Virus record (IMG/VR): IMGVR_UViG_3300045971_000344
Span: 186,001-250,000 of that record
DNA: 64,000 nt
Strand: one strand, 5' to 3'
Shown in pieces: positions 1 to 64,000 of this stretch. The position numbers and the translations under genes are program-made. The notes below the pieces were generated by a model that saw nothing but the letters and a program-made list of their open reading frames with translations, did no database searches and was not told where the DNA came from. Within the stretch, counting starts at the first letter, position 1, and the number at the start of each line of letters is the position of its first letter.

Positions 1-1358
1 GCAAACCACGTTGCCCAGTTAGTGTCGGTAGCACAGTAAACTGCGGCGACATGACCTGATGGAGGAACAGTATTTACTTTACCTGTAAAGTTATCTACAA
101 TATCAATCCATGGAGTGTAGATAGCTCCATAAGGAGTATCAACTGCGAGTCCACCATACTTGTTATCTCTATAGTCTACCGCATCCGTAGTAGGATCAAA
201 ACGATTACCTTGCTTATCAAAAGGCATGTCCAGAATAACAAAGCAGTCTCCTCTCTTAATGGCGATATCCAGCATGCGCTTCTGTACTGAAGGGAAAGTA
301 ATACCAGCATTAATCAGTAGGTCGAACTTAACTTCTTCACGCTCATAATACAGCTGAAGACCGCTGTTCTTAACAGGCGTAGGTGGATTAGCTATCTGTG
401 AAGGGAATGCGTCTGTACCGTTGTAAATAATAGGCAGATCGGTCATACTAATAGGCGACCCATCTTCCATAGTTGTTCCACTTTCACCATTAGACAGATA
501 AGCCAGGGATGCAGGATCTGTTCCTACAGGCGGTAAATACAGTAAGATATTATCTGAAGGAATCAATGAAGGGACAATTTTATCAGTATTTAGCGCGTTA
601 TTAGCTACCCTGATATACTTGGACTTTCCGTTTATTACTGTCTCCAGAAATTGCTGACGACCATAGCCATCTACCTGCTGGTCACGACTTACTGTCCAAG
701 TCTCTACAGGCCTAGAATTGGCCGCGCTATTTTTAGAGTAAACCAAAATCTGGAAAGTATTTGGATTAGACTTATCCGTGCTGTCTTTTATATTGGCAAC
801 TGCTACCCGATAATTTCCATTATACTTATTAGGATCTGCCCCGTAAATATAAAAGAAGTCTGCGTATTTATCTGGGATCATTATAGGGTGTCCGCCTGCG
901 TCAACCATAGGAACACCACCTGCATCAGTCTGCTGCTTCAAGGTATTGGTCAGACTAAAATCTGTATCGGCAGAGTCCAAGTAAAACATATTTGGATCAT
1001 ACGCGTCTACGTCTTTAGGTGTTGCCCATTGCTTGAATCCCATACCGCCCGAACCTTTGGTTACTGAGATCCCACCAAAACGTGCTCTGTGATGAACCCT
1101 GGTAATCAGGATCTCCTGCATATACAGTAAAGCGGTTAAGACAGTTTGATGCCCAAAACCTAGACTAGCGTCTGGAGTACCAAACAAAGACAGAAACTGA
1201 TTGGGACCATTTGTTATCTTAACAATTTGGTCAACAGGACCTTGATTAGATAACAATACGACCACGCCTTTACTTACTTGTTTTTGGTGTGAAGCAACCC
1301 GAGACCTATCTTCTACCTCGATGTATACTCCAGCTGATGCTTTAACAACTGATGCCAT
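1..1358 (-). CDS. Tail sheath protein (3' end runs off the window)
   Basis: Absent from the ORF track because it is truncated. Manual translation from ATG 1358 (AAGGAG RBS) gives MASVVKASAGVYIEVEDRS...QGPVDQIVKIT...FLSLFG and, later, FDLLINAG...RGDCFVILD...YGAIYTPW...SPSGHVAAVY...WFA. These are typical contractile sheath motifs. Confidence 0.88.
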   Translation of the reverse strand, partial: MASVVKASAGVYIEVEDRSRVASHQKQVSKGVVVLLSNQGPVDQIVKITNGPNQFLSLFGTPDASLGFGHQTVLTALLYMQEILITRVHHRARFGGISVTKGSGGMGFKQWATPKDVDAYDPNMFYLDSADTDFSLTNTLKQQTDAGGVPMVDAGGHPIMIPDKYADFFYIYGADPNKYNGNYRVAVANIKDSTDKSNPNTFQILVYSKNSAANSRPVETWTVSRDQQVDGYGRQQFLETVINGKSKYIRVANNALNTDKIVPSLIPSDNILLYLPPVGTDPASLAYLSNGESGTTMEDGSPISMTDLPIIYNGTDAFPSQIANPPTPVKNSGLQLYYEREEVKFDLLINAGITFPSVQKRMLDIAIKRGDCFVILDMPFDKQGNRFDPTTDAVDYRDNKYGGLAVDTPYGAIYTPWIDIVDNFTGKVNTVPPSGHVAAVYCATDTNWATWF

Positions 1359-1373
1359 AGAAGCTCCTTTCTA

Positions 1374-1700
1374 TTAGATATTATCTTGTTGTACATCTGT
1401 ACTAGAAGTGTTTGGTACATCTTGTGAACCACTCGTCTTACTTTTCTTATTACCGTAAAAAGTAGACGCGGCTGGTGACGCAGCTGGAGCAGAGGTCTCG
1501 ACCTTAGCTACTACGGGTCCATCTTTTAAGATCTTTAGACCTTTCTTAGTAAGGTCAGCCGCAGGGGTAAGAATTGTATCTTCATCAATTGATATTTGCT
1601 GACGACTTAATACTGTTGCGGAATCATGGTCTCCTTGCCGGTTAATAAATTCAATCCTCTGTGCGGTCTGGCCAAAATTTACTACTTTTACATTCGCCAT
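1374..1700 (-). CDS. Hypothetical virion-module protein
   Basis: Start reassigned to ATG 1700 (MANVKVVNFG) behind an AAGGAG RBS; located in the tail operon. Confidence 0.6.
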   Translation of the reverse strand: MANVKVVNFGQTAQRIEFINRQGDHDSATVLSRQQISIDEDTILTPAADLTKKGLKILKDGPVVAKVETSAPAASPAASTFYGNKKSKTSGSQDVPNTSSTDVQQDNI

Positions 1701-1716
1701 AATACGGGTTCTCCTT

Positions 1717-2274
1717 TTAGGGTAGTGAAAGTACAGGCAATCCTTTTGTCTCACCTTTTCTTGTGTATACTAAAATATTTGTATCTATTTTATCCAAGGG
1801 TATAAAGGTAGCACCATTTTCTACAGGTACTCCCATCTCTACCCCACTTAAATTCTTAAGTTTGACCTTATGTTTTTTCCTGTTTAACTGGGTTACGTTT
1901 ATATAGAGGCCTTGATTAAGGATCTTATCGTCTGTACTATACCAAACGGTCGTTATTACGGGTAGTTCTGTTATGGGTACTTTAAGCCAGACACGACCCA
2001 TATCCCCATGATTTATAAACAGACTGTTACAATAAATTTGTGCTGGTTTATCCATATCAATACGCTGAAACTCAATTAGGATAGGCTTCTCTGGTTTTAT
2101 CGCCAAAAAGTCTGTAATTACCCCTAAGTAAGTTCCAACCTGATCTGCAGTGTAAGTAGTACTATAAAAGTTCAGTCCTGTTAGCTTAGACGCGATCTTT
2201 TCATCGCCCACAATTTTGGGCTTATTGGCGTCCGCTATTCGGATAGAAAAATTTGTGGAAATTGATTTTGCCAC
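1717..2274 (-). CDS. Hypothetical structural-module protein
   Basis: GTG start with GAGGAGG RBS, 185 aa, co-oriented within the operon. Confidence 0.65.
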   Translation of the reverse strand: MAKSISTNFSIRIADANKPKIVGDEKIASKLTGLNFYSTTYTADQVGTYLGVITDFLAIKPEKPILIEFQRIDMDKPAQIYCNSLFINHGDMGRVWLKVPITELPVITTVWYSTDDKILNQGLYINVTQLNRKKHKVKLKNLSGVEMGVPVENGATFIPLDKIDTNILVYTRKGETKGLPVLSLP

Positions 2275-3007
2275 TGGCGTCCTCCTCTTCGCTTAAGACG
2301 TAGGAGAATTGTAATTGAGGGTCCAAATTTGCTTCTTCTGTATAAACATTTATCTTTACGTTCTTCACAGTTGGTGCAAAGGTAGTGAAGCCCATCCAAG
2401 ACTGAACCTCGAATCCGCAAGTTAAATGCCCTGTTGCAAAGTCATTTTCTTGGTCAGTGTTGATTCCCATTTCAGGAAAACTTATGTTACCTGTACGTTG
2501 GACCTTTACTTTAGCAAGCTGATCAAACGCCTTTATACCAAAATTGAATGCCCGACTAACGTCAGCCAAAAAGATTGACTGAGTTATACTAAGCATGCGC
2601 TGAATGTCTGAATCTAAAATATTAAGAGTGATATTGAATTTTATAGGAAACAGATAAGACACAGGAACTGCGTTTCCACTAAACTGAGGATTTATTATTC
2701 CTCTACGTGCCGCCGCCCCAGTATTTATTTGGTCCTTTACTAGGTCTAGATCTACAAAGTTCAAGTAACAGTAAGGGTATTTCAAGTTTCCTTTTGTTCT
2801 TTTGAATAACAGCTCTTTAAAACGGTCGGTAAACGCAAACTCTGGTGTGGTCGTACTCTGGACAATGCGGTTAAATGAAGACCTCAACCCGTGGAGGGTA
2901 AGGTTCAACCAGGATATATCTTTTATTGCCTGAATACTATTTGTAGTATATCCTGAAATATCTGTGTTAAATAAAAAGCTTACGTCTTGTTGATCCTGGT
3001 TATCCAT
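2222..3007 (-). CDS. Putative tail completion/neck protein
   Basis: 261 aa, beta-rich (YPYCYL, FPIKFNITLNI), between the capsid and sheath genes. Function inferred from position. Confidence 0.45.
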   Translation of the reverse strand: MDNQDQQDVSFLFNTDISGYTTNSIQAIKDISWLNLTLHGLRSSFNRIVQSTTTPEFAFTDRFKELLFKRTKGNLKYPYCYLNFVDLDLVKDQINTGAAARRGIINPQFSGNAVPVSYLFPIKFNITLNILDSDIQRMLSITQSIFLADVSRAFNFGIKAFDQLAKVKVQRTGNISFPEMGINTDQENDFATGHLTCGFEVQSWMGFTTFAPTVKNVKINVYTEEANLDPQLQFSYVLSEEEDASGKINFHKFFYPNSGRQ

Positions 3008-3010
3008 AGG

Positions 3011-3688
3011 TCACCCTAATAACAACGGTTTTACTGCCTTATGTAATTTCTTCAAGATCTTTTCGTTAATCTTATGGAGCCTGTTTAAGACCCCATTAAC
3101 TACATCTATGAGCTCTGCATCTCGCCCATTCCCCGAAGCTAAATCAGGAAGGATCTTAATCAACTTAGGAATATACTTTTTAGATTCCCAGTCATTAGAT
3201 CTAACCTTTAAAGCTATCATAGCGTTCTTTACGGCCTCGACTAATTCAGAATAAGATAGCGTAGCTACTGAGTGTTCTCTATGGACGTCAGAGGACTCAA
3301 ACTCGCAGACGCAAGGATATGACTCACAGTCCGGACACTCATATTCTTCATCCGGATCGTCTTCAGTTATATCCATAGTAAATTCGTTGGATGCTCTTGT
3401 TTTCTTTATTGTCCTAACCGCGTAGTTCAACTCAGAAACAGACATAGGTCCGTCTGATTCTAAGGAGTCTTCTATAGCTGATAGCACTCTATTAGAGGAG
3501 ATCTGAATATCTGATAGTCTCAGCTCGGAAGAAGAAACCGAAATATTACGGTCATTTTTTATAACGGACTTTATGAAAGTATCATGGTCAGAACAAGAGC
3601 ATGCAGTGGCAAAAAAGCGTGCCGCGGCCTTCATATCGTTAGCCTGGTAGGCTTTTATAGCCAACACCATTAGATTAGATGTAAGCAT
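3011..3688 (-). CDS. Hypothetical head-associated protein
   Basis: Start reassigned to ATG 3688 (GGAG RBS). Contains a CPDC-x3-CVC motif and lies directly downstream of the capsid gene. Confidence 0.6.
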   Translation of the reverse strand: MLTSNLMVLAIKAYQANDMKAAARFFATACSCSDHDTFIKSVIKNDRNISVSSSELRLSDIQISSNRVLSAIEDSLESDGPMSVSELNYAVRTIKKTRASNEFTMDITEDDPDEEYECPDCESYPCVCEFESSDVHREHSVATLSYSELVEAVKNAMIALKVRSNDWESKKYIPKLIKILPDLASGNGRDAELIDVVNGVLNRLHKINEKILKKLHKAVKPLLLG

Positions 3689-3742
3689 GAATGTCTCCAA
3701 TGTATACTTCACGTTAATTTTTATTCTCATTGGTAAATTATG

Positions 3743-3776
3743 AAAAAAGGGAGAGAGAATTAATCCCTCCCCCTTT
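3743..3776 (-). terminator. Intrinsic terminator after the major capsid gene
   Basis: Minus-strand G-rich/C-rich stem (GGGGGAGGGA...TCTCTCTCCC, G-U allowed) followed by a T6 run. Confidence 0.7.
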
Positions 3777-3835
3777 ATCTCAGCTAATATTTACGTTACT
3801 TACGACTAACGTAACCCATTGAAATCATTGAGTTT

Positions 3836-4930
3836 TCATCCCAGCTTTTGGCCTTTAGCAACTGAGCGCGCGTTGGTCAGAATCATGGACAGAGATTCTG
3901 CCAAGAACCAGCCCTTGCTGTTACGGCCCTGGAGTGATCCGTCGATGGGTGTTGACTCAACGCCGCCCCTTGTGGTGTACTGACCATGATTCTGAGGAGC
4001 ACCTACTACGTAGATTTCACCTGGGTTGAGAACCTGCAGTTCAGGTGCACGATAGCCGTCTGTTACGATTCTGAGTCCCAGAAGAATTCCGAGCTCACCG
4101 TTCAGAACGAGGTCGTACTTGCTGACCGGATCAAGCATGCTCTGGAATTCGCTATTGCTAACAATGTCATTCCAGAAGTCCTGTGCGAGCAGACAGGTAG
4201 TTGCAGGGATTTTCCAGTGAGCAACATTGTTCCTAAGTGTAGACAGAGTCGTTGGGCTAAGCTGGCCTGCGATATAGGTGATGTTATTGGCACTACCAAC
4301 AGTACCATCAGCCATTTTCTTCCAGGTAAGGTCTTCCTGAACCATGATGTTCTGCAGACCTTCTGTGTACTTCTCGTCCAGAATGTCGCTCGAGATCTGG
4401 TCGATATCGCGGTTTTCTACTTCAACATTGGCGTTGATGTAGAACTCGGGTGGATAGTAAATGCGCTCACGGACGAGCTGAGGGATGATGTCCGATACCG
4501 AAGTAGCAACCATTGCTACTACGTTGTTTACGCGCATACGGGCGCGTGGAATTTCACCCTGATTGAGCTGCTCTTCAACCATGAGGTTACGAGCAAAACC
4601 TTCACGATAAGCTGCTTCTTCAATCTTTGCGGCAAGTGCAACGCCGAGTTGTCCCCATTTAATGCCAGACTTGTCGTTATACGCTGCGGCGAGAACTTCA
4701 CGATGGAGTTTGCGGTCCTTCTCAGGAACGGACCGTACGATTTCACCACGTGAACTTGCTGTTACCAGTTCAGTGATTTTGCCCAGAAGGTCTTTGTTAG
4801 AGGAAGCGTTAATTTCGCCGTTAGATGCAATAGCTGCCTCACGCGAGGTACCAAGACGAAGGTCTGTAATTTCTGCACCCGAAGCAAGGGTGAATTTTAC
4901 ACCGGCATAGGGATTACGTTTTGACTTCAT
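3836..4930 (-). CDS. Major capsid protein (HK97-like fold inferred)
   Basis: 364 aa with capsid-like motifs (REGFARNL, YYPPEFYI.AN, QIMVQED-type NIMVQED, GELGILLGL.I.TD, LNPGEIYVV). Strong RBS, higher GC than the flanks, a downstream terminator, and a position after scaffold- and decoration-like genes. Confidence 0.82.
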   Translation of the reverse strand: MKSKRNPYAGVKFTLASGAEITDLRLGTSREAAIASNGEINASSNKDLLGKITELVTASSRGEIVRSVPEKDRKLHREVLAAAYNDKSGIKWGQLGVALAAKIEEAAYREGFARNLMVEEQLNQGEIPRARMRVNNVVAMVATSVSDIIPQLVRERIYYPPEFYINANVEVENRDIDQISSDILDEKYTEGLQNIMVQEDLTWKKMADGTVGSANNITYIAGQLSPTTLSTLRNNVAHWKIPATTCLLAQDFWNDIVSNSEFQSMLDPVSKYDLVLNGELGILLGLRIVTDGYRAPELQVLNPGEIYVVGAPQNHGQYTTRGGVESTPIDGSLQGRNSKGWFLAESLSMILTNARSVAKGQKLG

Positions 4931-4984
4931 TCATTTTCTCCTTTTTATTGAGTAATATGGTATATTGTTTTTTATTAACTTGGG

Positions 4985-5725
4985 TTAGGCGCCACTGTAA
5001 GGACCAAAATAGAGCGTCAAGAAAGCACCAAAGAACGAGCCATTAGGCGCGGTAGGAGCTTCAATGATGTTTGCGCCCTTAAGCTCAGTACCACCAGATT
5101 TAAGAGTGAAGATACCATTACCCAGATAAATAGGACCTTCAGTTTGGGTCCAATCATCAGTTACATCAAACTGGTCTGTGGCTACATCACCTTCTACGAT
5201 TACACCAGAAACAGCATAATACTGTGCGGCAGTAAATCCGCCGGCAGGGCCATTGCCCTGGGCATTGATTGCTTCTACAACTGTAGGTACATACTTGTAG
5301 ACGGCTTTGATTGAAACAGGAGCCAAAGCAGTACCAGCATTAGCAGAGTGAAGAGTAACAACACCAGTAGAGGTATTTACGCTGAATTTACCAGCTGCTT
5401 CTGAACCAGCGGCTACAGCCTGAAGGTAAGCCCCATTAACAATGATAGCAACCTGACCAGCTACGAGAGAAATACGAGCCAAGCTGATAGCTGTGCTACC
5501 ATTACCAACAAAGGTTTCTACTGCAGTCATCTGACTAGGAACTGCGACCTGTGAAAGACTCACGCCAGCAAACTTCTCACCAGCTACGCCCTGTGAAGGA
5601 CGTACTTTTGCAGAGCCTGCCTCGTTCACATAAACCAAGGGTACGCCTTCCTGTGCAATGTCATGACCAGTAGCAACATTGCGGTGAAGCGACTTGATGA
5701 TACGGGTTTTCTGAAGTTTAATCAT
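4985..5725 (-). CDS. Putative capsid decoration/stabilising protein
   Basis: 246 aa, Gly/Ala-rich and beta-rich, immediately upstream of the capsid gene. Confidence 0.5.
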   Translation of the reverse strand: MIKLQKTRIIKSLHRNVATGHDIAQEGVPLVYVNEAGSAKVRPSQGVAGEKFAGVSLSQVAVPSQMTAVETFVGNGSTAISLARISLVAGQVAIIVNGAYLQAVAAGSEAAGKFSVNTSTGVVTLHSANAGTALAPVSIKAVYKYVPTVVEAINAQGNGPAGGFTAAQYYAVSGVIVEGDVATDQFDVTDDWTQTEGPIYLGNGIFTLKSGGTELKGANIIEAPTAPNGSFFGAFLTLYFGPYSGA

Positions 5726-5776
5726 TTGATTCTGTCTCCTTTTTAATTTATTAGTTTAAAATCTGCCTAGAGTAAA

Positions 5777-7618
5777 CTAGAGCGATTTAATCGCTGTTTT
5801 AAGAATATTTGAAAAGTCGTTATTGCCGACTACCGAACTCGCTTGTGCTACATTGCCGCTGTTGCGCGAACCAAACATCTTGGAAGAGGCTTCTACTGCG
5901 GTATCTTCCTGCTGTTCCTGATCGTCCACTTCTTCAACTACAGGCTCTTCTACATCTACGTCTTCATCAGCGACAGTGATATAAGAAGTACCGATAATTG
6001 CCTTTGAAAGCTCTACCCGAACTTCCTGAGGTTTAGCATGAAGTTCACAAGCCTTTTCAATCAAGATTCTGGAGTAATCTTCAGCTGTTTCCTTAAACAC
6101 GCGGTCAATTACGCGGTGGGGCTGAGGAATTCCCATTGAAGAAAGTTCTTCCCACATCCGAACCTTAAGGGGATTGATGACCTCACCGAAGAATCCTCGG
6201 TTAATTCCAGCAGCGGCCATACCCATTGAAACCTTAAAATCAGATGCAAGAGTCTTGAGCTTGTTGTCAACTTTGGTCTCTGCGCTAGCAATTTCTGTAG
6301 CAACAGCGCTATTGATAAGTCCTTTAATCGGGGCAGAGATTACGATTGGAGTAAATCCCACTCCATTCAAACCTTTGAGGCCCGAAGAGGCAATAACCTG
6401 CTTTACAACTTTACCAAATGCGTCTGTATGGAAGATGTCTTTGTTCTGACCAGCAGTCTCTACAGTTGCATAGGCTACAGGAAGACCATTAACATTTACC
6501 AGCCAACGCTTTACACCATTCATTGAGGAGCTGTACTCTACATCGCAGTCATCGCCATCCTCAACTTCTGAGCCATTAACGAGATCGATATCAACTGAAC
6601 CTTCATCGTCTACGTAAAAATCTCCGTCCAGGTCTTCACTGTCTTCAAGTTCTTCATCATCAAGTTCATCACCAAGATCAAGATCTTCATCGTCTTCGAG
6701 TGCATCACCTTCTCCAACTTCTACTTCCTCGTCATCAAAGTCCTCGTCTTCATCGAGTTCGTCTCCGGGCTCTAGGTCTTCATCTTCATTCTCTTCATCA
6801 AGTTCATCTCCGTCCAGCTCTTCAAGGTCTTCCTCTTCTTCGTCTAGCTCATCACCAGTCTCAATGTCCTCATCCTCATCGTCTTCATCGAGTTCGTCTC
6901 CGAGCTCTAGGTCTTCATCATCTTCCTCATCCAACTCATCACCTTCAAGATCCTCAAGATCTTCGTCTTCATCAAGATCATCACCAAAGCTTTCCAAATC
7001 CTCGCCGTCATCTTCGTCTTCGTCCAGCTCATCACCCTCAAGATCATCTACAATTTCTTCATCTTCATCAAGTTCATCGCCTTCGATATCTTCAAGCTCT
7101 TCATCTTCATCAAGTTCATCACCATCAAGATCATCTTCAAGCTCTTCATCTTCATCAAGTTCATCGCCTTCGCAATCCTCATCACCTTCACAGTCTTCTT
7201 CGTCCATAGCATCAAATTCTTCGTTAGAAGGAATATCGAGCTCTACGGGCTCATAATCTTCTTCTTCAACTTCGGCCGCACAGAGAATGCAATGCTTAAG
7301 CTTTGTCTCACTGAGAATCGTTTCTTTACAGCAACTGCACTCTGTAGTGTACGCACGGACTCCATTACCTGAACGACCATCACTTGCTGTAGTAAGATTC
7401 AGGTCCTTTGCAAGTACACGAGCATGGTTTACTCCAGTTTTCGGATCCCAAAATTTTACCCCCGGAATCTTGTTTACTGCAAGTACACGCCCATCGTTTG
7501 CCACAATAAGTTGTTTCTTGTGGCCAGCGATTACCTGAACAAACTTCTGTGCTGCAGACTCTAATGATCCCGCAACTGTTACTACGCCAGAAAACCTAAG
7601 TTGCTTGCGTTTTGCCAT
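5777..7618 (-). CDS. Acidic prohead scaffold/core-like protein
   Basis: 613 aa with a ~230 aa D/E tract containing about a dozen GD[ED]LDE repeats and an N-terminal CSCC...CILC motif; upstream of the capsid genes. Confidence 0.6.
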   Translation of the reverse strand: MAKRKQLRFSGVVTVAGSLESAAQKFVQVIAGHKKQLIVANDGRVLAVNKIPGVKFWDPKTGVNHARVLAKDLNLTTASDGRSGNGVRAYTTECSCCKETILSETKLKHCILCAAEVEEEDYEPVELDIPSNEEFDAMDEEDCEGDEDCEGDELDEDEELEDDLDGDELDEDEELEDIEGDELDEDEEIVDDLEGDELDEDEDDGEDLESFGDDLDEDEDLEDLEGDELDEEDDEDLELGDELDEDDEDEDIETGDELDEEEEDLEELDGDELDEENEDEDLEPGDELDEDEDFDDEEVEVGEGDALEDDEDLDLGDELDDEELEDSEDLDGDFYVDDEGSVDIDLVNGSEVEDGDDCDVEYSSSMNGVKRWLVNVNGLPVAYATVETAGQNKDIFHTDAFGKVVKQVIASSGLKGLNGVGFTPIVISAPIKGLINSAVATEIASAETKVDNKLKTLASDFKVSMGMAAAGINRGFFGEVINPLKVRMWEELSSMGIPQPHRVIDRVFKETAEDYSRILIEKACELHAKPQEVRVELSKAIIGTSYITVADEDVDVEEPVVEEVDDQEQQEDTAVEASSKMFGSRNSGNVAQASSVVGNNDFSNILKTAIKSL

Positions 7619-7756
7619 TTGTTTCTCCTTTCACTGGATATAACCTACTTCACTAGGTTTAGTAAAATGTTACAGATATGTTACGACCCACAAAACACGT
7701 TCATTATGTATATAAATTATTAACTTCAAATTTTATATATCTATTTTACCCATATT

Positions 7757-8299
7757 CTACAACCCTTTTAACTCATGGTCAATTAAGAGCAATCCACCTG
7801 GGTTGTCCAAAGCTAATTCTATTCGGTCAATTATGTTTTTTAAGGACGCCTCTTCTTCAATCTGCTCTTTTATAAACGGTTGAAACCAGATAGCAGTAAC
7901 TATATCCATTTGCTGATAGATTTCAGTTAAGCCCTTTGTTCCAAACACCTCAATCTGGAGCGCCGTTAAGAACGCTTCTTTTAAGGTAGATATAGTAATA
8001 GTAAAGCTCTCAATAGTAGGGATTGTAATATTCAACTGTTTATCTCTGAGGTAGTCAATAATGATATGAGCATGAGATCTTTCTTCGGTGCTTCTTTTAG
8101 AAAAGTAAGAAGACGCACCGGTATAACCCATAAGATCGCAATCTAAAGAGAGCTTTAGATACACAAAGCTATTATAGAATTCGGTTCCTATTTGCTTAGT
8201 AAGATCCGCGTAGACCTCAGGTGCTATTGGAGTAACAGATAGTCCTCCACTTCCGCTTGCAGTTAGTACATTTAGTTTAAATGGGTTTGTTTTTGACAT
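7757..8299 (-). CDS. Ferritin (non-haem, FtnA-like)
   Basis: Ferroxidase-centre pattern E(FYNS)...Y...EERSH...QIE...EQIEEE and the C-terminal GLLLIDHEL. Start ATG 8299 chosen by RBS spacing. Confidence 0.85.
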   Translation of the reverse strand: MSKTNPFKLNVLTASGSGGLSVTPIAPEVYADLTKQIGTEFYNSFVYLKLSLDCDLMGYTGASSYFSKRSTEERSHAHIIIDYLRDKQLNITIPTIESFTITISTLKEAFLTALQIEVFGTKGLTEIYQQMDIVTAIWFQPFIKEQIEEEASLKNIIDRIELALDNPGGLLLIDHELKGL

Positions 8300-8304
8300 G
8301 AACA

Positions 8305-8730
8305 CTACTCCTTATCATTTCCAATCAACTTACTTTTATAGAAAATATTGGACAGAATCTTCAAACCTTCATTCAGGGCCTTATTTTTCTTTGCCGCGGA
8401 CACGTTTAACGCTATCTGGAGGAGCTTAAATCTTCTATTAACTTCAATTTTTGGAAGCCTACGAATTGTGTTTAAAACCTGGGTTTCTTGATAAGGCGCT
8501 ATTTTTGTCAAGTCCCTTGGAAGTTCAACTTCTTCTATTATGTCATCAACTGTAGGTATATAATTAATTTTGGTTTTCCAGCAACGGTTAAACTCATCTA
8601 AATGTTGTGCAGTAAAGCTTTTGTTTTGATCCTTAAATTTTTTCTTTATGTATTCAAAAACCTCTTTTTTACTATACTGTAAGTTCTTGTACTCTGCTAC
8701 CTTATCTATCCACTTAGTTCTTGTCTTCAT
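8305..8730 (-). CDS. Hypothetical protein (N-terminal domain shared with 38819 and 44417)
   Basis: 141 aa ORF within the operon. Confidence 0.6.
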   Translation of the reverse strand: MKTRTKWIDKVAEYKNLQYSKKEVFEYIKKKFKDQNKSFTAQHLDEFNRCWKTKINYIPTVDDIIEEVELPRDLTKIAPYQETQVLNTIRRLPKIEVNRRFKLLQIALNVSAAKKNKALNEGLKILSNIFYKSKLIGNDKE

Positions 8731-8736
8731 GGTTAA

Positions 8737-8952
8737 TTACTCCGTTAGAATTCTCCACAGAGGACTATAGTCACCTTTGTGCTTAATAAGCTCTAGCAAA
8801 GCCTCTGCTACATCCAGTTTACCTTCAGCTCTATATAGAACTGGAGCGATAGACGGATTACGTGAGTCCTTTTTACAAAATGCTATAGTTTCTTTTTGCT
8901 CTTTTATTATTTTCTCACAGTCAGTGCGTAGGCGTTTTAACGTGAGGCCCAT
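8737..8952 (-). CDS. Hypothetical protein
   Basis: 71 aa with GAGG RBS; overlaps the upstream gene. Confidence 0.55.
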   Translation of the reverse strand: MGLTLKRLRTDCEKIIKEQKETIAFCKKDSRNPSIAPVLYRAEGKLDVAEALLELIKHKGDYSPLWRILTE

Positions 8953-9242
8953 CTTAAATACCTCATTTCAATAATAGTCTTTTTTAGATAAATACAGTTG
9001 CCCGTACCTAGACAGCCTATATCCGCCATAACCTTTAACTTATTTCGGTCGTCACTTAAGCAGGCTTTGACCTCACAAGTAAAATGGTATAAGATCCACC
9101 CAAATATAGGATCTGGCTTATTGAGAATCAAATAGTTCTTTATCATGTTATCAATTAACTGATAATTTTTTGACTCAATGGCGGTAATAACGTGGTCTAT
9201 TACTATAAGATGTTCTATACCGATATCTTCGGAATTAATCAT
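8937..9242 (-). CDS. Hypothetical protein
   Basis: 101 aa, co-oriented. Confidence 0.55.
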   Translation of the reverse strand: MINSEDIGIEHLIVIDHVITAIESKNYQLIDNMIKNYLILNKPDPIFGWILYHFTCEVKACLSDDRNKLKVMADIGCLGTGNCIYLKKTIIEMRYLRWASR

Positions 9243-9257
9243 AATACTACACTCTCT

Positions 9258-9656
9258 TTATGTTAGAAGAATTTTACTATTCCCTCGCTTATTAGACTTA
9301 TCATACGCAGGATAAACATTCTCACTAACTTTTGACTTCATACCCTTATACTTCTCAAAATCAGAGTGATTGTCCGACCGGCGGACATTTACTGTAATAT
9401 CACTAGGTAGGGGCTTATTATCTTCTTGGTCGAATAAATCTCTAGGTTGTTTTCTACGCTGGTCCTCGTACAAAGCAAGTGTATAATTACAGCAACAGCC
9501 TTTTTCAGAGCCGTTCTTTCTAGAGCTAGTAGATTCATGGACTGGACAAAGTTGTTCCTCCTCTAGCATATCCCTTACCATTTTAGTTGTTGACTCACCA
9601 GATTCATTATAGGTAAAACGTGCATCCGCTACTATAACGAATTTAATGATCTTCAT
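9258..9656 (-). CDS. Hypothetical protein with leader motif and Cys/His cluster
   Basis: Begins MKIIKFVIVADA; contains CPVH...GCCC. Confidence 0.55.
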   Translation of the reverse strand: MKIIKFVIVADARFTYNESGESTTKMVRDMLEEEQLCPVHESTSSRKNGSEKGCCCNYTLALYEDQRRKQPRDLFDQEDNKPLPSDITVNVRRSDNHSDFEKYKGMKSKVSENVYPAYDKSNKRGNSKILLT

Positions 9657-9757
9657 GGGAAGCCCTTATCAATTAAGCATTTTATAACTGTTGCTGACCC
9701 ACATACATAGATCAACCCGCAGGTGATGATAAACATTGACATAGCTCAATCTCCAAT

Positions 9758-9964
9758 TTATAGTAAACCTCTCGAACTGAACTTCACATTCTTTCTCGCA
9801 TCTTCTAAAAGAGCCTCATGCTCTAATCCCTGGGTTTCATCAATCTCGGGCTTTATTTTTATTCTTAAATCTGGTGCAGTTAGTAACGCAGGGCTTTTAG
9901 CCGTAGGGAAAGCACGTGGTTTATCAAGGCTCCTATTTGCGATTGTAACCGCTTTGATCTTCAT
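9758..9964 (-). CDS. Hypothetical small protein with leader motif
   Basis: Begins MKIKAVTIAN; GGAG RBS; ATGA overlap with the glycosyltransferase stop. Confidence 0.55.
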   Translation of the reverse strand: MKIKAVTIANRSLDKPRAFPTAKSPALLTAPDLRIKIKPEIDETQGLEHEALLEDARKNVKFSSRGLL

Positions 9965-11247
9965 ATAACTATTCTCCCGGACAACCTGTTGTAATCTTTT
10001 ATGGCAATCAAGTGTGCAACTGCATAAGGGATATCGTTTTCTTTATGCCAATCTGAAAAGAAAACAGTATCTAAGTAGGACTCTCTAAAATGGATTGTAT
10101 CATTATCAATAAACTTGGATTGTTCCCGCCGGGTGTAGTACCAGAAGGAATTAGTATTCCAATAGCTGATATGGGTTGGGTCTTGGAATGCACCTTTACT
10201 TGGAGAAGATGGAACTTGAATAAGAATCATACCACCAGGAGCTAATACTCTGTGGGCCTCACTCATGACAAATTGCTTGTCCTTTAGGTGTTCTATAACG
10301 TCATTGGCTACAATCAGGCCCACGCTATTGTCTTCAAAAGGCCACGACTCATTTAAGTCGCATACTACATCTGCATCTTTTAGATCAACAGATAGTATCC
10401 CCGGTTTTTTATCAAAGCGTCCACCAAAGTCTAATGCCAGGAGGTTATTACGCGCCGCCCAAACAGTTGCTATTTGGTGAATATACCGGTTATATATAGG
10501 TAACACATTATCTTGGATTTCCTTATTATGGATAAGCCAAGTGTTGTTACCAGTTACCCTATACAGATATAAGCATTCTTTGATATGATACATCTCTGTA
10601 TAGATCGCTGTCCTACAAAGTAGCTCCTGATCATCTAATACCCGCATATTGGGATTATGACCACCTATATGCTTATACACTTCGGCTCGCCAGGCGCGTA
10701 AATGATTCGGAGCGTACCAGATTTTAGATACCGCGGCTGGGTGGTCATCAAAGCTCATAGGTACATCTAGAACATGACCTTTGTACTCTATCTGATAGTA
10801 GGTCCAACCGTTGCTTTCAGGATAACGCTCTACGTTCTCAAAGTCACCTTTAAAGTTAGCACAATCAGAATAAACGAAGCCAACTTCTGGATGGGCCATA
10901 AAGACGTCTATAACCTTTTGGATCGCGTTATCCATAAAGATATCATCGTGATCAACTTCAAGGTAAACGTCTCCGGTACAGTAAGAACAAGCATTGGCCT
11001 TTAATGCACCTACATAGGGATTACCAGTAAACCAATGAATACTTACCCTAGGGTCGGCCGCAATGTCCTTAAAGGCAGAGGCTTTCCAATCAGGATCATT
11101 TAAGTACAAGTACTCTAAATCTGTGTCGAGCCCATTTGCTACAATTACCCACTCATAAAATGGCTGGTCCTTTATAGATTCATAAAGGTCAAAAAGATAG
11201 GTCAAGTTATGGGTGGGCGTAAAGATTGATACTTTTAGTTGTTCCAT
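9961..11247 (-). CDS. GT2-family glycosyltransferase fused to a SAM-methyltransferase-like domain
   Basis: GT-A motifs VSIFTPTHN, EWVIVAN, EVDHDD, FVYSD and LDDQEL, followed by Methyltransf_11-like motifs LDFGG...DVIEHL...HRVLAPGG...QDPTH. Confidence 0.85.
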   Translation of the reverse strand: MEQLKVSIFTPTHNLTYLFDLYESIKDQPFYEWVIVANGLDTDLEYLYLNDPDWKASAFKDIAADPRVSIHWFTGNPYVGALKANACSYCTGDVYLEVDHDDIFMDNAIQKVIDVFMAHPEVGFVYSDCANFKGDFENVERYPESNGWTYYQIEYKGHVLDVPMSFDDHPAAVSKIWYAPNHLRAWRAEVYKHIGGHNPNMRVLDDQELLCRTAIYTEMYHIKECLYLYRVTGNNTWLIHNKEIQDNVLPIYNRYIHQIATVWAARNNLLALDFGGRFDKKPGILSVDLKDADVVCDLNESWPFEDNSVGLIVANDVIEHLKDKQFVMSEAHRVLAPGGMILIQVPSSPSKGAFQDPTHISYWNTNSFWYYTRREQSKFIDNDTIHFRESYLDTVFFSDWHKENDIPYAVAHLIAIKDYNRLSGRIVI

Positions 11248-11277
11248 TTGTTCCCTCACTCTCACGTAGTATTTAAT

Positions 11278-11293
11278 AGTAAATTACGAATTT
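11278..11293 (-). promoter_or_regulatory. Putative phage late promoter (AAATTCGTAATTTACT)
   Basis: The same 16-mer occurs at 30739-30754. The RTAATTT core recurs upstream of many operon starts. Confidence 0.5.
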
Positions 11294-11349
11294 AGCGTGG
11301 TAAGGACAACCAAATAGCTGTCTGCCCTTACCACTATACTAAGTATTAA

Positions 11350-14300
11350 CTAAAAGGCTACAGTCGGTACATCATAGTAATTTCTAGCTTTTCCTACGGT
11401 CAGTCTAAAGTCATCAATGTAGCAATCTGGACTAGACCCAAGAGTGGTATACTCACCGATTCTGTTTATTGTACCAGCGTATAGAGTACCAGTAAGCGTA
11501 GACTCATAAATCTGTACGCCGTCTTTCAGTACATAATAGTTTGAACCTACACGACTGACCCTTAAATGATACCAAGTGCCTGCTACCATTGGAGTAGTTA
11601 CAGCAGTAGTAAACTGCCACGTTGTTCCATTTATTGAAGCATAGAATAATAGCCCGGTAGTACTAGAAGTACGAACTCCGAATCCTGCATAACCTGTAGC
11701 ATTAGCATTAAGGATTACAAGATGCTTATTGTCAACAACGGTAACAAAGTTGAACCAGAATTCAAGAGTGAAGTCCTGAGCACCTAAAGTTGGTGGATTA
11801 ATTATCTCTACATAGTTTCCACTACCACCAGGTATTCTTAAACTAGAGGTTCCATACTTGAAGTTTGAAGTCGATATTGCTGCTGTACCTTTTAGCATCA
11901 AGGTACTTGTCATAGACTGGTCAACTACTTGTCCGTTTATTCCACTCAATAATAACTGAGTGTTTGTTATGGCAGTCAAGGGTCCAAGTTCTGGTGTAAA
12001 GTTGATATTATAAAGTGCGGTACCTTTTACAATACGAACATTTGAAATATAACCATTATAAAAATAACCATTAGCCCCTGCAATAAATACACCGGTGTTA
12101 TCAGTAAAATTCACTGCATTTGTAACAGAGCCACCACCGTCTATACCATTAATATAAATCTTAAATACGTTTCCTGTTCTAACTAACGCAATATGAGTCC
12201 ATGTGTTAAGACTCACAGAAGCAGTAGTAGTCATAATCGTAGAACCAACTGTGCTTACAGTAACACAGCCAGTAGCCTGTTGAATGTATAGTGCCCAACC
12301 AGTAGAACCTGAATTTGTAGTTACTCCTAAAAGAAAGCCTATTGCCGTCCGCGCACTTTGGTATGCCCAGCATTCAGCAGTAAAATCAGAGGTACCCATC
12401 ACTACATTAGGGCTAATAGCTGATGTAATTATATCAGAAGTCCCGTTAAAGTATAGAGAACCACAGATACTATTACTAACTACTGCCAAAGGAAAGGGAG
12501 ATTGCGTAGAAATCAGAGGGTTAGTATTAGCAGTAACAGTTAAGTTATTAGTGGAGGCATCTGTAAACTTATTAGATGTACACATTAATAACTGAGTACC
12601 TGAAACTGCGGTCAATGTCTGAGTAGGTACTGCAAAGTTGGAGGTATAGATAGCAGTACCTTTAATGATACGAGCGTTAGAAACGTATCCACCTAAAAAG
12701 TGGCCTATTTGTATAGTAGGTGTTGTACCTTCCAGTGCCCAAGTGTACGTCATTGATGCCTTAGATACGCCATCAACCCATAGTGTTAATAGATTACCTT
12801 GACGAGTTAATGCAACATGATACCATCTACCTGTAACTGGAATTATACCTGAGTTCAAAGTTTGACTACTCCAGCTCTGACCTGAAGCAGAACTCATAAA
12901 AGATATTTGACTGTACCTACCAGGATTTCCTAAATTTAAACTCCAGGCTGAAGAGGAGTTACCAAAAATTAAGCTTAAAGGATAGACTCCATTATTATAG
13001 GGGGCATATTCAACTTTACCAAATGCTTCAATAGTAAAATCACCAGTACCTAAAGTAATCCCAGCATTAGTAGGTACCGACAAAGAACAGGTACTAACCT
13101 GATAAACGCTATTACCAAAATAGGTGCTCCAGTCAGTATTAACACTTATAGTATCCAACTTAGTGAAAGGAGACATAGGTACAACTTGAAGAGTTCCTGT
13201 TACGGTTAGCGTGCTATTATTACTTGAGTTATCTAAGAAACGATTTGACTGGCAGGTCAACAACTGAGTATTAGTTACAGCTGTTAATGCTGCAGTAGGT
13301 ACTGAGAAATCAGAAGTATATAATGCGGTACCCTTTACAAGTCTAAGATTTGAAAGGTTGCCAGACATTGCTTGACTAGTATCTGCACCATTCATACCAA
13401 TAAATACAAATCCTGTAGTACAGGTATAGTTTGTACTATCAGAATAAGTTGTATTTACTTGGGTACCATTTAAGTAAATTCTTGTACTTCCTGATGCTCT
13501 ACATACAGAAATATGATTCCAGACATTTGTTAGAACTACTCCACCTGAGGTCTTTACTGCGCCACTTGCACCAGCTAACTGAATTACCCCAGAGGTAGAT
13601 AACAATAATAACATTCTGCCTGCGCTATTACCGTCATAAATATCAAGTATGTCTCTGGCAGTAGACAAATCTTTAACCCTTAGCCAGCATTCCATAGTAA
13701 AATCACCAGTACCTAATGCAAAATTTGATGACCATGAAACTTTTTGTCCATTACCGGTTGTACCATCAGAGTAAACACTCCAATTTGGAGCATACGGAGT
13801 AAATGATCCTTGACTTGGAGCACCTGTTGGAGTAACAGTAAAGTTATTCAAAGACGAGTCCAAGAATATTCCGTTAGTACCATCGGAAGTCATACCGCTC
13901 AATCCAGAAATTGAAGTAGAACCATTCGTACCTTCTGCTTTAAGTAGCAAAGAGGTAACTGACCAGTAGTTATCTGTAACATCTGGTAGTTCTGTGACTG
14001 GTGATGTGAAGTTTGCTGTGTAACGAGCAACACCTTTTGTTAGTCGAATGGAATCCAGGTAACCAACAAACGGGTTACCTCCAGTTATCCACATGCCTAG
14101 TCTAAACTGATTATTGTTACAATCAGTAGAATCAGTCCAACTCGAACCTTCTTGAACTCCATCTAAGAACATTTTGGTAATACCAGATGCTCTAGCTACG
14201 GCTACATGATACCAGGTATTATTCTGAATTGTTGTAGCACCTACAATGTTAGTAATACCTGAAACTCCATAGGATAACTTATTGCTTGCATTAACCCATA

Positions 14301-16584
14301 AACGAGGACCATTAACTCCTGAATTTGCAAAGTCCATAATGCAACTACCTGCATTAGTCTGGCGGTAAATCCAAAGTTCTACTGTGTAGTTACCAGTACC
14401 GAAGTTGTAGAGTAGCGTAGATGCGGGACCCATTGCATAGTCGCCGGAACCACCTGGGAAGTACAAACTAGACGTTCCAAATTTCTTTTGTGCGGTTGAA
14501 ATCTGAGCAGAACCATAAGCAGTAAGTGTAATAACACCCATGCCAGCTACGGGTGGCTCATAGCTAAGCTGTAATTGAGTATAGTTACTTTGTGAGTCCA
14601 AACTTAAATTTGGATTTTTAGCAGGAGTGAAGTTTCTAGAATACCTACAAGCACCATTGGTAATCCTTACGTCATCAACCAATATTGGTGCCGTGTAAGT
14701 ATTCATCTGACCAATAGTTATATAGCTCTGTGTTACTGATATAGCAGTAAAAGTATTTACTAATCCTTCTTTTACTCCGTTTACAAAGAGTGAGATTACT
14801 CCGGCTTCACAGGTTACAGCTAAATGATACCACTGATTTAGAGCCAATACTGTAGAACCAGTTAAATTAACGGCTGCTGAACCGGTCCAATAATAAAAAT
14901 GTGCATAACTCTGCCAGTCTATACCAAAACCCCAATCCATAAAGGCACCACTTGGACTGTACTGACCAATACCACATGGAAACGAGGCATAACCGTAAGT
15001 ACCTGTTCTGCATAACCACATTTCAACAGTCCAGTTAGCACTGGTATTCATTGAAATTTGTGGGGGATTGGTTATTGGAGTCTGTAGATAACCACCTGCA
15101 TCCAACTTAATACTTCCTGTACCAAACTTCTTACTAGAAGTAGTAATCTGTGCATTACCTACCGAAGTCCAGTTCTGTAACTTTGATTCATCTATTATTC
15201 CAGCGTTTGAATTTGTTACCAAAAGCTTAGTATTGGTAATAGCCATTAACGAGGAAGTAGGAACTGTATAGGTAGTCCCTGAATAAACTGCGGTTCCTAT
15301 AACTACTCTCGCATTTGAGATATACCCATTAAAGAAATGTAAAGTTGGGTCCCAACCTATTCTGGTCGCATACTGATAATACACATCTCCGGCTCTAGTA
15401 AATGTTTTAAGTTGGACCCCGTCCATCCACAAGGCATAAACAGAACCAGTACGAGTTATAGCTACATGATGCCACTGATTAAGACCAACAGCAACTAAAC
15501 TATCCATGTTGGCCACACTCTGTATAGTAAAATACAGATTATTAGTATTTTGCATGAATAACAGAATTTGGTCATTTGCTATAATTGGTTGAATGGCCCC
15601 ACCAGCTTTTGGATAGATAAATGCTTCCCAGGTAAAGTCCTGAGAAAGGATTACGTTATTTGTACTTGAAGCAGCAGTTAAATAATCAGTAGTGCCATTT
15701 AGCAATACAGAAGCCCCATTAATAGCTGGGTCATAAGTAACAGTCTTAAACGGAGAAAACGTTGAGATTGCGGCACTTCCATAGACCACTGGAGTTTGAG
15801 CAATAGTAGAGTTGTCTAAGAATCTGTTATCTTGGCAAGTCAACAACTGGGTTCCAGTTATAGCCGGTAGTCTCGTTGTAGGTACTGTAAAATTAGAGGT
15901 ATATACAGCACTACCTTTAACTAGTCGGAAGTTTGAAACAACTCCGTTAATACCACACTCTGGTCCTGTCCAGTAATCACCAATAGATATTTTAGTATTA
16001 GTATAGTTCATGGTATCTGCAACAGTATAAATATTAACTCCGTTAAGATATATCTTAGTTGAACCTCCGGTCTTAACGTATGCAATATGATACCAGGTAT
16101 TGCGTTTAGGTAAAACTGTGGTATATGCTACTTGAGAACCATTAGCAGAAAAATACCAACCATTTGAGTGAACAGCAACTGCCCACAGGTTAGCTACACT
16201 ATTACTAACTCCGCTGTTACCACCACCGGGACATGAAAATACTCCTCCTGCATAAGTACCCCATGCTGTAAAATACGCCCAGCACTCAGCTGTAAAATCT
16301 CCTGTACCCATTGCATTTCCAGCATTAGTGAAACTAACGGCCCCTACAGGAGACCATGTAAAAGACGTTGCCCAGTCTGAACCGAAAGGTCCGAATGAAC
16401 CTTGACTTGGAGTACCAGTTGGAGTTATTGCCAAAGCGTTTGTACTCGTATCTAAATAAGTATTATTGTTTGCCGCATTTACTCCATCACCAGATAGTAA
16501 TATCGTAACATAACTTGCTAAAACATCGGCTAAGGTTTGGGTAAATACTTTTCGAGCTGCAACAAATCTTGAGTATGATAACAT
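11350..16584 (-). CDS. Multi-LamG (concanavalin A-like) domain virion fibre/adhesin
   Basis: 1744 aa with eight FT.E.W...WxH[IVL]A...GY.SN.R modules. Confidence 0.88.
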   Translation of the reverse strand: MLSYSRFVAARKVFTQTLADVLASYVTILLSGDGVNAANNNTYLDTSTNALAITPTGTPSQGSFGPFGSDWATSFTWSPVGAVSFTNAGNAMGTGDFTAECWAYFTAWGTYAGGVFSCPGGGNSGVSNSVANLWAVAVHSNGWYFSANGSQVAYTTVLPKRNTWYHIAYVKTGGSTKIYLNGVNIYTVADTMNYTNTKISIGDYWTGPECGINGVVSNFRLVKGSAVYTSNFTVPTTRLPAITGTQLLTCQDNRFLDNSTIAQTPVVYGSAAISTFSPFKTVTYDPAINGASVLLNGTTDYLTAASSTNNVILSQDFTWEAFIYPKAGGAIQPIIANDQILLFMQNTNNLYFTIQSVANMDSLVAVGLNQWHHVAITRTGSVYALWMDGVQLKTFTRAGDVYYQYATRIGWDPTLHFFNGYISNARVVIGTAVYSGTTYTVPTSSLMAITNTKLLVTNSNAGIIDESKLQNWTSVGNAQITTSSKKFGTGSIKLDAGGYLQTPITNPPQISMNTSANWTVEMWLCRTGTYGYASFPCGIGQYSPSGAFMDWGFGIDWQSYAHFYYWTGSAAVNLTGSTVLALNQWYHLAVTCEAGVISLFVNGVKEGLVNTFTAISVTQSYITIGQMNTYTAPILVDDVRITNGACRYSRNFTPAKNPNLSLDSQSNYTQLQLSYEPPVAGMGVITLTAYGSAQISTAQKKFGTSSLYFPGGSGDYAMGPASTLLYNFGTGNYTVELWIYRQTNAGSCIMDFANSGVNGPRLWVNASNKLSYGVSGITNIVGATTIQNNTWYHVAVARASGITKMFLDGVQEGSSWTDSTDCNNNQFRLGMWITGGNPFVGYLDSIRLTKGVARYTANFTSPVTELPDVTDNYWSVTSLLLKAEGTNGSTSISGLSGMTSDGTNGIFLDSSLNNFTVTPTGAPSQGSFTPYAPNWSVYSDGTTGNGQKVSWSSNFALGTGDFTMECWLRVKDLSTARDILDIYDGNSAGRMLLLLSTSGVIQLAGASGAVKTSGGVVLTNVWNHISVCRASGSTRIYLNGTQVNTTYSDSTNYTCTTGFVFIGMNGADTSQAMSGNLSNLRLVKGTALYTSDFSVPTAALTAVTNTQLLTCQSNRFLDNSSNNSTLTVTGTLQVVPMSPFTKLDTISVNTDWSTYFGNSVYQVSTCSLSVPTNAGITLGTGDFTIEAFGKVEYAPYNNGVYPLSLIFGNSSSAWSLNLGNPGRYSQISFMSSASGQSWSSQTLNSGIIPVTGRWYHVALTRQGNLLTLWVDGVSKASMTYTWALEGTTPTIQIGHFLGGYVSNARIIKGTAIYTSNFAVPTQTLTAVSGTQLLMCTSNKFTDASTNNLTVTANTNPLISTQSPFPLAVVSNSICGSLYFNGTSDIITSAISPNVVMGTSDFTAECWAYQSARTAIGFLLGVTTNSGSTGWALYIQQATGCVTVSTVGSTIMTTTASVSLNTWTHIALVRTGNVFKIYINGIDGGGSVTNAVNFTDNTGVFIAGANGYFYNGYISNVRIVKGTALYNINFTPELGPLTAITNTQLLLSGINGQVVDQSMTSTLMLKGTAAISTSNFKYGTSSLRIPGGSGNYVEIINPPTLGAQDFTLEFWFNFVTVVDNKHLVILNANATGYAGFGVRTSSTTGLLFYASINGTTWQFTTAVTTPMVAGTWYHLRVSRVGSNYYVLKDGVQIYESTLTGTLYAGTINRIGEYTTLGSSPDCYIDDFRLTVGKARNYYDVPTVAF

Positions 16585-16605
16585 TTTTCCTCCCCAAATT
16601 TAAAG

Positions 16606-17616
16606 TTATAAAACTCCACTATAGTCATTTAGGCCTCCAGAAAATGGAGCGTATTGCCACAATTTAGAATATGCACCACCTATAGCATATAGTCTTGAAC
16701 TAGTTATTAATAGTTCTGGCGCATCTGTACAGCTTACTGTAGGTGTTTCAACAATCCAAGTTCCAATAGTACCATCAGAGTTTATTGGAGCACTTTGTGT
16801 ATAAGTTGTATAGCCTCCATTATGTCCACTAAAAACATATACACGATTTCTAGTAGCTATAACTTTTGCTCGACCAACAGCATACGTCTTTTGCGTACTA
16901 GAAGTAGTCCAGGGTCCTATATTTCCGTTGCTATCTATAGTTGACTGAATGTTTAATAAATTTCCAGTATTACCACCACATACTCTATGTATAATATTTT
17001 TTGCAATTATAAATGCATCTCCTCTATTACATACTGGTGCTGAATTAGCAAGTTGTTTAAATGTTCCAACAATACCAGAAGAGTCTATAGGGGCTACGTA
17101 ACTAACACCACCAGTTCCACCAACTAAATAAATTCTTCCGTTATATACTAATGGAAATTTACCATTTCCTGCAGCAAATAAACCTGTTGTTAGCACCCAA
17201 GTATTTAATGAACCATCACTATTATAAGTAGCAGATAATAAGTCGGTACCCATTACAATGTATACCATACTTCTAGTAGTAAAAGCATATGCACTAGCAT
17301 CAATAGTTGTTACTGGTATTGTCTTATCTACAAGTTGTGTCCAAGTACCAATAACACCAGAAGAATCAATAGGTGCTCTCCAGCATGTTCCACCTACTTG
17401 GTAAATAAAATACGCATAAGATTTTAAGATAAAGGTTATACCATTAGTTGTTGCTGCGCCATAAGGTAAAGTACCTAATGCTGTAAATGCACCGAGAGCA
17501 GAATAGGTGGAGGTATTAAACGTATATTGCTGACACCAAGGATTGCAGTTTACAAACGAAGTATCTCCCGATGGCAGCATTAAAGCCCTATTTCTTGCGA
17601 GCCGTGTAGAAAACAT
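16606..17616 (-). CDS. Kelch-like beta-propeller virion accessory protein
   Basis: Repeats of the form R.Y..GG...APIDSSG.IG.W; start reassigned to ATG 17616 (GGAG RBS). Confidence 0.65.
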   Translation of the reverse strand: MFSTRLARNRALMLPSGDTSFVNCNPWCQQYTFNTSTYSALGAFTALGTLPYGAATTNGITFILKSYAYFIYQVGGTCWRAPIDSSGVIGTWTQLVDKTIPVTTIDASAYAFTTRSMVYIVMGTDLLSATYNSDGSLNTWVLTTGLFAAGNGKFPLVYNGRIYLVGGTGGVSYVAPIDSSGIVGTFKQLANSAPVCNRGDAFIIAKNIIHRVCGGNTGNLLNIQSTIDSNGNIGPWTTSSTQKTYAVGRAKVIATRNRVYVFSGHNGGYTTYTQSAPINSDGTIGTWIVETPTVSCTDAPELLITSSRLYAIGGAYSKLWQYAPFSGGLNDYSGVL

Positions 17617-17679
17617 AGTTTCTCCAATTTGGGGCGGGTTCCTAATAAAAAGAACCCGCCCCACACCCAATAAAGTTAA

Positions 17680-20600
17680 TTAGTAGTTCCGTCCGCCATC
17701 AGCTCCGAAGGTATTTGTTCCATCAGAGGTAAATACATAAATATCAAATTTACTATTAACTGAGGTAGCAGTCGGAGCGGAACCACCTTGCCACTTCAAA
17801 GTTCCTCCACCTGCCCAAGTAACAGTATGCGAACCGCCATAAGCTACTATAACAGTGTAGGACTTACCTGCTACAGCCGAAGGTAATGTAATAGTAGTAT
17901 TAGCATTGGTAGTAAACTTCTGCATTGTTCCATTAGCCAAATCCATTGTAAAGGATGCACCAGCCGCAGGAGCATATAATGTCTCTACGTAGTTCGTAAC
18001 AACTGGATTAGTTAGGGTCTTATTAGTTAATGTCTCACTACCAGTGAGTGTAACACCACCTGCACCGGCCACCCCTTGATTACCCTGGTTACCTTGATTG
18101 CCTTGGTAACCTTGCGGGCCTTGGACGTTGGATGCAGTACCTATCGAACCCTGATTGCCTTGGTTTCCCTGATAACCTTGAGGTCCCTGACTACCAGTTT
18201 GACCTTGTGCACCGTTTAATCCTGCAGAACCTTGAGATCCTTGAGAACCAGCCGCACCTTGAGGTCCTTGTGCACCAGCCTGACCTTGTGTTCCATTCAA
18301 TCCCGCAGAACCTTGCGCTCCCTGTGCACCTTGGCTTCCAGAACCAGTAGAACCTTGAGGGCCTTGGATACCAGTAGAGCCAGAAAGGTCAGTTATAAAC
18401 TGATAAGCCGAACCTGTCCACAAATATACTTTAGCGTTGTCTGCATCTTGAACGTTTCCGGTATTGATTATCGCAAATTCACCAGAAAGAATACCACTAG
18501 GGTTTGTATCGGCTGTTAACGCCGCAACAGATGCATACGTCTTGGAGGCAACAAAGTTTTTACCTGTTAAACCCTGAGTACCTTGTGAACCTTGAGGTCC
18601 TTGGACATTTGAGGCCGCACCAACCGAACCTTGAGGACCAGTTTGACCTTGTGAACCCTGAGAACCTTGTGCTCCAGCAGAACCTTGTTGACCTTGAGAT
18701 CCAGAAGCACCTTGTGCACCTGTACCGGTCAAACCTTGGGTACCTTGAGAACCAGTTTGTCCCTGATAACCCTGGAATCCTTGATACCCGCGAGCACCTT
18801 GAGTACCCTGGGTTCCCTGTGTACCGACCGAACCTTGAGGTCCTTGACTACCTGTGGCTCCCTGGACACCAGACCCAGTAAAGCCTTGTGTACCTTGAGG
18901 GCCTTGACTACCAGTTGGTCCCTGAGGTCCAGTATCTCCAGTGTATCCCTGTACACCCGGAATATTAGATGGAGTTCCTTGTGGTCCCCTTAATCCTTGT
19001 GTGCCTTGAGGTCCTTGTGATCCAACAGAAGCCCAAATCATCCAATAGCTTGAACCAATGGCTGGGCTAGCGTTTGATGTAGCGACTGCACAGTACCAGC
19101 TAGAACCATTGTAACTTACTGCGTCTCCAATAGCGTAAGCCACACCTGAAACCCAAGTTCCTTTCCAGCGATAATTAACGTTCGCCATTGGAACCATTGG
19201 ATCAATAGCGTACCCAACTTCGAGCTCAATTATTTGTGGAGTATTTCCTGGGTTATCCCCTGAAGACATTGCTACTTGTGCCTTCCAGTATTTATAGCTC
19301 GTGCTTGTTATTGCAGAAAGAGGAATATTCTGTCCATTTGGAATATTGAAGTACTTTCCTTCTTCAAACCAGCTATGTGTACTTGGATAAGTAACTGAGG
19401 TCTTAAACGACAAATCATTAGATCCAAGCAAACGGAAACGAGGATTAGGATTATAGTAACCTGTCCAAACGGACCGTAAAGAAGTGGGCTTAATTAGCCT
19501 AATATCTTGTGAGCCAAACACTGCTGAGGTCCATACCTGAGTATCTGAGTAATAGCCTGTAGGTCCATAAAGTACAGACACCTGTGCCAGTAATGGAGTC
19601 TGTGAGCCGTTGCCCGTGATATTAATCTTGTAGTAAAAATTTCCACCATTTGGAGTAATTCCAGAAATATCAATACCATTGGTAAGGTTCAAGGTTGTTG
19701 GAGCACCCCAGTTCACGCCGTTTGTACTAAACTGAACGGTAGCCGTACAAGTATCTGGTAAATCGTAGAACGTGCAGTAGAATCCACTAAGACCCGTTAC
19801 TACTTTATCTTTAAGGATATTTGTAGAAACAATAGTTGCAGTTGTAGAGTATGACCCTTCAAGGTCAACTATGTTTGAATCGGGCTTAAAGTAAGTTGTA
19901 GCATAAGGGCTTCGTGTTTGGTATATAGTTACGATCCTACCAACACCTCCACCATTAGCGTACTGTGCTTCTTGAGTATTGTAAGCATACATACGAACAT
20001 TACTAAGTTCTTTTGTCTTCAGAACTATAGTACCAGGGGAGGAGACTACACCTGGGTTACTTCTTCCAGAATTAGATACAATACTTCCAGATACACTAGC
20101 AGTACCAGAACAAGTAATATAAATTACACCAGCACCTGTTCTCCCAGAAGCACAGCCACCTATGGCTAGTCTTGAAATGTCTCCACCCATTCCATTTAAG
20201 ATATTATCTACTGGAGGCATACCAGCCGTTCCATCCGGAGACATTCCAGTATTAAACCAAACAGGGTGAAGACCCTGATTAGACATATCTATCGTACCAT
20301 CAACAACAAGGTTGTTACAACGGAAAAATATTGTACCAGAACCACCGTAGGCGATGCACCTTGAAGAAATAGTTGCTCCTTGACCTACGGACACAGTATT
20401 CCAGTTAGGCACTTTGCTAATAGTACAAATAGCACGACCAGAAGCAGTATTAACTCCAGATATTGTTATTCCGTTATCATCGTTACCTGTACCATAATTT
20501 TTAAGCTTCGGTGTTGTAAAATAAATCTTATTACTTACTATTTCTTTTACCTTCAAGAATTCATAGTTACCATAGTTAGTGGGACTAATAGTAGAGTGAA

Positions 20601-22941
20601 GTACTACCTCGTCTCCTACTTTTAATTTTGCTTGATTAACATTTGCATTTGTAAGTACAAAGTCCTCACCTAGTTGAACAACATGGTCCCAATAAACATT
20701 GTCACAATAGGTCCAGCCACTACCATTGGGTCTTATTAAGTCACCGTCTGCCCCTGTACTATACTCAATATTTGTCCCAACTGAGATTGAACTTTCTTTG
20801 GATACAATGTTTACACTTTTAACTGGGTCAATATGAATAAGATCGTAACAATCATCTATAAAGGACCCGTTTGCTAAAGCCAGCCTAAGGTCAGCATTAG
20901 CAGTGTCAATACCTACGTCTTTTGCTGAGGCACTACTAAAGGCACCACTAGTATTCCAAACTATTGATCCACTACCAACACCTTCTACATCAATAGTTAC
21001 TTTCTGATTGGCGTTATCGTATGCAACAGTAGCACCATTACCTATAATGTCTACAGTAGAAACTGCAGAACCAATTGAGACTCCGTCTTTCTGGACAGTA
21101 AGTTTATTCAGCCCGGCTGCACCTTGAGGACCTTGTATTCCCATACCAATCGCAGATAGTACTGTCCAATCTGAGGTCGTTGTAGGAACGCTGGTTGCTG
21201 TCTGGACCTTACAAATATAAGATGAACCTTCAAAACTTACTATATCACCTTCATAATAAGTAGTGGCGTCTGCCCAAGTTCCTTTATTGATTAATCCTCT
21301 TTTTGCTAAGATAAACCAATAAGTATCTGCGGCATCAATGGGTGGGGTATGATTAGTATTAGCAGGGACCTTACTCAGATAAGAACTACCTTTGTAAAGA
21401 ACAATGTCATTCTCTTCATACCTAGTAGTTGAATTCCAGTCACCTTTATCAGATACGCCTATTGCTACGCATTCCCAATACTGAGGGCTAGCCGTAGTAG
21501 GATTAATACTTTTGTTTGCCCAGATACAACGCCAAGTACCGTTACCGTAGGTAACTACGTCTTTAACTTGGTAGGTTATATCTGTTGACCAAACACCTTT
21601 AGTTAAATAACTTGAAGGACCAACTACACCTTGGAAGCCTTGTGTACCTTGGTTTCCCTGATACCCTTGAGGTCCTTGGACTGTTGAAGGCAGACCTTGA
21701 TTACCCTGATTACCCTGGTTACCTTGGTTTCCCTGGTACCCTTGAACACCAGTCGCTCCTTGGACTCCCTGTGAACCTGTTGCACCAGTATATCCTTGTG
21801 GTCCAAGTAGACCTTGGGTACCTTGAGATCCTTGTGTACCAGTATCACCCTTCAAACCTTGTACGCCTTGGTCGCCTTTTATAATAGACGCAGGTCCAAG
21901 TGTATTTACGTAGTCATAAGTAGACCCGGTCCAGATATAAAACTTACCGTTATCTCCGTCTGAGGACTGTACGAGTCCAAATTCACCAACTAAAATACCA
22001 GGAGAGTTGTCCGCCTGCAGACTGGACAGACTTGAGTAAACCTTTGCGATTTTAAATCCCGAACCTATGCCACCCTGAACACCGACTTGACCTTGTACAC
22101 CTTGTGTTCCTTGTACTCCTGTCAAGCCCTGGGTTCCTTGAGTTCCCTGTGTACCTTGTGAGCCTTGTGCTCCAGTGTTACCTTGAGGACCTGTTAAACC
22201 TTGTGTTCCCTGGATTCCCTGAAAGCCCTGAGTTCCCTGAACCCCTTGTGTACCTTGTGCACCGTTCAATCCAGTAGAACCTTGCGTACCCTGAGGACCA
22301 GGAACAGTAGAGTCTGCACCAATTTCTCCTTGAGTACCTTGATTACCTTGATTACCTTGATTACCTTGAGGGCCTGGAACAGTAGAGTCTGCACCGATTT
22401 CTCCTTGAGGACCTTGTGTACCTGCATCACCTTGAAGACCGGTAGCGCCCTGTGCTCCAGCATCACCTTGAGGGCCAGCCGAAGTTATTTGTTTCCAAAT
22501 AGCAACATTTGTGCCTGGGTTTACGTTTATGCAATCTACAAGGCAAACCCAACCTAGACTTAAATAAACAACTAGATCTCCAACAACATAAGAATCAGTT
22601 GCTACCCAGTCACCTTTAAGGGCAATACCTTCTCCAGATTGTCCTTGAGGACCAATGGAACCATTTTGTCCGTCAATACCATTGAAGCCCTGGGTTCCTT
22701 GTGCACCTTGAGAGCCTTGACTACCTTGAGGTCCTTGTGTACCAACTGATCCATTTAGACCAGCCGGTCCTTGTGTACCCTGAGGACCTTGAGCTCCACT
22801 ACCAACTAATACTTCAGCGATTCTAGTGTCGATATACGCAGCATCGCTAAGTGTATCAATAAGATCGGTAAAGTCAGTACCTGTAGGCTTATCTCCAGTT
22901 TCAAACCTTGTCTTTAAGACGTCTAATACGACTTTTGACAT
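17680..22941 (-). CDS. Collagen-like (Gly-X-Gln) fibre protein with carbohydrate-binding-like repeats
   Basis: 1753 aa with long GxQ tracts, five KG.W.....Y...D.V.[YF] repeats (CBM5/12-like) and a C-terminal beta-sandwich. Confidence 0.85.
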   Translation of the reverse strand: MSKVVLDVLKTRFETGDKPTGTDFTDLIDTLSDAAYIDTRIAEVLVGSGAQGPQGTQGPAGLNGSVGTQGPQGSQGSQGAQGTQGFNGIDGQNGSIGPQGQSGEGIALKGDWVATDSYVVGDLVVYLSLGWVCLVDCINVNPGTNVAIWKQITSAGPQGDAGAQGATGLQGDAGTQGPQGEIGADSTVPGPQGNQGNQGNQGTQGEIGADSTVPGPQGTQGSTGLNGAQGTQGVQGTQGFQGIQGTQGLTGPQGNTGAQGSQGTQGTQGTQGLTGVQGTQGVQGQVGVQGGIGSGFKIAKVYSSLSSLQADNSPGILVGEFGLVQSSDGDNGKFYIWTGSTYDYVNTLGPASIIKGDQGVQGLKGDTGTQGSQGTQGLLGPQGYTGATGSQGVQGATGVQGYQGNQGNQGNQGNQGLPSTVQGPQGYQGNQGTQGFQGVVGPSSYLTKGVWSTDITYQVKDVVTYGNGTWRCIWANKSINPTTASPQYWECVAIGVSDKGDWNSTTRYEENDIVLYKGSSYLSKVPANTNHTPPIDAADTYWFILAKRGLINKGTWADATTYYEGDIVSFEGSSYICKVQTATSVPTTTSDWTVLSAIGMGIQGPQGAAGLNKLTVQKDGVSIGSAVSTVDIIGNGATVAYDNANQKVTIDVEGVGSGSIVWNTSGAFSSASAKDVGIDTANADLRLALANGSFIDDCYDLIHIDPVKSVNIVSKESSISVGTNIEYSTGADGDLIRPNGSGWTYCDNVYWDHVVQLGEDFVLTNANVNQAKLKVGDEVVLHSTISPTNYGNYEFLKVKEIVSNKIYFTTPKLKNYGTGNDDNGITISGVNTASGRAICTISKVPNWNTVSVGQGATISSRCIAYGGSGTIFFRCNNLVVDGTIDMSNQGLHPVWFNTGMSPDGTAGMPPVDNILNGMGGDISRLAIGGCASGRTGAGVIYITCSGTASVSGSIVSNSGRSNPGVVSSPGTIVLKTKELSNVRMYAYNTQEAQYANGGGVGRIVTIYQTRSPYATTYFKPDSNIVDLEGSYSTTATIVSTNILKDKVVTGLSGFYCTFYDLPDTCTATVQFSTNGVNWGAPTTLNLTNGIDISGITPNGGNFYYKINITGNGSQTPLLAQVSVLYGPTGYYSDTQVWTSAVFGSQDIRLIKPTSLRSVWTGYYNPNPRFRLLGSNDLSFKTSVTYPSTHSWFEEGKYFNIPNGQNIPLSAITSTSYKYWKAQVAMSSGDNPGNTPQIIELEVGYAIDPMVPMANVNYRWKGTWVSGVAYAIGDAVSYNGSSWYCAVATSNASPAIGSSYWMIWASVGSQGPQGTQGLRGPQGTPSNIPGVQGYTGDTGPQGPTGSQGPQGTQGFTGSGVQGATGSQGPQGSVGTQGTQGTQGARGYQGFQGYQGQTGSQGTQGLTGTGAQGASGSQGQQGSAGAQGSQGSQGQTGPQGSVGAASNVQGPQGSQGTQGLTGKNFVASKTYASVAALTADTNPSGILSGEFAIINTGNVQDADNAKVYLWTGSAYQFITDLSGSTGIQGPQGSTGSGSQGAQGAQGSAGLNGTQGQAGAQGPQGAAGSQGSQGSAGLNGAQGQTGSQGPQGYQGNQGNQGSIGTASNVQGPQGYQGNQGNQGNQGVAGAGGVTLTGSETLTNKTLTNPVVTNYVETLYAPAAGASFTMDLANGTMQKFTTNANTTITLPSAVAGKSYTVIVAYGGSHTVTWAGGGTLKWQGGSAPTATSVNSKFDIYVFTSDGTNTFGADGGRNY

Positions 22942-22963
22942 TATGTTTTCTCCTCTTTATTAT

Positions 22964-23344
22964 TTATTGGATAATGAAATTTTGACCTATAATTGCTTGT
23001 CCGATAGGAGGAAGCCCTTGAGGTAAGCCATCAATAAAAGGAACAGTATCAAAAACGGCTGAGGTTACTTGGAATGTAACAGCCGTAGCAAAGTCCTTCC
23101 TACGAATAATTGTCTGAGTATCAGTTACGCGCTTGGTCTCATAGTCAGAACCGGATCCGACTACACCGTTAGTTATCTCAACACTATCAGCGGTAACTGT
23201 AGGAATCTGGGTCAGTCCAATTGGGTCATGCGTGATACAAAGAAACTCCGCATCAGTTGTTAAAGGATCAACACTAGCAATCTGGGCCATACTTGGGTTT
23301 ATCTGTGTTCCGTAAAAAACTTGACTACTTTTCCTATACGTCAT
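22964..23344 (-). CDS. Hypothetical virion protein
   Basis: 126 aa with AAGGAG RBS, inside the fibre cluster. Confidence 0.6.
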   Translation of the reverse strand: MTYRKSSQVFYGTQINPSMAQIASVDPLTTDAEFLCITHDPIGLTQIPTVTADSVEITNGVVGSGSDYETKRVTDTQTIIRRKDFATAVTFQVTSAVFDTVPFIDGLPQGLPPIGQAIIGQNFIIQ

Positions 23345-23357
23345 GTGTTCTACTCCT

Positions 23358-24353
23358 TTATGCTAAGATTAACTTCAATTTCTGGATAAATTTATCGGCC
23401 TTCATTTGATTACAGCATTCTGCGGTTCCTAGAAAACACTGTTCATAATTCCAATAATGGGAAGCCCAGCGAGACTCACAATAAAGGCACTCAAGCTCTG
23501 GTTTAACCACATAGGTAACTCCAGTTGTCCTTATGGGTACCCTATGAATTGCATCTACGGTAGTATACCCACACACTATTGGAACGTCTGTACAGCCAGC
23601 CAAATGTATGGGCCCACTATCAAGTCCTATTACAGCCCTGCTCTTGGACATTATAGTAGCCAGTTCAGAAATGGTCGTTTTGTTTCTCAAGTCTAACCCG
23701 TGTGCTGAAATGTCTTCAGGAAGGTCAGATTTTGGAATCAAATGAGTATCCATATTCATGTCGGTCTTACCAACAAATACTGGCAAGAGATCTTGCTTTC
23801 TGATCCAGGCGGCGATCTCCAGCATATAATCTGCTTTCCACGCTCTAGTCTCATCTCTATAAGTAGAAACCAAAATAACTGCACTAGAGAATGGTCCAAA
23901 TTTATCTATATTAACCTTCTTAAGTGGAACATAATTAAGCTCGTCTAGGGTCAATATTCTATCAGCGAGCTTTATGGATGCAAACTCTGAAAGGTGATAC
24001 ATACGTGGTACATTTCTTAAAATCTTGCCTTGGTTCTTTGCATTTAAGGCCGAAATAGAAAAATCAGCAGGTATCCCCCAATCATTATCCTTATCCTCAT
24101 AATTTCGGAAATTTGAATCCGGAATAAAATGAAAAAACGGTCTAAACATTTGTTTAGCCACAACCATATAGGAACAAGGATCAGTATAATAATTTTCAAT
24201 CATGTACTTTACAACTGGAACCGCCGCTATAGCGTCGCCCATAGCTAAAGTATTCAACATGAAACACGTTGGATTTAATACCCACCTTGTAATATTCTTA
24301 TTAGGAACATTCCATTTATCTATCTTTTGCTTGTGTTCTTCACTAATTCCCAT
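23358..24353 (-). CDS. GT9-family (heptosyltransferase-like) glycosyltransferase
   Basis: Motifs AMGDAI, DLRNKTTISEL and IGLDSGPIHLA, plus a C-terminal C..C...C....C cluster. Confidence 0.85.
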   Translation of the reverse strand: MGISEEHKQKIDKWNVPNKNITRWVLNPTCFMLNTLAMGDAIAAVPVVKYMIENYYTDPCSYMVVAKQMFRPFFHFIPDSNFRNYEDKDNDWGIPADFSISALNAKNQGKILRNVPRMYHLSEFASIKLADRILTLDELNYVPLKKVNIDKFGPFSSAVILVSTYRDETRAWKADYMLEIAAWIRKQDLLPVFVGKTDMNMDTHLIPKSDLPEDISAHGLDLRNKTTISELATIMSKSRAVIGLDSGPIHLAGCTDVPIVCGYTTVDAIHRVPIRTTGVTYVVKPELECLYCESRWASHYWNYEQCFLGTAECCNQMKADKFIQKLKLILA

Positions 24354-24382
24354 CTCGTATCCGCCTCTCTCTCATTTTATAG

Positions 24383-24417
24383 AAAAATAGGAGGGTAGAT
24401 TTGCCTACCCTCCTATT
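24383..24417 (-). terminator. Intrinsic terminator after the EITAR fibre gene
   Basis: Perfect 13-bp stem AATAGGAGGGTAG/CTACCCTCCTATT running into a T run on the minus strand. Confidence 0.7.
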
Positions 24418-24435
24418 ATCCTACTTAGGTAAATC

Positions 24436-27400
24436 TTAAACGTATGCGGCGATGAAGTCGATAATAAGCAGATCGTTTACACCAGGAGCAGTAACAAACG
24501 AAACAGTGTTTCCGCTAACAGTGTAATCGTTAGCAGGGTGCTGACGCAGACCATTGAGGTAAACCTGCTCTGTACCAGCATCAAAAGATACAGAAGTTGT
24601 GAAGTTCATATTGAAACCATCAAGGGCACCACTGAAGATATCATTGATAATTACAGATGCGCGGAATACTGCGGTCTCATCAATTACTTTAATTGCGGCC
24701 GCGCGGGCAGTTACTTCGGTCAACAGATTCGCTGTAAGAGTAGCATCAGCGTTTGTGCGGGCGGTGATCTCAGTGTTCAGGTCAGCAGTCAGAGTACTTG
24801 CGGCACTCAGGCGGGCAGTTACTTCGGTCAGCAGATCTGCAGTCAGAGTAGCATCACCAGCTACGCGAGCAGTAGTCTCGATATCCAGGTTAGCCTGGAG
24901 TGTGCTGTCTGCGCCTGTGCGGGCAGTGATTTCAGTGTTCAGGTTACTCTGAAGAGTATTATCAGCGTTTACTCGTGCGGTGGTCTCGATATCCAGGTTA
25001 GACTGAAGGGTGCTGTCTGCGGACTTACGGGCAGTTACTTCTGTCAACAGATCGGCTGTAAGGGTGTTATCAGCTGCAGTCCGTGCAGTGATTTCAGTAT
25101 TGATAGCTGCAGTACGGTCCAGAACCTCAGTAGCTACTGCATTTGTCCTTGCAGTTACTTCGGTCAGCAGATCTGCAGTCAGGGTAGCATCAGCGTTTGT
25201 GCGACTCGTTATTTCATTGTTAATTGCCGTTGTGAGGTCACCATTAGCATTACTTACTGCATTGATACGGGCAGTGATTTCAATATCCAGGTTGGACTGA
25301 AGAGTGTTGTCAGCGTTTGTCCGTGCAGTTATTTCAGTGTTGATCGCCGCGGTCCGAGCAGTAATATCAGCATTCAACTGACCCAGAGTTACAGGTGCGT
25401 CAGCGTCAACTGCATCCTGAACGTGGACGGAACCATCTGCGTTGATCTTAAGGGCATTTAAACCTGCCTCAGTTTTAACCTGTACGATTTCTGCGGCTGC
25501 AAAACCCGTTACAGGCTGAACGCTTAAGCCTTTTGCTGCACCAGCGGGGCTAAGGTCAAGGTGTTCAGAGTTTGTAACAACAGAGTCGATCTGAGTAGTC
25601 GAACCACTTACGTAGAGCTCACCAGTGATAGTCATGTTACCACTTACATTAACAGGACCGGTCATTGAAGCCGAACCGGTTTCAGAGTCAACCTGGAAGT
25701 AAATAGTATCTTCGGTGTCGTCTGTAATACGGAAGTCTTTACCGGTTGTGAGCTTGATGTTTGCAACTCCACCACCAACAGCTGTCTGATTGTAAATATC
25801 TTGCAGGGTAACTGACTGACGGGCCGTTACTTCGGTTAACAAATTCGCAGTAAGCGTATCATCAGCAGACTTACGGGCCGTTGCTTCTACGTCCAGGTTG
25901 GATTGAAGAGTGTTGTCAGCGTTTGTGCGACTCGTGATTTCACTGTTAATAGCTGCCGTACGGTCCTGAACCTCAGTAGCTACTGCATTTGTCCTTGCAG
26001 TGATTTCAGTGTTCAGGTTAGCTGTAAGGGTGGCATCGCCAGCGATACGGCTCGTAGTTTCTACGTCCAGGTTGGATTGAAGAATGTTGTCAGCGTTTGT
26101 GCGGGCGGTGATTTCAGTATTTAATGCTGCACTACCATCAGTACCTGCACTCAGGCGGGCGGTGATTTCAGTCTGCAAATCAGCAGCCAGAGTAGCATCG
26201 CCAGAGATACGGGCAGTTACTTCGGTCAGCAAATCAGCTGTAAGGGTGTTATCAGCTGCAGTCCTTGCAGTGAGTTCAGTGTTGATAGCCGCAGTACGGT
26301 CCAGAACCTCAGTAGCTACTGCATTTGTCCTTGCAGTTATTTCAGTCTGCAGATCAGCCGTAAGGGTGTTGTCTGCAGTGGTCCGTGCAGTTACTTCTGT
26401 TAACAGATTAGCAGTAACTGTGTTAATGTTACCCTGAAGGGTAGCATCTGCATTTGTACGACCAGTGATCTCAGTCTGCAGATCAGCTGTAAGAGTAGCA
26501 TCAGCGTTTGTACGGGCGGTTACTTCGTTTGCGATAGCTGTAGTAATGTCGCCAGTAATTGTGTTAGACAGGTTATTGATCGCAGTGGTCCGTGCGGTTA
26601 CTTCTGTCAACAGATCAGCAGCCAGAGTAGCATCACCAGCAATGCGTGCGGTTACTTCTGTCAACAGATCAGCTGTAAGGGTAGCATCACCAGCGATACG
26701 TGCAGTTACTTCGGTCAGCAAGTCAGCTGTAAGAGTGTCATCAGCGGCCTTACGGGCGGTTACTTCAATGTCCAGATTGGACTGAAGGGTGCTGTCAGCG
26801 TTTGTACGACTCGTAATTTCAGTATTCAGACCCGAAGTCAGTATAGCATCGCCGGAGATACGGGCAGTTACTTCTGTCAACAGATCAGCCGTAAGGGTGT
26901 TGTCTGCAGTTGTTCTAGCCGTTGCTTCAATGTCCAGGTTAGATTGAAGAGTGTTATCGGCGTTTGTCCGACTCGTGATCTCACTGTTCAGGTTACTCTG
27001 AAGAGTGTTGTCACCAGCAACTCGGCTCGTGATTTCACTGTTAATGGCGGCTGTAAGGTCACCATTGGCATTACTTACAGCGTTCATACGGGCAGTGATC
27101 TCGATATCCAGGTTGGACTGAAGGGTGTTGTCAGCGTTTGCCCGAGCAGTTGCCTCAGTAGAAATTGCGGTAGTAAGGGTAGTTGCAATGCTAGCATCGT
27201 TAGCAATAGCATCAGCAATTTCTTTCAAGGTATCAAGAGCGGCTGGTGCGCTGTTAATAACACCAGCAATAGCTGTACTGATGTTACCATCAGTTTCTAC
27301 TTTGGTGTAAACATCGGCCTTACGATAGGTGTCACCAGCCAGAGTATCAAGGTTACCCTGGATAGTTAGGTCTGCGGCTTTACGGGCCGTGATTTCACTG

Positions 27401-28092
27401 TTAAGATCAGCAGTCAGTGTGTTGTCTGCAGACAGACGGGCAGTGATTTCAGTGTTCAATGCTGCACTGTTATCAGTACCTGCGGATAAACGTGCTGTGA
27501 TTTCAAGGTTCAGGTTTGCCTGAAGAGTATCATCAGCTGCCTTACGGGCTGTGATCTCAGTGTCCAAATTGCTAGTAAGCTGTGAATCACCAGACTGACG
27601 TGCAGTTACTTCGGTCAACAGGTCTGCAGTAAGAGTGGCGTCACCAGCTACTCGGGCAGTGATTTCAGTGTTCAGGTTACTCTGAAGAGTGTTATCACCA
27701 GCTACGCGAGCCGTTGTTTCTACATCTAAGTTACTCTGAAGAGTAGCATCACCAGCGATCCTGGCAGTTACTTCAGTCAGCAGATCTGCAGTCAGGGTAG
27801 CATCTGCATTTGTCCTTGCGGTTGCTTCTGTGTTAAGATTACTCTGAAGAGTGTTGTCTGCGGTGGTCCGGGCAGTTAGTTCTGTCAACAAGTCAGCAGT
27901 AAGGGTGTTCGATGCGGAAGTACGCGCAGTGATTTCAGTATTAATATTAGCTTGGAGATTGTCCAGGCTAGTACCAAGTCCTTCGATCTTGCTCTGCTTA
28001 ATACCGGCAGCGTTAATGATCTGACTATCGGTAATACCTTCCAGTGTAGTTGCGACAGCAATTTGACTGGCTTTAATCTGTGTAATAGACAT
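24436..28092 (-). CDS. Long coiled-coil repeat fibre protein (EITAR/EVTAR repeats)
   Basis: 1218 aa with dozens of mostly 18-aa L.TE[IV]TAR..AD.TL repeats, the fibre motif AP.ALDTLKEIA, and a C-terminal VYLNGLRQ...DY domain. Confidence 0.85.
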   Translation of the reverse strand: MSITQIKASQIAVATTLEGITDSQIINAAGIKQSKIEGLGTSLDNLQANINTEITARTSASNTLTADLLTELTARTTADNTLQSNLNTEATARTNADATLTADLLTEVTARIAGDATLQSNLDVETTARVAGDNTLQSNLNTEITARVAGDATLTADLLTEVTARQSGDSQLTSNLDTEITARKAADDTLQANLNLEITARLSAGTDNSAALNTEITARLSADNTLTADLNSEITARKAADLTIQGNLDTLAGDTYRKADVYTKVETDGNISTAIAGVINSAPAALDTLKEIADAIANDASIATTLTTAISTEATARANADNTLQSNLDIEITARMNAVSNANGDLTAAINSEITSRVAGDNTLQSNLNSEITSRTNADNTLQSNLDIEATARTTADNTLTADLLTEVTARISGDAILTSGLNTEITSRTNADSTLQSNLDIEVTARKAADDTLTADLLTEVTARIAGDATLTADLLTEVTARIAGDATLAADLLTEVTARTTAINNLSNTITGDITTAIANEVTARTNADATLTADLQTEITGRTNADATLQGNINTVTANLLTEVTARTTADNTLTADLQTEITARTNAVATEVLDRTAAINTELTARTAADNTLTADLLTEVTARISGDATLAADLQTEITARLSAGTDGSAALNTEITARTNADNILQSNLDVETTSRIAGDATLTANLNTEITARTNAVATEVQDRTAAINSEITSRTNADNTLQSNLDVEATARKSADDTLTANLLTEVTARQSVTLQDIYNQTAVGGGVANIKLTTGKDFRITDDTEDTIYFQVDSETGSASMTGPVNVSGNMTITGELYVSGSTTQIDSVVTNSEHLDLSPAGAAKGLSVQPVTGFAAAEIVQVKTEAGLNALKINADGSVHVQDAVDADAPVTLGQLNADITARTAAINTEITARTNADNTLQSNLDIEITARINAVSNANGDLTTAINNEITSRTNADATLTADLLTEVTARTNAVATEVLDRTAAINTEITARTAADNTLTADLLTEVTARKSADSTLQSNLDIETTARVNADNTLQSNLNTEITARTGADSTLQANLDIETTARVAGDATLTADLLTEVTARLSAASTLTADLNTEITARTNADATLTANLLTEVTARAAAIKVIDETAVFRASVIINDIFSGALDGFNMNFTTSVSFDAGTEQVYLNGLRQHPANDYTVSGNTVSFVTAPGVNDLLIIDFIAAYV

Positions 28093-28195
28093 GTGATCTC
28101 CTTAAAATTTTGTTTTTATTATCATTTAAAACCCTCTCTCTTTCTTTCGCTCACTCACTCACGAACTCACACGTTCTCTTTTTACACTCAGTTTA

Positions 28196-28414
28196 CTAAC
28201 TCATGAATTGGCGCAACCCCATTACAAGTGAATCATGAACTCTACAACAAGAATTAGCATATTCAATTTCCAACTCTCCCTTTGTCCTCTCGTTACCGTC
28301 ATCGTCCATTGCCTCTAACCTAAACATTCTGTTTTCAAAACTAAGTAGTTTATGCCCCCGCATCTTAATATATGCAGCTAAACCTAAGTCCCTTGTCTCA
28401 ATCGCGCTAGTCAT
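28196..28414 (-). CDS. Small hypothetical protein (DUF5659-like)
   Basis: T.DL.LAAY motif; AGGAG RBS. Confidence 0.55.
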   Translation of the reverse strand: MTSAIETRDLGLAAYIKMRGHKLLSFENRMFRLEAMDDDGNERTKGELEIEYANSCCRVHDSLVMGLRQFMS

Positions 28415-28433
28415 CTGCTTGGTCTCCTGTTTA

Positions 28434-29099
28434 TTATGCTTTATTATAGTCGATTACTAAAACGTCATCTAATTGCGGGGGATCCATAAGAAGAATGGAG
28501 GTATTTGTTTCTTCAAAATAGTCTTCACCTGGTAATATTCGCAGACCGTTCAAACTAACTGTAACTGAACCGGATCTAAATGCCGGTAGAATATAGGACT
28601 GGTTGAATCCGTCTATTGCGCCTGTATAAGTTCCTCCATAGATTCGGTTATTAACTAGATCTGTAATTGTCCCACCACTTATGGTTACGATCGCTGTATC
28701 CATTAAGTCAGTTTGATAATTACGGACCGCTGTAAGAAAATCAGAAGAGATATTAAAGAGTAAAAAATCTGGAATCTGAATAAGACCAGAATGATTGGGT
28801 CTACCAATTATGCCTTCAAAAGATTGTGGATCATAGATAGCATCCATAGGATATTCTTGTCTTACGGTTATAACAACTGTAGGTGGATTGCTGTTGTCAT
28901 CAACTGAAATAACATGATAACGTAAAACCTGAGGATAAAATGCAGGCACTCCATTGGAATAAAAAATATCTCCTATCTGGACGTCTCCTGAATAGTATAC
29001 TCCTGTGTTATCAACTACATTTCCAGTAATCTGAAAATCACCAGGCGGATCAAGCGCAGTCACGCCTTGCACTATAAAGGAGGCATTAAATTTACTCAT
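28434..29099 (-). CDS. Virion protein; paralog of 30768-31346 with a C-terminal domain shared with 24436-28092
   Basis: G.VVDNTGV...GD..YS N-terminal motif; GAIDGFN...LNGLR..PG.DY C-terminal motif. Confidence 0.7.
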   Translation of the reverse strand: MSKFNASFIVQGVTALDPPGDFQITGNVVDNTGVYYSGDVQIGDIFYSNGVPAFYPQVLRYHVISVDDNSNPPTVVITVRQEYPMDAIYDPQSFEGIIGRPNHSGLIQIPDFLLFNISSDFLTAVRNYQTDLMDTAIVTISGGTITDLVNNRIYGGTYTGAIDGFNQSYILPAFRSGSVTVSLNGLRILPGEDYFEETNTSILLMDPPQLDDVLVIDYNKA

Positions 29100-29112
29100 A
29101 GTGAGCCCCCCC

Positions 29113-29697
29113 TTAAAATGCTATGTTCATTATGTAATTCATATTCGCTGTAAGGCCTGTAATCTGAAGAGTGTTTTGTGCTGTATTCCAGTTTATCGCA
29201 CCAACTGCCGCTCTAGACCCAGGTGTATCCCTAAAACAAATATATTGAATTGCATAATAGCTAGAGCCAGTACCTACACCAAATCCAGACGGAACGGTAA
29301 CAAGAAAGTTAGTATTAGTTGAAAGCTGAGTTGAAGTTAAATACAGAGAAGCTGTTATTATTTGTACTCCAACGGGAACAGTAATAACTGCAGTTGGAGG
29401 ACTTCCACTTATTGTAATATCTACTCCTGACCCTGTAGCTAATACCTGACAATTTGGGCTCGATGCTGTTGCGTATCTTGTTATAGACGCACCACCACCA
29501 GCTTGTCCCTGAAAACCTTGTGCTCCTTGGTAACCTTGCGCTCCCTGCGGTCCCTGCAATCCTAAGGCTTCTAAGGATTGTCCCACTCCCTTACCCATGA
29601 ATAATTGTTTAGTATCAAGGGTTAAAAGCAATTCACCAAGATCAGCGGAACTAGGTAGGTTGGCAAAATTACCCCTTTTTAAGAGTATTTTTGTCAT
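29113..29697 (-). CDS. Fibre protein with Mtd-N/hyaluronidase-N-like domain and short collagen segment
   Basis: ILLKRG...LGELLLTLDTKQLFMG followed by GxQ triplets. Confidence 0.7.
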   Translation of the reverse strand: MTKILLKRGNFANLPSSADLGELLLTLDTKQLFMGKGVGQSLEALGLQGPQGAQGYQGAQGFQGQAGGGASITRYATASSPNCQVLATGSGVDITISGSPPTAVITVPVGVQIITASLYLTSTQLSTNTNFLVTVPSGFGVGTGSSYYAIQYICFRDTPGSRAAVGAINWNTAQNTLQITGLTANMNYIMNIAF

Positions 29698-29711
29698 TAT
29701 TAAACCTCACG

Positions 29712-29746
29712 GTGGAGTGCAGTGAGCATTACTCACTGCACTCCAC
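29712..29746. repeat. Perfect 15-bp inverted repeat (hairpin without U-tract)
   Basis: GTGGAGTGCAGTGAG-catta-CTCACTGCACTCCAC. Confidence 0.85.
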
Positions 29747-29757
29747 TAACCTTTAGA

Positions 29758-30702
29758 TTAAAATGCTCCGCCGTCTACGGTACCAACTGAAAGTACACCT
29801 GTTGTAAAGACCAAACCATCACCAGCGACTGTTGGGTCAAGTTGGAAGTCATTAACGCTTTTTGTTACACCGGTTGATGCTGTGTAGGTAACTATGGCCG
29901 ACATACGGGCTGTGATCTCAGTGTTAAGGGCAGCTTGAAGAGTACTATCAGCAGATGTCCGGGCAGTGATTTCAGTGTTCAAGTTAGAGGTTAAGGTACT
30001 GTCCGCACTTGTACGGGCCGTGATCTCAATGTCCAGGGCAGCTGAAGTAGCTTTGTCGCCTACAGATGTAAGAAGTGTACTAAGGGTACCTTCATCTGCC
30101 TGAAGAGCGGTAGCAAGTTCTTGGAGGGTATCAAGAGTAGCTGGGGCAGTACCAACCAGATCAGCAATAGCAGCCTTACGAGCAGTTACTTCAGTATCAA
30201 TTGCTGCTTGAACTGTTGAAACCGCGGATGTTCGGGCCGTGATCTCAATCAATAAATCAGAGGCTACTGTACTAACTGCAGAAGTCCGTGCAGTGATTTC
30301 AGTCAACAGGTCCGCTGCTACAGTACTAACTGCAGAAGTCCGGGCGGTGATTTCGGTATTAAGGGCCGTAACATCTGCTTTTCCATCCAGTGCTGATTGG
30401 AGCGCAGTACTATCTGAAGGTACACCAGTCAAGGACGCAAAACTCGCGGCCGCTGCTTCAGGTGCAAGAATAACCCAAGTAGTACCGTTATGACGCTTCA
30501 TTACGTTATTAGTTGTGTCTACCCACAAGCGGGTAGTATCGGAGGGGGCTGAGGTAGCAAAGTTTACATCTGTAACTTTAGCAACGCCTGTACCCGTACC
30601 GATATAAAGTTCATTAGTGTCGGTAGTTACCAACGGTTCACCGACAGTTGCAGTTGCAGGAAGATTGGCTTTCAAACCACGCTTTAGTAGAACTTGTGTC
30701 AT
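29758..30702 (-). CDS. Fibre protein with Mtd-N-like domain, EITAR repeats and C-terminal DGG motif
   Basis: VLLKRG...GEPLVTTDTNELYIG, EITAR repeats and APATLDTLQELA; ends VDGGAF. Confidence 0.75.
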   Translation of the reverse strand: MTQVLLKRGLKANLPATATVGEPLVTTDTNELYIGTGTGVAKVTDVNFATSAPSDTTRLWVDTTNNVMKRHNGTTWVILAPEAAAASFASLTGVPSDSTALQSALDGKADVTALNTEITARTSAVSTVAADLLTEITARTSAVSTVASDLLIEITARTSAVSTVQAAIDTEVTARKAAIADLVGTAPATLDTLQELATALQADEGTLSTLLTSVGDKATSAALDIEITARTSADSTLTSNLNTEITARTSADSTLQAALNTEITARMSAIVTYTASTGVTKSVNDFQLDPTVAGDGLVFTTGVLSVGTVDGGAF

Positions 30703-30738
30703 GTTTATTTCTCCTTTTTTGTCTTTTTATTATTCGTA

Positions 30739-30754
30739 AGTAAATTACGAATTT
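30739..30754 (-). promoter_or_regulatory. Putative phage late promoter (identical to 11278-11293)
   Basis: AAATTCGTAATTTACT, about 40 nt upstream of the 30702 start. Confidence 0.5.
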
Positions 30755-30767
30755 CAAATATTGATTG

Positions 30768-31346
30768 TTAAAATGTTCCGGAGTCAACTACTTGTGACCA
30801 AGACAAACTACGATCTTTGTTTCCAAATAAAACTGAGCTATCTTCAGATGGTACCGGCAATTCAGGTTGTAGAGCGATTGGGTTATTTGTAGTTAGTGAA
30901 GGATTACTTATACTTAAGTATTTACTGTGCCTAGTTGATTCTACGTTCCTAATTGCGGCAATAAAAAATTCATCTACGCCATTAACAAACATGGAAGTTA
31001 TTGCCATTGTTCCTAAGTCATCTGTTGCACCAATTACTGCCTGTGAACTTTGCAAGGGGTAATCATAAGTTGTCCAGCCGGAGGGCTGTGCTTCTAGCAT
31101 ATCCCATTTTAAGATCACCCTTAAGAAAGCTCCATTGGTAGCCACATCAATAGTTGTTATCTTAAATCTAAGAGCTCCTAATCCTAATAAAGCACAGTCA
31201 GAATAAACTACGTCTCCTAGTTTAGCGTCCATTGCACTGAATACACCAGTGTTATCAATTACAGTTCCCTCTAAAACCCACTCATCTGTAGTTCCACCCA
31301 CAGGGGTGACAGATGAAATATCCAGCCTACCATTTAGCACATTCAT
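30768..31346 (-). CDS. Virion protein; paralog of 28434-29099
   Basis: GTVIDNTGVF...GDVVYS; ends VDSGTF. Confidence 0.7.
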   Translation of the reverse strand: MNVLNGRLDISSVTPVGGTTDEWVLEGTVIDNTGVFSAMDAKLGDVVYSDCALLGLGALRFKITTIDVATNGAFLRVILKWDMLEAQPSGWTTYDYPLQSSQAVIGATDDLGTMAITSMFVNGVDEFFIAAIRNVESTRHSKYLSISNPSLTTNNPIALQPELPVPSEDSSVLFGNKDRSLSWSQVVDSGTF

Positions 31347-31356
31347 CTAACACCCC

Positions 31357-33720
31357 TTAAAACACGAGATTTATCCAACACGGCTGACTGTTCTGCGTAA
31401 ACCCTGTTAGCTTCAGCGTGTGGGAATTTGTTCCAAAATTTCCGAAAACTGTTGACTTATTAGCATACCCTGCTCCATCATCTGAGAAAACTTGAAACTG
31501 TGGACAGTACAGGGTGCTATACGCAGTATACAGAGAGGAAGATACTTCGGCTAAGTCAATGGTTACTCCAGATGTTGCAGTCGACATGTCCGTTGCAGTC
31601 ATGTGGATACTCATACTATGAAGTATCGTATTAGCAGCAACTGAAATCTTAACATCCGTTGTCTGACTACTTCCATCTTTTAGGTATGCTATAGCCGTAG
31701 AATATTCTGTAGGTGCGTCTAAAGATGCTACTGTTGCATAACTATTTGAGGAAGATAAAGGGTTCATTGTATTAGCTGATACACCACAGCGTATTCTAGC
31801 TGTCGTGTAGCCCCCAGTTGAACCTGACCCAGGCAAACCTTGAGGACCTTGTGGTCCTGCTACTGTTGAGGCCGTTCCTTGTGTTCCTTGTGAACCAGTC
31901 AGACCTTGGGGTCCCTGTGAACCTGTGTTACCTTGTGAACCTTGAGGTCCCTGACTTCCAGTCAAACCTTGAGGACCAGTACTACCTTGATTACCGGTTA
32001 CACCGATATTACCCTGACTGCCTTGACTACCGGTCAACCCCTGGTAACCTTGAGTGCCCTGACTACCAGTATTACCTTGATAACCTTGACTACCTTGTGC
32101 TCCAGTAGTTCCCTGTGCTCCTGTTAAACCTTGATAACCTTGAGGGCCTTGACTACCAGTTTGTCCTTGACTACCAGTGTTGCCTTGACTGCCAGTCAAA
32201 CCTTGAGTTCCTTGAGGACCCTGAATACCTTGAGCTCCACTTAAATCGGTAACGTAAGAATAAGCGTTGGATGCCCAAATATATAGTTTAGAATTATCTG
32301 GATCATTAACGTCATTAGTATTAATGACAGCAAATTCGCCGTTACTAATCCCCGTAGGACTAGTGTCCGCCAATAACTGCGCTACAGAAGTATAAACTTT
32401 CGAGACAGTAAAACCTTGTCCTGCAACGCCTTGACTGCCCTGAGGTCCTTGTGCGCCTTGGGATCCAGAAGAACCTTGTGTACCTTGTGTACCTTGAGAA
32501 CCAGTCTGGCCTTGTGATCCAGTTAGTCCTTGAGAACCTTGTGCTCCGACCAGGCCTTGACTCCCAGTTAAACCTTGTGTTCCTTGACTGCCTTGTGTTC
32601 CCTGACTGCCTTGTGTTCCTTCATTTCCTTGTGGTCCAGTTAACCCCTGTTGACCTTGACCTCCAGTGTTGCCTTGATAACCTTGAGGGCCCTGACTTCC
32701 AGTCAAACCTTGGGTTCCAGTTAATCCCTGAGGACCTTGACTTCCAGTATTACCTTGAGCTCCTTGACTACCGGTAAGACCTTGTGCACCTACCTGACCT
32801 TGAGGTCCTTGACTTCCGGTGTTACCTTGTACTCCCTGTGCTCCTGTTAGGCCCTGAGGACCTTGCACTCCAGTATTACCTTGAGTTCCAGTATTTCCCT
32901 GCGATCCTTGACTACCAGTTTGTCCTTGTACTCCCTGTGCTCCTGTTAGGCCTTGAGGACCTTGGACATTAGACGGAGCACCAATTTGTCCTTGGTAACC
33001 TTGGTAGCCCTGATTACCTTGAGTACCAACCGCACCTTGGACACCTTGTGTTCCCTGAGCTCCAGTTATTCCTTGTACGCCTTGAGTGCCCTGAGGTCCT
33101 TGTGCACCGACCGTTCCTTGTACCCCATCTGTTCCTCGGGCAATAAAAAGTTCCCAGTAAACACCGCTAACAGGAGTTTCATTGGTATTGGTAGTCAAAC
33201 AAACCCACGCCTCACCGTTATAGTTAACTATATCGGCTGGTGCATAAGTTGTAATTGATGCCCAATTACCTTTGTAAGATCCAGTTAAGCCAATTGAACC
33301 TTGAATACCTTGAGTTCCTTGTTGACCTTGGATACCCTGAGGTCCTTGATATCCCCTAGGTCCTTGTGCACCTTGAGGACCTGACCCTCCGGATCCACCT
33401 GTGCCTAACTGCTGACCGTTCCACGTTGGGTTGCCCACACCGTCCACGCCCAGCATTTCAAGCGCAGTTCCATTAGTATGAGCGTGCATGGATACAAGTT
33501 TCCAGTTTGCATTGTTAGCATACGCTGCCTGTGTTTCAGTTCCTGTAAACTCAAACTTGTAGTAAGTATTAGTCGAGCGAACAAAAACAATCATCCCTTT
33601 ATAGCGATAACCCGCAGGAATGGCATCCCTCTCAGCAACGGTATTAACGGATTCTCGACTATCCAGTGCCTTGTTGACCACATCAACAAAAATTTGTCCG
33701 CTTATAGGGTTTCCTTTCAT
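31357..33720 (-). CDS. Collagen-like (Gly-X-Gln) fibre protein
   Basis: 787 aa. N-terminal LDSR...RYKGMIVFV domain, about 150 GxQ-type triplets, and a C-terminal domain resembling that of 29113-29697. Confidence 0.85.
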   Translation of the reverse strand: MKGNPISGQIFVDVVNKALDSRESVNTVAERDAIPAGYRYKGMIVFVRSTNTYYKFEFTGTETQAAYANNANWKLVSMHAHTNGTALEMLGVDGVGNPTWNGQQLGTGGSGGSGPQGAQGPRGYQGPQGIQGQQGTQGIQGSIGLTGSYKGNWASITTYAPADIVNYNGEAWVCLTTNTNETPVSGVYWELFIARGTDGVQGTVGAQGPQGTQGVQGITGAQGTQGVQGAVGTQGNQGYQGYQGQIGAPSNVQGPQGLTGAQGVQGQTGSQGSQGNTGTQGNTGVQGPQGLTGAQGVQGNTGSQGPQGQVGAQGLTGSQGAQGNTGSQGPQGLTGTQGLTGSQGPQGYQGNTGGQGQQGLTGPQGNEGTQGSQGTQGSQGTQGLTGSQGLVGAQGSQGLTGSQGQTGSQGTQGTQGSSGSQGAQGPQGSQGVAGQGFTVSKVYTSVAQLLADTSPTGISNGEFAVINTNDVNDPDNSKLYIWASNAYSYVTDLSGAQGIQGPQGTQGLTGSQGNTGSQGQTGSQGPQGYQGLTGAQGTTGAQGSQGYQGNTGSQGTQGYQGLTGSQGSQGNIGVTGNQGSTGPQGLTGSQGPQGSQGNTGSQGPQGLTGSQGTQGTASTVAGPQGPQGLPGSGSTGGYTTARIRCGVSANTMNPLSSSNSYATVASLDAPTEYSTAIAYLKDGSSQTTDVKISVAANTILHSMSIHMTATDMSTATSGVTIDLAEVSSSLYTAYSTLYCPQFQVFSDDGAGYANKSTVFGNFGTNSHTLKLTGFTQNSQPCWINLVF

Positions 33721-33778
33721 TCGTACCCCCTAACGATAAAGTTACCTTGTCCCATAAAGGTCCTCCAATAGTTATTGT

Positions 33779-34366
33779 TTAAATAATGTAGCGTATTGTT
33801 TTACCACTTAAAGACAGGCAAGGATCTGCTGTAAAGTACACATAAAAGTCAACACCATCATAAGTAACTTCTCTAGGAAGGACTTCGTAAGATGCAAGAA
33901 TAGAAGCATAGCTAAAATTAGGATCCTGGACGTCAACAATAGGCCCATAGCTCTTAGGATAAGCAAAGGTCCTATAAGTTACATTAGACGTATAGATAAC
34001 ATCTTTAGGTCCACCTTGCCATTGCATGGTTGTCAAACCCGCAAAGAATCCTGGAGGGTCAAGTATTGGATCATTAGTAAGTACGTCCCCAAAATAGACG
34101 TTGGTTGCAACATTATTTGTGAATCTAAAAATTACATCCAGTGCTTCGGACACAGTCCTCACGTCTACTTGCTCATTGAAACGATTAGAGAATGCCGATC
34201 TAACATAGGGCATTTCAGAAGCGGAAACTGGACGTCCGCCGGGTGTTACACCATCACCTACCCAAAGTTGTAATACATCTGTACACCATACGAGCTCACC
34301 ATTAGCAAAGACCACCCCAACTCGCTCAGAGTTTGTTCCTCTTCTGACCTGAATACAATTTGACAT
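33779..34366 (-). CDS. Mtd-N-like domain virion protein
   Basis: IQVRRGT...GELVWCTDVLQLWVGDG.T.GG. Confidence 0.7.
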   Translation of the reverse strand: MSNCIQVRRGTNSERVGVVFANGELVWCTDVLQLWVGDGVTPGGRPVSASEMPYVRSAFSNRFNEQVDVRTVSEALDVIFRFTNNVATNVYFGDVLTNDPILDPPGFFAGLTTMQWQGGPKDVIYTSNVTYRTFAYPKSYGPIVDVQDPNFSYASILASYEVLPREVTYDGVDFYVYFTADPCLSLSGKTIRYII

Positions 34367-34385
34367 AGACTATTCTTCCTTTCCT

Positions 34386-34619
34386 TTATTGTATTGTTCC
34401 ACCATCGTACTTAACACTGTCAACAGGATACACATCCTGAATTAAGCCCCCATCTATGTGCTCCATTAGATGGGTGAAGCGATCCCTACAGGTTCCACCA
34501 TCTATTAAGGCATGTAGGTTAAACAGATTCCTAGGTATAGTGTCTGCGGCAGTATATTCAGACAGGGCAATAACATTACCTTGTCCATCATATACCAGTT
34601 TAACCGGATATATGTCCAT
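34386..34619 (-). CDS. Small virion adaptor with three DGG motifs
   Basis: Start reassigned to ATG 34619 (AAAGGGG RBS). Contains LIDGG, HIDGG and KYDGG. Confidence 0.6.
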   Translation of the reverse strand: MDIYPVKLVYDGQGNVIALSEYTAADTIPRNLFNLHALIDGGTCRDRFTHLMEHIDGGLIQDVYPVDSVKYDGGTIQ

Positions 34620-34719
34620 TATGGATACCCCTTTATGTTTATATACATATAAATTATGTATTGTTTGTTCTATATTGATTATGAAATACGTAGCAAAATT
34701 AAAGAATCTTAATTTTCGG

Positions 34720-35300
34720 GGCGCCGCGCTAAGTGTTGCATCCCGCACGCTGTGCTAGCACAGCGTGCTTTCAATAAGCATCTAGATCCGGTTCTGCTAG
34801 CGATACTCAACAAAGTGAAGTATATAGTGCTTCTGAGCTAGCTCAGAAGCTAAAGGTAAGCGTGGTTAGATTTGGAAAATGCTAAGAAAGGAAGGATAAA
34901 GGGAAGTGATAAGCGAAGTAAGTACAGCAATAAGTAAAGTACCGCCGAAGGCGGATTGAAAATCCCAAAAAAAAAAAAAAAGAAAAGCTTTCCAGATTTT
35001 AGGTACAGTGAGGGTTTTATGGAAAGGGCCTAGTGAACCTAGTGAGGTTAGAGCTATCCATTACCGCCCTACCACCGCACCTTTCACACTGTCCTCATGC
35101 TCTTTCAATCTTTTCCCTTTTGTACTGTTCCTTGTACCCTAACTCCCAGGTTATCGATCTTACGGCAGACTACGTCTGCCATGTCTCGAGCTAAGCTCTC
35201 AACATTTGAGAAACTTCGTTTCTCTAGCATTGTTTATCATTGTGAGACAATGCGCGGTCGCAAGAAATCCCGCGGAAACGGGATTTACTGATAAAATTAC
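34720..35300. other. Candidate replication origin / structured DNA control region
   Basis: Perfect 24-bp and 22-bp palindromes centred on GCTAGC, C-GNA-G triloop hairpins on opposite strands, an A15 run and a purine-skew inversion, all close to the coding-strand switch. Confidence 0.5.
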
Positions 35301-35374
35301 AAATAAACATAAAAATTATAAAAAATACAAGTAATTTATGTATTTCTATAGGATTTTATGAGAATTCGGGTACA

Positions 35375-36870
35375 ATTATCAGGGTGTTGGGTTATGGTCT
35401 CCAGGTCGTGCATTACAACCACAAGCTTGAGTCATAAGCTAGTACCAAACACCTCCTACACGGACGGTTTACTTTCATCTGGAACAGCACCCTTATTTAG
35501 CGAGGAGTGCCACCCTCGACTACCTGACTCTTAGGTACTTGCCTAAGACTCTCGTATCCTCTTGTCGGATACGGCCACGCTGGTAGTTTTTGTTCTATAA
35601 ACAGTGTTGGAATATTATTCCGCAGTTCATAGAACGTTGCGTGGTCTACATGCCAGGACATGTTAGATTAGATACCTGGTCCCATTACCTAGCCTTCAAT
35701 TCATAAGTATTCGGTGCGCTTTCGGTACACACCTACATATATTGTTTTAAGCTCATCCTTATGAGCAAAATACTTATGTTCTTGAAGATCGCAACCCTTG
35801 GGGTTAGGGCTCCCCAGTCTGATGGATTCTTATCGTACTTGGTCTAAACAAGTTAGAACCCTGTTTCCGATAGTCATTTCGTGCCAATGTACTTTCGTAG
35901 CGCAGGTCTCGATGGACCCGACTATTGGCCTTATCGCTGTTACGGAAGTAACGATCTTCCTACAGCTCATTCCATTGTGCTGGTAATAGTGAGTAGGGTG
36001 AGTACCTTTATACTCTGATATTAGGCATTGTCCACATTTTGTGTGGTAATGGAAGACATTATCTGCATAAGCACATTGCGTAGCGGTAGTTAGCCCCTCG
36101 CTTCCGTGGTCTCCATGTGGGACTCAATCCCACCTCCCGAGTATGACAATTGCGGTCGCCTTTAATCTCGGACATAGCCTTTCTCTAGATCTTATCTGTG
36201 CGTATCTGCGATGTGCTTAAACGCCATTCATACCTTTATACTCAACCTAGGTCACTATGCCTATATCTGAAGAGTAAACCTGGAGAATTTTTACAGATTT
36301 TAAAAATCTACGTGCGTTTGATCCGCGTTCAGGTACAGTGTACCCTTCGACTTACGCCTCGTTTTCGTAGATCTTTCGGTGGATCCAAAGCCACCATAAC
36401 CCAAACAACTCAGAATGAAAACCTGATTACCGCAACATTACGCCCTTGGGTTAAAACCTCCGGGGCAGCCCGAGTATCGTAGTACCTACTATTTCCTGTA
36501 GGTTAGCATTGGGCTATGCCTTCTCGTGACTGTGTTGCCTTCATCCTCGGATAATCAGTGATCCTGATTTGCACTATTAGACTCGGATATATAACGCATC
36601 ATATCTACTTAGATTTGGTTAAACCGTCTTTAGGATAGACGATAAGACCGATTGAAGTTTACGAAACTTATCACATAACGGACAGGTTCTTTAAAGGAGA
36701 ATAGTCAGAAAAACCTTGTGGGGTTTGTAGGGGCTCGCGCATCCTACTTCCTCTGTGAGGCATTCGTAAAGTTCCCGCTCAATGCCCGCGGTACTAATGC
36801 TCTTGGTACAGCGTACTCATAACTGGTTACAACAAGACAGTTGTCTCCACTTATCAGGACGATGTACTTC
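35375..36870 (-). ncRNA. Candidate very large (~1.5 kb) structured non-coding RNA of unknown class
   Basis: No credible long ORF. More than 25 hairpins seen by eye. G-U pairs and GNRA loops favour the minus strand. A 12-bp perfect long-range helix joins 36393-36404 and 35387-35398. A CGTAATTTG motif lies upstream. Confidence 0.7.
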
Positions 36871-36901
36871 TCTTATTTACATTATTCACTCGTTGTATAA
36901 A

Positions 36902-36910
36902 CAAATTACG
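36902..36910 (-). promoter_or_regulatory. Putative late-type promoter for the large ncRNA (CGTAATTTG)
   Basis: Matches the RTAATTT motif seen upstream of virion operons. Confidence 0.4.
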
Positions 36911-36951
36911 TAGTTCAGCAATGACGTTAAAAAATACGTCTAGTGTGTACC

Positions 36952-36994
36952 TAGTACAACCCAGTAACGCTTATGACTTTACTGGGTTGTACTA
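36952..36994. repeat. Perfect 16-bp inverted repeat downstream of the RuvC-like gene
   Basis: TAGTACAACCCAGTAA-N11-TTACTGGGTTGTACTA. Confidence 0.85.
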
Positions 36995-37016
36995 CATTAA
37001 GTAACTATAATCTTAA

Positions 37017-37652
37017 TTATTTTTTAATGATACAGGTTTTAATGCGAGGTTTGGATATTCTTTTTGCTTTCTTAGCAGCCTTTGCTTCTTCGTCTACTCT
37101 AAAGCCTATTTCTTTCAAACCAGCTATTATACGTCCTACGTTCCTATCGCTAAGCGTGCTATAGGGTTTTACACCTAAATGAGAGTATAACCCATACAGG
37201 GCGATAAAGGTGGAGTCTACTAGGTGAGGTGGACAGGGCTTTACTTCTGCATAGATTTCTGATAGGTCGTAATAGCGTTTTATCTGAGATTTCCAAGTAA
37301 CAGCGGGAATAACAGTACAGACAGTTGACTTTAATTGTAGAGCAGTTACCGCAAGCATACAAGTAATCGCTTCTCCTAACTGGACCAGTCCACCCCTCGG
37401 CATGAATCTCTCGGCTATCCAGATATCCGGGTAGCCATGTTCAGTTATAAGGGCCTTTACACTTCGTCTATATTTAGTCAAGACCTTTCTAAAGTTGGTC
37501 TTTATATCCGTTGGAACAATGGGATTAGCTACCATCCAGGACTTTAACGAGACTATCCTAAAGGTATTATCTTTAGTAAGTTGTACGGTTAATAGTGTAC
37601 GCCCATAGTTTACCGTTGCAGGGTCATCTCCAAGAATAACATATTTTTTCAT
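37017..37652 (-). CDS. RuvC-like (RNase H fold) Holliday junction resolvase
   Basis: Motifs ILGDDPATVNYG, IAERF, PAVTWK and HLVDS, plus a basic C-terminal tail. Confidence 0.7.
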   Translation of the reverse strand: MKKYVILGDDPATVNYGRTLLTVQLTKDNTFRIVSLKSWMVANPIVPTDIKTNFRKVLTKYRRSVKALITEHGYPDIWIAERFMPRGGLVQLGEAITCMLAVTALQLKSTVCTVIPAVTWKSQIKRYYDLSEIYAEVKPCPPHLVDSTFIALYGLYSHLGVKPYSTLSDRNVGRIIAGLKEIGFRVDEEAKAAKKAKRISKPRIKTCIIKK

Positions 37653-37741
37653 AGCCCACACTCACTCTCAAAAGAAAAATTACATAATTTATTATTAAAT
37701 ATACAATCATAATCAAATTACAAACAAAGTGGGGGGCCTAT

Positions 37742-38809
37742 ATGGTCCAACGAATATCACATAAAAACCCAATTAACGCTAAAAACTTCACAGCAAAGTT
37801 GGCAGAACAGCGTAGAATTGAGATACAAAAGGCGCGTCAAAATTTCCAACAAAACTCTTTCTTGGTTGACAGCCCAGTAATTATATATTACTCTCAGATC
37901 AGAAATGGCTATACCTGTACGTGCCACGCTTATGAAAAGCCAGTAGAGGCGGAGAACGTACTAACTGTGGAGCCCACACTGGTTAATCATACTAATAAGG
38001 TTACAGAGATTTCGTACTCTACGCTGTCCAAGTCTCCGATGTTTGGATCATCTCTCCCTGTAGAGTCCAATATAGAAGACCTTTTATTGGATGATACCGA
38101 GACTGCTGAATCAAGTTCTACCCACCCATTATTTGGGACGCTCTTCAATAAAGGTTCTGATTGTGGGATTTGTATGAGGACAGGATTTAGCCCCTTATTT
38201 AGTCCCGTGGGTCGCCAGTTCTATGCTCTTACTACACATAATGTGTCTAACCTGGACGGGTATTATGTGGATACAACAGCAACCCCTCATTTATTTAAGC
38301 ACATACCTGAGGGACGTTCTTTATTTACATTTAAGGTACCCAAGTATTTCAAGACCTGTTCTTACAGGATTTTTAATAACGTACAGCCCTTGGAAGAAAA
38401 TCTCTATGTGGGGGCCGTTGCGCTAAATAAAGACCTGCTGAATTTAGCACGTGGGCAGGAATTAGTTGTGGAAATCCGTAACAAGGACTTTACTCATGTC
38501 TTTATTGAGTTCGATCTAGGTGTAGAGACTCACGCCAATTTTCCTCAGTTTTCTGTCTCAAAGGATTACACTTCGTTTTTCAATCTACAGTCAGTGTCAA
38601 TTGAGCTCCCTCCTTCAATGGGGAACTGTCAGGTGAATGATATTGTGTATGCTCCACAATGGAGTCGTTCTTGGCTAGTGTTTGATGTTCAGCCAAAATG
38701 GGAGGGGCCGAATCAGACAGTATTACTGGGTACAACCGTACAAGGTAGATTAATCCAGCCCCTAGAAACATTTTCAATATTAAGATCATTAAGACCAATA
38801 GAAAGGTAG
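37742..38809 (+). CDS. Putative virion structural (neck/head-closure-like) protein with a zinc-binding motif
   Basis: CTC...CGICMRTGF motif; 355 aa. Function inferred. Confidence 0.5.
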   Translation: MVQRISHKNPINAKNFTAKLAEQRRIEIQKARQNFQQNSFLVDSPVIIYYSQIRNGYTCTCHAYEKPVEAENVLTVEPTLVNHTNKVTEISYSTLSKSPMFGSSLPVESNIEDLLLDDTETAESSSTHPLFGTLFNKGSDCGICMRTGFSPLFSPVGRQFYALTTHNVSNLDGYYVDTTATPHLFKHIPEGRSLFTFKVPKYFKTCSYRIFNNVQPLEENLYVGAVALNKDLLNLARGQELVVEIRNKDFTHVFIEFDLGVETHANFPQFSVSKDYTSFFNLQSVSIELPPSMGNCQVNDIVYAPQWSRSWLVFDVQPKWEGPNQTVLLGTTVQGRLIQPLETFSILRSLRPIER

Positions 38810-38818
38810 GTGAGTTAA

Positions 38819-39394
38819 GTGTCTACGGTATCTCAAGAAGAAAAAGAAAGAGAGAAGCTGATTAATCAGTTTGTAATTCGGGTCTTTAAGCTCCGAGCAA
38901 AGAATATTCCTCAGGAATACATCGAAATAAAGCTCAAGGCTTTTATTCGGGCACGTGGTAAGAAGTGGAGTCCTAGGCTCCAGTTACTCTTTGATTCCTC
39001 CATGAAAAAAGATATTCCTCAGAGCGTGCTTCGTAAGCTCAATTTACTAGAACCAAAGATCAAGCCTAACGCTAAGCAACAACAGGAGCACGAGCCTAAT
39101 ATAAAGCCAAAGCGTAAATATAGGCAGGACCGTGTAGATGAGTTTGAAGAAGAATTTGATGATCCTCGTTATGACTATCCTATTGAGGCAATACCAGAGG
39201 TAACTAGAACGTGCACCAAGTGCAATAATAAGTTCGTACAGAATAAGGATTACGTTAATCGTATGCTGTGTCCAAAGTGTGATGCTTGGTCAAAAAACAT
39301 CTTTTCTATAAATAATATTTATGCTTCTTCGGATGAGATAATTGACCAACAGCAAGATAAAAAACATAAGGCACTGAAAATACGTCCATTATAA
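38819..39394 (+). CDS. Hypothetical protein with zinc ribbon
   Basis: CTKC...CPKC. Confidence 0.6.
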   Translation: MSTVSQEEKEREKLINQFVIRVFKLRAKNIPQEYIEIKLKAFIRARGKKWSPRLQLLFDSSMKKDIPQSVLRKLNLLEPKIKPNAKQQQEHEPNIKPKRKYRQDRVDEFEEEFDDPRYDYPIEAIPEVTRTCTKCNNKFVQNKDYVNRMLCPKCDAWSKNIFSINNIYASSDEIIDQQQDKKHKALKIRPL

Positions 39395-39408
39395 GAGGAG
39401 TAAAATAT

Positions 39409-40941
39409 ATGTCACGCAAGGTCGCAGAAAACTTTTTATTTGAGTTCAACGACTCAAGGTCGGTAAAAGAAGGAATTAAGGTATTGAACAATATCCTCAG
39501 TTTTCTTCAAAAAAAGAAACAAACTATAGATGACATCTTAACAGAGATGAGCTCGAACAATGCTTTTATTAGGGTCATAAAGACAAAGCAGGTAGTGATC
39601 TCTGCAGGAGAAAGAGAAATAACCACCCGAGGTACGCCTACTCTTATAGAGGTTCAGGCCAAACCTGCGGATATAAAAGAGGTAATTGCAACTTGGGACA
39701 CTCTAGTGGAACTCAATGAAGTTATTGATCGCTATGAACGTTCTATTGCTCCATCTGCGGAATCTCGCTATAAGAACGTGCCTGAGCTTAAGGCTGTTGA
39801 AGCAAAGGTAGAGTCCTTCATAAAGAAAACAAAGGAAAGCAGGGACAAGCTTTTGAAGAAGTTACAGTCAAAAGTTGATACTTATATGCCACGTTCTTTG
39901 AAGGTCATTGTAGATAAGTTGAAAGAAGAGCTAACTACAAACCTTAAGGGGAGGTTTGAAGAATGCAATGTTCTTTATTATCCATGTGTAATGCCTGTAA
40001 ATAAAGTAAACGTACTCGCATTTTACTGTTACCTCAGTTTTACCCGATTGAAGGACGATGATGACTGGCAACATGAGGTCTTTGACGTGGTCGTGATCTC
40101 CATACCCTTAGCAGATGGGACGACCAAATTTCAGATAAACACTTATGAAGGCCACGCGCTTCCTCTAGAAATTCCTTTGGAGCCTAACAGCTGGGTTGGT
40201 ACTGTTAAGGGCGTTACGGACCGATTGTACTCAACACTAACTGATGTTCACGCCCTTAATTTATTGAAGCCCCAGATGCTTAAAGTTTCAGATAAGGACG
40301 CGAAAAAGACAAAGGACTTTAAATCAAACCAAGAAGTTGCGAAGCTCGAAGTAGTGGATGAAACTTTTAAGATCTATTTAAAGCCTTCTTATGTTAAGTC
40401 AGAGCCTCAGGCGCATAACGTTGGTAAGGCTTTGTGGGCAAAGGTAGTAAAATTCCTCTTAATAGATGCCAAATATAAGTTGAGTTATAAACCAACTCAA
40501 GAAGGAACGAGCTGGATTTTGAATTTTAAAGTGTCTACCCCTACTCAAATAAGTGGTAAGATACAGTCAAATATTCATTTCGATAGTTCTGCGTTTAAAG
40601 ATTTCTGTGTAAGGCAAAACCTGGATGGCCCTCAAATCCGTAAGGTTGAAGAGGCTTTGAAGCACGCAATTTATGAAAAGCATAAGCGGTCAGCGTTTAC
40701 ACAACCCGATATTATTACAGAAAAGGATGATGTTAAGAACCGTCTAAATGATAGCGCAATTATTCCTGCAAAGCGCACAAGTGTAGAAAAACCTGAAACT
40801 GAAAAGACTGCGGTAAGGAAGATACAGCCTAGTATGGCCCCAGAGTCAAAGGAAAAACTTACTAAGGAAATGATTAGACAACAAACTCTGAACAAGCGTA
40901 AGTTCGCACGCCAATTGGAAGATGAGGACGTGGATATATGA
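39409..40941 (+). CDS. Hypothetical protein (510 aa)
   Basis: Long ORF with GAGGAG RBS. Confidence 0.75.
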   Translation: MSRKVAENFLFEFNDSRSVKEGIKVLNNILSFLQKKKQTIDDILTEMSSNNAFIRVIKTKQVVISAGEREITTRGTPTLIEVQAKPADIKEVIATWDTLVELNEVIDRYERSIAPSAESRYKNVPELKAVEAKVESFIKKTKESRDKLLKKLQSKVDTYMPRSLKVIVDKLKEELTTNLKGRFEECNVLYYPCVMPVNKVNVLAFYCYLSFTRLKDDDDWQHEVFDVVVISIPLADGTTKFQINTYEGHALPLEIPLEPNSWVGTVKGVTDRLYSTLTDVHALNLLKPQMLKVSDKDAKKTKDFKSNQEVAKLEVVDETFKIYLKPSYVKSEPQAHNVGKALWAKVVKFLLIDAKYKLSYKPTQEGTSWILNFKVSTPTQISGKIQSNIHFDSSAFKDFCVRQNLDGPQIRKVEEALKHAIYEKHKRSAFTQPDIITEKDDVKNRLNDSAIIPAKRTSVEKPETEKTAVRKIQPSMAPESKEKLTKEMIRQQTLNKRKFARQLEDEDVDI

Positions 40942-41696
40942 GACATATAGAAACTTCGGTACCTATTTCAAAAGGTGATTACGAAGATACGTTTTTTTAT
41001 AGTGAGACAAAAAATATTTATACTGATATTTTTGGTGCAATGATGGATTACGTAACTACATCAGATAGAGACTCCAAGAGTAGATTAGGTAGACTACTAT
41101 TACAGAATTGGAATAAGCTACCTAAGAGAACAGTTCAGTTATCGGGCTCTGCGTTTCGCATTTGGATATTTGGACCCAAGAAAGCAGGAAAAGTTCTTGA
41201 ACGGCTTGAAAATAATGAAGGAATTAAGATTGATTGCTCTGATTTTTTGTCTTTCACGGCCAAACTACCAAGTAGTCCAAGTACATTTAAAAAGTATTGG
41301 TCAGTTCTGAAAACAAATTCAGAATGTGGATCAGTTGTTCTAGTACAGAAGTGTAGATACAAGAAAGGCTTTTCGGTAACAGACTTCCTTGAGTGGTTAA
41401 GAACAGCGGGGTACTTTAAAGATAGCGATGAAACAGACGATTACTCTAGCGGTATAATGATGGACGTAGATGACTCATTAATAACACTGATGAATCAAGA
41501 GCAGGAAGTCTTTGTCTTTGATTCTGTTTTGGACATACATCCAAAGGAAGTAGTAAATATAAAGGTTGCGGTTAAACCAAGTTCACCTTTACCTGGGTTA
41601 CTAATTCCAAGAACAGGAGTAAAGTTTGTAGAAGCACCTGATACAGATCACGCAAAAGAGATGTTGGGCTTAAATAAAAGGAGGACGTCACTGTGA
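40938..41696 (+). CDS. Putative ADP-ribosyltransferase (R-S-E clade)
   Basis: AFR, LSFT and QEQEV motifs occur in the canonical order. Confidence 0.45.
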   Translation: MRHIETSVPISKGDYEDTFFYSETKNIYTDIFGAMMDYVTTSDRDSKSRLGRLLLQNWNKLPKRTVQLSGSAFRIWIFGPKKAGKVLERLENNEGIKIDCSDFLSFTAKLPSSPSTFKKYWSVLKTNSECGSVVLVQKCRYKKGFSVTDFLEWLRTAGYFKDSDETDDYSSGIMMDVDDSLITLMNQEQEVFVFDSVLDIHPKEVVNIKVAVKPSSPLPGLLIPRTGVKFVEAPDTDHAKEMLGLNKRRTSL

Positions 41697-42841
41697 ATTT
41701 TGTCTATAAGTCAACTGATTACCATTTTAGAAACAGAGTAAATCCACGTACTAAGTCATATTTTAATATCATGGTAGGTAGGAATCACAACCACCTTAAA
41801 ACCTATAAGGTTATTGAGCGATTGAAGAAGTATTTGTTTGCACAACAGGCTATATTGGTCAGCCCCAATAACTTCACACTGGTTAATGTAACTTCCTTAT
41901 TGTCCGCAATTTCCTTTGGTTATTCTCAAGAGCCAGTAAACGTACTTCGCTTTGACTCTACTATTGCTTTTACGTTTGCTTTGAGGGCTGACTCCGATCT
42001 TAACTATAGTGCCGCTCCTCCGCATATCAAGAAAATTAGTCATGACATTACGTTCTGGGGTTATAACCACCCGCAGGACTTTGTTACTATTGCCGTGGAT
42101 ATCGCTGACATAGTAGAGGAAGGACTTTCCATAAAGGACTTTGAATACCTTTACTTGGTTACAGGGTCAGTAACTAAGAACTTTGCGCTCTTTAAAGAGG
42201 CGGCACAGCACTCTATGCCTAAGGACAAGCATACTATTGTAAAGAACTATACCAATATCTATAATCTGGATTTGGCTACCCTGATGTACACTGTACCTTA
42301 CGTAGAGTGGGTTTACAATAAACAGATTTGGGAATTTGCACCCGAAGTTATTCCTGCAAACCAAATACACGCCTATAGCGCCCTGTATTATGCTTTGTTT
42401 CTGTCTACCAAATCCTTGACGGTTAAGTACGTTACGAACCTCAAAGGTTGTGGACATTTACTCAATGAGCTGTATCGCTATTATCTAAAATCTCAACAGC
42501 AGTTAATCTCCAATCAGGTTGGTGAGACCGACCACTCCGAAGAGCAAGAGTATCTGATTTCCTTTATTTACCCCGCGTCTGTTTATTGCGTCTTCGCAAT
42601 GATGAACACGCCGGGCTATCGTGACTGGAAGCCCAAAGCTCGTCTGTCTAATATGTACGAATGGTTGTCAAATTTGTCGGTCAAGCTTCAAGAAGATATT
42701 GCTATATTCCAGGATCTCCAATTCTTAGCACAGATTCCTGGACTAGCTAAAGACGCTATTACAAACAAGCTTGCTACATTTAGAAAGGCCGCTGTAATCT
42801 TAGGTGAGCAGTCTAAAATGGCAACCTTCATGCCTAAATAA
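41693..42841 (+). CDS. Hypothetical protein (382 aa)
   Basis: GTG start with AGGAGG RBS. Confidence 0.7.
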   Translation: MNFVYKSTDYHFRNRVNPRTKSYFNIMVGRNHNHLKTYKVIERLKKYLFAQQAILVSPNNFTLVNVTSLLSAISFGYSQEPVNVLRFDSTIAFTFALRADSDLNYSAAPPHIKKISHDITFWGYNHPQDFVTIAVDIADIVEEGLSIKDFEYLYLVTGSVTKNFALFKEAAQHSMPKDKHTIVKNYTNIYNLDLATLMYTVPYVEWVYNKQIWEFAPEVIPANQIHAYSALYYALFLSTKSLTVKYVTNLKGCGHLLNELYRYYLKSQQQLISNQVGETDHSEEQEYLISFIYPASVYCVFAMMNTPGYRDWKPKARLSNMYEWLSNLSVKLQEDIAIFQDLQFLAQIPGLAKDAITNKLATFRKAAVILGEQSKMATFMPK

Positions 42842-42861
42842 TAATCTATAAGGAGAATTAA

Positions 42862-43107
42862 ATGAGACGTGTAGTTATATCCTCTAGTCCTAGAAAACCT
42901 AATAAGGTAATAACTATTTCTTATGAGGATTGGATAAGGTTCAAACTACATCCATATTTTAGGCGTGCCACCCCTATGGAAACCTCAGGTGAGATTAAAT
43001 GTGAGTTACTCTTTTTACCTGAGAGAAATGAGACTTTTGTTTTTAATAACCATAAGACCAGAGAATATTTTAAATTAAACAAAATAAAAAAGGAGTGTAC
43101 TAAATGA
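42862..43107 (+). CDS. Small leader-bearing hypothetical protein
   Basis: Begins MRRVVISSS; AAGGAG RBS. Confidence 0.65.
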   Translation: MRRVVISSSPRKPNKVITISYEDWIRFKLHPYFRRATPMETSGEIKCELLFLPERNETFVFNNHKTREYFKLNKIKKECTK

Positions 43108-43784
43108 GAAAAGTAATTGTAACGTTGGCAGCGTCAAAAAGGCCCTCAAAAGAACAACTGAAAGCAGAGTTAAAACTGGCGATTGCTGACCATAAGAAAA
43201 TATTGGCAAAGCTCAAAAAGGCTAACGTTAATATAACGCTCGAAAATGAACCTGAAATAGGATGGACTGATTCCGGTTATGATGCAGTTCTGAGTGGAGA
43301 GATAGTTGTAAGAGGTAAGACTGCCTCATACTCTATTAATACCCCTGAAGTAAATTCTGTTGCTAAATTAACAAAAAAGACAAGTTGGGTATTTGATGTA
43401 TTTAAAGGACAGCCTTTGGCTTGTCTAAAGTTTATTATAGAAGCTGTTACTGCAGACGGTGGTGTAACTAAGGTAGACAGTAATCTATTAAGTGCTGAAA
43501 AAGGAATTCTAAAGGCATTGTCAAACGCCGCTGATGCTTATGTAAGAGCTACTAATGTAGCACGCTTAACCTATAGAACTAAAAGTCAGGGTGGCAAAAT
43601 CCTTTGGATTGCAGTACAAGCTCCAAGCGATATGACTGATATGGAAGGTGGGGCAATTCGTGAGGACGATGCTAAAAAGGTTGGGGTGACACTTCAACAG
43701 ATACTGGATTATCTTGTAGCAAAAGATGCGCGTAAGCCCAAGCCTCAGAAACGCTCTCCTTTTAGAGGATGTATGTATGACTAA
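43104..43784 (+). CDS. Leader-bearing hypothetical protein
   Basis: Begins MRKVIVTLAAS; AAGGAG RBS. Confidence 0.7.
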   Translation: MRKVIVTLAASKRPSKEQLKAELKLAIADHKKILAKLKKANVNITLENEPEIGWTDSGYDAVLSGEIVVRGKTASYSINTPEVNSVAKLTKKTSWVFDVFKGQPLACLKFIIEAVTADGGVTKVDSNLLSAEKGILKALSNAADAYVRATNVARLTYRTKSQGGKILWIAVQAPSDMTDMEGGAIREDDAKKVGVTLQQILDYLVAKDARKPKPQKRSPFRGCMYD

Positions 43785-44103
43785 GGTTGGGGTGGTGGGA
43801 TTATTCGGACCAGTTGAGCTAAAAGAAGTGTATCACCCACCTAGTCATAAGAGACGGTATAACGATTATGGTCCTGACTGGGATGAACTGTCTAACACTT
43901 GCTTACTCTTGGCAAATCATATCTGTCAGGACTGTCATAAAAACAAGGCAACTAATGCTCATCACATTACTCCCCTGACCAAAGGTGGGGCAAATGTGCT
44001 GAGTAACCTAAAAGCACTCTGTTTTTATTGCCACGCTAAGTATCATACGCACATGAACAAAGGTCGTAGAAAGGAGGACCATCCTAATGGCGGTGGCAAT
44101 TAA
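43777..44103 (+). CDS. Small HNH endonuclease
   Basis: CQDC...AHHI.PL..GG.N...NL.ALC..CH...H; start reassigned to ATG 43777. Confidence 0.85.
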   Translation: MTKVGVVGLFGPVELKEVYHPPSHKRRYNDYGPDWDELSNTCLLLANHICQDCHKNKATNAHHITPLTKGGANVLSNLKALCFYCHAKYHTHMNKGRRKEDHPNGGGN

Positions 44104-44401
44104 ACAACCCAAGTTAAGTTTTAAAAAACAGCCGGGGGCTAAGGGATTATCTTCGGTCGGTAACCCTCATCAGGACGTGACCATTCTATTAGATAAAAAG
44201 CAGATTGGCGTGATTTATGGCCCTACTTGGAGAGACAAAGATAGTAAATGGTCCATCCAGCTAATGGTTAAACATGCTAATAGTTGGAAAAATATTTTGC
44301 TTAAGGCTAAATTTGATACTGAAGAACACGCTAGACAGTTTATGATAAACAATATTGGCCGTATACTCCAAAAATACGAAATACATTACTTAGAAAATTA
44401 A
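44087..44401 (+). CDS. Hypothetical protein
   Basis: 104 aa with GGAGG RBS. Confidence 0.65.
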   Translation: MAVAIKQPKLSFKKQPGAKGLSSVGNPHQDVTILLDKKQIGVIYGPTWRDKDSKWSIQLMVKHANSWKNILLKAKFDTEEHARQFMINNIGRILQKYEIHYLEN

Positions 44402-44416
44402 GATGGGAGATTTACA

Positions 44417-45412
44417 ATGACACTGACCGAAACCGTTGTTAAGTTAAAAGCAAAAGGTAAATCTAAGGATGAGGTCTTGGCCAAAGTAAAGGAATCTATT
44501 AAGACCTTGGGTGAACGGTGGACTTCTAAGAAGCAAGATCTATTTGATGAAGCTTGGGGAACTGAGGTAACTGTTAAGACAAAAGAACCTAAAATTAAGT
44601 TACCCAAAAAGAGTAAGAACCCAGAATTGGACGCAGCTCTCCAGTGGTACTCCGCAAAATACGGTGGTGGTCAGGGACCCAAGGCTACTCCAGATCAGAT
44701 TATAGCAATGTGGAAAAAGGCAACAGGTAGTAAAAAGGAAGCAACGAGGAAAGAACCTGTTCCTAGAGAGCGCGTTAAGAACAAAGAAAAGGTTATCAAA
44801 GAAAAAACAAAGTCCGTCTCTAAGTATGACCTTTATTTGGAGTTCAATAACGTAATAAGTGGATTGGCTTTCAATACAGGGCTCGTAAGTAATGAGGACC
44901 GTAGAGAGCTCTACAATGGTCCTACCAAAGTTTTAGGTGATTTCGGTCAAGGCCTGGGTGCCCTTTGGGGTGAAGGCATGAATGGTGGTATCGCCTTTGG
45001 TAAAAAAGCTCTGAAGAAGATACCTCAGGATCGTGTAGAGAAGGCTATAAAGGCAGTTTTACCTAAGATCGTACCTGCCGCCAAGGAACAAAAGCAAACC
45101 TTGATTACTATAATGGAGCAACTACCTGAGATTTATTCTACCGTAAACGGTACAAAGGCCAGCGTAGATGACGTAGGTGAGCCCATTGGTAACTTCATGT
45201 TGTTCATTGGTAAGATTTATAAATCCAAACCTGAGATTGACACAACTCAAGATGGGTGTAAGGTATATACCTACTTCAATGGCCCAAAGTCAGGTCTTCC
45301 CAAGCTGTACGTAATTCTGGATAAAAAGACTTTCTTATATGCTCGTATAAAAGACAACACTTACTTGACGCTTGAAACCTTAAAGACAAAACTAGACTCT
45401 TATAAGGGGTAG
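44417..45412 (+). CDS. Hypothetical Lys-rich protein
   Basis: 331 aa; N-terminal domain shared with 8305 and 38819. Confidence 0.7.
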   Translation: MTLTETVVKLKAKGKSKDEVLAKVKESIKTLGERWTSKKQDLFDEAWGTEVTVKTKEPKIKLPKKSKNPELDAALQWYSAKYGGGQGPKATPDQIIAMWKKATGSKKEATRKEPVPRERVKNKEKVIKEKTKSVSKYDLYLEFNNVISGLAFNTGLVSNEDRRELYNGPTKVLGDFGQGLGALWGEGMNGGIAFGKKALKKIPQDRVEKAIKAVLPKIVPAAKEQKQTLITIMEQLPEIYSTVNGTKASVDDVGEPIGNFMLFIGKIYKSKPEIDTTQDGCKVYTYFNGPKSGLPKLYVILDKKTFLYARIKDNTYLTLETLKTKLDSYKG

Positions 45413-45418
45413 AGGTCT

Positions 45419-46441
45419 ATGAGATATGTAGCCATTTCAAGCGGACTAACGGATGAGATCAGAGGTTTGTTCTCAATAGCCGTTAAGGACGATAAACAAC
45501 CGGGTGATATAAGGGAATGGGAAGATAGCCTAAAAGCACTTAAGCCTAAGCTATATGAAGCATATAGATCAGCTATTACTAATAAGCTCATAGAGTGGCG
45601 TGTAGAGCTCGTACCTTACCATGGATTAGGTAGTCGTAGCTGGAGCGTTAATTCCTACAGAGCTGGTCTTAAAGGTGATGACGCGGCGATCAAGCACCCC
45701 GCCCACGTTTTAAGAGAGACGAATTCTAAGACACAGGCCCAGAAGGCAAAAGAAAAAATTGATGAATATAAATACACTAAGGTTTTATCAAGAGAACAGG
45801 GCTTCTATAAGCGCCTACGGTATCTGTATAAATTCAATTCCACTAAATTGTCTGATTGGGACCGACAGTTTATTACCTCTTTGGGTAACCAATTGACCGA
45901 AGGTAGACCTAGTACATTGAAGCAAAAGCAAATAGCGAGTAAATTATTTGAAAAATATAAAGTACCAGAAGGAGCAGAGGCAACTACTATGAGAAAGACT
46001 ACTATAAGGCATACCAAATCTAATAAGTCCAAGACTACTGCTGTGGACATGGATACAGAGTACAAAATGCTTAAGGCTCTTAATAAGTTTGCTGGTAAAG
46101 ACATTAGATTCAAGGACATGATTAAGCTCGAATTTAGGGGTGAAACCGACCACATTGAGATTTTTAGTCACCCTTTGAATTTCAATGTCAGTATAAACAC
46201 AAGCGAATTACTACATAAGTTTAAGGTTCACCCTGGTGCATTCTTGACCTTTTTGTACTATAACGGGGCTCAAAATAACGATCCTCAGAATTTAAAAGCT
46301 TATGTACCATATTCCTTTAGAAGGAAAGGCGTAAAAGCATTCAAAGGCCCTTCAAAATGGGTACATGATAGCGCTGGTTTTTGGAAGCAGATTCCTCTTA
46401 ATCCAGAAGATGAGGATTTTGAAAGCATAGAAGTTGAATAA
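45419..46441 (+). CDS. Leader-bearing two-part hypothetical protein
   Basis: Begins MRYVAISSG; internal in-frame RBS plus ATG at 45989. Confidence 0.7.
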   Translation: MRYVAISSGLTDEIRGLFSIAVKDDKQPGDIREWEDSLKALKPKLYEAYRSAITNKLIEWRVELVPYHGLGSRSWSVNSYRAGLKGDDAAIKHPAHVLRETNSKTQAQKAKEKIDEYKYTKVLSREQGFYKRLRYLYKFNSTKLSDWDRQFITSLGNQLTEGRPSTLKQKQIASKLFEKYKVPEGAEATTMRKTTIRHTKSNKSKTTAVDMDTEYKMLKALNKFAGKDIRFKDMIKLEFRGETDHIEIFSHPLNFNVSINTSELLHKFKVHPGAFLTFLYYNGAQNNDPQNLKAYVPYSFRRKGVKAFKGPSKWVHDSAGFWKQIPLNPEDEDFESIEVE

Positions 46442-46469
46442 CTAATCTCTTAATGAAGGGAGTGTATAA

Positions 46470-46715
46470 ATGAGAAAGACCCTTGTTGTTAATATCCGCC
46501 AAAAAGAACAATCTTATGTAAATGAAATAGAGATAGAAAAGGCTGTAGAAAAGGCTAGAGAGGCCAAAGATTTTCGTCAAGAACTACTAAAATTAGATAG
46601 GATCTTTACGAAAAACCTAAACGAGTCAATTGGTAGTGACCGCTTTATCTATAAGAAGTATAGAGACAAGGTTAGAGGTCTTATGACGGTCCGTATGCCC
46701 GCTGGTTGGGACTGA
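46470..46715 (+). CDS. Small hypothetical protein
   Basis: GGGAG RBS; begins MRKTLVVNI. Confidence 0.6.
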   Translation: MRKTLVVNIRQKEQSYVNEIEIEKAVEKAREAKDFRQELLKLDRIFTKNLNESIGSDRFIYKKYRDKVRGLMTVRMPAGWD

Positions 46716-46746
46716 TCACTAAAAATACAAGCATATCTAAGCAAAT

Positions 46747-46755
46747 CGTAATTTA
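46747..46755 (+). promoter_or_regulatory. Putative late promoter CGTAATTTA
   Basis: Same motif as 11280 and 30741, 25 nt upstream of 46780. Confidence 0.45.
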
Positions 46756-46779
46756 TTTATGATTGAGGAGGTTTGATCT

Positions 46780-47238
46780 ATGCGAAAGATAAGGGTTGCT
46801 ATTGCATCCGTAAAGAACGAATTATCTTATCAGTGGTACAAAATAAAGAGTCGGGTACAGCCCATGGAACTCCGAGGTAAAGAAGTACGACTCAATCAGG
46901 GTGATGTTATCGGTTTCCGTCCAGGTTCCAATGGAAAGACCACTCGCATGGTCCTCAAGGATAGCATCGGGTACGTTATGAGTCCTACCAAAGAACAGGT
47001 TGAGTATTTATTGAAGAAATGCGAGCCCTTAATTGGTGGCGCAATAGACACAGCCAAGATAGGCTTAGTAACTGAACCTAAGGTTAGCGTTAAAGACAGG
47101 CGCATACTTGAAGAACTAAAGGACATGTCTAATATCTTGAAAAGGTATAAAGACATAACTGACATAAAGATCGAAAATAAACGTTTGCTATTTAGGTACG
47201 ATAATCGTCCTTACAGTATTATTAGCGACCCTTCTTAA
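46780..47238 (+). CDS. Leader-bearing hypothetical protein
   Basis: Begins MRKIRVAIAS; GAGGAGG RBS. Confidence 0.7.
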   Translation: MRKIRVAIASVKNELSYQWYKIKSRVQPMELRGKEVRLNQGDVIGFRPGSNGKTTRMVLKDSIGYVMSPTKEQVEYLLKKCEPLIGGAIDTAKIGLVTEPKVSVKDRRILEELKDMSNILKRYKDITDIKIENKRLLFRYDNRPYSIISDPS

Positions 47239-47249
47239 AGGAGAAGTGT

Positions 47250-47801
47250 ATGAAGACCATTAGTGTAGAAATAAGTAGCGGAGATAACCAGTTAGTGTCC
47301 CAAGCAATACGGATCCTAACTAAGGTTGTTGACGCGGGTTTTAAGAAGAAAAAGGGTAAGGGCGCTACGGGGAAAAATACTGTACAAAAGGCCATAGAGA
47401 AATTCGTTAGAAGTCTTCCTGAAAAGGATCTTCAGGAATTGATAGAAAGTAAGTACGAAAATACGGAGACCTCTGAAGATAGATTACTCGCTTTGGCTTA
47501 CAATATGAAGCAGCAGTCTACTAGGATGCCAAAAGAAAAGATAGCGGAACGGTCGGAACGCCATAAGGCAATGATAACAAAGCGTAAGAACAGAATAAAA
47601 GAACTTGAAATGAAGAAAAAGAACAGTACAAACCCAGATACTGTAAAGCGTATCTCACAGATTGTTACCAAGCATAAAGATCGTATTGACCGCCATAATG
47701 AAGCTCTTAAGTATTACAAAATGCTTGGGTCGTTAAAGCCCAAGACGCATAAAGACATAGTTAAAAAGAAGACCAATCCAATGGGCCAGTCTACTAAATA
47801 A
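47250..47801 (+). CDS. Leader-bearing basic helical protein
   Basis: Begins MKTISVEISSG. Confidence 0.7.
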   Translation: MKTISVEISSGDNQLVSQAIRILTKVVDAGFKKKKGKGATGKNTVQKAIEKFVRSLPEKDLQELIESKYENTETSEDRLLALAYNMKQQSTRMPKEKIAERSERHKAMITKRKNRIKELEMKKKNSTNPDTVKRISQIVTKHKDRIDRHNEALKYYKMLGSLKPKTHKDIVKKKTNPMGQSTK

Positions 47802-47813
47802 GGATAAATAAAA

Positions 47814-48206
47814 ATGAGAAAAATCAGTGTCCGTATTGTCACAACCGCGGCTGGCGCAGGAGAAGCATGGTGGAACAATCAGAGCAAAGAGCAGAAGGCG
47901 GCGTACATCAAAGCTCATCCAAATAGTAAGTATGCTAAACAAGCGGGAGCAGAAAAAGAGACTGTGGTAAACCAACATCCAAAGAAACTTATAACTGATT
48001 CTAAACTTAATAAGAAACAAGAAAAAATAAAGGAGCTTAACGTCCAGTTAAAAAATGAAAAGGAGACGTTAAAAAAGCTTACGAAACAACTACCAAAGTA
48101 TAGATGGGGCTCATCCGCTAGTTTATGTAGATCAGAAATAGCCGATATTAAAGAAAAGATACAAAAGATTGAAAAGCAACTACAAAAATATGAAGATAAA
48201 ATCTAA
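47814..48206 (+). CDS. Leader plus WW-HPxSKY module protein
   Basis: MRKISVRIVTTAAG..EAWWNNQSKEQKAAYIKAHPNSKYAK. Confidence 0.75.
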   Translation: MRKISVRIVTTAAGAGEAWWNNQSKEQKAAYIKAHPNSKYAKQAGAEKETVVNQHPKKLITDSKLNKKQEKIKELNVQLKNEKETLKKLTKQLPKYRWGSSASLCRSEIADIKEKIQKIEKQLQKYEDKI

Positions 48207-48227
48207 CAAAAAAGAAATAAAGGAGAA

Positions 48228-48398
48228 ATGAAAAAGAAAAATACGACTAACCCAGATACTGTAAAGCGTATCTCTCAGATCGTGACCAAGCATAATGAGG
48301 CACTAAAGTATTACAAAATGCTTGGGTCGTTAAAGCCCAAGACACATAAAGACATAGTTAAGAAGAAGACCAACCCTATGGGACAGTCTACTAAGTAA
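48228..48398 (+). CDS. 56-aa duplicated copy of the 47250 gene C-terminus
   Basis: AAGGAG RBS. MKKKNTTNPDTVKRISQ...NPMGQSTK is near-identical to 47610-47801, with a 21-nt deletion. Confidence 0.5.
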   Translation: MKKKNTTNPDTVKRISQIVTKHNEALKYYKMLGSLKPKTHKDIVKKKTNPMGQSTK

Positions 48399-48410
48399 AA
48401 GGGAGATGTT

Positions 48411-48896
48411 ATGAGAAGAATAATTGTAAAGATTGTAACAACTGCTTCTGGGGATGACTGGTGGAATAGTCAGAGCAAAGAGCAGAAAGCGGCTTACATA
48501 AAAGCCCATCCTAGAAGTAAGTACGCTAAACAAGCTGGTTCGGCTGCACCTAAAGCCACTAAAACAAAGACCGAAAAGGTAGAATCACTAAAAAATAAAT
48601 TGGTAGTACATCATAAGCCATCAAAAAATTTAACGAAAGAGCAAATTGAAGATAATAAAAGGTATAATAAGTTTAAAGATAAAGAGAATCTTAAAAAAGC
48701 GAAGCTTTTAGCTGAAGGTGCTGAAGAAAAAATTAAAGCCCTTAAGGCTAAACTTAAAAAAGAAAATGACGCTAGCATAAAAACGCGCATCCAAAAACAA
48801 ATACAAAAGTTAGAGTCAGCTGTTCGTATAACGGCTATGTACTCTAGAGAAAAGGTTGACGGTTACTATAATTCAGACCGACATTATCAAAGTTAA
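48411..48896 (+). CDS. Leader plus WW-HPxSKY module protein
   Basis: MRRIIVKIVTTASGDDWWNSQSKEQKAAYIKAHPRSKYAK. Confidence 0.75.
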   Translation: MRRIIVKIVTTASGDDWWNSQSKEQKAAYIKAHPRSKYAKQAGSAAPKATKTKTEKVESLKNKLVVHHKPSKNLTKEQIEDNKRYNKFKDKENLKKAKLLAEGAEEKIKALKAKLKKENDASIKTRIQKQIQKLESAVRITAMYSREKVDGYYNSDRHYQS

Positions 48897-48950
48897 GAAG
48901 AAGACCAACCCTATGGGTAATAAACCCTAATACAAAAAAAGGAGAAGTGT

Positions 48951-50141
48951 ATGAAGAAGATTAGCGTACGTATCAGCAGCATGAACAAGGCAACTGCAGC
49001 AAGAACTCGTATGAACTTTGAGAGCGAAGGTGATGAAGGCATGAGCTTCAGGGCGGCCAAGGGCGTCAATGATGAGCTGAACGTAGTTGAAGGCGATGTT
49101 ATTTTTGATAGTGAGAACGGAATTAAATTCAAGCCTTCTCGGGCATTCCGAAAAGAAGTACCTATGAAGACAGGTAATACGATTAAGGTAGAAAAGGATG
49201 CAGAAGGTGAGCTTACCTTTGAGTTCGAAGGTAATGATATTAAATTTAAGCCTTCTCGCGCTCTTAAGAACAGCGTAATCCTTAAGAATAACAGTAAGAT
49301 CAAAGTAGCAAAAGACAATCACGGCGATATCATCTTTGAAGGCATTGACGGACTTGGATTCAAACCATCTAGCAAGATGAAGCGTATGCTCACAGCCTCG
49401 TCTGACTATACAGAGATTTCATCTGATAGTGGTGATGCATGGTGGGCGAAACAAAGCAAAGAGCAGAAAGCGGCTTATATAAAAGCCCACCCTAGAAGTA
49501 AGTACGCTAAACAATCAGGTGGACAAACTGCTCCAGCTAAAGAAAAGACAGGCGGGTCTAAGTCAACTAGCGCTCCAGAGCATTGGTTTAAGAATAAAGA
49601 AAAGCCTGGCACTAAAGAATATGACGATGCTATAATAGACGCTCTAAAGCAAAATAGTAAAGGATCTACATATGTAAATAAGAATGATAAACCTCTCTTT
49701 CTTAAGATAAAGAATCCTTCAGAAAGAGTACAAATGGAGGCAGTAAGAATTCAACCTTCTGTTTATGAGGCTATAAAAAATCCTAGTGAAAAAGTTTCTC
49801 TCTCTTACCTTAAATCTTTCCCTAGGGGAATAATGGATATAAAAAATCCTAGTGAAACTATGCTTAAAGTAGTTGAAAAGAAGGATCCCTTTTGGATAAA
49901 AGAACTGGAAAAGAAGAACGGTTCATCTAAAACAACCGTAGGTCCTAAAGATACTAACGGGCCTAAAGTAAAGGCTTTGAAAGAAAAGATTTCGGAGCTT
50001 ACTGAAAAAATGAATAAGTGGAAAGAAAAATATAGGGCGTCTAAATCAGCTACGGATAAGATAGTAGCAAAGACACACTATAAATCTACTAAAGCTGAAC
50101 TGACTAAGGTTAATCGCGAGATCAGGAAGCTTTCTAAGTAA
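48951..50141 (+). CDS. Leader, FKPS repeats, WW-HPxSKY module and IKNPSE repeats
   Basis: All motifs visible in the translation. Confidence 0.75.
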   Translation: MKKISVRISSMNKATAARTRMNFESEGDEGMSFRAAKGVNDELNVVEGDVIFDSENGIKFKPSRAFRKEVPMKTGNTIKVEKDAEGELTFEFEGNDIKFKPSRALKNSVILKNNSKIKVAKDNHGDIIFEGIDGLGFKPSSKMKRMLTASSDYTEISSDSGDAWWAKQSKEQKAAYIKAHPRSKYAKQSGGQTAPAKEKTGGSKSTSAPEHWFKNKEKPGTKEYDDAIIDALKQNSKGSTYVNKNDKPLFLKIKNPSERVQMEAVRIQPSVYEAIKNPSEKVSLSYLKSFPRGIMDIKNPSETMLKVVEKKDPFWIKELEKKNGSSKTTVGPKDTNGPKVKALKEKISELTEKMNKWKEKYRASKSATDKIVAKTHYKSTKAELTKVNREIRKLSK

Positions 50142-50155
50142 AGGACTAATTAACC

Positions 50156-51355
50156 ATGGCTATCAGAATATGGGAATATGGGTCATCCCCAGAAGCAGTA
50201 AATCAGAGTACGACTAATGTCCAGATTGTGGTTGGAAACCCTATTTCCTGTTCTGAGCAATTTTTGTCTACCGAGACGGGGGTTCCTTTGGAGCCCCTTT
50301 CTGGGTATCCTATTGTCCAAGTATTAGAGGGAGTTGACCTCATTACATCCACAATAGGTTATAGAAACAATAACGCTCTGCCCGGGGAGTGGACCGCGGA
50401 TCTAACAATCCCGCCCACAATAGAATTCAATTCTGGTAAAGAGAAGATACTTACCTTATCTTGGATATTTAAGTCCCTTGAAGGAACGGAAAAGTCCAAT
50501 CAGTATATAACCGTTGTACCCAAAGACGATGTCTACTCTGAGGACTACAAAGAGATTGTTTTACTTGGACCAGTACAGGACTTGAAGGTTACTGTCCCTT
50601 ACATAATAAACGTTCTGGCAGGTGACATTGCAGAATATACGTTATACGATGAAAACTCCCCTATCTCTTCAGGGAAAGCCGCAGACTCGGCTATAAATGG
50701 TCCTCACAGCGTTCTGTCTTTTACTGTAATCAGCCCCTTGTTTGTTCCACGACTTCGTCCATATAATCTTGTTATTACCTTGCGCTTTAACACCGCTGTC
50801 CGTCAGTTGTTTTCCAACGTATATCAGATTAATCCTACCATACTTAGTGCGATGCAGGCTCTAGAACTATCCATAAATAAGGCAAATCAAATTGAGACAA
50901 TTAGAGGACTCCAGTTCCGTGAGGTAGACCTTTTACAAGGATTAACCCGGGGACTCGACTACTTCAATAACGTACCGCCTACCCTAACGAGTTTCACCGG
51001 CGTCTGCATGACAGGCGGTATAAGAGAGGGCTGGCTCGTCTGCGCGTCAATCCGGTCCCTTAGAGCACAGCTACAGTCGGAGGGGATGTTCCAATTTGAT
51101 TTTTCTGGACAAAATATTAGTCTTAATGTTGACCGTCAGCAGGCAATAGAGAGTGCTTGTGGTCATTATGAATCATTAGTCGATACTATGGTCAGGCCCT
51201 TGAAGATCATACTGGGTAAAAAGGGCGTAGTAAACGGTGATGGCTCATTAGGTGATAAATTGGCATTGATGTCTTCAATGGGTCTGACCAGACTGAGTAA
51301 TAATGCTATAACTCGTTCTAAGTTAGGCAATCCATTATACCCTAGGACATGGTGA
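50156..51355 (+). CDS. Putative neck/head-tail adaptor structural protein
   Basis: Beta-rich N-terminus and a helical C-terminus with LDYFN..PP.LT and FDFSGQNISLNVDR. Function inferred. Confidence 0.45.
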   Translation: MAIRIWEYGSSPEAVNQSTTNVQIVVGNPISCSEQFLSTETGVPLEPLSGYPIVQVLEGVDLITSTIGYRNNNALPGEWTADLTIPPTIEFNSGKEKILTLSWIFKSLEGTEKSNQYITVVPKDDVYSEDYKEIVLLGPVQDLKVTVPYIINVLAGDIAEYTLYDENSPISSGKAADSAINGPHSVLSFTVISPLFVPRLRPYNLVITLRFNTAVRQLFSNVYQINPTILSAMQALELSINKANQIETIRGLQFREVDLLQGLTRGLDYFNNVPPTLTSFTGVCMTGGIREGWLVCASIRSLRAQLQSEGMFQFDFSGQNISLNVDRQQAIESACGHYESLVDTMVRPLKIILGKKGVVNGDGSLGDKLALMSSMGLTRLSNNAITRSKLGNPLYPRTW

Positions 51356-51359
51356 TAAT

Positions 51360-51596
51360 ATTAGATACACAACTATTGCTAAAACAACTAAGCGTGGTAA
51401 TTTAGATTACGACCCTGAAGATATCCCTGAGTATAAGAAGGGTGCGGTCAAAGCAAAGGCCGATGGTATGTTTGTTATGTTTTATGATAAAAAGGGAAAT
51501 GAACTGGGTAGAAAGAAAATAGGAAACGCTAATCAAGCACAAGAATGCGCGGAATCAAATAATGTATTCTATAAGAAATATGGAGTTATGCTATGA
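51360..51596 (+). CDS. Unannotated 78-aa ORF with probable ATT start (or start-mutated pseudogene)
   Basis: ATT AGA TAC ACA ACT ATT GCT reads (M)RYTTIA, which is leader-like. GGTGA lies upstream, the frame fills the gap, and its stop forms an ATGA overlap with the next gene. Confidence 0.55.
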   Translation: MRYTTIAKTTKRGNLDYDPEDIPEYKKGAVKAKADGMFVMFYDKKGNELGRKKIGNANQAQECAESNNVFYKKYGVML

Positions 51597-52027
51597 GGTA
51601 CGTTACCCTATCTGTATCTACTAATCCAAATAGACCTAAATTTGGGACCTGTATTACTAAAGGTAAATTATGTCTATGCTTTGAAAATGCTCGTTTAGAG
51701 TATTGGGCCCAAAAGGCTAAGGGTAATGATTGCAAGTACATAGTTGGACTTGTTTATGGTGTTCCAAAAGAATTTGAGAAGGAAAAACAAGATAGTAAAC
51801 CCAGTGGTCTTTCTCACGCATGGGTAGAACTTGAAGATAATACAATAGTGGACCCCACACCCTATGCAATAGGTAAGTGGGTTCAAAGTAGAGAAATAGA
51901 AAATAATACTGCTCCAAAAGAGTATGCACTTAAGTATTGGAGTAAAAAGCATCCTTTAGAATACAAGATAAATAAGGAAATAAAAGAATCAAAATTAAGG
52001 GCGGTACTAAAATACTTTCCTCTATAG
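51593..52027 (+). CDS. Transglutaminase/papain-like Cys-His-Asp protein with leader
   Basis: CFENA...HAWVE...VDPT; begins MRYVTLSVST. Confidence 0.6.
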   Translation: MRYVTLSVSTNPNRPKFGTCITKGKLCLCFENARLEYWAQKAKGNDCKYIVGLVYGVPKEFEKEKQDSKPSGLSHAWVELEDNTIVDPTPYAIGKWVQSREIENNTAPKEYALKYWSKKHPLEYKINKEIKESKLRAVLKYFPL

Positions 52028-52040
52028 ACAGGAATAAATT

Positions 52041-52313
52041 ATGCAAGTAGATACTGAGAAAATGGTTCCCACCCAAATGAAGTCCAAGCTTAAGAAGAAG
52101 GGCTATTGGATCGTATCTTGTGAGTCCGCGGGTGGTGGTAACCGTGCCCACAGCTATTGGTTCGTCTATTGGAATGACCTAGACGACTCGGTCCACGTAC
52201 AGACCGATGGTACCTTAGGTGGGGCGAGTAAGTCCTATAATAAGCAAAAGGCAATGGAAATCGCCATAACAAAAAGATATAAAGAACTTTATACGAAAGG
52301 ACAATTGCTATGA
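52041..52313 (+). CDS. Hypothetical protein
   Basis: 90 aa; ATGA overlap with the next gene. Confidence 0.6.
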   Translation: MQVDTEKMVPTQMKSKLKKKGYWIVSCESAGGGNRAHSYWFVYWNDLDDSVHVQTDGTLGGASKSYNKQKAMEIAITKRYKELYTKGQLL

Positions 52314-52798
52314 AAAAGATAACGGTTAGAATCACCACCGCAAAGACCGATGAGCCTGTAGTAGAAAATCAATTTGCAGAGATCGTAAAAGAGATGCGGC
52401 AAATGCCTGCAGTTAAGAACAAAGAAGCCGTGTTGAAGAAGCGTAAAAACTGTATTCACCTGGAATATAAGGGCGCTAATTACTATATCGTACGCCATAT
52501 CCATGAATTGAAGAAACTTAGAGAAGAGTCTTCTGAAACTCCAGGGGACTTAGACTTTATGGATTCTTATGGCTTTAAATACTATGGGTTAACTGAAGGT
52601 AACCACGTATTTTCTTATTCTAAATTCGTGCCATCTAAAGGTATAACTTTTAGTTGTTCCGTTCGAGTAGCTAAAGATGGAACTTGGAGTGGTGGTGGGT
52701 CTGATGCTAAATTTCCTAAAAACAGAGGGTCTAACCTTTCTCAGTTAAAGACTTACGCTAATTCAGTTAAAAAGAAAATGAATTCCTTAGGTTCTTAA
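52310..52798 (+). CDS. Leader-bearing hypothetical protein
   Basis: Begins MKKITVRITTA. Confidence 0.7.
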   Translation: MKKITVRITTAKTDEPVVENQFAEIVKEMRQMPAVKNKEAVLKKRKNCIHLEYKGANYYIVRHIHELKKLREESSETPGDLDFMDSYGFKYYGLTEGNHVFSYSKFVPSKGITFSCSVRVAKDGTWSGGGSDAKFPKNRGSNLSQLKTYANSVKKKMNSLGS

Positions 52799-52825
52799 AT
52801 AAAAGAAATTGAAGGAGCAATAGTA

Positions 52826-53197
52826 ATGGCAACAATTTGTGTTGACTTTGATGGAACTGTAGTTACCCATGACTACCCAAGAGTAGGTAAAGATATAGGA
52901 GCGGTTCCTGTACTAAAAAGATTAGTCGAAGACGGGCATAGACTAATCTTATGGACAATGAGAGACAAAGCTGAGTTACAAGATGCAGTCAATTGGTTTT
53001 TTCAGAATAATATACCTCTTTGGGGTGTGAATGAGAACCCAGAACAACATACTTGGACGGACAGTCCAAAGGCTTATGGCCAACATTATATAGACGATTG
53101 TGCGGTTGGCACTCCCTTAATTCATGGTGTACACAGTAGACCTTATATTGATTGGGCACGTATGGAGCAATTATTGTTGGAGATGGGGGTACTATGA
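52826..53197 (+). CDS. HAD-superfamily hydrolase (small capless type)
   Basis: VDFDGT (motif I), LWTMR (motif II) and K..YIDD (motifs III/IV). Confidence 0.85.
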   Translation: MATICVDFDGTVVTHDYPRVGKDIGAVPVLKRLVEDGHRLILWTMRDKAELQDAVNWFFQNNIPLWGVNENPEQHTWTDSPKAYGQHYIDDCAVGTPLIHGVHSRPYIDWARMEQLLLEMGVL

Positions 53198-53397
53198 AGA
53201 TCAAACGACTAAAAATAACAACTGCGGCTGATACAGATAAGCATGACTACATAATTGCCGTAAAAGAGATGCTAGATAGCCATGATGAAAATGACCACAA
53301 TAAGACACAGTTCGATAACTACTCTGATAAAGCGCGCCAATTATTGGACAACAATAAAGATCGTGATAGAATGACAGTACTACTTTTATCTACCTGA
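53194..53397 (+). CDS. Small leader-bearing hypothetical protein
   Basis: Start reassigned to ATG 53194; begins MKIKRLKITTAA. Confidence 0.6.
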   Translation: MKIKRLKITTAADTDKHDYIIAVKEMLDSHDENDHNKTQFDNYSDKARQLLDNNKDRDRMTVLLLST

Positions 53398-53410
53398 TAA
53401 GGATAATCTT

Positions 53411-54727
53411 ATGATATGTATTAAGCGATATAGGGTCCATATAAGAACCACAGCTAAAGAAGTATTGGCTAAAAACGATGACGAATGGTTTAAGGGCCTA
53501 ACTAAAGAACAGCAAAAGCAGTACTTGGAAGAACACCCAAATAGTAAATTTGCTAAAACCTTTAAGGCTAAAGAAGATGAGAATGGCCAATCAGGATCTA
53601 AAAAGACTGGCCCAGCCAAAGTAAAAAAAGAAAAGACTGACCCTTATAAAGATGTACCCGAAGAAGATAAAAAGGTCATGCTGGCGGCAAAGACTCGCGG
53701 ATATAGAGTGCCTCCTGCGTGGAGAAATGTGTGGCTCAATCCTAACCCAAAGGCTGATCTTCAGGTTAAAGGTAAGGATGCAAAGGGCCGTACTCAAAGT
53801 GTATATACTGCGTCTTTTAGAGCCGCTCAGGATATAAAGAAGTTTAACCGCCTAAGAGATTTCACTAAGGCCTATAAAGGTATGCGGACCCAGATAGACA
53901 AGGACTTTGATGAATCTCCTGAGGCACAGTGTTTATATTTGATAGCCAAGACAGGATTCAGGATTGGCAGCTCCAAAGAGACTGGCGCGAAGGTTAAAGC
54001 GTACGGAGCATCTACTCTTACTGTTGACCATATCTCAATAGATGGGGACATTATTAACTTTGATTTTACTGGTAAAAAGGGCGTACACCAGAAACATGAG
54101 ATTGTAGATGCAAAGCTCGCTAAAATGCTGAGTACTAAGAAAGAGGGCTTATTATTTGAGACGAATGGAGCAAAGATACATAAGTATTTAGAATCCTTAA
54201 ATCCAGAACAAAAATTTGAGGTCAAAGATTTTAGAACATACGTTGCTACCTCCACAGCTCTATCTTCGGTATCCTCTATGGAAGCCCCTAGGACTAAAGC
54301 AGAATATATAAAATCCGTAAATAAGGTCTGTAAGACTGTTTCAGAAAAATTAGGTAACTCCCCAGACATGGCTAAAAAGTCTTATATAGATCCTACCGTC
54401 TTCAAGGAATGGCAATCGAATATAACTGACCCGGATGTAGAGACCTCGAGTGATTCTATTGGGCCTTATTTCTGTCTAGCTATGGACAAAGAACAGCAAC
54501 TTATGCAGGACTTTATAGAGTGCAATCACTATAGGATTCCAGATAAGGTAGTTATAGCCCTTAAGAGAGTTATTAAACTTCCTCGTGGAAAAGATAGAGA
54601 GATCGCCTATTCTGCCTTCCAAAAGCTCGCAAAGGTTTTCAACTTAGTAGATACTTCAAGTAAAAAGGTCTACATAGACTCTCTCCGTGAGATCGAAAAG
54701 ATTGCACGTTCACAGGGTGATTTATGA
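53411..54727 (+). CDS. DNA topoisomerase IB (poxvirus/bacterial type) with N-terminal leader and WF-HPNSKF module
   Basis: Motifs PPAW..V, G.D.KGR.Q..Y, GFRIG, F.GKKG, KDFRT and LGN.P..AKKSYI (catalytic Tyr). Confidence 0.9.
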   Translation: MICIKRYRVHIRTTAKEVLAKNDDEWFKGLTKEQQKQYLEEHPNSKFAKTFKAKEDENGQSGSKKTGPAKVKKEKTDPYKDVPEEDKKVMLAAKTRGYRVPPAWRNVWLNPNPKADLQVKGKDAKGRTQSVYTASFRAAQDIKKFNRLRDFTKAYKGMRTQIDKDFDESPEAQCLYLIAKTGFRIGSSKETGAKVKAYGASTLTVDHISIDGDIINFDFTGKKGVHQKHEIVDAKLAKMLSTKKEGLLFETNGAKIHKYLESLNPEQKFEVKDFRTYVATSTALSSVSSMEAPRTKAEYIKSVNKVCKTVSEKLGNSPDMAKKSYIDPTVFKEWQSNITDPDVETSSDSIGPYFCLAMDKEQQLMQDFIECNHYRIPDKVVIALKRVIKLPRGKDREIAYSAFQKLAKVFNLVDTSSKKVYIDSLREIEKIARSQGDL

Positions 54728-54972
54728 GTCGTCTCGTAGTTATCGCCGGCTCGGCCTGTAAAGGCTGTGGGGAGTCGAATACTATAAAAGACAAGCGTAG
54801 GGACTACGTAGATGTAGATAACAGCGATGAAATGCAGACTTTTAGGGTCTGTCGTCTTTGTGGACACAGGGAAATTATAAAGACACGAATGACGGTCCGT
54901 AAACGCGCAAGGCAGGATAAGCTGGCTGGTCTAGCTGACCTAATAAACGAATTGACCAATAGAGGGCAATAG
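54724..54972 (+). CDS. Zinc-ribbon protein
   Basis: CKGC...CRLC. Confidence 0.65.
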   Translation: MSRLVVIAGSACKGCGESNTIKDKRRDYVDVDNSDEMQTFRVCRLCGHREIIKTRMTVRKRARQDKLAGLADLINELTNRGQ

Positions 54973-54974
54973 AT

Positions 54975-55292
54975 ATGAAGATCAAAGGAATTACTATAGC
55001 TTCTTCTATAGATGACCGGCTGGAGACCATATTCAAGCAATTAGGTGCAAAGTACATGAACCATAACGGACAGTCAGTATTGGTCTTGAATACTACTCCA
55101 GACGTAATGGCACAAAAGGTTGAGATAGCGTATGAACAGTTGAGGAAACTGGGATATGATAATAAAAGCCAGTCCCAAAAGCATTTCTGGTATATAGTAG
55201 ATGCTCAAAATGAATTACCTGAGGTTCAGATTGAGTCACAAGGTTCTGAGGGTTTTATCAAAGAAAAGCACAATTATACTATAACTTGGTAA
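54975..55292 (+). CDS. Leader-bearing hypothetical protein
   Basis: Begins MKIKGITIASS. Confidence 0.65.
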   Translation: MKIKGITIASSIDDRLETIFKQLGAKYMNHNGQSVLVLNTTPDVMAQKVEIAYEQLRKLGYDNKSQSQKHFWYIVDAQNELPEVQIESQGSEGFIKEKHNYTITW

Positions 55293-55333
55293 GGGTCTTT
55301 GTAATTTATTAATAACAATGATGAGGAGAAATC

Positions 55334-55633
55334 ATGAGAACGATAAGGGTAAGTATTGAGACCACCAAGACTACTGCGGCATCTCCGAAGGGAATTATCC
55401 AAGTATTCTTCTGTAATGGCTTGAATACTGCAATGGGTAAAGGCGTTATCTTTCCTACTAAGGCTGAGGCAGTTGAGTATGCTATTAGCAAGTTAAGAAC
55501 AAGCAGTAATTTATTTAGTTCAAAAGTATGTTTAGATACAGTTGACTCTAAAGGATGGACTTCACAAGAAACTCTCGCTGAGTTTGTAAAAAACAGCTCG
55601 GGTAAGGTTTGCAAATTAGTTCCAGTAAAATAA
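55334..55633 (+). CDS. Leader-bearing hypothetical protein
   Basis: Begins MRTIRVSIETT; preceded by GTAATTTA (55301) and GAGGAG. Confidence 0.65.
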   Translation: MRTIRVSIETTKTTAASPKGIIQVFFCNGLNTAMGKGVIFPTKAEAVEYAISKLRTSSNLFSSKVCLDTVDSKGWTSQETLAEFVKNSSGKVCKLVPVK

Positions 55634-55697
55634 TAAATATCAGGAGCACTTGTCCATGACAAGACAAATACAAACAGCAGGACAAAGGAGAAGGGTC

Positions 55698-56522
55698 ATG
55701 AAAGAAATCGGGAAATCAATTATTCAGGAATTAGCGGCAAACATGGATCGTCTCACTGTTGGCATCGAGAGCTTCAAGACACACGGAGACAAGAGCAAGG
55801 TTCGTGTATCAGTAATTGCAACTTCGGACTCAAACAAATCTGATATCTTGAAGTCAATTAACTCACAGTTCGGTGGTCGTCTTAGGGCAGTTGCTCGCTC
55901 ATTCCGTATCGTAGAATCGTCTAATGCGGACCGTAATAACGTAACTTTTAAGCTCCAGGGATACGTTGTACCAAATGTAGAAATAGTGGCCGCATCTTCT
56001 GAGCAGGGAAAGAAAATGAAGTGTGTTGCGTCCAATATGTTTATGGACCAGTCTGATTGCATTTGGAGCAAAACTGGAGATTTCTTATATAAGAAATCAG
56101 ATGTTGAGACCGCAGAAGAACTTAATCAGTTTCTTACTGAGTGTAGCTCAACCACAACCCGGGTCAGAAAGGGCCTTGATTTTGAGACCGTAGTGGCCTC
56201 CGCAGGAGATTTCGTCCGTTACTTGAGTAAAGGTGAAATGTGCTGTGGTATTGTAGTAGCGGCCGATGAAACAAATCATAAGCTCATGGTACTGGCCGAA
56301 GGTGAAGAAGACCCAGAAGTTATTGATACTTTTGACGTCCAGGATAGTCTGCCCGTAGATGATGAGAAAGTACGCTTTCCTGAAGAGACGGACATGGTTG
56401 AGACCTCGGCGTCAGCCGTAGATATTAACGCCATCGTTTCTTACTACAAGCGTTGGTTTACCTACAATCCCAACTACGCCCAGATGCTGATTGACCGATT
56501 GAATCAGCATGCCTTTTGCTAA
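55698..56522 (+). CDS. Putative head/virion structural protein
   Basis: Start at ATG 55698 (AAGGAG RBS). Several internal [VI]x[AT][SA] sites (IVAAS, CVAS, VVAS, VETSAS). Confidence 0.6.
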   Translation: MKEIGKSIIQELAANMDRLTVGIESFKTHGDKSKVRVSVIATSDSNKSDILKSINSQFGGRLRAVARSFRIVESSNADRNNVTFKLQGYVVPNVEIVAASSEQGKKMKCVASNMFMDQSDCIWSKTGDFLYKKSDVETAEELNQFLTECSSTTTRVRKGLDFETVVASAGDFVRYLSKGEMCCGIVVAADETNHKLMVLAEGEEDPEVIDTFDVQDSLPVDDEKVRFPEETDMVETSASAVDINAIVSYYKRWFTYNPNYAQMLIDRLNQHAFC

Positions 56523-56612
56523 AAAGAATTTACCCATATAGACTGTTTCGTTTTTGACCGCACACGTCCTTTAAGGATGACCTAACTGAGCGTAAAACAA
56601 ATATGTGGGTTC

Positions 56613-56650
56613 TGGGGTGGGGTGGTGATTAACTTTACTACCCCACCCCA
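56613..56650 (+). terminator. Strong GC-rich hairpin (no U-tract)
   Basis: TGGGGTGGGGTGGTGA/TTACTACCCCACCCCA, a 16-bp stem with two G-U pairs on the plus strand. Confidence 0.55.
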
Positions 56651-56683
56651 ACAATATTATTATTATATACTGTAGGAGAGTTT

Positions 56684-57013
56684 ATGAAAGTACGTTCAAT
56701 TGCCATTAAAGGCGAAGGAATAGAACTGGCTAAAGTTGCGATCCATGCAAAGAGAAACCGAATGAAGGGTATGTACGATAACACAAACCCTACGGCTATG
56801 GATATTTATAAAGCCCGTCATAAGTATGACTTTAAGCACGAGTTCAATAAGTTCATAGAAGATAACTACGTAGATGTTATATCCAAGACAGACCGTAAGG
56901 CTCTAATGCAGGCCGTAGAGACACACTACAATGAGGGCTGTATAGAGAACGTAGAAGACCTTAAAAGACATATTGAGGTCATAGGTAAGCGTGAAGGCAT
57001 AATCTTTGATTAA
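56684..57013 (+). CDS. Hypothetical protein
   Basis: AGGAG RBS; 109 aa. Confidence 0.65.
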   Translation: MKVRSIAIKGEGIELAKVAIHAKRNRMKGMYDNTNPTAMDIYKARHKYDFKHEFNKFIEDNYVDVISKTDRKALMQAVETHYNEGCIENVEDLKRHIEVIGKREGIIFD

Positions 57014-57031
57014 ACCATATAGGTGTGAACT

Positions 57032-57691
57032 ATGAAGACCCCAAAACGTACAGAAGTGGAATTGAGTACCTCAAGTAAGAGTAAGAAGCCTGTTAAAGTA
57101 AAGAAGGATTGTACTGATGTAAAGCCCGCCTTAGAAGTGAAAAAGAAGAAAAGGACTCCTGAACAGAAAGCAAAACGACTTGAAAAAATAAAGGCCAAAG
57201 TAGTGGCGGAAGAAGCGGTTGCACTCAAGCTCATTGATGACATTCATTTAAAGGCAAAAAAGAAGTTCAATGGTGAAGATGACCATAAAGAAGTTTATTT
57301 GGATATGTTTCGCCAATTGAGAAGAATAATAAAGAAAACAGAACGGTCCTGTCTTAAGTCAAAGAACGGTCAAGGTGCGTATCAACTTGCTACGTTGTAT
57401 ACTCAGTTAAGGGAAGTTCTGGCTGAGATTAGAGCCTACACGGATCTTTCTGACCATGTTGACTCTATGATTGAGCGCGTAATGAAACCCCTTTTTACTA
57501 CATTAGTACAAAGTACATCCAATGCAATGTACCAAACAAAAATAAAAATAAAAGACAAATTGAAAGAAAAAAGGGTCAGGCGGACCTTCGAAGACATAGA
57601 TGAAATAACACTTGACCAGGCGAATCAATTGCAGACACAGTATGATAAGGCCTGTCAGACAATAAGAGAGATTTTAATAGGAAATACGTAG
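57032..57691 (+). CDS. Helical hypothetical protein with basic N-terminus
   Basis: 219 aa. Confidence 0.7.
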   Translation: MKTPKRTEVELSTSSKSKKPVKVKKDCTDVKPALEVKKKKRTPEQKAKRLEKIKAKVVAEEAVALKLIDDIHLKAKKKFNGEDDHKEVYLDMFRQLRRIIKKTERSCLKSKNGQGAYQLATLYTQLREVLAEIRAYTDLSDHVDSMIERVMKPLFTTLVQSTSNAMYQTKIKIKDKLKEKRVRRTFEDIDEITLDQANQLQTQYDKACQTIREILIGNT

Positions 57692-57720
57692 TCATTAATA
57701 AAGATTTGAGGTAAACCTTT

Positions 57721-58590
57721 ATGGCATATCATAAGTTACAAGTAACTATTTCAGCGGCAGGTGGTGGAAAGTCCACGCATGACCATCCTAAGGGACTTTC
57801 TAAGCCAGCTAGCTCTGGTGATAACTGGTTTGACCGTTTAAGTGAGGACGAGCAGACGGAATATATAGAGTCGCATCCTAATTCAAAGTATGCTAAAAAT
57901 ATTCACCGTGTTGACCACGAAGACCAATCGGATAAGAGTAAGAAGAAATCCGGATCTGATACTAAAAATCCAAAAGCAATGCGCCATGTATTGGCTGATA
58001 AAATAAAGGTCCTACCTAAGAAACACAAAGAATTTTTTGAGACCGAGCAGGACCAACCCAATTCAGAACAACGTTCAGGTATTGCAAAGCACATACGATT
58101 GAACCATAAAGAAATAGTTAAGCACATGAAAGGTCAGATTGTAGAGTGGAAAGATGGATGCGGGGCTATTGCAAAGCTCGCTACTGGTAAGTCCATTTCG
58201 GCACATGAAAAGAAAGCATTGAAGGCCCTAGTTATAGATGCATCCGTTATAGCTGCTTCTGTTGCTGTAACAGGTGGGTTTGCTCACGGAGCAGCGCTGG
58301 CATTGAAGCACGTTGGATTCGATGTCTTAAAAGATGTTGTACTCAAAACGGTTATAAGAGGAACTACAAGAGCAATGGGCGCATCTACAGGAGTAACTGG
58401 ACTGGTAGGCTTAGAAGCCTTGGCTACTACAGCTGCCTCTAAGAAAGTAAACCCAGATAGAATAAACGATAAGATAATGAGCATGCTGGTTAAACAGCTT
58501 GCGGCCTATATTGAAAAGGGTGATATCCCTAAAGAGGCTTGGGATAAGGCTATTGATGAATTGGCTGCAACTAATAGGAAGCGTAAATGA
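57721..58590 (+). CDS. Leader plus WF-HPNSKY module protein with hydrophobic Gly/Ala-rich segments
   Basis: DNWFDRLSEDEQTEYIESHPNSKYAK; hydrophobic stretch ALVIDASVIAASVAVTGGFAHGAALAL. Confidence 0.7.
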   Translation: MAYHKLQVTISAAGGGKSTHDHPKGLSKPASSGDNWFDRLSEDEQTEYIESHPNSKYAKNIHRVDHEDQSDKSKKKSGSDTKNPKAMRHVLADKIKVLPKKHKEFFETEQDQPNSEQRSGIAKHIRLNHKEIVKHMKGQIVEWKDGCGAIAKLATGKSISAHEKKALKALVIDASVIAASVAVTGGFAHGAALALKHVGFDVLKDVVLKTVIRGTTRAMGASTGVTGLVGLEALATTAASKKVNPDRINDKIMSMLVKQLAAYIEKGDIPKEAWDKAIDELAATNRKRK

Positions 58591-58868
58591 AAGCCCGTTC
58601 AGCGTATGGCGCGTATAAGCAAGCACAAAGAACAATCCTTAAACAAAGACCTACGGCTAAACAGATTAGAACATCCAGTTATGGCGATGACTGGTCAAGT
58701 ATAAGTGCTACTTGTCTTAAGCTAGCAAATTATACTTGTAGCTGTGGATTGAAGGCAAATAGGGCGCATCATATTATTCCTCTATCTAAAGGCGGATCAA
58801 ACGCTCAGTTTAACCTAAAAGCAGTCTGTGAGGTCTGCCATAAAAAATATCATAAGCACCTGCGATAG
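58587..58868 (+). CDS. Small HNH endonuclease (paralog of 43777)
   Basis: YG.DW...C..LAN..C...AHHI.PL.KGG.N...NLKA.C..CH...H. Confidence 0.85.
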   Translation: MKARSAYGAYKQAQRTILKQRPTAKQIRTSSYGDDWSSISATCLKLANYTCSCGLKANRAHHIIPLSKGGSNAQFNLKAVCEVCHKKYHKHLR

Positions 58869-58909
58869 TATGTAGGGAATTAAATCTAATAAATGAGTGG
58901 GAGCAGCCT

Positions 58910-59158
58910 ATGGCTCGTACACAAGTAAATGCTGCACAGATCCTAAATGGAACAATACAAAAAGAGGACTTGAATACTAATACTCCAGGTAAGGCTGTAA
59001 TAACAAATTTAATAGCTGGTAATGGTATATCTTTAAGTAGCTCCGGCGTAGATCAAGGTACAGGATCAGTTACAATAAACGTAGTTAGAAATATTGATGG
59101 AGGTTCTCCAGATTCTGTCTACGCGAGAACACAGTCGATAGATGGAGGAGGACCTTAA
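58910..59158 (+). CDS. Small virion adaptor with two IDGG motifs
   Basis: Begins MARTQVNAAQI; contains NIDGG and SIDGG. Confidence 0.65.
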   Translation: MARTQVNAAQILNGTIQKEDLNTNTPGKAVITNLIAGNGISLSSSGVDQGTGSVTINVVRNIDGGSPDSVYARTQSIDGGGP

Positions 59159-59524
59159 ATGGCAGATTTAATTCAATTACGTGGTGGAGACTCGGCACAT
59201 TGGTCATTGGCCAACCCTGTACTTATGTCGCGTGAAGTAGGAATTGAGACAGATACTAATAGGATGAAGATTGGTGATGGAGTTACAAATTGGAATGATT
59301 TACCTTACCCTGCTACTTCTAATCATACTCATTTGACCTTTATTTTTAATCAAGATACTCCCAGTAACGTCTGGAATATAAATCATGGTCAAAATAAATT
59401 TCCTTCGGTTACTATCGTAGACTCAAGCGGCAGAGTAGTTATTGGACAAATAACTTATGTTGATCTTAATAATGTTCAACTTGACTTCAATGAAGGCTTT
59501 TCGGGAAAAGCCTATCTAAATTAA
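59159..59524 (+). CDS. Mtd-N-like domain virion protein
   Basis: IQLRGG...W...NPVL...EVGIETDT..MKIGDG.T.W..LPY, followed by a W.I.H....FPSV domain. Confidence 0.75.
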   Translation: MADLIQLRGGDSAHWSLANPVLMSREVGIETDTNRMKIGDGVTNWNDLPYPATSNHTHLTFIFNQDTPSNVWNINHGQNKFPSVTIVDSSGRVVIGQITYVDLNNVQLDFNEGFSGKAYLN

Positions 59525-59536
59525 AGGGGATTGACA

Positions 59537-61477
59537 ATGGCTTTAGACTACTACCAGAGTATAAACCTACACAAGGGTGAAATCCAGAATGTAAGAATCC
59601 AGAATTTACCGTCAGCACCAGCAGGACCAGTAGAAGGTCTTATTTATTATGACACTACGCTTCATCAGTTTGGTCACTACAATGGAACAGCCTGGGAATA
59701 TGTATCCTCAGTAGCAGGACTCAATTTAAAAGCAGACAAAACAATTACAATAAACGGTCATGACCTTTCTGCCAATGTAACCTTAAATGCCTCAGATGTA
59801 GGACTTGGTAACGTACTTAACGTAGCACAGATTCCAGCTACGGATAAAGGCGCGGCAAACGGTGTGGCCACCCTTGATGGTTCTGGTAGGTTGACTACTT
59901 CACAGATTCCAACGGTCTTAACCGGTGCAATGGTTTATCAGGGTACTTGGAACGCCGCTACTAATAGTCCTGCCCTAGCAAGTGGTACAGGCACGAAAGG
60001 TCAATATTACAAAGTATCTAATGCTGGTTCTACAGCTATTGATGGTAACAGCAATTGGACTACCGGAGATTTAATTATCTTCAATGGAACTACTTGGGAT
60101 AAAGTAGAAGGAGGATCTCCTGATGTTGTCTCCGTTGCTGGTCGGATTGGGGCTGTTGTGCTTACAACAGCAGATGTGGCTGCCTCTACTAATAAGAATT
60201 ATGTCACCGATGCCCAAGCAGTCGTCATCGGAAACACAAGTAACACAAACACAGGCGATGAGACTATCACCACAATCAAGTCCAAACTTGGAATAACTAC
60301 TCTCAGTGGTTCAAACACGGGTGATCAGACGATTACGCTTACTGGTGATGTAACTGGATCCGGTACAGGTTCATTTGCCACCACTATTGCTGCTTCTTCG
60401 GTAACGCTTGCTAAGATGTCAACGTTGGCCGCAAACTCTTTTATAGGTAATAATACAGCATCTAATGCTACTCCTATTGCCTTAACAGTTGCACAAGCAA
60501 AGACGTTGCTGGCTATTACAGAAGCAGACGTTACGAACCTAACTACTGACTTGGCTGCCCGCGCACTGCTGACAACAAATACCTTTACGGGAAAACAGAC
60601 TTTTGTAGCTCCTACGACGGCAATAGCTTCAGTACTTCTTCCTAACGGTGCGGCGAACCCTACTACTCCAGTTAGCGGTGACTTATGGGCAAACACTGGC
60701 GTCATTAAATGGTACAATGGAACAACAACAAAGAACATTGCTTTTACGGATTCGGCTATTACAGGTTCAGCCGCAGGAGTAACGGGCGGACTTGTAAATC
60801 AGATTCTGTATCAGACCGCAGCTTCTACTACAGGTTTTATTACTACCGCAAACTCTGGAGTACTGATTACATCAGCCGCAGGGGTGCCTTCGATTGCAAC
60901 TACGCTTCCTGCAGTAAATGGCTCCGCCTTAACAGGATTAACCGGCGCACAGATTACTGGAAATATCGCGGGCAGCGCGGCGAATGTAACAGGTACTGTA
61001 GCAATAGCTAATGGTGGTACTGGACAGACTACTCAGCAAGCTGCTCTTAACGCGCTGTCAGGTACGCAATCCTCAGGGAAGTATTTACGTTCTGATGGAG
61101 CCAATACTACCTTGGCATCTATTCAGGCCGCTGATGTTCCAACACTTAATCAGAACACAACTGGTACGGCTGCTAACGTAACCGGCGTGGTGGCAATCGC
61201 AAATGGTGGTACTGGAGCAGCAACAGCCGCCTTGGCCAGGACTGCATTAGCAGTTCCTACAAAGTACTCGGTAGCAATAGGTAATGGGGCCTTAACATCT
61301 TTCGTTATCACGCATAACTTAGGTACTCAGGACTTTGTTTTTGACTGCTGGGATATTTCAGTTAGTCCAAGAACTAGAGCAGTACCCTCGATTGTAAATA
61401 CTGATGCTAATAACGCTACAGTAAGTTTTTCAGTTGCTCCGACAACTAACCAGTTTCAGTTAATCTTTATTGGATAA
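59537..61477 (+). CDS. Tail fibre-like protein
   Basis: Thr/Ala/Gly-rich, with fibre motifs NGVATLD..G.L, YQGTWNA, V.SVAGR.GAV and IANGGTG. Confidence 0.8.
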   Translation: MALDYYQSINLHKGEIQNVRIQNLPSAPAGPVEGLIYYDTTLHQFGHYNGTAWEYVSSVAGLNLKADKTITINGHDLSANVTLNASDVGLGNVLNVAQIPATDKGAANGVATLDGSGRLTTSQIPTVLTGAMVYQGTWNAATNSPALASGTGTKGQYYKVSNAGSTAIDGNSNWTTGDLIIFNGTTWDKVEGGSPDVVSVAGRIGAVVLTTADVAASTNKNYVTDAQAVVIGNTSNTNTGDETITTIKSKLGITTLSGSNTGDQTITLTGDVTGSGTGSFATTIAASSVTLAKMSTLAANSFIGNNTASNATPIALTVAQAKTLLAITEADVTNLTTDLAARALLTTNTFTGKQTFVAPTTAIASVLLPNGAANPTTPVSGDLWANTGVIKWYNGTTTKNIAFTDSAITGSAAGVTGGLVNQILYQTAASTTGFITTANSGVLITSAAGVPSIATTLPAVNGSALTGLTGAQITGNIAGSAANVTGTVAIANGGTGQTTQQAALNALSGTQSSGKYLRSDGANTTLASIQAADVPTLNQNTTGTAANVTGVVAIANGGTGAATAALARTALAVPTKYSVAIGNGALTSFVITHNLGTQDFVFDCWDISVSPRTRAVPSIVNTDANNATVSFSVAPTTNQFQLIFIG

Positions 61478-61489
61478 TTAGGAGTAACT

Positions 61490-61981
61490 ATGCAAGATTT
61501 TAAAGATGTGCCAACGGTAAATGGTGTCCGTGTGTCCCTCCAGGGACACACGCACTCCGTATCAGAGATAACAGATACTTATGCCACAAGGGTACGTAGA
61601 GCGACTACAGTTCAGAGTATCTCAGCTAATACTGCTACTAAGATTCAGTTTAACGTGGAAGACTATGACTATGGAAATAACTATGATAATGTAACAAATT
61701 TTAGGTGGACAACACCAGCTGCACAGACAGTAGGTATTTACCGGGTAATGTGCTCTATATATTTATCCGGTACTTCTATTGGTAGACTTATGTTGTATAA
61801 AAACGGAGTAGAATATCAGAGACTTGTTGAGTATTCCTCGGCAATTATTCAGTACACTGGCTCTACAGAAATTGGCGGCTTAGTAGCTGGAACAGATTAC
61901 CTTGAGATCTATGCGTATTTGAGCACTGCAAGAAGTGTTGCTATAACAAATAGCTTTTTATCCATTAGTAGTGTATTTTAG
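61490..61981 (+). CDS. C1q/TNF-like domain fibre tip protein
   Basis: TKIQFN...GIYRV...LYKNG...DYLEIY. Confidence 0.65.
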   Translation: MQDFKDVPTVNGVRVSLQGHTHSVSEITDTYATRVRRATTVQSISANTATKIQFNVEDYDYGNNYDNVTNFRWTTPAAQTVGIYRVMCSIYLSGTSIGRLMLYKNGVEYQRLVEYSSAIIQYTGSTEIGGLVAGTDYLEIYAYLSTARSVAITNSFLSISSVF

Positions 61982-61991
61982 TGGAGGCACA

Positions 61992-63023
61992 ATGCAAGAT
62001 TATAAAGTTACTCCTACTGTTAATGGAGTTAAAGTGGTTCTGGAAGGTGGGACTACTAGCAAGGTAATAGCTGGGACAAGTGTAGTAGTAAGTTCAACAG
62101 GGCCTCAAGGTACTGGAGATGTTACCGTCGGATTAAATCAAGATCTGATTGAAATGACTTCTAATCTGCCTAAGTTAGTAATGACTGATACCCAGCAAAA
62201 TTATACCTTTGAGATCTGGCAGTTAGGAGGTTCAGAGGTAGATTTATTATTAAGAGATAACCTCGGTAATATAACAAATACCATCAATATGAATTACGAT
62301 GGAGAAAATGAGTATTTATCTGGAATGGCTAGACCTTTAGGTTCAGCTATCGGTCCTCGCCATGTTTTTTATATTTGTAATACCGAAGTAGGTGGGTTTG
62401 ACCATAGAGGTTGGGTTGCAGTAAATAGTAATAGAACCTCAGGGTCTACTACTAGGTCCCCATTAGATGTTACAGGTGATGCACTAATTGAAGGGGCCAT
62501 AACTGCTAATAGTTACAAGTCAAACGGTTTTACAGGTGTAACCGCCACTATTGGTAATCTAAGTTTTAATAATGGTTTACTTGTAGATAGTCCAGTTATT
62601 CCAAATACTTTTACCTCAGCGGTAGCTCCAGTAAAGGTACATACTATAGCTGCGCAAGCTATATCCGCAACAACCTATACTAAACTTGTTTTTGGTTCTA
62701 TAGACCATGCACCAATATCTGCAGCTTGGTCAGCCGCTAATAATAGGTATATAGCACAAACTTCCGGTATTTTTAGGGTCAGTGCTGCAATTAGGTGTAC
62801 AGGTACCGCTAGGTCGTCTAAACTGATGATCTATAAAAATGGTGTTTTAGTACATTCACTTCAAGATAATAACACAACCGCATTAACGGCTGTAAGCTAT
62901 GGAGGAACTACAGATATACAGTTAGTTCTGAATGACTATATAGAACTGTGGATTTATTCCTCTGCCGCAACAACCGTTGCTAGTAGCGCAGACTGTCATT
63001 TTTGTGTATCTCGTATTTACTAA
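61992..63023 (+). CDS. Fibre protein with C-terminal C1q-like domain
   Basis: Start at ATG 61992 (GGAGG RBS); TKLVF...GIFRV...IYKNG...DYIELW. Confidence 0.65.
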   Translation: MQDYKVTPTVNGVKVVLEGGTTSKVIAGTSVVVSSTGPQGTGDVTVGLNQDLIEMTSNLPKLVMTDTQQNYTFEIWQLGGSEVDLLLRDNLGNITNTINMNYDGENEYLSGMARPLGSAIGPRHVFYICNTEVGGFDHRGWVAVNSNRTSGSTTRSPLDVTGDALIEGAITANSYKSNGFTGVTATIGNLSFNNGLLVDSPVIPNTFTSAVAPVKVHTIAAQAISATTYTKLVFGSIDHAPISAAWSAANNRYIAQTSGIFRVSAAIRCTGTARSSKLMIYKNGVLVHSLQDNNTTALTAVSYGGTTDIQLVLNDYIELWIYSSAATTVASSADCHFCVSRIY

Positions 63024-63032
63024 GGAGTCGGT

Positions 63033-63821
63033 ATGATAAACTATGCACAATGTATACAGATAAAATACCCAGGAATTACTGAGTTAGACTTTGAATTACG
63101 TGAAGATGAAAATGGTTTAGACTTGATTTGGAATAATGAGGCAACTTATGGACCTAAGCCTTCATTTGGAGCTCTTGCAAGTTATGAACTTCCCACTAGA
63201 ATTCAGGAAAAGGTTATAGAACTTGATACAACTATGTATGATGAGATAACCAACGGCACTTCTGGTTATCAACTTCAAGGTCTTAACTCTAATTTTCGCA
63301 TAGACTCCGGTCGTGATGACCTGGACAATATGCGAAACTTGAGAGACTACTGCCGGCAGATGATAGTAGCATTTACAAATGGTGCCTATCCTGCAAACTT
63401 GGGTGGACAAGTTACAAACAATCACCCAGAGCTTAATCCCACTGGTGACTGGTATGGAGTAATCTCTAGCTTTGCGGTTGAATATGGATCGTGGGGAACT
63501 GGTGATGCCCAAGGAGTGGCCTACCTTAATTCCTGTAAAGGTACACTAACTGTAGGTGAACAAATTTATATGTGTGATAACGATCCTGTCAGATTGCCTG
63601 TTGCAGTTCCTGTATACTTTGTAAAAAATAACATGATGGGTACAGTTATCAAAGGTTTTGAAAATAACTTTCATCCAGTAACTTTGCAGGAACTAGACGT
63701 AATAATTTTTGAGTTACAAGCATACGGACTTTGGCTGTACCAACATAAATGGGAGAAGGTAGCACAGGTAATGACTTGTACTACTGTTGAACAATTAGAA
63801 GCAATTTCATTTTTCAGTTGA
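63033..63821 (+). CDS. Putative tail fibre assembly chaperone
   Basis: XkdW-like N-terminus (YP....DFEL......IWN....PKP) and a DUF4376-like C-terminus (TTVEQLEAI). Confidence 0.5.
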   Translation: MINYAQCIQIKYPGITELDFELREDENGLDLIWNNEATYGPKPSFGALASYELPTRIQEKVIELDTTMYDEITNGTSGYQLQGLNSNFRIDSGRDDLDNMRNLRDYCRQMIVAFTNGAYPANLGGQVTNNHPELNPTGDWYGVISSFAVEYGSWGTGDAQGVAYLNSCKGTLTVGEQIYMCDNDPVRLPVAVPVYFVKNNMMGTVIKGFENNFHPVTLQELDVIIFELQAYGLWLYQHKWEKVAQVMTCTTVEQLEAISFFS

Positions 63822-63854
63822 ACCTCAGTTAAACCCGTAAAGGGGAGGATAGAA

Positions 63855-64000
63855 ATGTCGGATAATATTTTATTTAAACCCATGGACGTTATTGTATTTT
63901 ATAGTCGCCCTTACAACATTCTCCATAAATTGATTAATTGGAGATGCTTAGATGATTCCCCTCATTGTGCCACTGTTGTAGACCTTGCTTCTTCTGGAGA
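63855..64000 (+). CDS. Partial ORF, possibly a permuted papain-like (YiiX/YebB-like) amidase
   Basis: GGAGG RBS; FKPMDVIVF...LI.W......HCA.V; truncated by the window end. Confidence 0.35.
   Translation, partial: MSDNILFKPMDVIVFYSRPYNILHKLINWRCLDDSPHCATVVDLASSG

What the first reader, a model, noticed from the sequence alone, without database searches (positions are those of the whole stretch)
40938..58590. Shared N-terminal leader on about 20-25 unrelated proteins: candidate capsid-targeting and protease-cleavage address
Seen in sequence: otherwise unrelated ORFs begin with a basic, alternating beta-strand that ends in a small-residue site. The instances are MRRVVISSS (42862), MRKVIVTLAAS (43104), MRYVAISSG (45419), MRKIRVAIAS (46780), MKTISVEISSG (47250), MRKISVRIVTTAAG (47814), MRRIIVKIVTTASG (48411), MKKISVRISS (48951), MRYVTLSVST (51593), MKKITVRITTA (52310), MKIKRLKITTAA (53194), MICIKRYRVHIRTTA (53411, topoisomerase IB), MSRLVVIAGS (54724), MKIKGITIASS (54975), MRTIRVSIETT (55334), MAYHKLQVTISAA (57721) and MRHIETS (40938). 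On the left arm they are MKIIKFVIVAD, MKIKAVTIAN, ferritin FKLNVLTASG, capsid VKFTLASG and scaffold VVTVAGS. The same [VILE]-x-[TSA]-[SA] site recurs internally in head proteins (VETSS, TEISS, VETSAS, VEASS, EIASA). Established knowledge: T4 internal proteins carry a ~10-aa capsid targeting sequence removed by the prohead protease, and phiKZ head proteins are cleaved at a short shared motif; both cut after Glu. Inference: this is a different, small-residue-specific address that loads a large cargo set into the head.
Basis: partly seen in the sequence, partly recalled or inferred. Interest (0 to 1): 0.82.

Follow-up and report, generated by a model that had tools for sequence, protein, structure and literature searches.

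The report
Shared N-terminal leader on phage proteins
Some 16-18 otherwise unrelated proteins of a 295-kb pond jumbo phage begin with the same short basic beta-strand ending in small residues; relatives carry their own versions, and it is most likely an address that loads cargo proteins into the phage head, though packaging and cleavage are untested.

Summary
A strict pattern (M, R/K, x, I/V/L, x, I/V/L, then two small residues) hits 11 of 67 window genes against 0.19 expected. A looser core hits 18 against about 2. All strong cases lie at 42.8-58.6 kb. Codons differ between copies, so selection acts on the peptide. Position matrices trained on the window recover 18 of 88 genes in three syntenic relatives (0.09 expected), and the reverse also works.

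Cultured relatives (Erwinia phage Y3, Pseudomonas phage PaBG, Burkholderia phage BcepSauron) carry their own versions of the leader.

Five window proteins follow the leader with a second shared module, WW...KEQQ..YI..HPNSKYAK. This module occurs in 864 protein clusters, including polyvalent proteins and type IB topoisomerases, and has no Pfam or PHROG hit.

A head-targeting leader or propeptide, like the T4 capsid targeting sequence, is the best reading. It is not shown. No protease was found in the window, and no virion proteomics exists for this phage.

Only the Glu-containing internal sites (VETSS type) are enriched, and one such site is conserved across the clade. That fits the usual cut after Glu.

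Verdict: new variant of a known kind, interest 0.66.

The parts
42862..42888 (+). leader MRRVVISSS of an 81-aa ORF
   Evidence: strict pattern hit; matrix hit
43104..43136 (+). leader MRKVIVTLAAS of a 226-aa ORF
   Evidence: strict hit; ortholog L014_2277 starts MRKIVIAATN
45419..45445 (+). leader MRYVAISSG of a 340-aa ORF
   Evidence: its domains are shuffled relative to L012_6209
46780..46809 (+). leader MRKIRVAIAS of a 152-aa ORF
   Evidence: in the AlphaFold2 model residues 1-14 are disordered and the fold starts near residue 17; the ortholog L011_5976 carries the same element internally at residue 66
47250..47282 (+). leader MKTISVEISSG of a 183-aa ORF
   Evidence: contains the Glu form VEISS
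47814..47855 (+). leader MRKISVRIVTTAAG of a 130-aa ORF, followed by the WW module at 47868-47939
48411..48452 (+). leader MRRIIVKIVTTASG of a 161-aa ORF, followed by the WW module at 48459-48530
48951..48980 (+). leader MKKISVRISS of a 396-aa ORF; internal site TEISS at 49410-49424 just before an internal WW module at 49440-49511
51593..51622 (+). leader MRYVTLSVST of a 144-aa ORF
52310..52342 (+). leader MKKITVRITTA of a 162-aa ORF
53194..53229 (+). leader MKIKRLKITTAA of a 67-aa ORF
   Evidence: ortholog L011_13172 starts MKIKRVRISTIAAD
53411..53455 (+). leader MICIKRYRVHIRTTA of topoisomerase IB (438 aa); WW module at 53486-53557; internal VETSS at 54437-54451
   Evidence: Pfam Topoisom_I E 8.6e-27; orthologs in L011, L012 and L014 all carry leader plus WW module
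54724..54753 (+). leader MSRLVVIAGS of an 82-aa ORF with CxxC pairs (possible zinc ribbon)
   Evidence: only a sub-threshold Pfam zinc-ribbon hit
54975..55007 (+). leader-like MKIKGITIASS of a 105-aa ORF; may be the first strand of the fold
   Evidence: the AlphaFold2 model (pLDDT 56) places residues 2-9 as a paired strand
55334..55366 (+). leader MRTIRVSIETT of a 99-aa ORF
57721..57759 (+). leader MAYHKLQVTISAA of a 289-aa ORF; WW module at 57826-57897; its C-terminal end resembles that of BcepSauron gp075
55650..56522 (+). conserved 290-aa virion-module protein (equivalent to Y3_181 and PaBG gp197) with three internal sites: VRVSVIATS 55800-55826, VEIVAASS 55977-56000, VETSAS 56397-56414
   Evidence: the last site is conserved across the clade
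4877..4900 (-). VKFTLASG, residues 11-18 of the major capsid protein (3836-4930)
   Evidence: PHROG major head protein E 4.8e-85; conserved in close relatives; reads TLRNG in Alexandra
7565..7585 (-). VVTVAGS, residues 12-18 of the 613-aa, largely disordered scaffold-like protein (5777-7618); further internal sites TEIASA 6281-6298 and VEASS 5882-5896
8252..8281 (-). FKLNVLTASG, residues 9-18 of a ferritin-like protein (7757-8305), followed by a Gly/Ser linker
   Evidence: Pfam Ferritin E 2.2e-16
9624..9656 (-). weak leader MKIIKFVIVAD (132-aa ORF); neighbouring weak leader MKIKAVTIAN at 9935-9964 (68-aa ORF)
   Evidence: L007 has MKIKKVTLSDS at the equivalent gene
50156..51355 (+). head-tail connector gene without a leader, in the middle of the leader cluster
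   Evidence: PHROG 17327 E 1.7e-61; used to fetch the relatives

Best explanation
The shared N-terminus is a lineage-specific leader of about 8-15 residues: Met, one or two basic residues, an alternating aliphatic beta-strand, then a run of Ser/Thr/Ala/Gly. It marks a set of proteins for incorporation into the assembling head, in the manner of the T4 capsid targeting sequence. These would be internal or ejected cargo. The leader would be recognised by one common partner, such as the scaffold core, the capsid interior or the maturation protease. Each phage lineage therefore has its own version, shared by all of its carriers. Some carriers are probably trimmed by the prohead protease. The best candidate scissile sites are the Glu-containing ones (VE/TSS type). 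For the many leaders without Glu, removal is uncertain. Shown: the motif, its statistics, its peptide-level conservation, its spread among relatives, its genomic setting and its independence from the fold in one protein. Inferred: packaging, the binding partner, cleavage and ejection.
For: 1) Enrichment and cross-validation, with conservation at the peptide level and not the DNA level. 2) The carriers are otherwise unrelated, yet their orthologs in L011, L012 and L014 keep a leader whose sequence drifts. 3) More distant cultured relatives have their own shared versions. Y3 has MKIFVSLS on five or more genes and a long form ending in SES-A. PaBG has ..INL.EAVAA and related forms. BcepSauron has ..A..RLL.T. 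The ART-PolyVal protein keeps a leader in both Y3 (Y3_193) and L014 although the leaders differ. This is what co-evolution with one receptor would produce. 4) Setting: the carriers fill the gaps between conserved virion-module genes (41693, connector 50156, 55650, 57032), which are contiguous in Y3. They lie on one strand, tightly packed, upstream of tail-fibre genes. 5) Cargo types match known injected proteins: ART-PolyVal and GNAT, topoisomerase IB, and WW-module homologs within polyvalent proteins carrying LPD1, RelA_SpoT and HNH domains. Such proteins are predicted to be packaged (PMC5512222). 6) Leader-like segments occur near the N-termini of the capsid protein, the disordered 613-aa scaffold-like protein and a ferritin-like protein. 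7) Leader-like elements also occur internally at domain junctions (48951 residue 154; L011_5976 residue 66; many multi-module homologs). 8) In the AlphaFold2 model of 46780, residues 1-14 are disordered and lie outside the fold. 9) In PaBG, virion proteins are proteolytically processed, and gp83 and gp202, which have leader-like N-termini, are in the virion (PMC7412058). EAVAA occurs three times in PaBG against 0.19 expected.
Against: There are no virion proteomics or N-terminal data for this phage or for any close relative. No maturation protease was found in the window, in the relatives' loci, or among the best 120 of 168 database hits. A ferritin-like gene sits where Alexandra and BcepSauron have the protease. 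In PaBG the protease lies just downstream of the same glycosyltransferase. Iyer et al. 2021 (PMC7824862) assign a T4 gp21-type peptidase to jumbo-phage groups 1 and 2, and that type cuts after Glu, but most leaders here lack Glu. For 54975 a low-confidence model makes the N-terminal strand part of a sheet, so the class may be mixed. Other PaBG virion proteins (gp191, gp261, gp263) show no leader. BcepSauron's WW protein gp075 lies next to the tail-tube gene, not among head genes. The capsid-plus-leader complex prediction gave no answer.
Confidence: 0.5

Rival explanations
1. The leader is an uncleaved docking peptide. It binds the capsid interior or the scaffold by strand addition, as encapsulin cargo-loading peptides bind their HK97-fold shell, and it stays on the mature cargo. 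Proteolysis happens only at the separate Glu-containing sites.
For: Most leaders lack Glu. The alternating hydrophobic-plus-small pattern, followed in the ferritin-like protein by a Gly/Ser linker, resembles encapsulin targeting peptides, and ferritin-like proteins are classic encapsulin cargo (both from my own knowledge). Only the Glu-containing sites are enriched internally. No protease was found.
Against: The capsid and scaffold-like proteins carry the same segment, which is odd for a cargo tag. The complex prediction gave no answer either way. Internal copies at domain junctions look more like processing sites.
Confidence: 0.2
2. One reading: the leader is both address and substrate of a protease that cuts at the small-residue run (for example after the last aliphatic residue), a specificity unlike T4 and phiKZ. 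The enzyme could be a replacement for the lost clade-type protease.
For: N-terminal leaders and internal sites fit one loose consensus, aliphatic-x-[ITVL]-[STA]-[STA]. The clade-type protease is missing from its syntenic place. Herpesvirus assemblin, which shares its fold with phage prohead proteases, cuts at V/L/I-x-A / S, and the staphylococcal Prp protease cuts similar strand-plus-small leaders on phage 80alpha head proteins (both from my own knowledge).
Against: The loose consensus is not enriched internally (17 observed against 23.6 expected); only the Glu form is. The conserved site in 55650 keeps Glu in this lineage (window, L012, L014) and in PaBG, while Y3 has Asp there. No candidate enzyme was identified.
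Confidence: 0.12
3. The feature is not a head address. It could be a tag for another shared process (a chaperone, an unfoldase or degron, or co-translational control). It could also be a by-product of A-rich second and third codons favoured for translation, combined with the common habit of alpha/beta domains of starting with a hydrophobic first strand.
For: Lys/Arg codons right after ATG are common in AT-rich phages (my own knowledge). 54975 may use the strand in its fold. HAD-like 52826 starts with a similar first strand, MATICVDFDGT.
Against: The pattern is absent from about 30 left-arm genes of the same composition. It precedes all-helical or disordered regions (47814, 48411). It is disordered in the 46780 model. 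It changes together across all carriers from one lineage to the next. It also recurs internally before WW modules.
Confidence: 0.12

Closest known systems
T4 capsid targeting sequence of the internal proteins IPI-III (Mullaney and Black 1996, as cited in PMC10052503)
   Same: A short N-terminal sequence of about 10 residues, shared by several otherwise different proteins, that directs them into the prohead core. It sits at the extreme N-terminus. The cargo includes host-modifying enzymes; T4 Alt is an ADP-ribosyltransferase, and here an ART-PolyVal protein carries the leader in relatives.
   Different: The sequences are unrelated. The T4 sequence ends in the protease site (cut after Glu), whereas most leaders here have no Glu. 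The set here is larger (16-20 or more genes in 16 kb) and each lineage has its own version. Packaging is not demonstrated here.
Propeptides of phiKZ and SPN3US head and ejection proteins, cut at (S/A/G)-x-E (PMC10052503; PMC5694885)
   Same: Jumbo phages in which many head proteins share a short protease motif. SPN3US prefers Val at P4 and Ser at P1'. That resembles VE/TSS here, SE/SA in Y3 and E/AVAA in PaBG.
   Different: Those propeptides are mostly 111-254 residues long and are not a shared N-terminal strand. Those phages belong to another jumbo-phage group. Here the strand-plus-small leader is the conserved element and Glu is optional.
Encapsulin cargo-loading peptides
   Same: Short peptides of alternating hydrophobic and small residues, joined by a flexible linker, that load cargo into an HK97-fold shell. 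Ferritin-like proteins are typical cargo (my own knowledge).
   Different: They are usually C-terminal and uncleaved, and they occur in cellular nanocompartments rather than tailed phages. No binding could be predicted here.
L27-like leaders of staphylococcal phage 80alpha capsid and scaffold proteins, removed by the host Prp protease
   Same: An N-terminal strand of alternating hydrophobic residues ending at a small residue, shared by capsid and scaffold. The ferritin-like protein's KLNVLTAS resembles KLNLQFFAS (my own knowledge).
   Different: There is no Phe-Phe-Ala core. The cultured relatives infect Proteobacteria, and by my own knowledge, not tested here, Proteobacteria have no Prp. The set here extends to about 20 non-structural proteins.
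Polyvalent proteins of phages and conjugative elements (Iyer et al. 2017, PMC5512222)
   Same: Homologs of the WW module sit inside multi-domain proteins carrying LPD1, RelA_SpoT, HNH and RNA-ligase domains. The domain types ART-PolyVal and GNAT are shared. Both are predicted to travel with the DNA.
   Different: Here the effector domains are mostly split into many small genes, each with its own leader, instead of being fused in one giant polypeptide.

Membership tests
T4-type capsid targeting sequence / prohead-protease propeptide | A short N-terminal sequence shared by several otherwise unrelated phage proteins | tested here: met
   11 strict and 18 loose hits against 0.19 and about 2 expected; the carriers are unrelated beyond residue 16
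T4-type capsid targeting sequence / prohead-protease propeptide | The leader ends at the prohead protease consensus (cut after Glu) | tested here: not met
   Only about 4 of 17 leaders have Glu at the junction (47250, 55334, 40938, 57032). The rest read Ile, Val or Leu followed by Ser, Thr or Ala
T4-type capsid targeting sequence / prohead-protease propeptide | The phage encodes a gp21-type prohead protease | tested here: inconclusive
   A profile of 13 clade proteases finds nothing in the window or in about 110 kb of the relatives' loci. No hit from the 294,944-bp contig appears among the best 120 of 168. About 215 kb of the genome was not available
T4-type capsid targeting sequence / prohead-protease propeptide | The carriers are present in virions and the leader is removed | not testable with these tools
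   Only DNA runs from pond metagenomes hold the sequence. There is indirect support from PaBG gp83 and gp202
phiKZ/SPN3US-type (S/A/G)-x-E cleavage motif | A recurrent small-x-Glu motif at processing sites of head proteins | tested here: inconclusive
   [VTI]E[TI][ST][STA] gives 5 hits against 0.72 expected, and the site in 55650 is conserved across the clade. However, P3 is Asp, Tyr, Met or Lys rather than Ser, Ala or Gly, and the pattern was chosen after seeing the data
Encapsulin cargo-loading peptide | The peptide binds the interior of the HK97-fold shell protein | tested here: inconclusive
   Complex prediction of capsid residues 19-364 with residues 1-30 of 47814 scored 0.00; the tool's verdict was 'no answer'
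Encapsulin cargo-loading peptide | A terminal peptide joined to the cargo by a flexible linker and not part of its fold | tested here: met
   In 46780, residues 1-14 are disordered in the AlphaFold2 model. The ferritin-like protein has a Gly/Ser linker after the motif. 54975 may be an exception
Prp / L27-type leader | A leader with the Phe-Phe-Ala/Ser type core, and a host (Firmicutes and allies) that encodes Prp | tested here: not met
   No leader has the aromatic pair. The cultured relatives infect Erwinia, Pseudomonas, Dickeya and Burkholderia. The host of this phage is unknown
Sec, Tat or lipoprotein signal peptide | A hydrophobic core of about 7-15 residues, a twin-Arg motif or a lipobox Cys | tested here: not met
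   The leaders are 8-15 residues long with charged residues alternating inside the strand and have no lipobox. This was judged by inspection only; no predictor was run

The most novel reading that the evidence does not exclude
This lineage lost the clade's Glu-specific prohead protease, and a ferritin-like gene now occupies its place. It now loads 20 or more cargo proteins, including that ferritin-like protein, a type IB topoisomerase and host-modifying enzymes. Loading would use a protease-independent, encapsulin-like strand peptide that docks on the capsid or scaffold, or a new small-residue-specific enzyme. The leader plus WW module would then be a general, still undescribed packaging cassette used by hundreds of phage lineages and by polyvalent proteins.
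Probability: 0.15. Interest if true: 0.88.

Novelty: new variant of a known kind. Interest (0 to 1): 0.66.

Why it matters
If the leader is a packaging address, it gives a sequence-only way to list the injected cargo of a whole clade of jumbo phages (the Lu11/PaBG/Y3/Alexandra/BcepSauron group and their many uncultured relatives). Most of those proteins are currently orphans of unknown function. It would show that the address co-evolves lineage by lineage with its receptor. It would also supply a short tag for loading foreign proteins into large capsids. The accompanying WW...HPNSKYAK module (864 clusters, no hit in the Pfam or PHROG searches run here) also links the many small cargo genes of these phages to the giant polyvalent proteins of other elements. 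That link suggests a common logic of delivery. The question is directly testable in cultured relatives.

Tried and rejected
- **DNA-level repeat or recombination cassette:** rejected, because codons differ between copies.
- **Paralogous gene family:** rejected. Apart from the WW module, only one short 32-residue match (42862 with 48951) remains after the first 16 residues are removed.
- **Near-identical phage in GenBank:** none found.
- **Pfam and PHROG searches of about 60 proteins:** these gave function only for topoisomerase IB, HNH, ferritin, glycosyl/methyl-transferase, connector, capsid, sheath and resolvase.
- **Search for the maturation protease:**
  - BLASTP of Alexandra gp145 against 55650 found nothing.
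  - A clade HMM run against all ORFs found only a meaningless E 0.08 hit.
  - A scan of viral contigs did not return this contig.
  - A profile search of 5.8 billion proteins had no row from the 294,944-bp contig among the best 120.
- **Complex prediction, capsid with leader:** no answer.
- **Shared promoter word upstream of leader genes:** none found.
- **tRNA and Rfam scans:** empty.
- **RNA evidence:** only DNA runs from pond metagenomes hold the sequence.
- **Reading the genome further right:** one look-up returned no DNA, and a second route gave 10 kb.
- **Context of two WW-module homologs:** the contigs were too short to be useful.
- **PaBG virion proteins gp191, gp261 and gp263:** no leader found.

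Full report
**Source and setting**

The window is part of IMGVR_UViG_3300045971_000344, a 294,944-bp contig. Window position equals contig position minus 186,000. Near-identical sequence occurs only in DNA runs from pond metagenomes.

The left arm (minus strand) encodes:
- tail sheath, major capsid protein (3836-4930) and a 246-aa virion protein;
- a 613-aa protein that the ESM Atlas models as largely disordered and that I treat as scaffold-like;
- a ferritin-like protein, a glycosyl/methyl-transferase, and large tail-fibre genes.

The capsid protein is 47% identical to those of the Erwinia, Pseudomonas, Dickeya and Burkholderia jumbo phages around Lu11, PaBG, Y3, Alexandra and BcepSauron (group described in PMC7412058).

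The right arm (plus strand, from 37.7 kb) holds conserved virion-module genes (41693-42841; connector 50156-51355; 55650-56522; 57032-57691) and then tail-fibre genes. In Erwinia phage Y3 the equivalents of these conserved genes are contiguous (Y3_183 to Y3_179). Here the gaps between them are filled with about 25 small genes.

- The strict pattern hits 11 of 67 genes against 0.19 expected. A looser core hits 18 against about 2.
- A position matrix trained on the window finds 18 of 88 genes in three syntenic relatives (L011, L012, L014), against 0.09 expected. The reverse finds 9 of 67 against 0.07.
- Codons differ freely between copies, so the peptide is what is conserved.
- Without their first 16 residues the carriers are unrelated, apart from one further shared module (below) and a single short match between 42862 and 48951.
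- I count 16 good cases at 42.8-58.6 kb and several weak ones (40938, 57032, 9258-9656, 9758-9964).
- At least three more lie just beyond the right end of the window (MKITKVTIAS, MKIVKVEIS, MKIVRIALNTAAS).
- None of about 30 left-arm tail, fibre or enzyme genes has an N-terminal leader.

**Spread among relatives**

The connector's homologs led to three relatives at 55-63% connector identity. About half of the genes around the connector in each relative start in the same way (MRKIVIAATN, MRKTIISSSN, MRYTVLASVD and so on).

Orthologs keep a leader while its sequence drifts. This holds for 43104, 46780, 53194, 54724, 54975, topoisomerase IB and 57721.

Leader-bearing proteins in the relatives include an ART-PolyVal ADP-ribosyltransferase and a GNAT acetyltransferase.

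More distant cultured phages have their own versions:
- Y3 has MKIFVSLS on at least five genes, plus a longer form ending in ..SES-A.
- PaBG has forms such as ..INLLEAVAA.
- BcepSauron has ..A..RLL.T.

The Y3 ortholog of the ART-PolyVal protein carries the Y3 version. A signal that changes together in all carriers of a genome is what co-evolution with one shared receptor would produce.

**A second module**

In 47814, 48411, topoisomerase IB (53411) and 57721 the leader is followed by a 24-residue module: W-W/F, x3, S/T-K-E-Q-Q, x2, Y-I, x2, H-P-x-S-K-Y-A-K. In 48951 the same module sits internally, just after a TEISS site.

A profile of leader plus module finds 864 clusters at E of 0.001 or better among 1.84 billion representatives. 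In 107 of the listed hits the module starts within the first 45 residues. It is preceded by a leader with a median length of 18 residues, which ends in small residues and a nearly fixed Asp two positions before the Trp.

The leaders again fall into lineage-specific versions. Internal copies in multi-module proteins are also preceded by a strand-plus-small segment.

The hits include BcepSaruman/BcepSauron gp075, topoisomerase IB fusions, and polyvalent proteins with LPD1, RelA_SpoT, HNH and RNA-ligase domains. None of the module carriers I scanned gave a Pfam or PHROG hit over the module.

**What it most likely does**

The best-supported reading is a head-targeting leader in the manner of the T4 capsid targeting sequence (cited in PMC10052503). 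The arguments are:
- the genomic setting among virion genes;
- the cargo types, which match proteins known or predicted to be injected (PMC5512222);
- leader-like segments near the N-termini of the capsid, scaffold-like and ferritin-like proteins;
- leader-like elements at domain junctions (48951; L011_5976 residue 66);
- an AlphaFold2 model of 46780 in which residues 1-14 are disordered and the fold starts at about residue 17;
- data from PaBG, where virion proteins are proteolytically processed and the virion proteins gp83 and gp202 have leader-like N-termini.

The claim of a small-residue-specific cut is not supported.
- The loose consensus is not enriched internally (17 observed against 23.6 expected). 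Only the Glu-containing form [VTI]E[TI][ST][STA] is enriched: 5 against 0.72, with 0 of 1000 shuffles reaching 5. That pattern was chosen after seeing the data.
- The C-terminal site of the conserved 290-aa protein aligns across the clade as MVE/TSAS (window), MVE/TSSS, MVE/VSSA, EME/AVAAG (PaBG) and AVDSVSAAAG (Y3).
- EAVAA also occurs in PaBG gp83 and gp220, giving three copies against 0.19 expected.
- This pattern of Glu followed by lineage-specific small residues fits a cut after Glu. SPN3US shows the same kind of rule: A-x-E, with Val at P4 and Ser at P1'. Iyer et al. 2021 (PMC7824862) assign a T4 gp21-type peptidase to jumbo-phage groups 1 and 2, and they place Lu11 and PaBG in subgroup 2.2.

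Most leaders in the window lack Glu. They may therefore be targeting-only, cut at a later acidic residue, or cut by an unknown enzyme.

**Open problems**

- I could not find a protease. The clade-type enzyme sits between the glycosyltransferase and the scaffold-like gene in Alexandra and directly upstream of the scaffold-like gene in BcepSauron. In PaBG it lies just downstream of the glycosyltransferase but away from the capsid module. Here that place holds small ORFs and the ferritin-like gene.
- A clade profile finds nothing in the window or the relatives' loci. A database-wide profile search shows no row from this contig among the best 120 of 168. About 215 kb of the genome was not available to me.
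- One low-confidence model (54975, pLDDT 56) puts the N-terminal strand into a sheet, so a few members may simply start with a first strand of their fold.
- The capsid-leader complex prediction gave no answer.

**Comparison and verdict**

The feature works like the T4 targeting sequence and the propeptides of phiKZ-like phages. It fails the membership feature of ending at a Glu site in most copies. It resembles encapsulin loading peptides and Prp-cleaved L27-type leaders in form only.

I rate it a new variant of a known kind. It is real, clade-wide and, as far as my literature searches went, not described. Its mechanism is still inferred.

Noticed in passing
window 47868-47939, 48459-48530, 49440-49511, 53486-53557, 57826-57897: A 24-residue module (WW/WF...KEQQ..YI..HPNSKYAK) follows the leader in five proteins. 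It occurs in 864 clusters database-wide, mostly at N-termini after lineage-specific leaders, and also inside polyvalent proteins and topoisomerase IB fusions. None of the carriers scanned gave a Pfam or PHROG hit over it.
   Followed up: partly
window 7757-8305 (-): A ferritin-like protein with a leader-like N-terminus and a Gly/Ser linker sits in the head module where Alexandra and BcepSauron encode the head maturation protease. No protease homolog was found in the window or in close relatives' loci.
   Followed up: partly
window 34750-37000: A 2.3-kb ORF-poor stretch separates the divergent left and right arms. It has no tRNA, no Rfam family and no match in the phage collection, only short repeats and one perfect 16-nt hairpin at 36952-36994.
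   Followed up: partly
window 24436-28092 and 29758-30702 (-): Tail-fibre proteins are built from dozens of 18-residue repeats (..L.TE[IV]TAR....D.TL..). These repeats swamp any loose search for 'E-small' motifs.
   Followed up: no
window 40938-41696 and 45419-46441; L012 6209-7504: Domain shuffling: the relative's 431-aa leader protein equals the N-terminal part of 45419 plus the whole of 40938. The C-terminal part of 45419 is a separate small leader gene in L012 and L014.
   Followed up: partly
window 47250-47801 and 48228-48398: The 56-aa ORF at 48228 nearly repeats the C-terminal end of 47250, and 47814 and 48411 are paralogs. This points to a local tandem duplication of a leader-gene pair.
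   Followed up: no
window 43726-44103 and 58587-58868: Two paralogous HNH endonuclease genes without leaders bracket the leader-gene cluster. Relatives keep both.
   Followed up: no
window 53411-54727: Topoisomerase IB has an internal VETSS site (residue 343) after the catalytic core. If that site is cut, a C-terminal piece of about 95 residues would be released.
   Followed up: no
L015 (Erwinia phage Y3, KY984068 135617-176723) and L018 (PaBG 148541-154450): The giant helicase-like proteins of about 1950 aa (Y3_176, starting MINISTSATA; PaBG gp202, starting MGSLFTLNSLSAA) carry leader-like N-termini. PaBG gp202 was detected in virions.
   Followed up: partly
window 1374-1754 (-): A small 126-aa protein next to the sheath gene contains VETSAP followed by an Ala/Ser/Pro-rich tail. 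It is one of the five Glu-type sites and the only one that falls outside the head proteins and the leader-gene cluster.
   Followed up: no

What the first reader, a model, noticed from the sequence alone, without database searches (positions are those of the whole stretch)
47859..57900. Portable ~27-aa W[WF]xx[QL][ST]xE[QE]xxxY[IL]xxHP[NR]SK[YF]AK module on five different proteins
Seen in sequence: the module occurs in 47814 (EAWWNNQSKEQKAAYIKAHPNSKYAK), 48411 (DDWWNSQSKEQKAAYIKAHPRSKYAK), internally in 48951 (DAWWAKQSKEQKAAYIKAHPRSKYAK), in topoisomerase IB 53411 (DEWFKGLTKEQQKQYLEEHPNSKFAK) and in 57721 (DNWFDRLSEDEQTEYIESHPNSKYAK). In each case it follows within a few residues of a putative cleavage site (TTAAG, TTASG, TEISS, RTTA, PASS) and precedes a Lys/Ser linker and an unrelated payload. 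Inference: after processing it would sit at the new N-terminus, so it could be a second-tier signal for ejection into the host, DNA tethering or inner-body binding. That would make a two-part addressing system.
Basis: partly seen in the sequence, partly recalled or inferred. Interest (0 to 1): 0.78.

Follow-up and report, generated by a model that had tools for sequence, protein, structure and literature searches.

The report
Shared cargo-tag domain on jumbo-phage proteins
A small, very conserved three-helix domain that no database describes sits near the start of five different basic proteins (one a DNA topoisomerase) in a pond jumbo phage and hundreds of uncultured relatives, always among head genes, so it is probably a shared handle for proteins carried inside the virion, though that is not proven.

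Summary
Five in-frame copies of the module lie on the + strand at the stated places and nowhere else in six frames. The consensus as written fits four. The 57721 copy has D where E is required.

A profile of the five copies finds 729 protein clusters among 1.84 billion representatives. None was confirmed in 596 Gb of cellular genomes.

AlphaFold2 models the module confidently as three short helices of about 35 residues. It has no match in Pfam, NCBIfam, PDB or full-text literature.

Carriers are mostly very basic proteins (median pI 9.8). Payloads include topoisomerase IB, a NUDIX fusion, DUF4116 repeats, histone-H1-like tails and a 2530-aa polyvalent protein.

Module genes form same-strand arrays beside the major capsid protein, head-tail connector or terminase genes. 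The module usually follows a short, lineage-specific N-terminal leader. Each element also occurs without the other.

Limits:
- Three of the five window copies are recent local duplicates.
- The module is sometimes internal or C-terminal.
- Nothing shows cleavage, virion residence or ejection.

Best reading: a portable handle for virion-internal cargo, working alongside a T4 CTS-like leader.

The parts
47868..47939 (+). Module copy 1, in ORF 47814-48206 (130 aa: leader, module, Lys/Glu-rich coiled coil). The AF2 three-helix unit spans residues 12-46, about nt 47847-47951.
48459..48530 (+). Module copy 2, in ORF 48411-48896 (161 aa: leader, module, coiled coil). Tandem paralogue of copy 1.
49440..49511 (+). 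Module copy 3, internal (residues 164-187) in ORF 48951-50141 (396 aa). The order is leader, KFKPS-type repeats, module, a payload similar to proteins that carry DUF4116, then a coiled coil.
53486..53557 (+). Module copy 4, residues 26-49 of topoisomerase IB (ORF 53411-54727). The order is leader, module, Lys-rich linker, then a complete bacterial-type topoisomerase IB core at residues 96-337.
57826..57897 (+). Module copy 5, residues 36-59 of ORF 57721-58590 (289 aa). This is a conserved family: leader, module, basic linker, helical domain with a Gly/Ala-rich hydrophobic hairpin, and a GDIPxEAWDxAI C-terminus. It is the orthologue of BcepSaruman gp075 and BCSR5 QRE00245.
47594..48539 (+). Tandem duplication. 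47594-47948 is repeated at 48212-48539. It includes a truncated duplicate ORF (48228-48398) of the 3' end of gene 47250-47801. A third partial copy lies at 48888-48917.
43104..57760 (+). Run of + strand genes whose products begin with the short leader M[RK]xIxVxI..T[TS]A. Module genes are 47814, 48411, 48951, 53411 and 57721. Leader-only genes are 43104, 46780, 47250, 52310, 54975, 55334 and 56684.
50156..51355 (+). Head-tail connector gene (phrog_17327) in the middle of the cluster. It is the synteny anchor shared with other module-bearing loci.
3836..4930 (-). Major head protein (phrog_2522). It places the phage in the Lu11/PaBG/Y3/Sauron jumbo-myovirus clade. Its homologues lie next to module-gene arrays in L011, L014/L015 and BcepSaruman.

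Best explanation
The module is an autonomously folding mini-domain of about 35 residues: three short helices with a core of W, W/F, L, Y, I and Y, and an invariant HPxSK turn. A clade of mostly uncultured jumbo myoviruses, and at least one other phage lineage, use it as a common handle on proteins that are built into the virion interior and probably leave it with the DNA.

Proposed mechanism (inferred, not shown):
1. A short, lineage-specific N-terminal leader acts like the T4 capsid targeting sequence.
2. The folded module just behind it stays on the protein. It docks the cargo to a conserved partner inside the prohead, more likely a protein surface than DNA.
3. The Lys-rich stretch that follows, and the basic payloads, then associate with the packaged genome.

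Because the handle is one compact unit, recombination can move it onto new cargos. Examples are topoisomerase IB, NUDIX, DUF4116 proteins, H1-like proteins and segments of a polyvalent effector protein.

Shown here: the domain, its conservation, its portability, its restriction to phage-type sequences, and its position among head and packaging genes. Inferred: virion residence, docking, any cleavage, and ejection.
For: - Family size and conservation: 729 clusters at E <= 1e-3. Y, H, P, S and K are nearly invariant (97-100%) in 161 modules.
- Fold: AF2 gives the same three helices at pLDDT 88-93 in two separate models, with leader and linker disordered.
- Purifying selection: differences among the tandem copies are mainly synonymous.
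- Conservation relative to the capsid: the module is about 62% identical between the window and BcepSaruman by my count from the translation. Their capsid proteins are 37% identical.
- Portability: the five payloads are unrelated. Payload Pfam families include Topoisom_I, LPD1, HNH, RelA_SpoT, S-AdoMet lyase, GNAT, DUF4116, DUF3008 and DUF3175. The 8 closest topoisomerase IB orthologues carry leader plus module, while Lu11, phiRSL1 and BCSR5 topoisomerase IB lack it. In Lu11 and phiRSL1 the gene sits among metabolism genes.
- Phage restriction: no confirmed match, and 0 exact pattern hits, in 596 Gb of cellular genomes, against 8 stretches in IMG/VR contigs of 12.6-295 kb, mostly above 140 kb.
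- Context: same-strand arrays of up to 7 module genes lie next to the capsid protein, the phrog_16710 virion protein, the connector or the terminase.
- Position: W lies within 25 residues of the N-terminus in 96 of 161 modules.
- Carrier chemistry: median pI 9.8, and the next 30 residues are net positive in 83%.
- Precedent: in the polyvalent protein P0060, each of three internal modules is preceded by the same LAALGITAD-type unit. Such proteins are held to be injected with phage DNA (PMC7824862). The T4 CTS is a known transplantable capsid address (PMC9026906).
Against: - No proteomics, structure or genetics exists for any carrier. BcepSaruman gp075 and BCSR5 QRE00245 are annotated only as hypothetical proteins.
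- No prohead protease was recognised in the window, and no cleavage motif is proven.
- The module can be C-terminal (10 of 161) or repeated internally.
- Cultured relatives with the same capsid family showed no module in the stretches examined or in a low-sensitivity tblastn of their genomes. The handle is therefore not needed for head assembly in the clade.
- The docking partner is unknown.
- Gene neighbourhood is only indirect evidence of virion residence.
Confidence: 0.45

Rival explanations
1. The module is a DNA tether. It is a small DNA-binding domain, like the globular domain of a linker histone between basic tails. It fixes the carriers to the packaged genome so that they travel with it.
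For: - Carriers are very basic, and many have histone-H1-like Lys/Ala tails on one or both sides of the module.
- Topoisomerase IB acts on DNA, and HNH domains are typically nucleases.
- Mean module charge is +2.6.
- The module is more conserved than the capsid protein, which would suit a universal ligand such as DNA.
- The W..LS.E..Y stretch resembles the helix 2-3 junction of HMG boxes.
Against: - Module net charge ranges from -6 to +8, and 26 of 161 are net negative. The window's 57721 copy has pI 4.6.
- The conserved positions are mostly aromatic or aliphatic core residues plus the HPxSK turn, not a basic face.
- HMG-box matches are not significant (E 0.2-0.9).
- There are no fold matches.
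Confidence: 0.2
2. Leader and module together form one propeptide of about 45 residues. It targets the protein into the prohead and is then cut off and discarded, so the module is not at the mature N-terminus.
For: - Leader and module are adjacent as a unit, including in internal repeats (P0007, P0060, BcepSaruman gp075).
- Giant-phage propeptides of 20-254 residues are removed by prohead proteases (PMC10052503).
Against: - No conserved acidic or other cleavage motif follows the module (positions +24 to +31).
- Some modules are C-terminal, and some have no leader.
- Such strong conservation of a folded domain would be unusual for a discarded peptide.
Confidence: 0.15
3. The module is unrelated to the virion. 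It is a general protein-protein interaction or oligomerisation domain, or it binds a conserved host factor, and it is used by intracellular phage proteins.
For: - No direct virion evidence exists.
- Payloads such as NUDIX, S-AdoMet lyase, GNAT and RelA/SpoT would act in the cytoplasm.
- Jumbo-phage gene clusters mix functions.
Against: - The module is consistently next to capsid, connector or terminase genes in divergent lineages.
- It associates with an N-terminal leader shared by many genes of the structural cluster.
- Topoisomerase IB copies that carry the module lie in structural gene clusters (window, L002). The module-less Lu11 and phiRSL1 copies lie among metabolism genes.
Confidence: 0.15
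4. The module is a chance or low-complexity resemblance, or an assembly artefact of a repeated sequence.
For: - Three copies lie in a tandem duplication.
- Logan contigs break at a 38-nt exact repeat.
Against: - The profile scores 42 proteins at E <= 1e-10 and 729 at E <= 1e-3.
- Copies 4 and 5 are only 58-65% identical to the others at DNA level.
- Two pond runs hold the region with no differing letters. The 619-nt piece between the repeats, seen in X1, has single-copy depth.
Confidence: 0.02

Closest known systems
T4 capsid targeting sequence (CTS) of internal proteins IPI-III and Alt (PMC9026906)
   Same: - A short N-terminal address shared by unrelated, mostly basic proteins that are packaged in the head and injected.
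- It can be transplanted to foreign cargo.
- It evolves by attachment to new payloads.
   Different: - The CTS is about 10 unstructured residues removed by gp21 after Glu.
- Here the conserved element is a folded three-helix domain of about 35 residues lying behind a separate leader.
- It may be internal, repeated or C-terminal.
- Cleavage is unknown, and there is no sequence similarity.
Propeptides of ejection and internal head proteins in phiKZ-like giant phages such as SPN3US (PMC10052503, PMC5694885)
   Same: - Jumbo myoviruses with many internal head proteins.
- Paralogue arrays.
- N-terminal regions used during head assembly.
- The small-x-acidic residues just before the WW (AGE, SGD, GDD) resemble the (A/S/G)-X-E protease motif.
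   Different: - These phages belong to a different clade.
- No shared conserved domain is reported there.
- Their propeptides are removed.
- Asp rather than Glu dominates at position -2 here (58% D).
Coat-binding helix-turn-helix of P22 scaffolding protein and encapsulin cargo-loading peptides (from my own knowledge, not tested here)
   Same: - A small, portable, mostly helical element whose only job is to dock cargo to the inside of an HK97-fold shell.
- It can be fused to foreign proteins.
   Different: - Those elements are C-terminal and unrelated in sequence.
- Their partner is known.
- No partner has been identified here.
Polyvalent proteins of phages and conjugative elements (Iyer et al. 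2017, cited in PMC7824862)
   Same: - One carrier, P0060 (2530 aa), has LPD1, HNH and RelA/SpoT domains with four modules between them.
- Other phage topoisomerase IB proteins carry PF04233, PF06381 or PF18823. From memory, these are head-protein or polyvalent-protein domains.
   Different: - The window's carriers are separate small proteins, not one giant protein.
- No Pfam model, the LPD families included, matched the module in the proteins scanned.
HMG box
   Same: Local pattern W..L[ST].E[EQ]K..Y at a helix-turn-helix junction, followed by HP.[YF]K-like residues.
   Different: - The match is not significant (E 0.2-0.9).
- The module is half the length of an HMG box.
- No structural match was found.
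- I treat the resemblance as convergent.
Virion-packaged topoisomerase IB of poxviruses (from my own knowledge)
   Same: A type IB topoisomerase carried in the virus particle for use immediately after entry. The window's enzyme keeps the catalytic motifs.
   Different: - Packaging of the phage enzyme is only inferred from its leader+module and gene position.
- The addressing mechanism is unrelated.

Membership tests
T4-type capsid targeting sequence | Sits at the extreme N-terminus, about 10-20 residues long | tested here: not met
   The module starts 2-28 residues after Met when N-terminal. It is internal in 48 of 161 cases and C-terminal in 10 of 161. The separate leader, not the module, occupies the CTS position.
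T4-type capsid targeting sequence | Removed by a gp21-type prohead protease at a defined motif | not testable with these tools
   No protease was recognised in the window. A small-x-acidic motif precedes the WW, but cleavage needs mass spectrometry.
T4-type capsid targeting sequence | Sufficient to load foreign cargo into heads | not testable with these tools
   This needs reporter fusions in BcepSaruman, BcepSauron or BCSR5.
HMG box (PF00505-type) | Significant profile match and an L-shaped three-helix fold of about 75 residues | tested here: not met
   PDB profile search gives E 0.22 and 0.88 over 15 residues. No fold match was found.
Any curated family (Pfam-A, NCBIfam, PHROGs annotation) | Module region matched by a model at or above its cut-off | tested here: not met
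   no model covers the module. The literature motif search found 0 papers.
Type IB topoisomerase (payload of ORF 53411-54727) | Topoisom_I catalytic core plus bacterial N-terminal domain | tested here: met
   PF01028 at 8.6e-27 and PF21338 at 2.8e-6. D. radiodurans TopIB 2f4q matches at E 1.7e-23 over residues 96-337.
Type IB topoisomerase (payload of ORF 53411-54727) | Catalytic Arg, Lys, Arg, Asn/His and Tyr residues | tested here: inconclusive
   The motifs FRIGS, KAYGASTL, KDFRTY, LGNSP and SYIDP align with those of 2f4q. Assigning residues to catalytic roles rests on my knowledge of the family, and activity is untested.
Polyvalent protein (Iyer et al. 2017) | Giant multidomain protein with LPD domains and effector enzymes | tested here: not met
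   This is met for relative P0060 (LPD1, HNH_3, RelA_SpoT). It is not met for the window's five carriers, which are 130-438 aa and carry at most one recognised enzyme domain.
Virion-internal or ejection protein (functional class) | Gene lies in a head or packaging gene cluster | tested here: met
   the genes lie near connector, capsid protein, phrog_16710 or terminase genes in the window and in L002, L011, L012, L014, L029, L037, L045-47 and L053.
Virion-internal or ejection protein (functional class) | Protein detected in purified virions and delivered to the host | not testable with these tools
   No proteomic data exist for any carrier. The papers read (PMC7412058, bioRxiv 2026.10.21.760668) do not report it.

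The most novel reading that the evidence does not exclude
A two-part capsid address not described before. A lineage-specific leader, plus a universal folded 'WW...HPxSKYAK' handle, lets jumbo phages load arbitrary enzymes into the head and inject them with the genome. The cargo would include a virion-borne topoisomerase IB, as in poxviruses. If so, the handle is a ready-made transplantable tag for protein delivery by phage, and a sequence marker that identifies injected proteins in metagenomes.
Probability: 0.3. Interest if true: 0.8.

Novelty: new variant of a known kind. Interest (0 to 1): 0.66.

Why it matters
Internal and ejected virion proteins are the first phage molecules to meet host defences, but they are very hard to recognise from sequence.

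A conserved tag shared by hundreds of such candidates would give a way to list injected proteins in uncultured jumbo phages. It would point to a topoisomerase IB that may be carried in the particle. It would also offer a compact folded tag for loading foreign proteins into capsids.

Three cultured phages (BcepSaruman, BcepSauron, BCSR5) carry the module, so the idea can be tested directly.

Tried and rejected
- A homologous-protein search restricted to the module region returned only the query itself.
- Foldseek against PDB and VIA-align wide on the 49-residue model gave no meaningful match (best Z 3.1).
- The ESM Atlas feature search gave scores of 0.57 or less and no structural hit.
- A PDB profile search gave only non-significant IdeS and HMG-box stretches.
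- A tblastn search of 50,697 cultured phage records with a consensus-like module found only BcepSaruman and BcepSauron, at E 0.2-0.5. BCSR5 was found later through gp075.
- The prohead protease was not found. The 252-aa ORF 40938-41696 has no similarity to the annotated head maturation protease of Erwinia phage pEa_SNUABM_3. No Pfam or PHROG protease hit appeared in the ORFs scanned.
- The promoter and terminator scan of 43-59 kb showed no enrichment.
- The AF2 model of the 57721 protein matched only uncharacterised phage proteins (BCSR5, PaBG, BcepSaruman). PDB hits such as ClyA were not significant.
- The PaBG and Matilda papers contain nothing on propeptides or on these proteins.
Full report
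**1. Where the window comes from**

The window is part of a 294,944-bp viral contig, IMGVR_UViG_3300045971_000344. Two pond metagenome runs hold it.

Its major head protein (3836-4930, minus strand, phrog_2522) is 42-47% identical to those of Erwinia phages Y3, Yoloswag and the pEa_SNUABM series, Pseudomonas phage Lu11 and Dickeya phage JA11. It is about 37% identical to that of Burkholderia phage BcepSauron. PMC7824862 places phiRSL1, Lu11 and PaBG of this group in its jumbo-phage subgroup 2.2, and PMC7412058 calls its PaBG group (11 members) the 'Lupandier' group.

The finding lies in a + strand block (about 43-59 kb). This block holds the head-tail connector gene (50156-51355, phrog_17327) and runs into tail-fibre-like genes.

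**2. Checking the observation**

The consensus as written fits four of them. The 57721 copy has Asp at the fixed Glu position.

Copies 1-3 belong to a local tandem duplication of about 0.6 kb. The duplication also copies the end of the upstream gene and has left a truncated 56-codon ORF at 48228-48398. Logan contigs of both runs break at a 38-nt exact repeat whose depth is double. In run X1 the 619-nt piece between the repeats has single-copy depth. The arrangement is therefore consistent with independent assemblies.

Differences among copies 1-3 are mainly synonymous, which shows selection on the peptide. The regions after the module share no significant similarity between any two of the five proteins.

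**3. How widespread the module is**

A 37-column profile of the five copies was searched against 1.84 billion representative proteins. It gave 729 hits at E <= 1e-3 and 42 at E <= 1e-10.

In the best 150 proteins I located 161 modules.
- The consensus is AA[AG]D.W[WF]..L[ST]K..Q..YIK.HP.SKYAK.
- Y, P, S, H and K are nearly invariant (97-100%).
- The first W lies within 25 residues of the N-terminus in 96 modules.
- Forty-eight modules lie beyond residue 60, and ten of the 161 are C-terminal.
- Several proteins carry two to four copies.

The module was not found in cellular genomes. A degenerate-pattern scan with tblastn confirmation over 596 Gb of species-representative bacterial and archaeal genomes confirmed nothing. 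An exact degenerate DNA pattern for YIK[AE]HP.SKYA hit 0 stretches there, against 8 in IMG/VR contigs of 12.6-295 kb, six of them above 140 kb.

Among 50,697 cultured phage records, I found the module only in these:
- BcepSaruman and BcepSauron gp075 (three copies each).
- BCSR5 QRE00245 (one internal copy).

No Pfam, NCBIfam or PHROG annotation covers the module. PDB sequences gave no significant match. A full-text search for the motif returned no paper.

**4. Structure**

AlphaFold2, run with a 145-sequence alignment of leader+module segments, predicts three short helices: residues 12-21, 25-34 and 39-46 of the 47814 protein. pLDDT is 88-90 over residues 21-40, and the first 11 residues are not ordered.

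An independent model of the whole 57721 protein again gives the module at pLDDT about 90. A disordered leader region and a disordered basic linker flank it.

The conserved aromatic and aliphatic positions (W, W/F, L, Y, I, Y) are what a bundle this small would need as its core. S/T at +5 and S at +19 sit at helix starts. The module is therefore about 35 residues, not 27, and includes the conserved AA[AG]D stretch. Fold searches found no relative. For so small a domain this says little either way.

**5. What the module is attached to**

Carriers are mostly very basic: median pI is 9.8, and 82% are above 9. The 30 residues after the module are net positive in 83% of cases. The five window payloads have pI 9.4-9.9.

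Recognisable payloads:
- Topoisomerase IB, found repeatedly.
- A 2530-aa polyvalent protein with LPD1, a zinc ribbon, HNH and RelA/SpoT, in which four modules sit between the enzyme domains. Three of those modules are preceded by a near-identical LAALGITAD-type unit.
- Single cases of S-AdoMet lyase, GNAT, DUF3175, DUF3008 plus DUF7717, and DUF4116 repeats.
- A NUDIX-like N-terminal domain in BCSR5, recognised by eye from its NUDIX-box-like sequence.
- Many Lys/Ala-rich histone-H1-like proteins.

The window's topoisomerase IB is a complete bacterial-type enzyme. It matches Deinococcus TopIB 2f4q at E 1.7e-23 over residues 96-337, and the motifs around the active-site residues are conserved. 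Leader, module and a Lys-rich linker have been added at residues 1-95.

Of 120 close topoisomerase IB homologues, 12 carry leader+module, including the eight nearest. The Lu11 and phiRSL1 enzymes lack both elements and lie among nucleotide-metabolism genes.

Other phage topoisomerase IB proteins carry PF04233, PF06381 or PF18823. From memory, these are the Mu-F/SPP1 gp7 head protein, a portal-like DUF1073 and a polyvalent-protein domain. That would fit repeated recruitment of this enzyme to the capsid, but I could not re-check the names.

**6. Gene neighbourhood**

An HMM search of all fetched loci shows that module genes occur in same-strand arrays: seven in 17 kb in L037, five in L050, and four each in L011 and L049.

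BLASTP against the window's ORFs places these arrays directly beside structural genes:
- Capsid protein, the phrog_16710 virion protein and the 613-aa phrog_20988 protein (L011, L014/L015, BcepSaruman).
- The head-tail connector (L002, L037, L045-47, L053).

The polyvalent carrier P0060 lies in a lineage that shares no genes with the window. There it sits 5 kb upstream of a large terminase gene.

The 57721 family is the only carrier found in cultured relatives. Its layout is leader, module, linker, helical domain with a hydrophobic Gly/Ala-rich hairpin, and a conserved GDIPxEAWDxAI end. It may be the module's original home.

**7. Leader and module are separate elements**

At least twelve + strand genes in the cluster start with M[RK]xIxVxI..T[TS]A, and only five of them have the module.

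Leader-like N-termini without a module occur in the syntenic region of Erwinia phage Y3 (MKIFVSLAAT, MKIKLNVAETLASES...) and in BCSR5 (MKIEAAARLQA...). The BCSR5 type of leader is the one that precedes the module in several metagenomic proteins.

Leader sequences differ by lineage: strand-like in the window, MIEQAKL...AEVAAD in L037. The module stays the same. Some H1-like proteins start directly with the module.

This supports a two-part arrangement. It does not show what either part does.

**8. Mechanism**

The most economical reading has three parts.
1. The leader plays the role of the T4 capsid targeting sequence. That sequence is a short N-terminal address, sufficient to load foreign proteins into the head, and is removed by the prohead protease (PMC9026906).
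2. The module is a retained, folded handle that docks cargo to a conserved internal partner.
3. The basic linker and payload then sit on the DNA.

I favour a protein partner over DNA. Module charge varies from -6 to +8, and the 57721 copy is acidic (pI 4.6). The invariant positions are core residues plus the HPxSK turn, not a basic face.

The residues just before the WW (AGE, SGD, GDD) resemble the (A/S/G)-X-E sites of giant-phage prohead proteases (PMC10052503). Asp dominates at position -2, however, and in T4 an Asp at the cleavage position blocks processing (PMC9026906). Cleavage there is therefore uncertain.

Rivals are DNA tethering, removal of leader+module together as one propeptide, and a non-virion interaction domain. 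All remain possible. Confidences are given in the Rival explanations section.

**9. Verdict**

It is an undescribed, phage-restricted mini-domain family with clear domain shuffling.

Context, payloads and separability from the leader all favour it. Processing, virion residence and delivery are untested.

The domain itself is new. The concept of a portable address for head cargo is known from T4, so I rate it a new variant of a known kind.

Noticed in passing
window 47594-48539 and 48888-48917: A tandem duplication of about 0.6 kb copies the 3' end of gene 47250-47801 plus the leader and module of the next gene. It leaves a truncated 56-codon ORF (48228-48398). A third partial copy lies just before gene 48951. 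Logan contigs break at a 38-nt exact repeat (47709-47746) with double depth.
   Followed up: yes
window 43726-44103 and 58587-58868: Two paralogous small HNH endonuclease genes bracket the leader/module cluster. Homologues of the 58587 gene lie near module genes in L021, L037, L042, L044, L046 and L053.
   Followed up: partly
window 43104-57760, + strand: At least twelve gene products start with the same short leader M[RK]xIxVxI..T[TS]A, and seven of these genes have no module. Related leader types occur in Erwinia phage Y3 and Burkholderia phage BCSR5. This may be a clade-wide capsid-targeting or propeptide signal that deserves its own study.
   Followed up: partly
L037:14588-16399: This topoisomerase IB, in a high-GC relative, starts with a leader-like MYAVVRRLLETAEE followed by FVEREHPRRSDG. 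That looks like a remnant of the module's second half without the WW helix.
   Followed up: no
proteins P0175, P0180, P0227, P0279, P0186, P0191 and others: Other phage-type topoisomerase IB proteins are fused to PF06381, PF04233 or PF18823. From memory, these are a portal-like DUF1073, the Mu-F/SPP1 gp7 head protein and a polyvalent-protein domain.
   Followed up: no
window 48951-49440 and protein P0007: The N-terminal 160 residues of the 48951 protein contain repeats of the type [IF]KFKPS...[IV]KV.KD..G...FE. The three-module protein P0007 has similar FKGSKGNEDF[KR]FKP repeats between its modules.
   Followed up: no
window 7757-8305 (minus strand): A ferritin-like gene (PF00210, 2.2e-16) lies close to the head genes. 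A ferritin gene is also present on the 121-kb contig that carries P0007.
   Followed up: no
window 11350-16584, 17680-22941, 24436-28092 and 31357-33720 (minus strand): Very large virion or tail-fibre-like proteins (787-1753 aa) give many repeated PHROG tail-fibre and collagen-like matches.
   Followed up: no
window 52826-53197: A small gene inside the cluster shares 69-84% DNA identity over 62-290 nt with genes annotated as polynucleotide kinase/phosphatase or phosphoheptose isomerase in crAss001-like Bacteroides phages and Aeromonas phage phiA8-29.
   Followed up: no
L020:779-2416: A 545-aa module carrier gives a sub-threshold Pfam hit to the ATLF metalloprotease-type domain (E 2.8e-4, 21 bits against a cut-off of 27.4). 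This is too weak to name.
   Followed up: no
window 57721-58590: The AF2 model of this conserved carrier shows an all-helical domain with a long hydrophobic Gly/Ala-rich helical hairpin (residues 161-218). The only matches are uncharacterised proteins of BCSR5, PaBG and BcepSaruman. A membrane-active role after ejection is possible but untested.
   Followed up: partly
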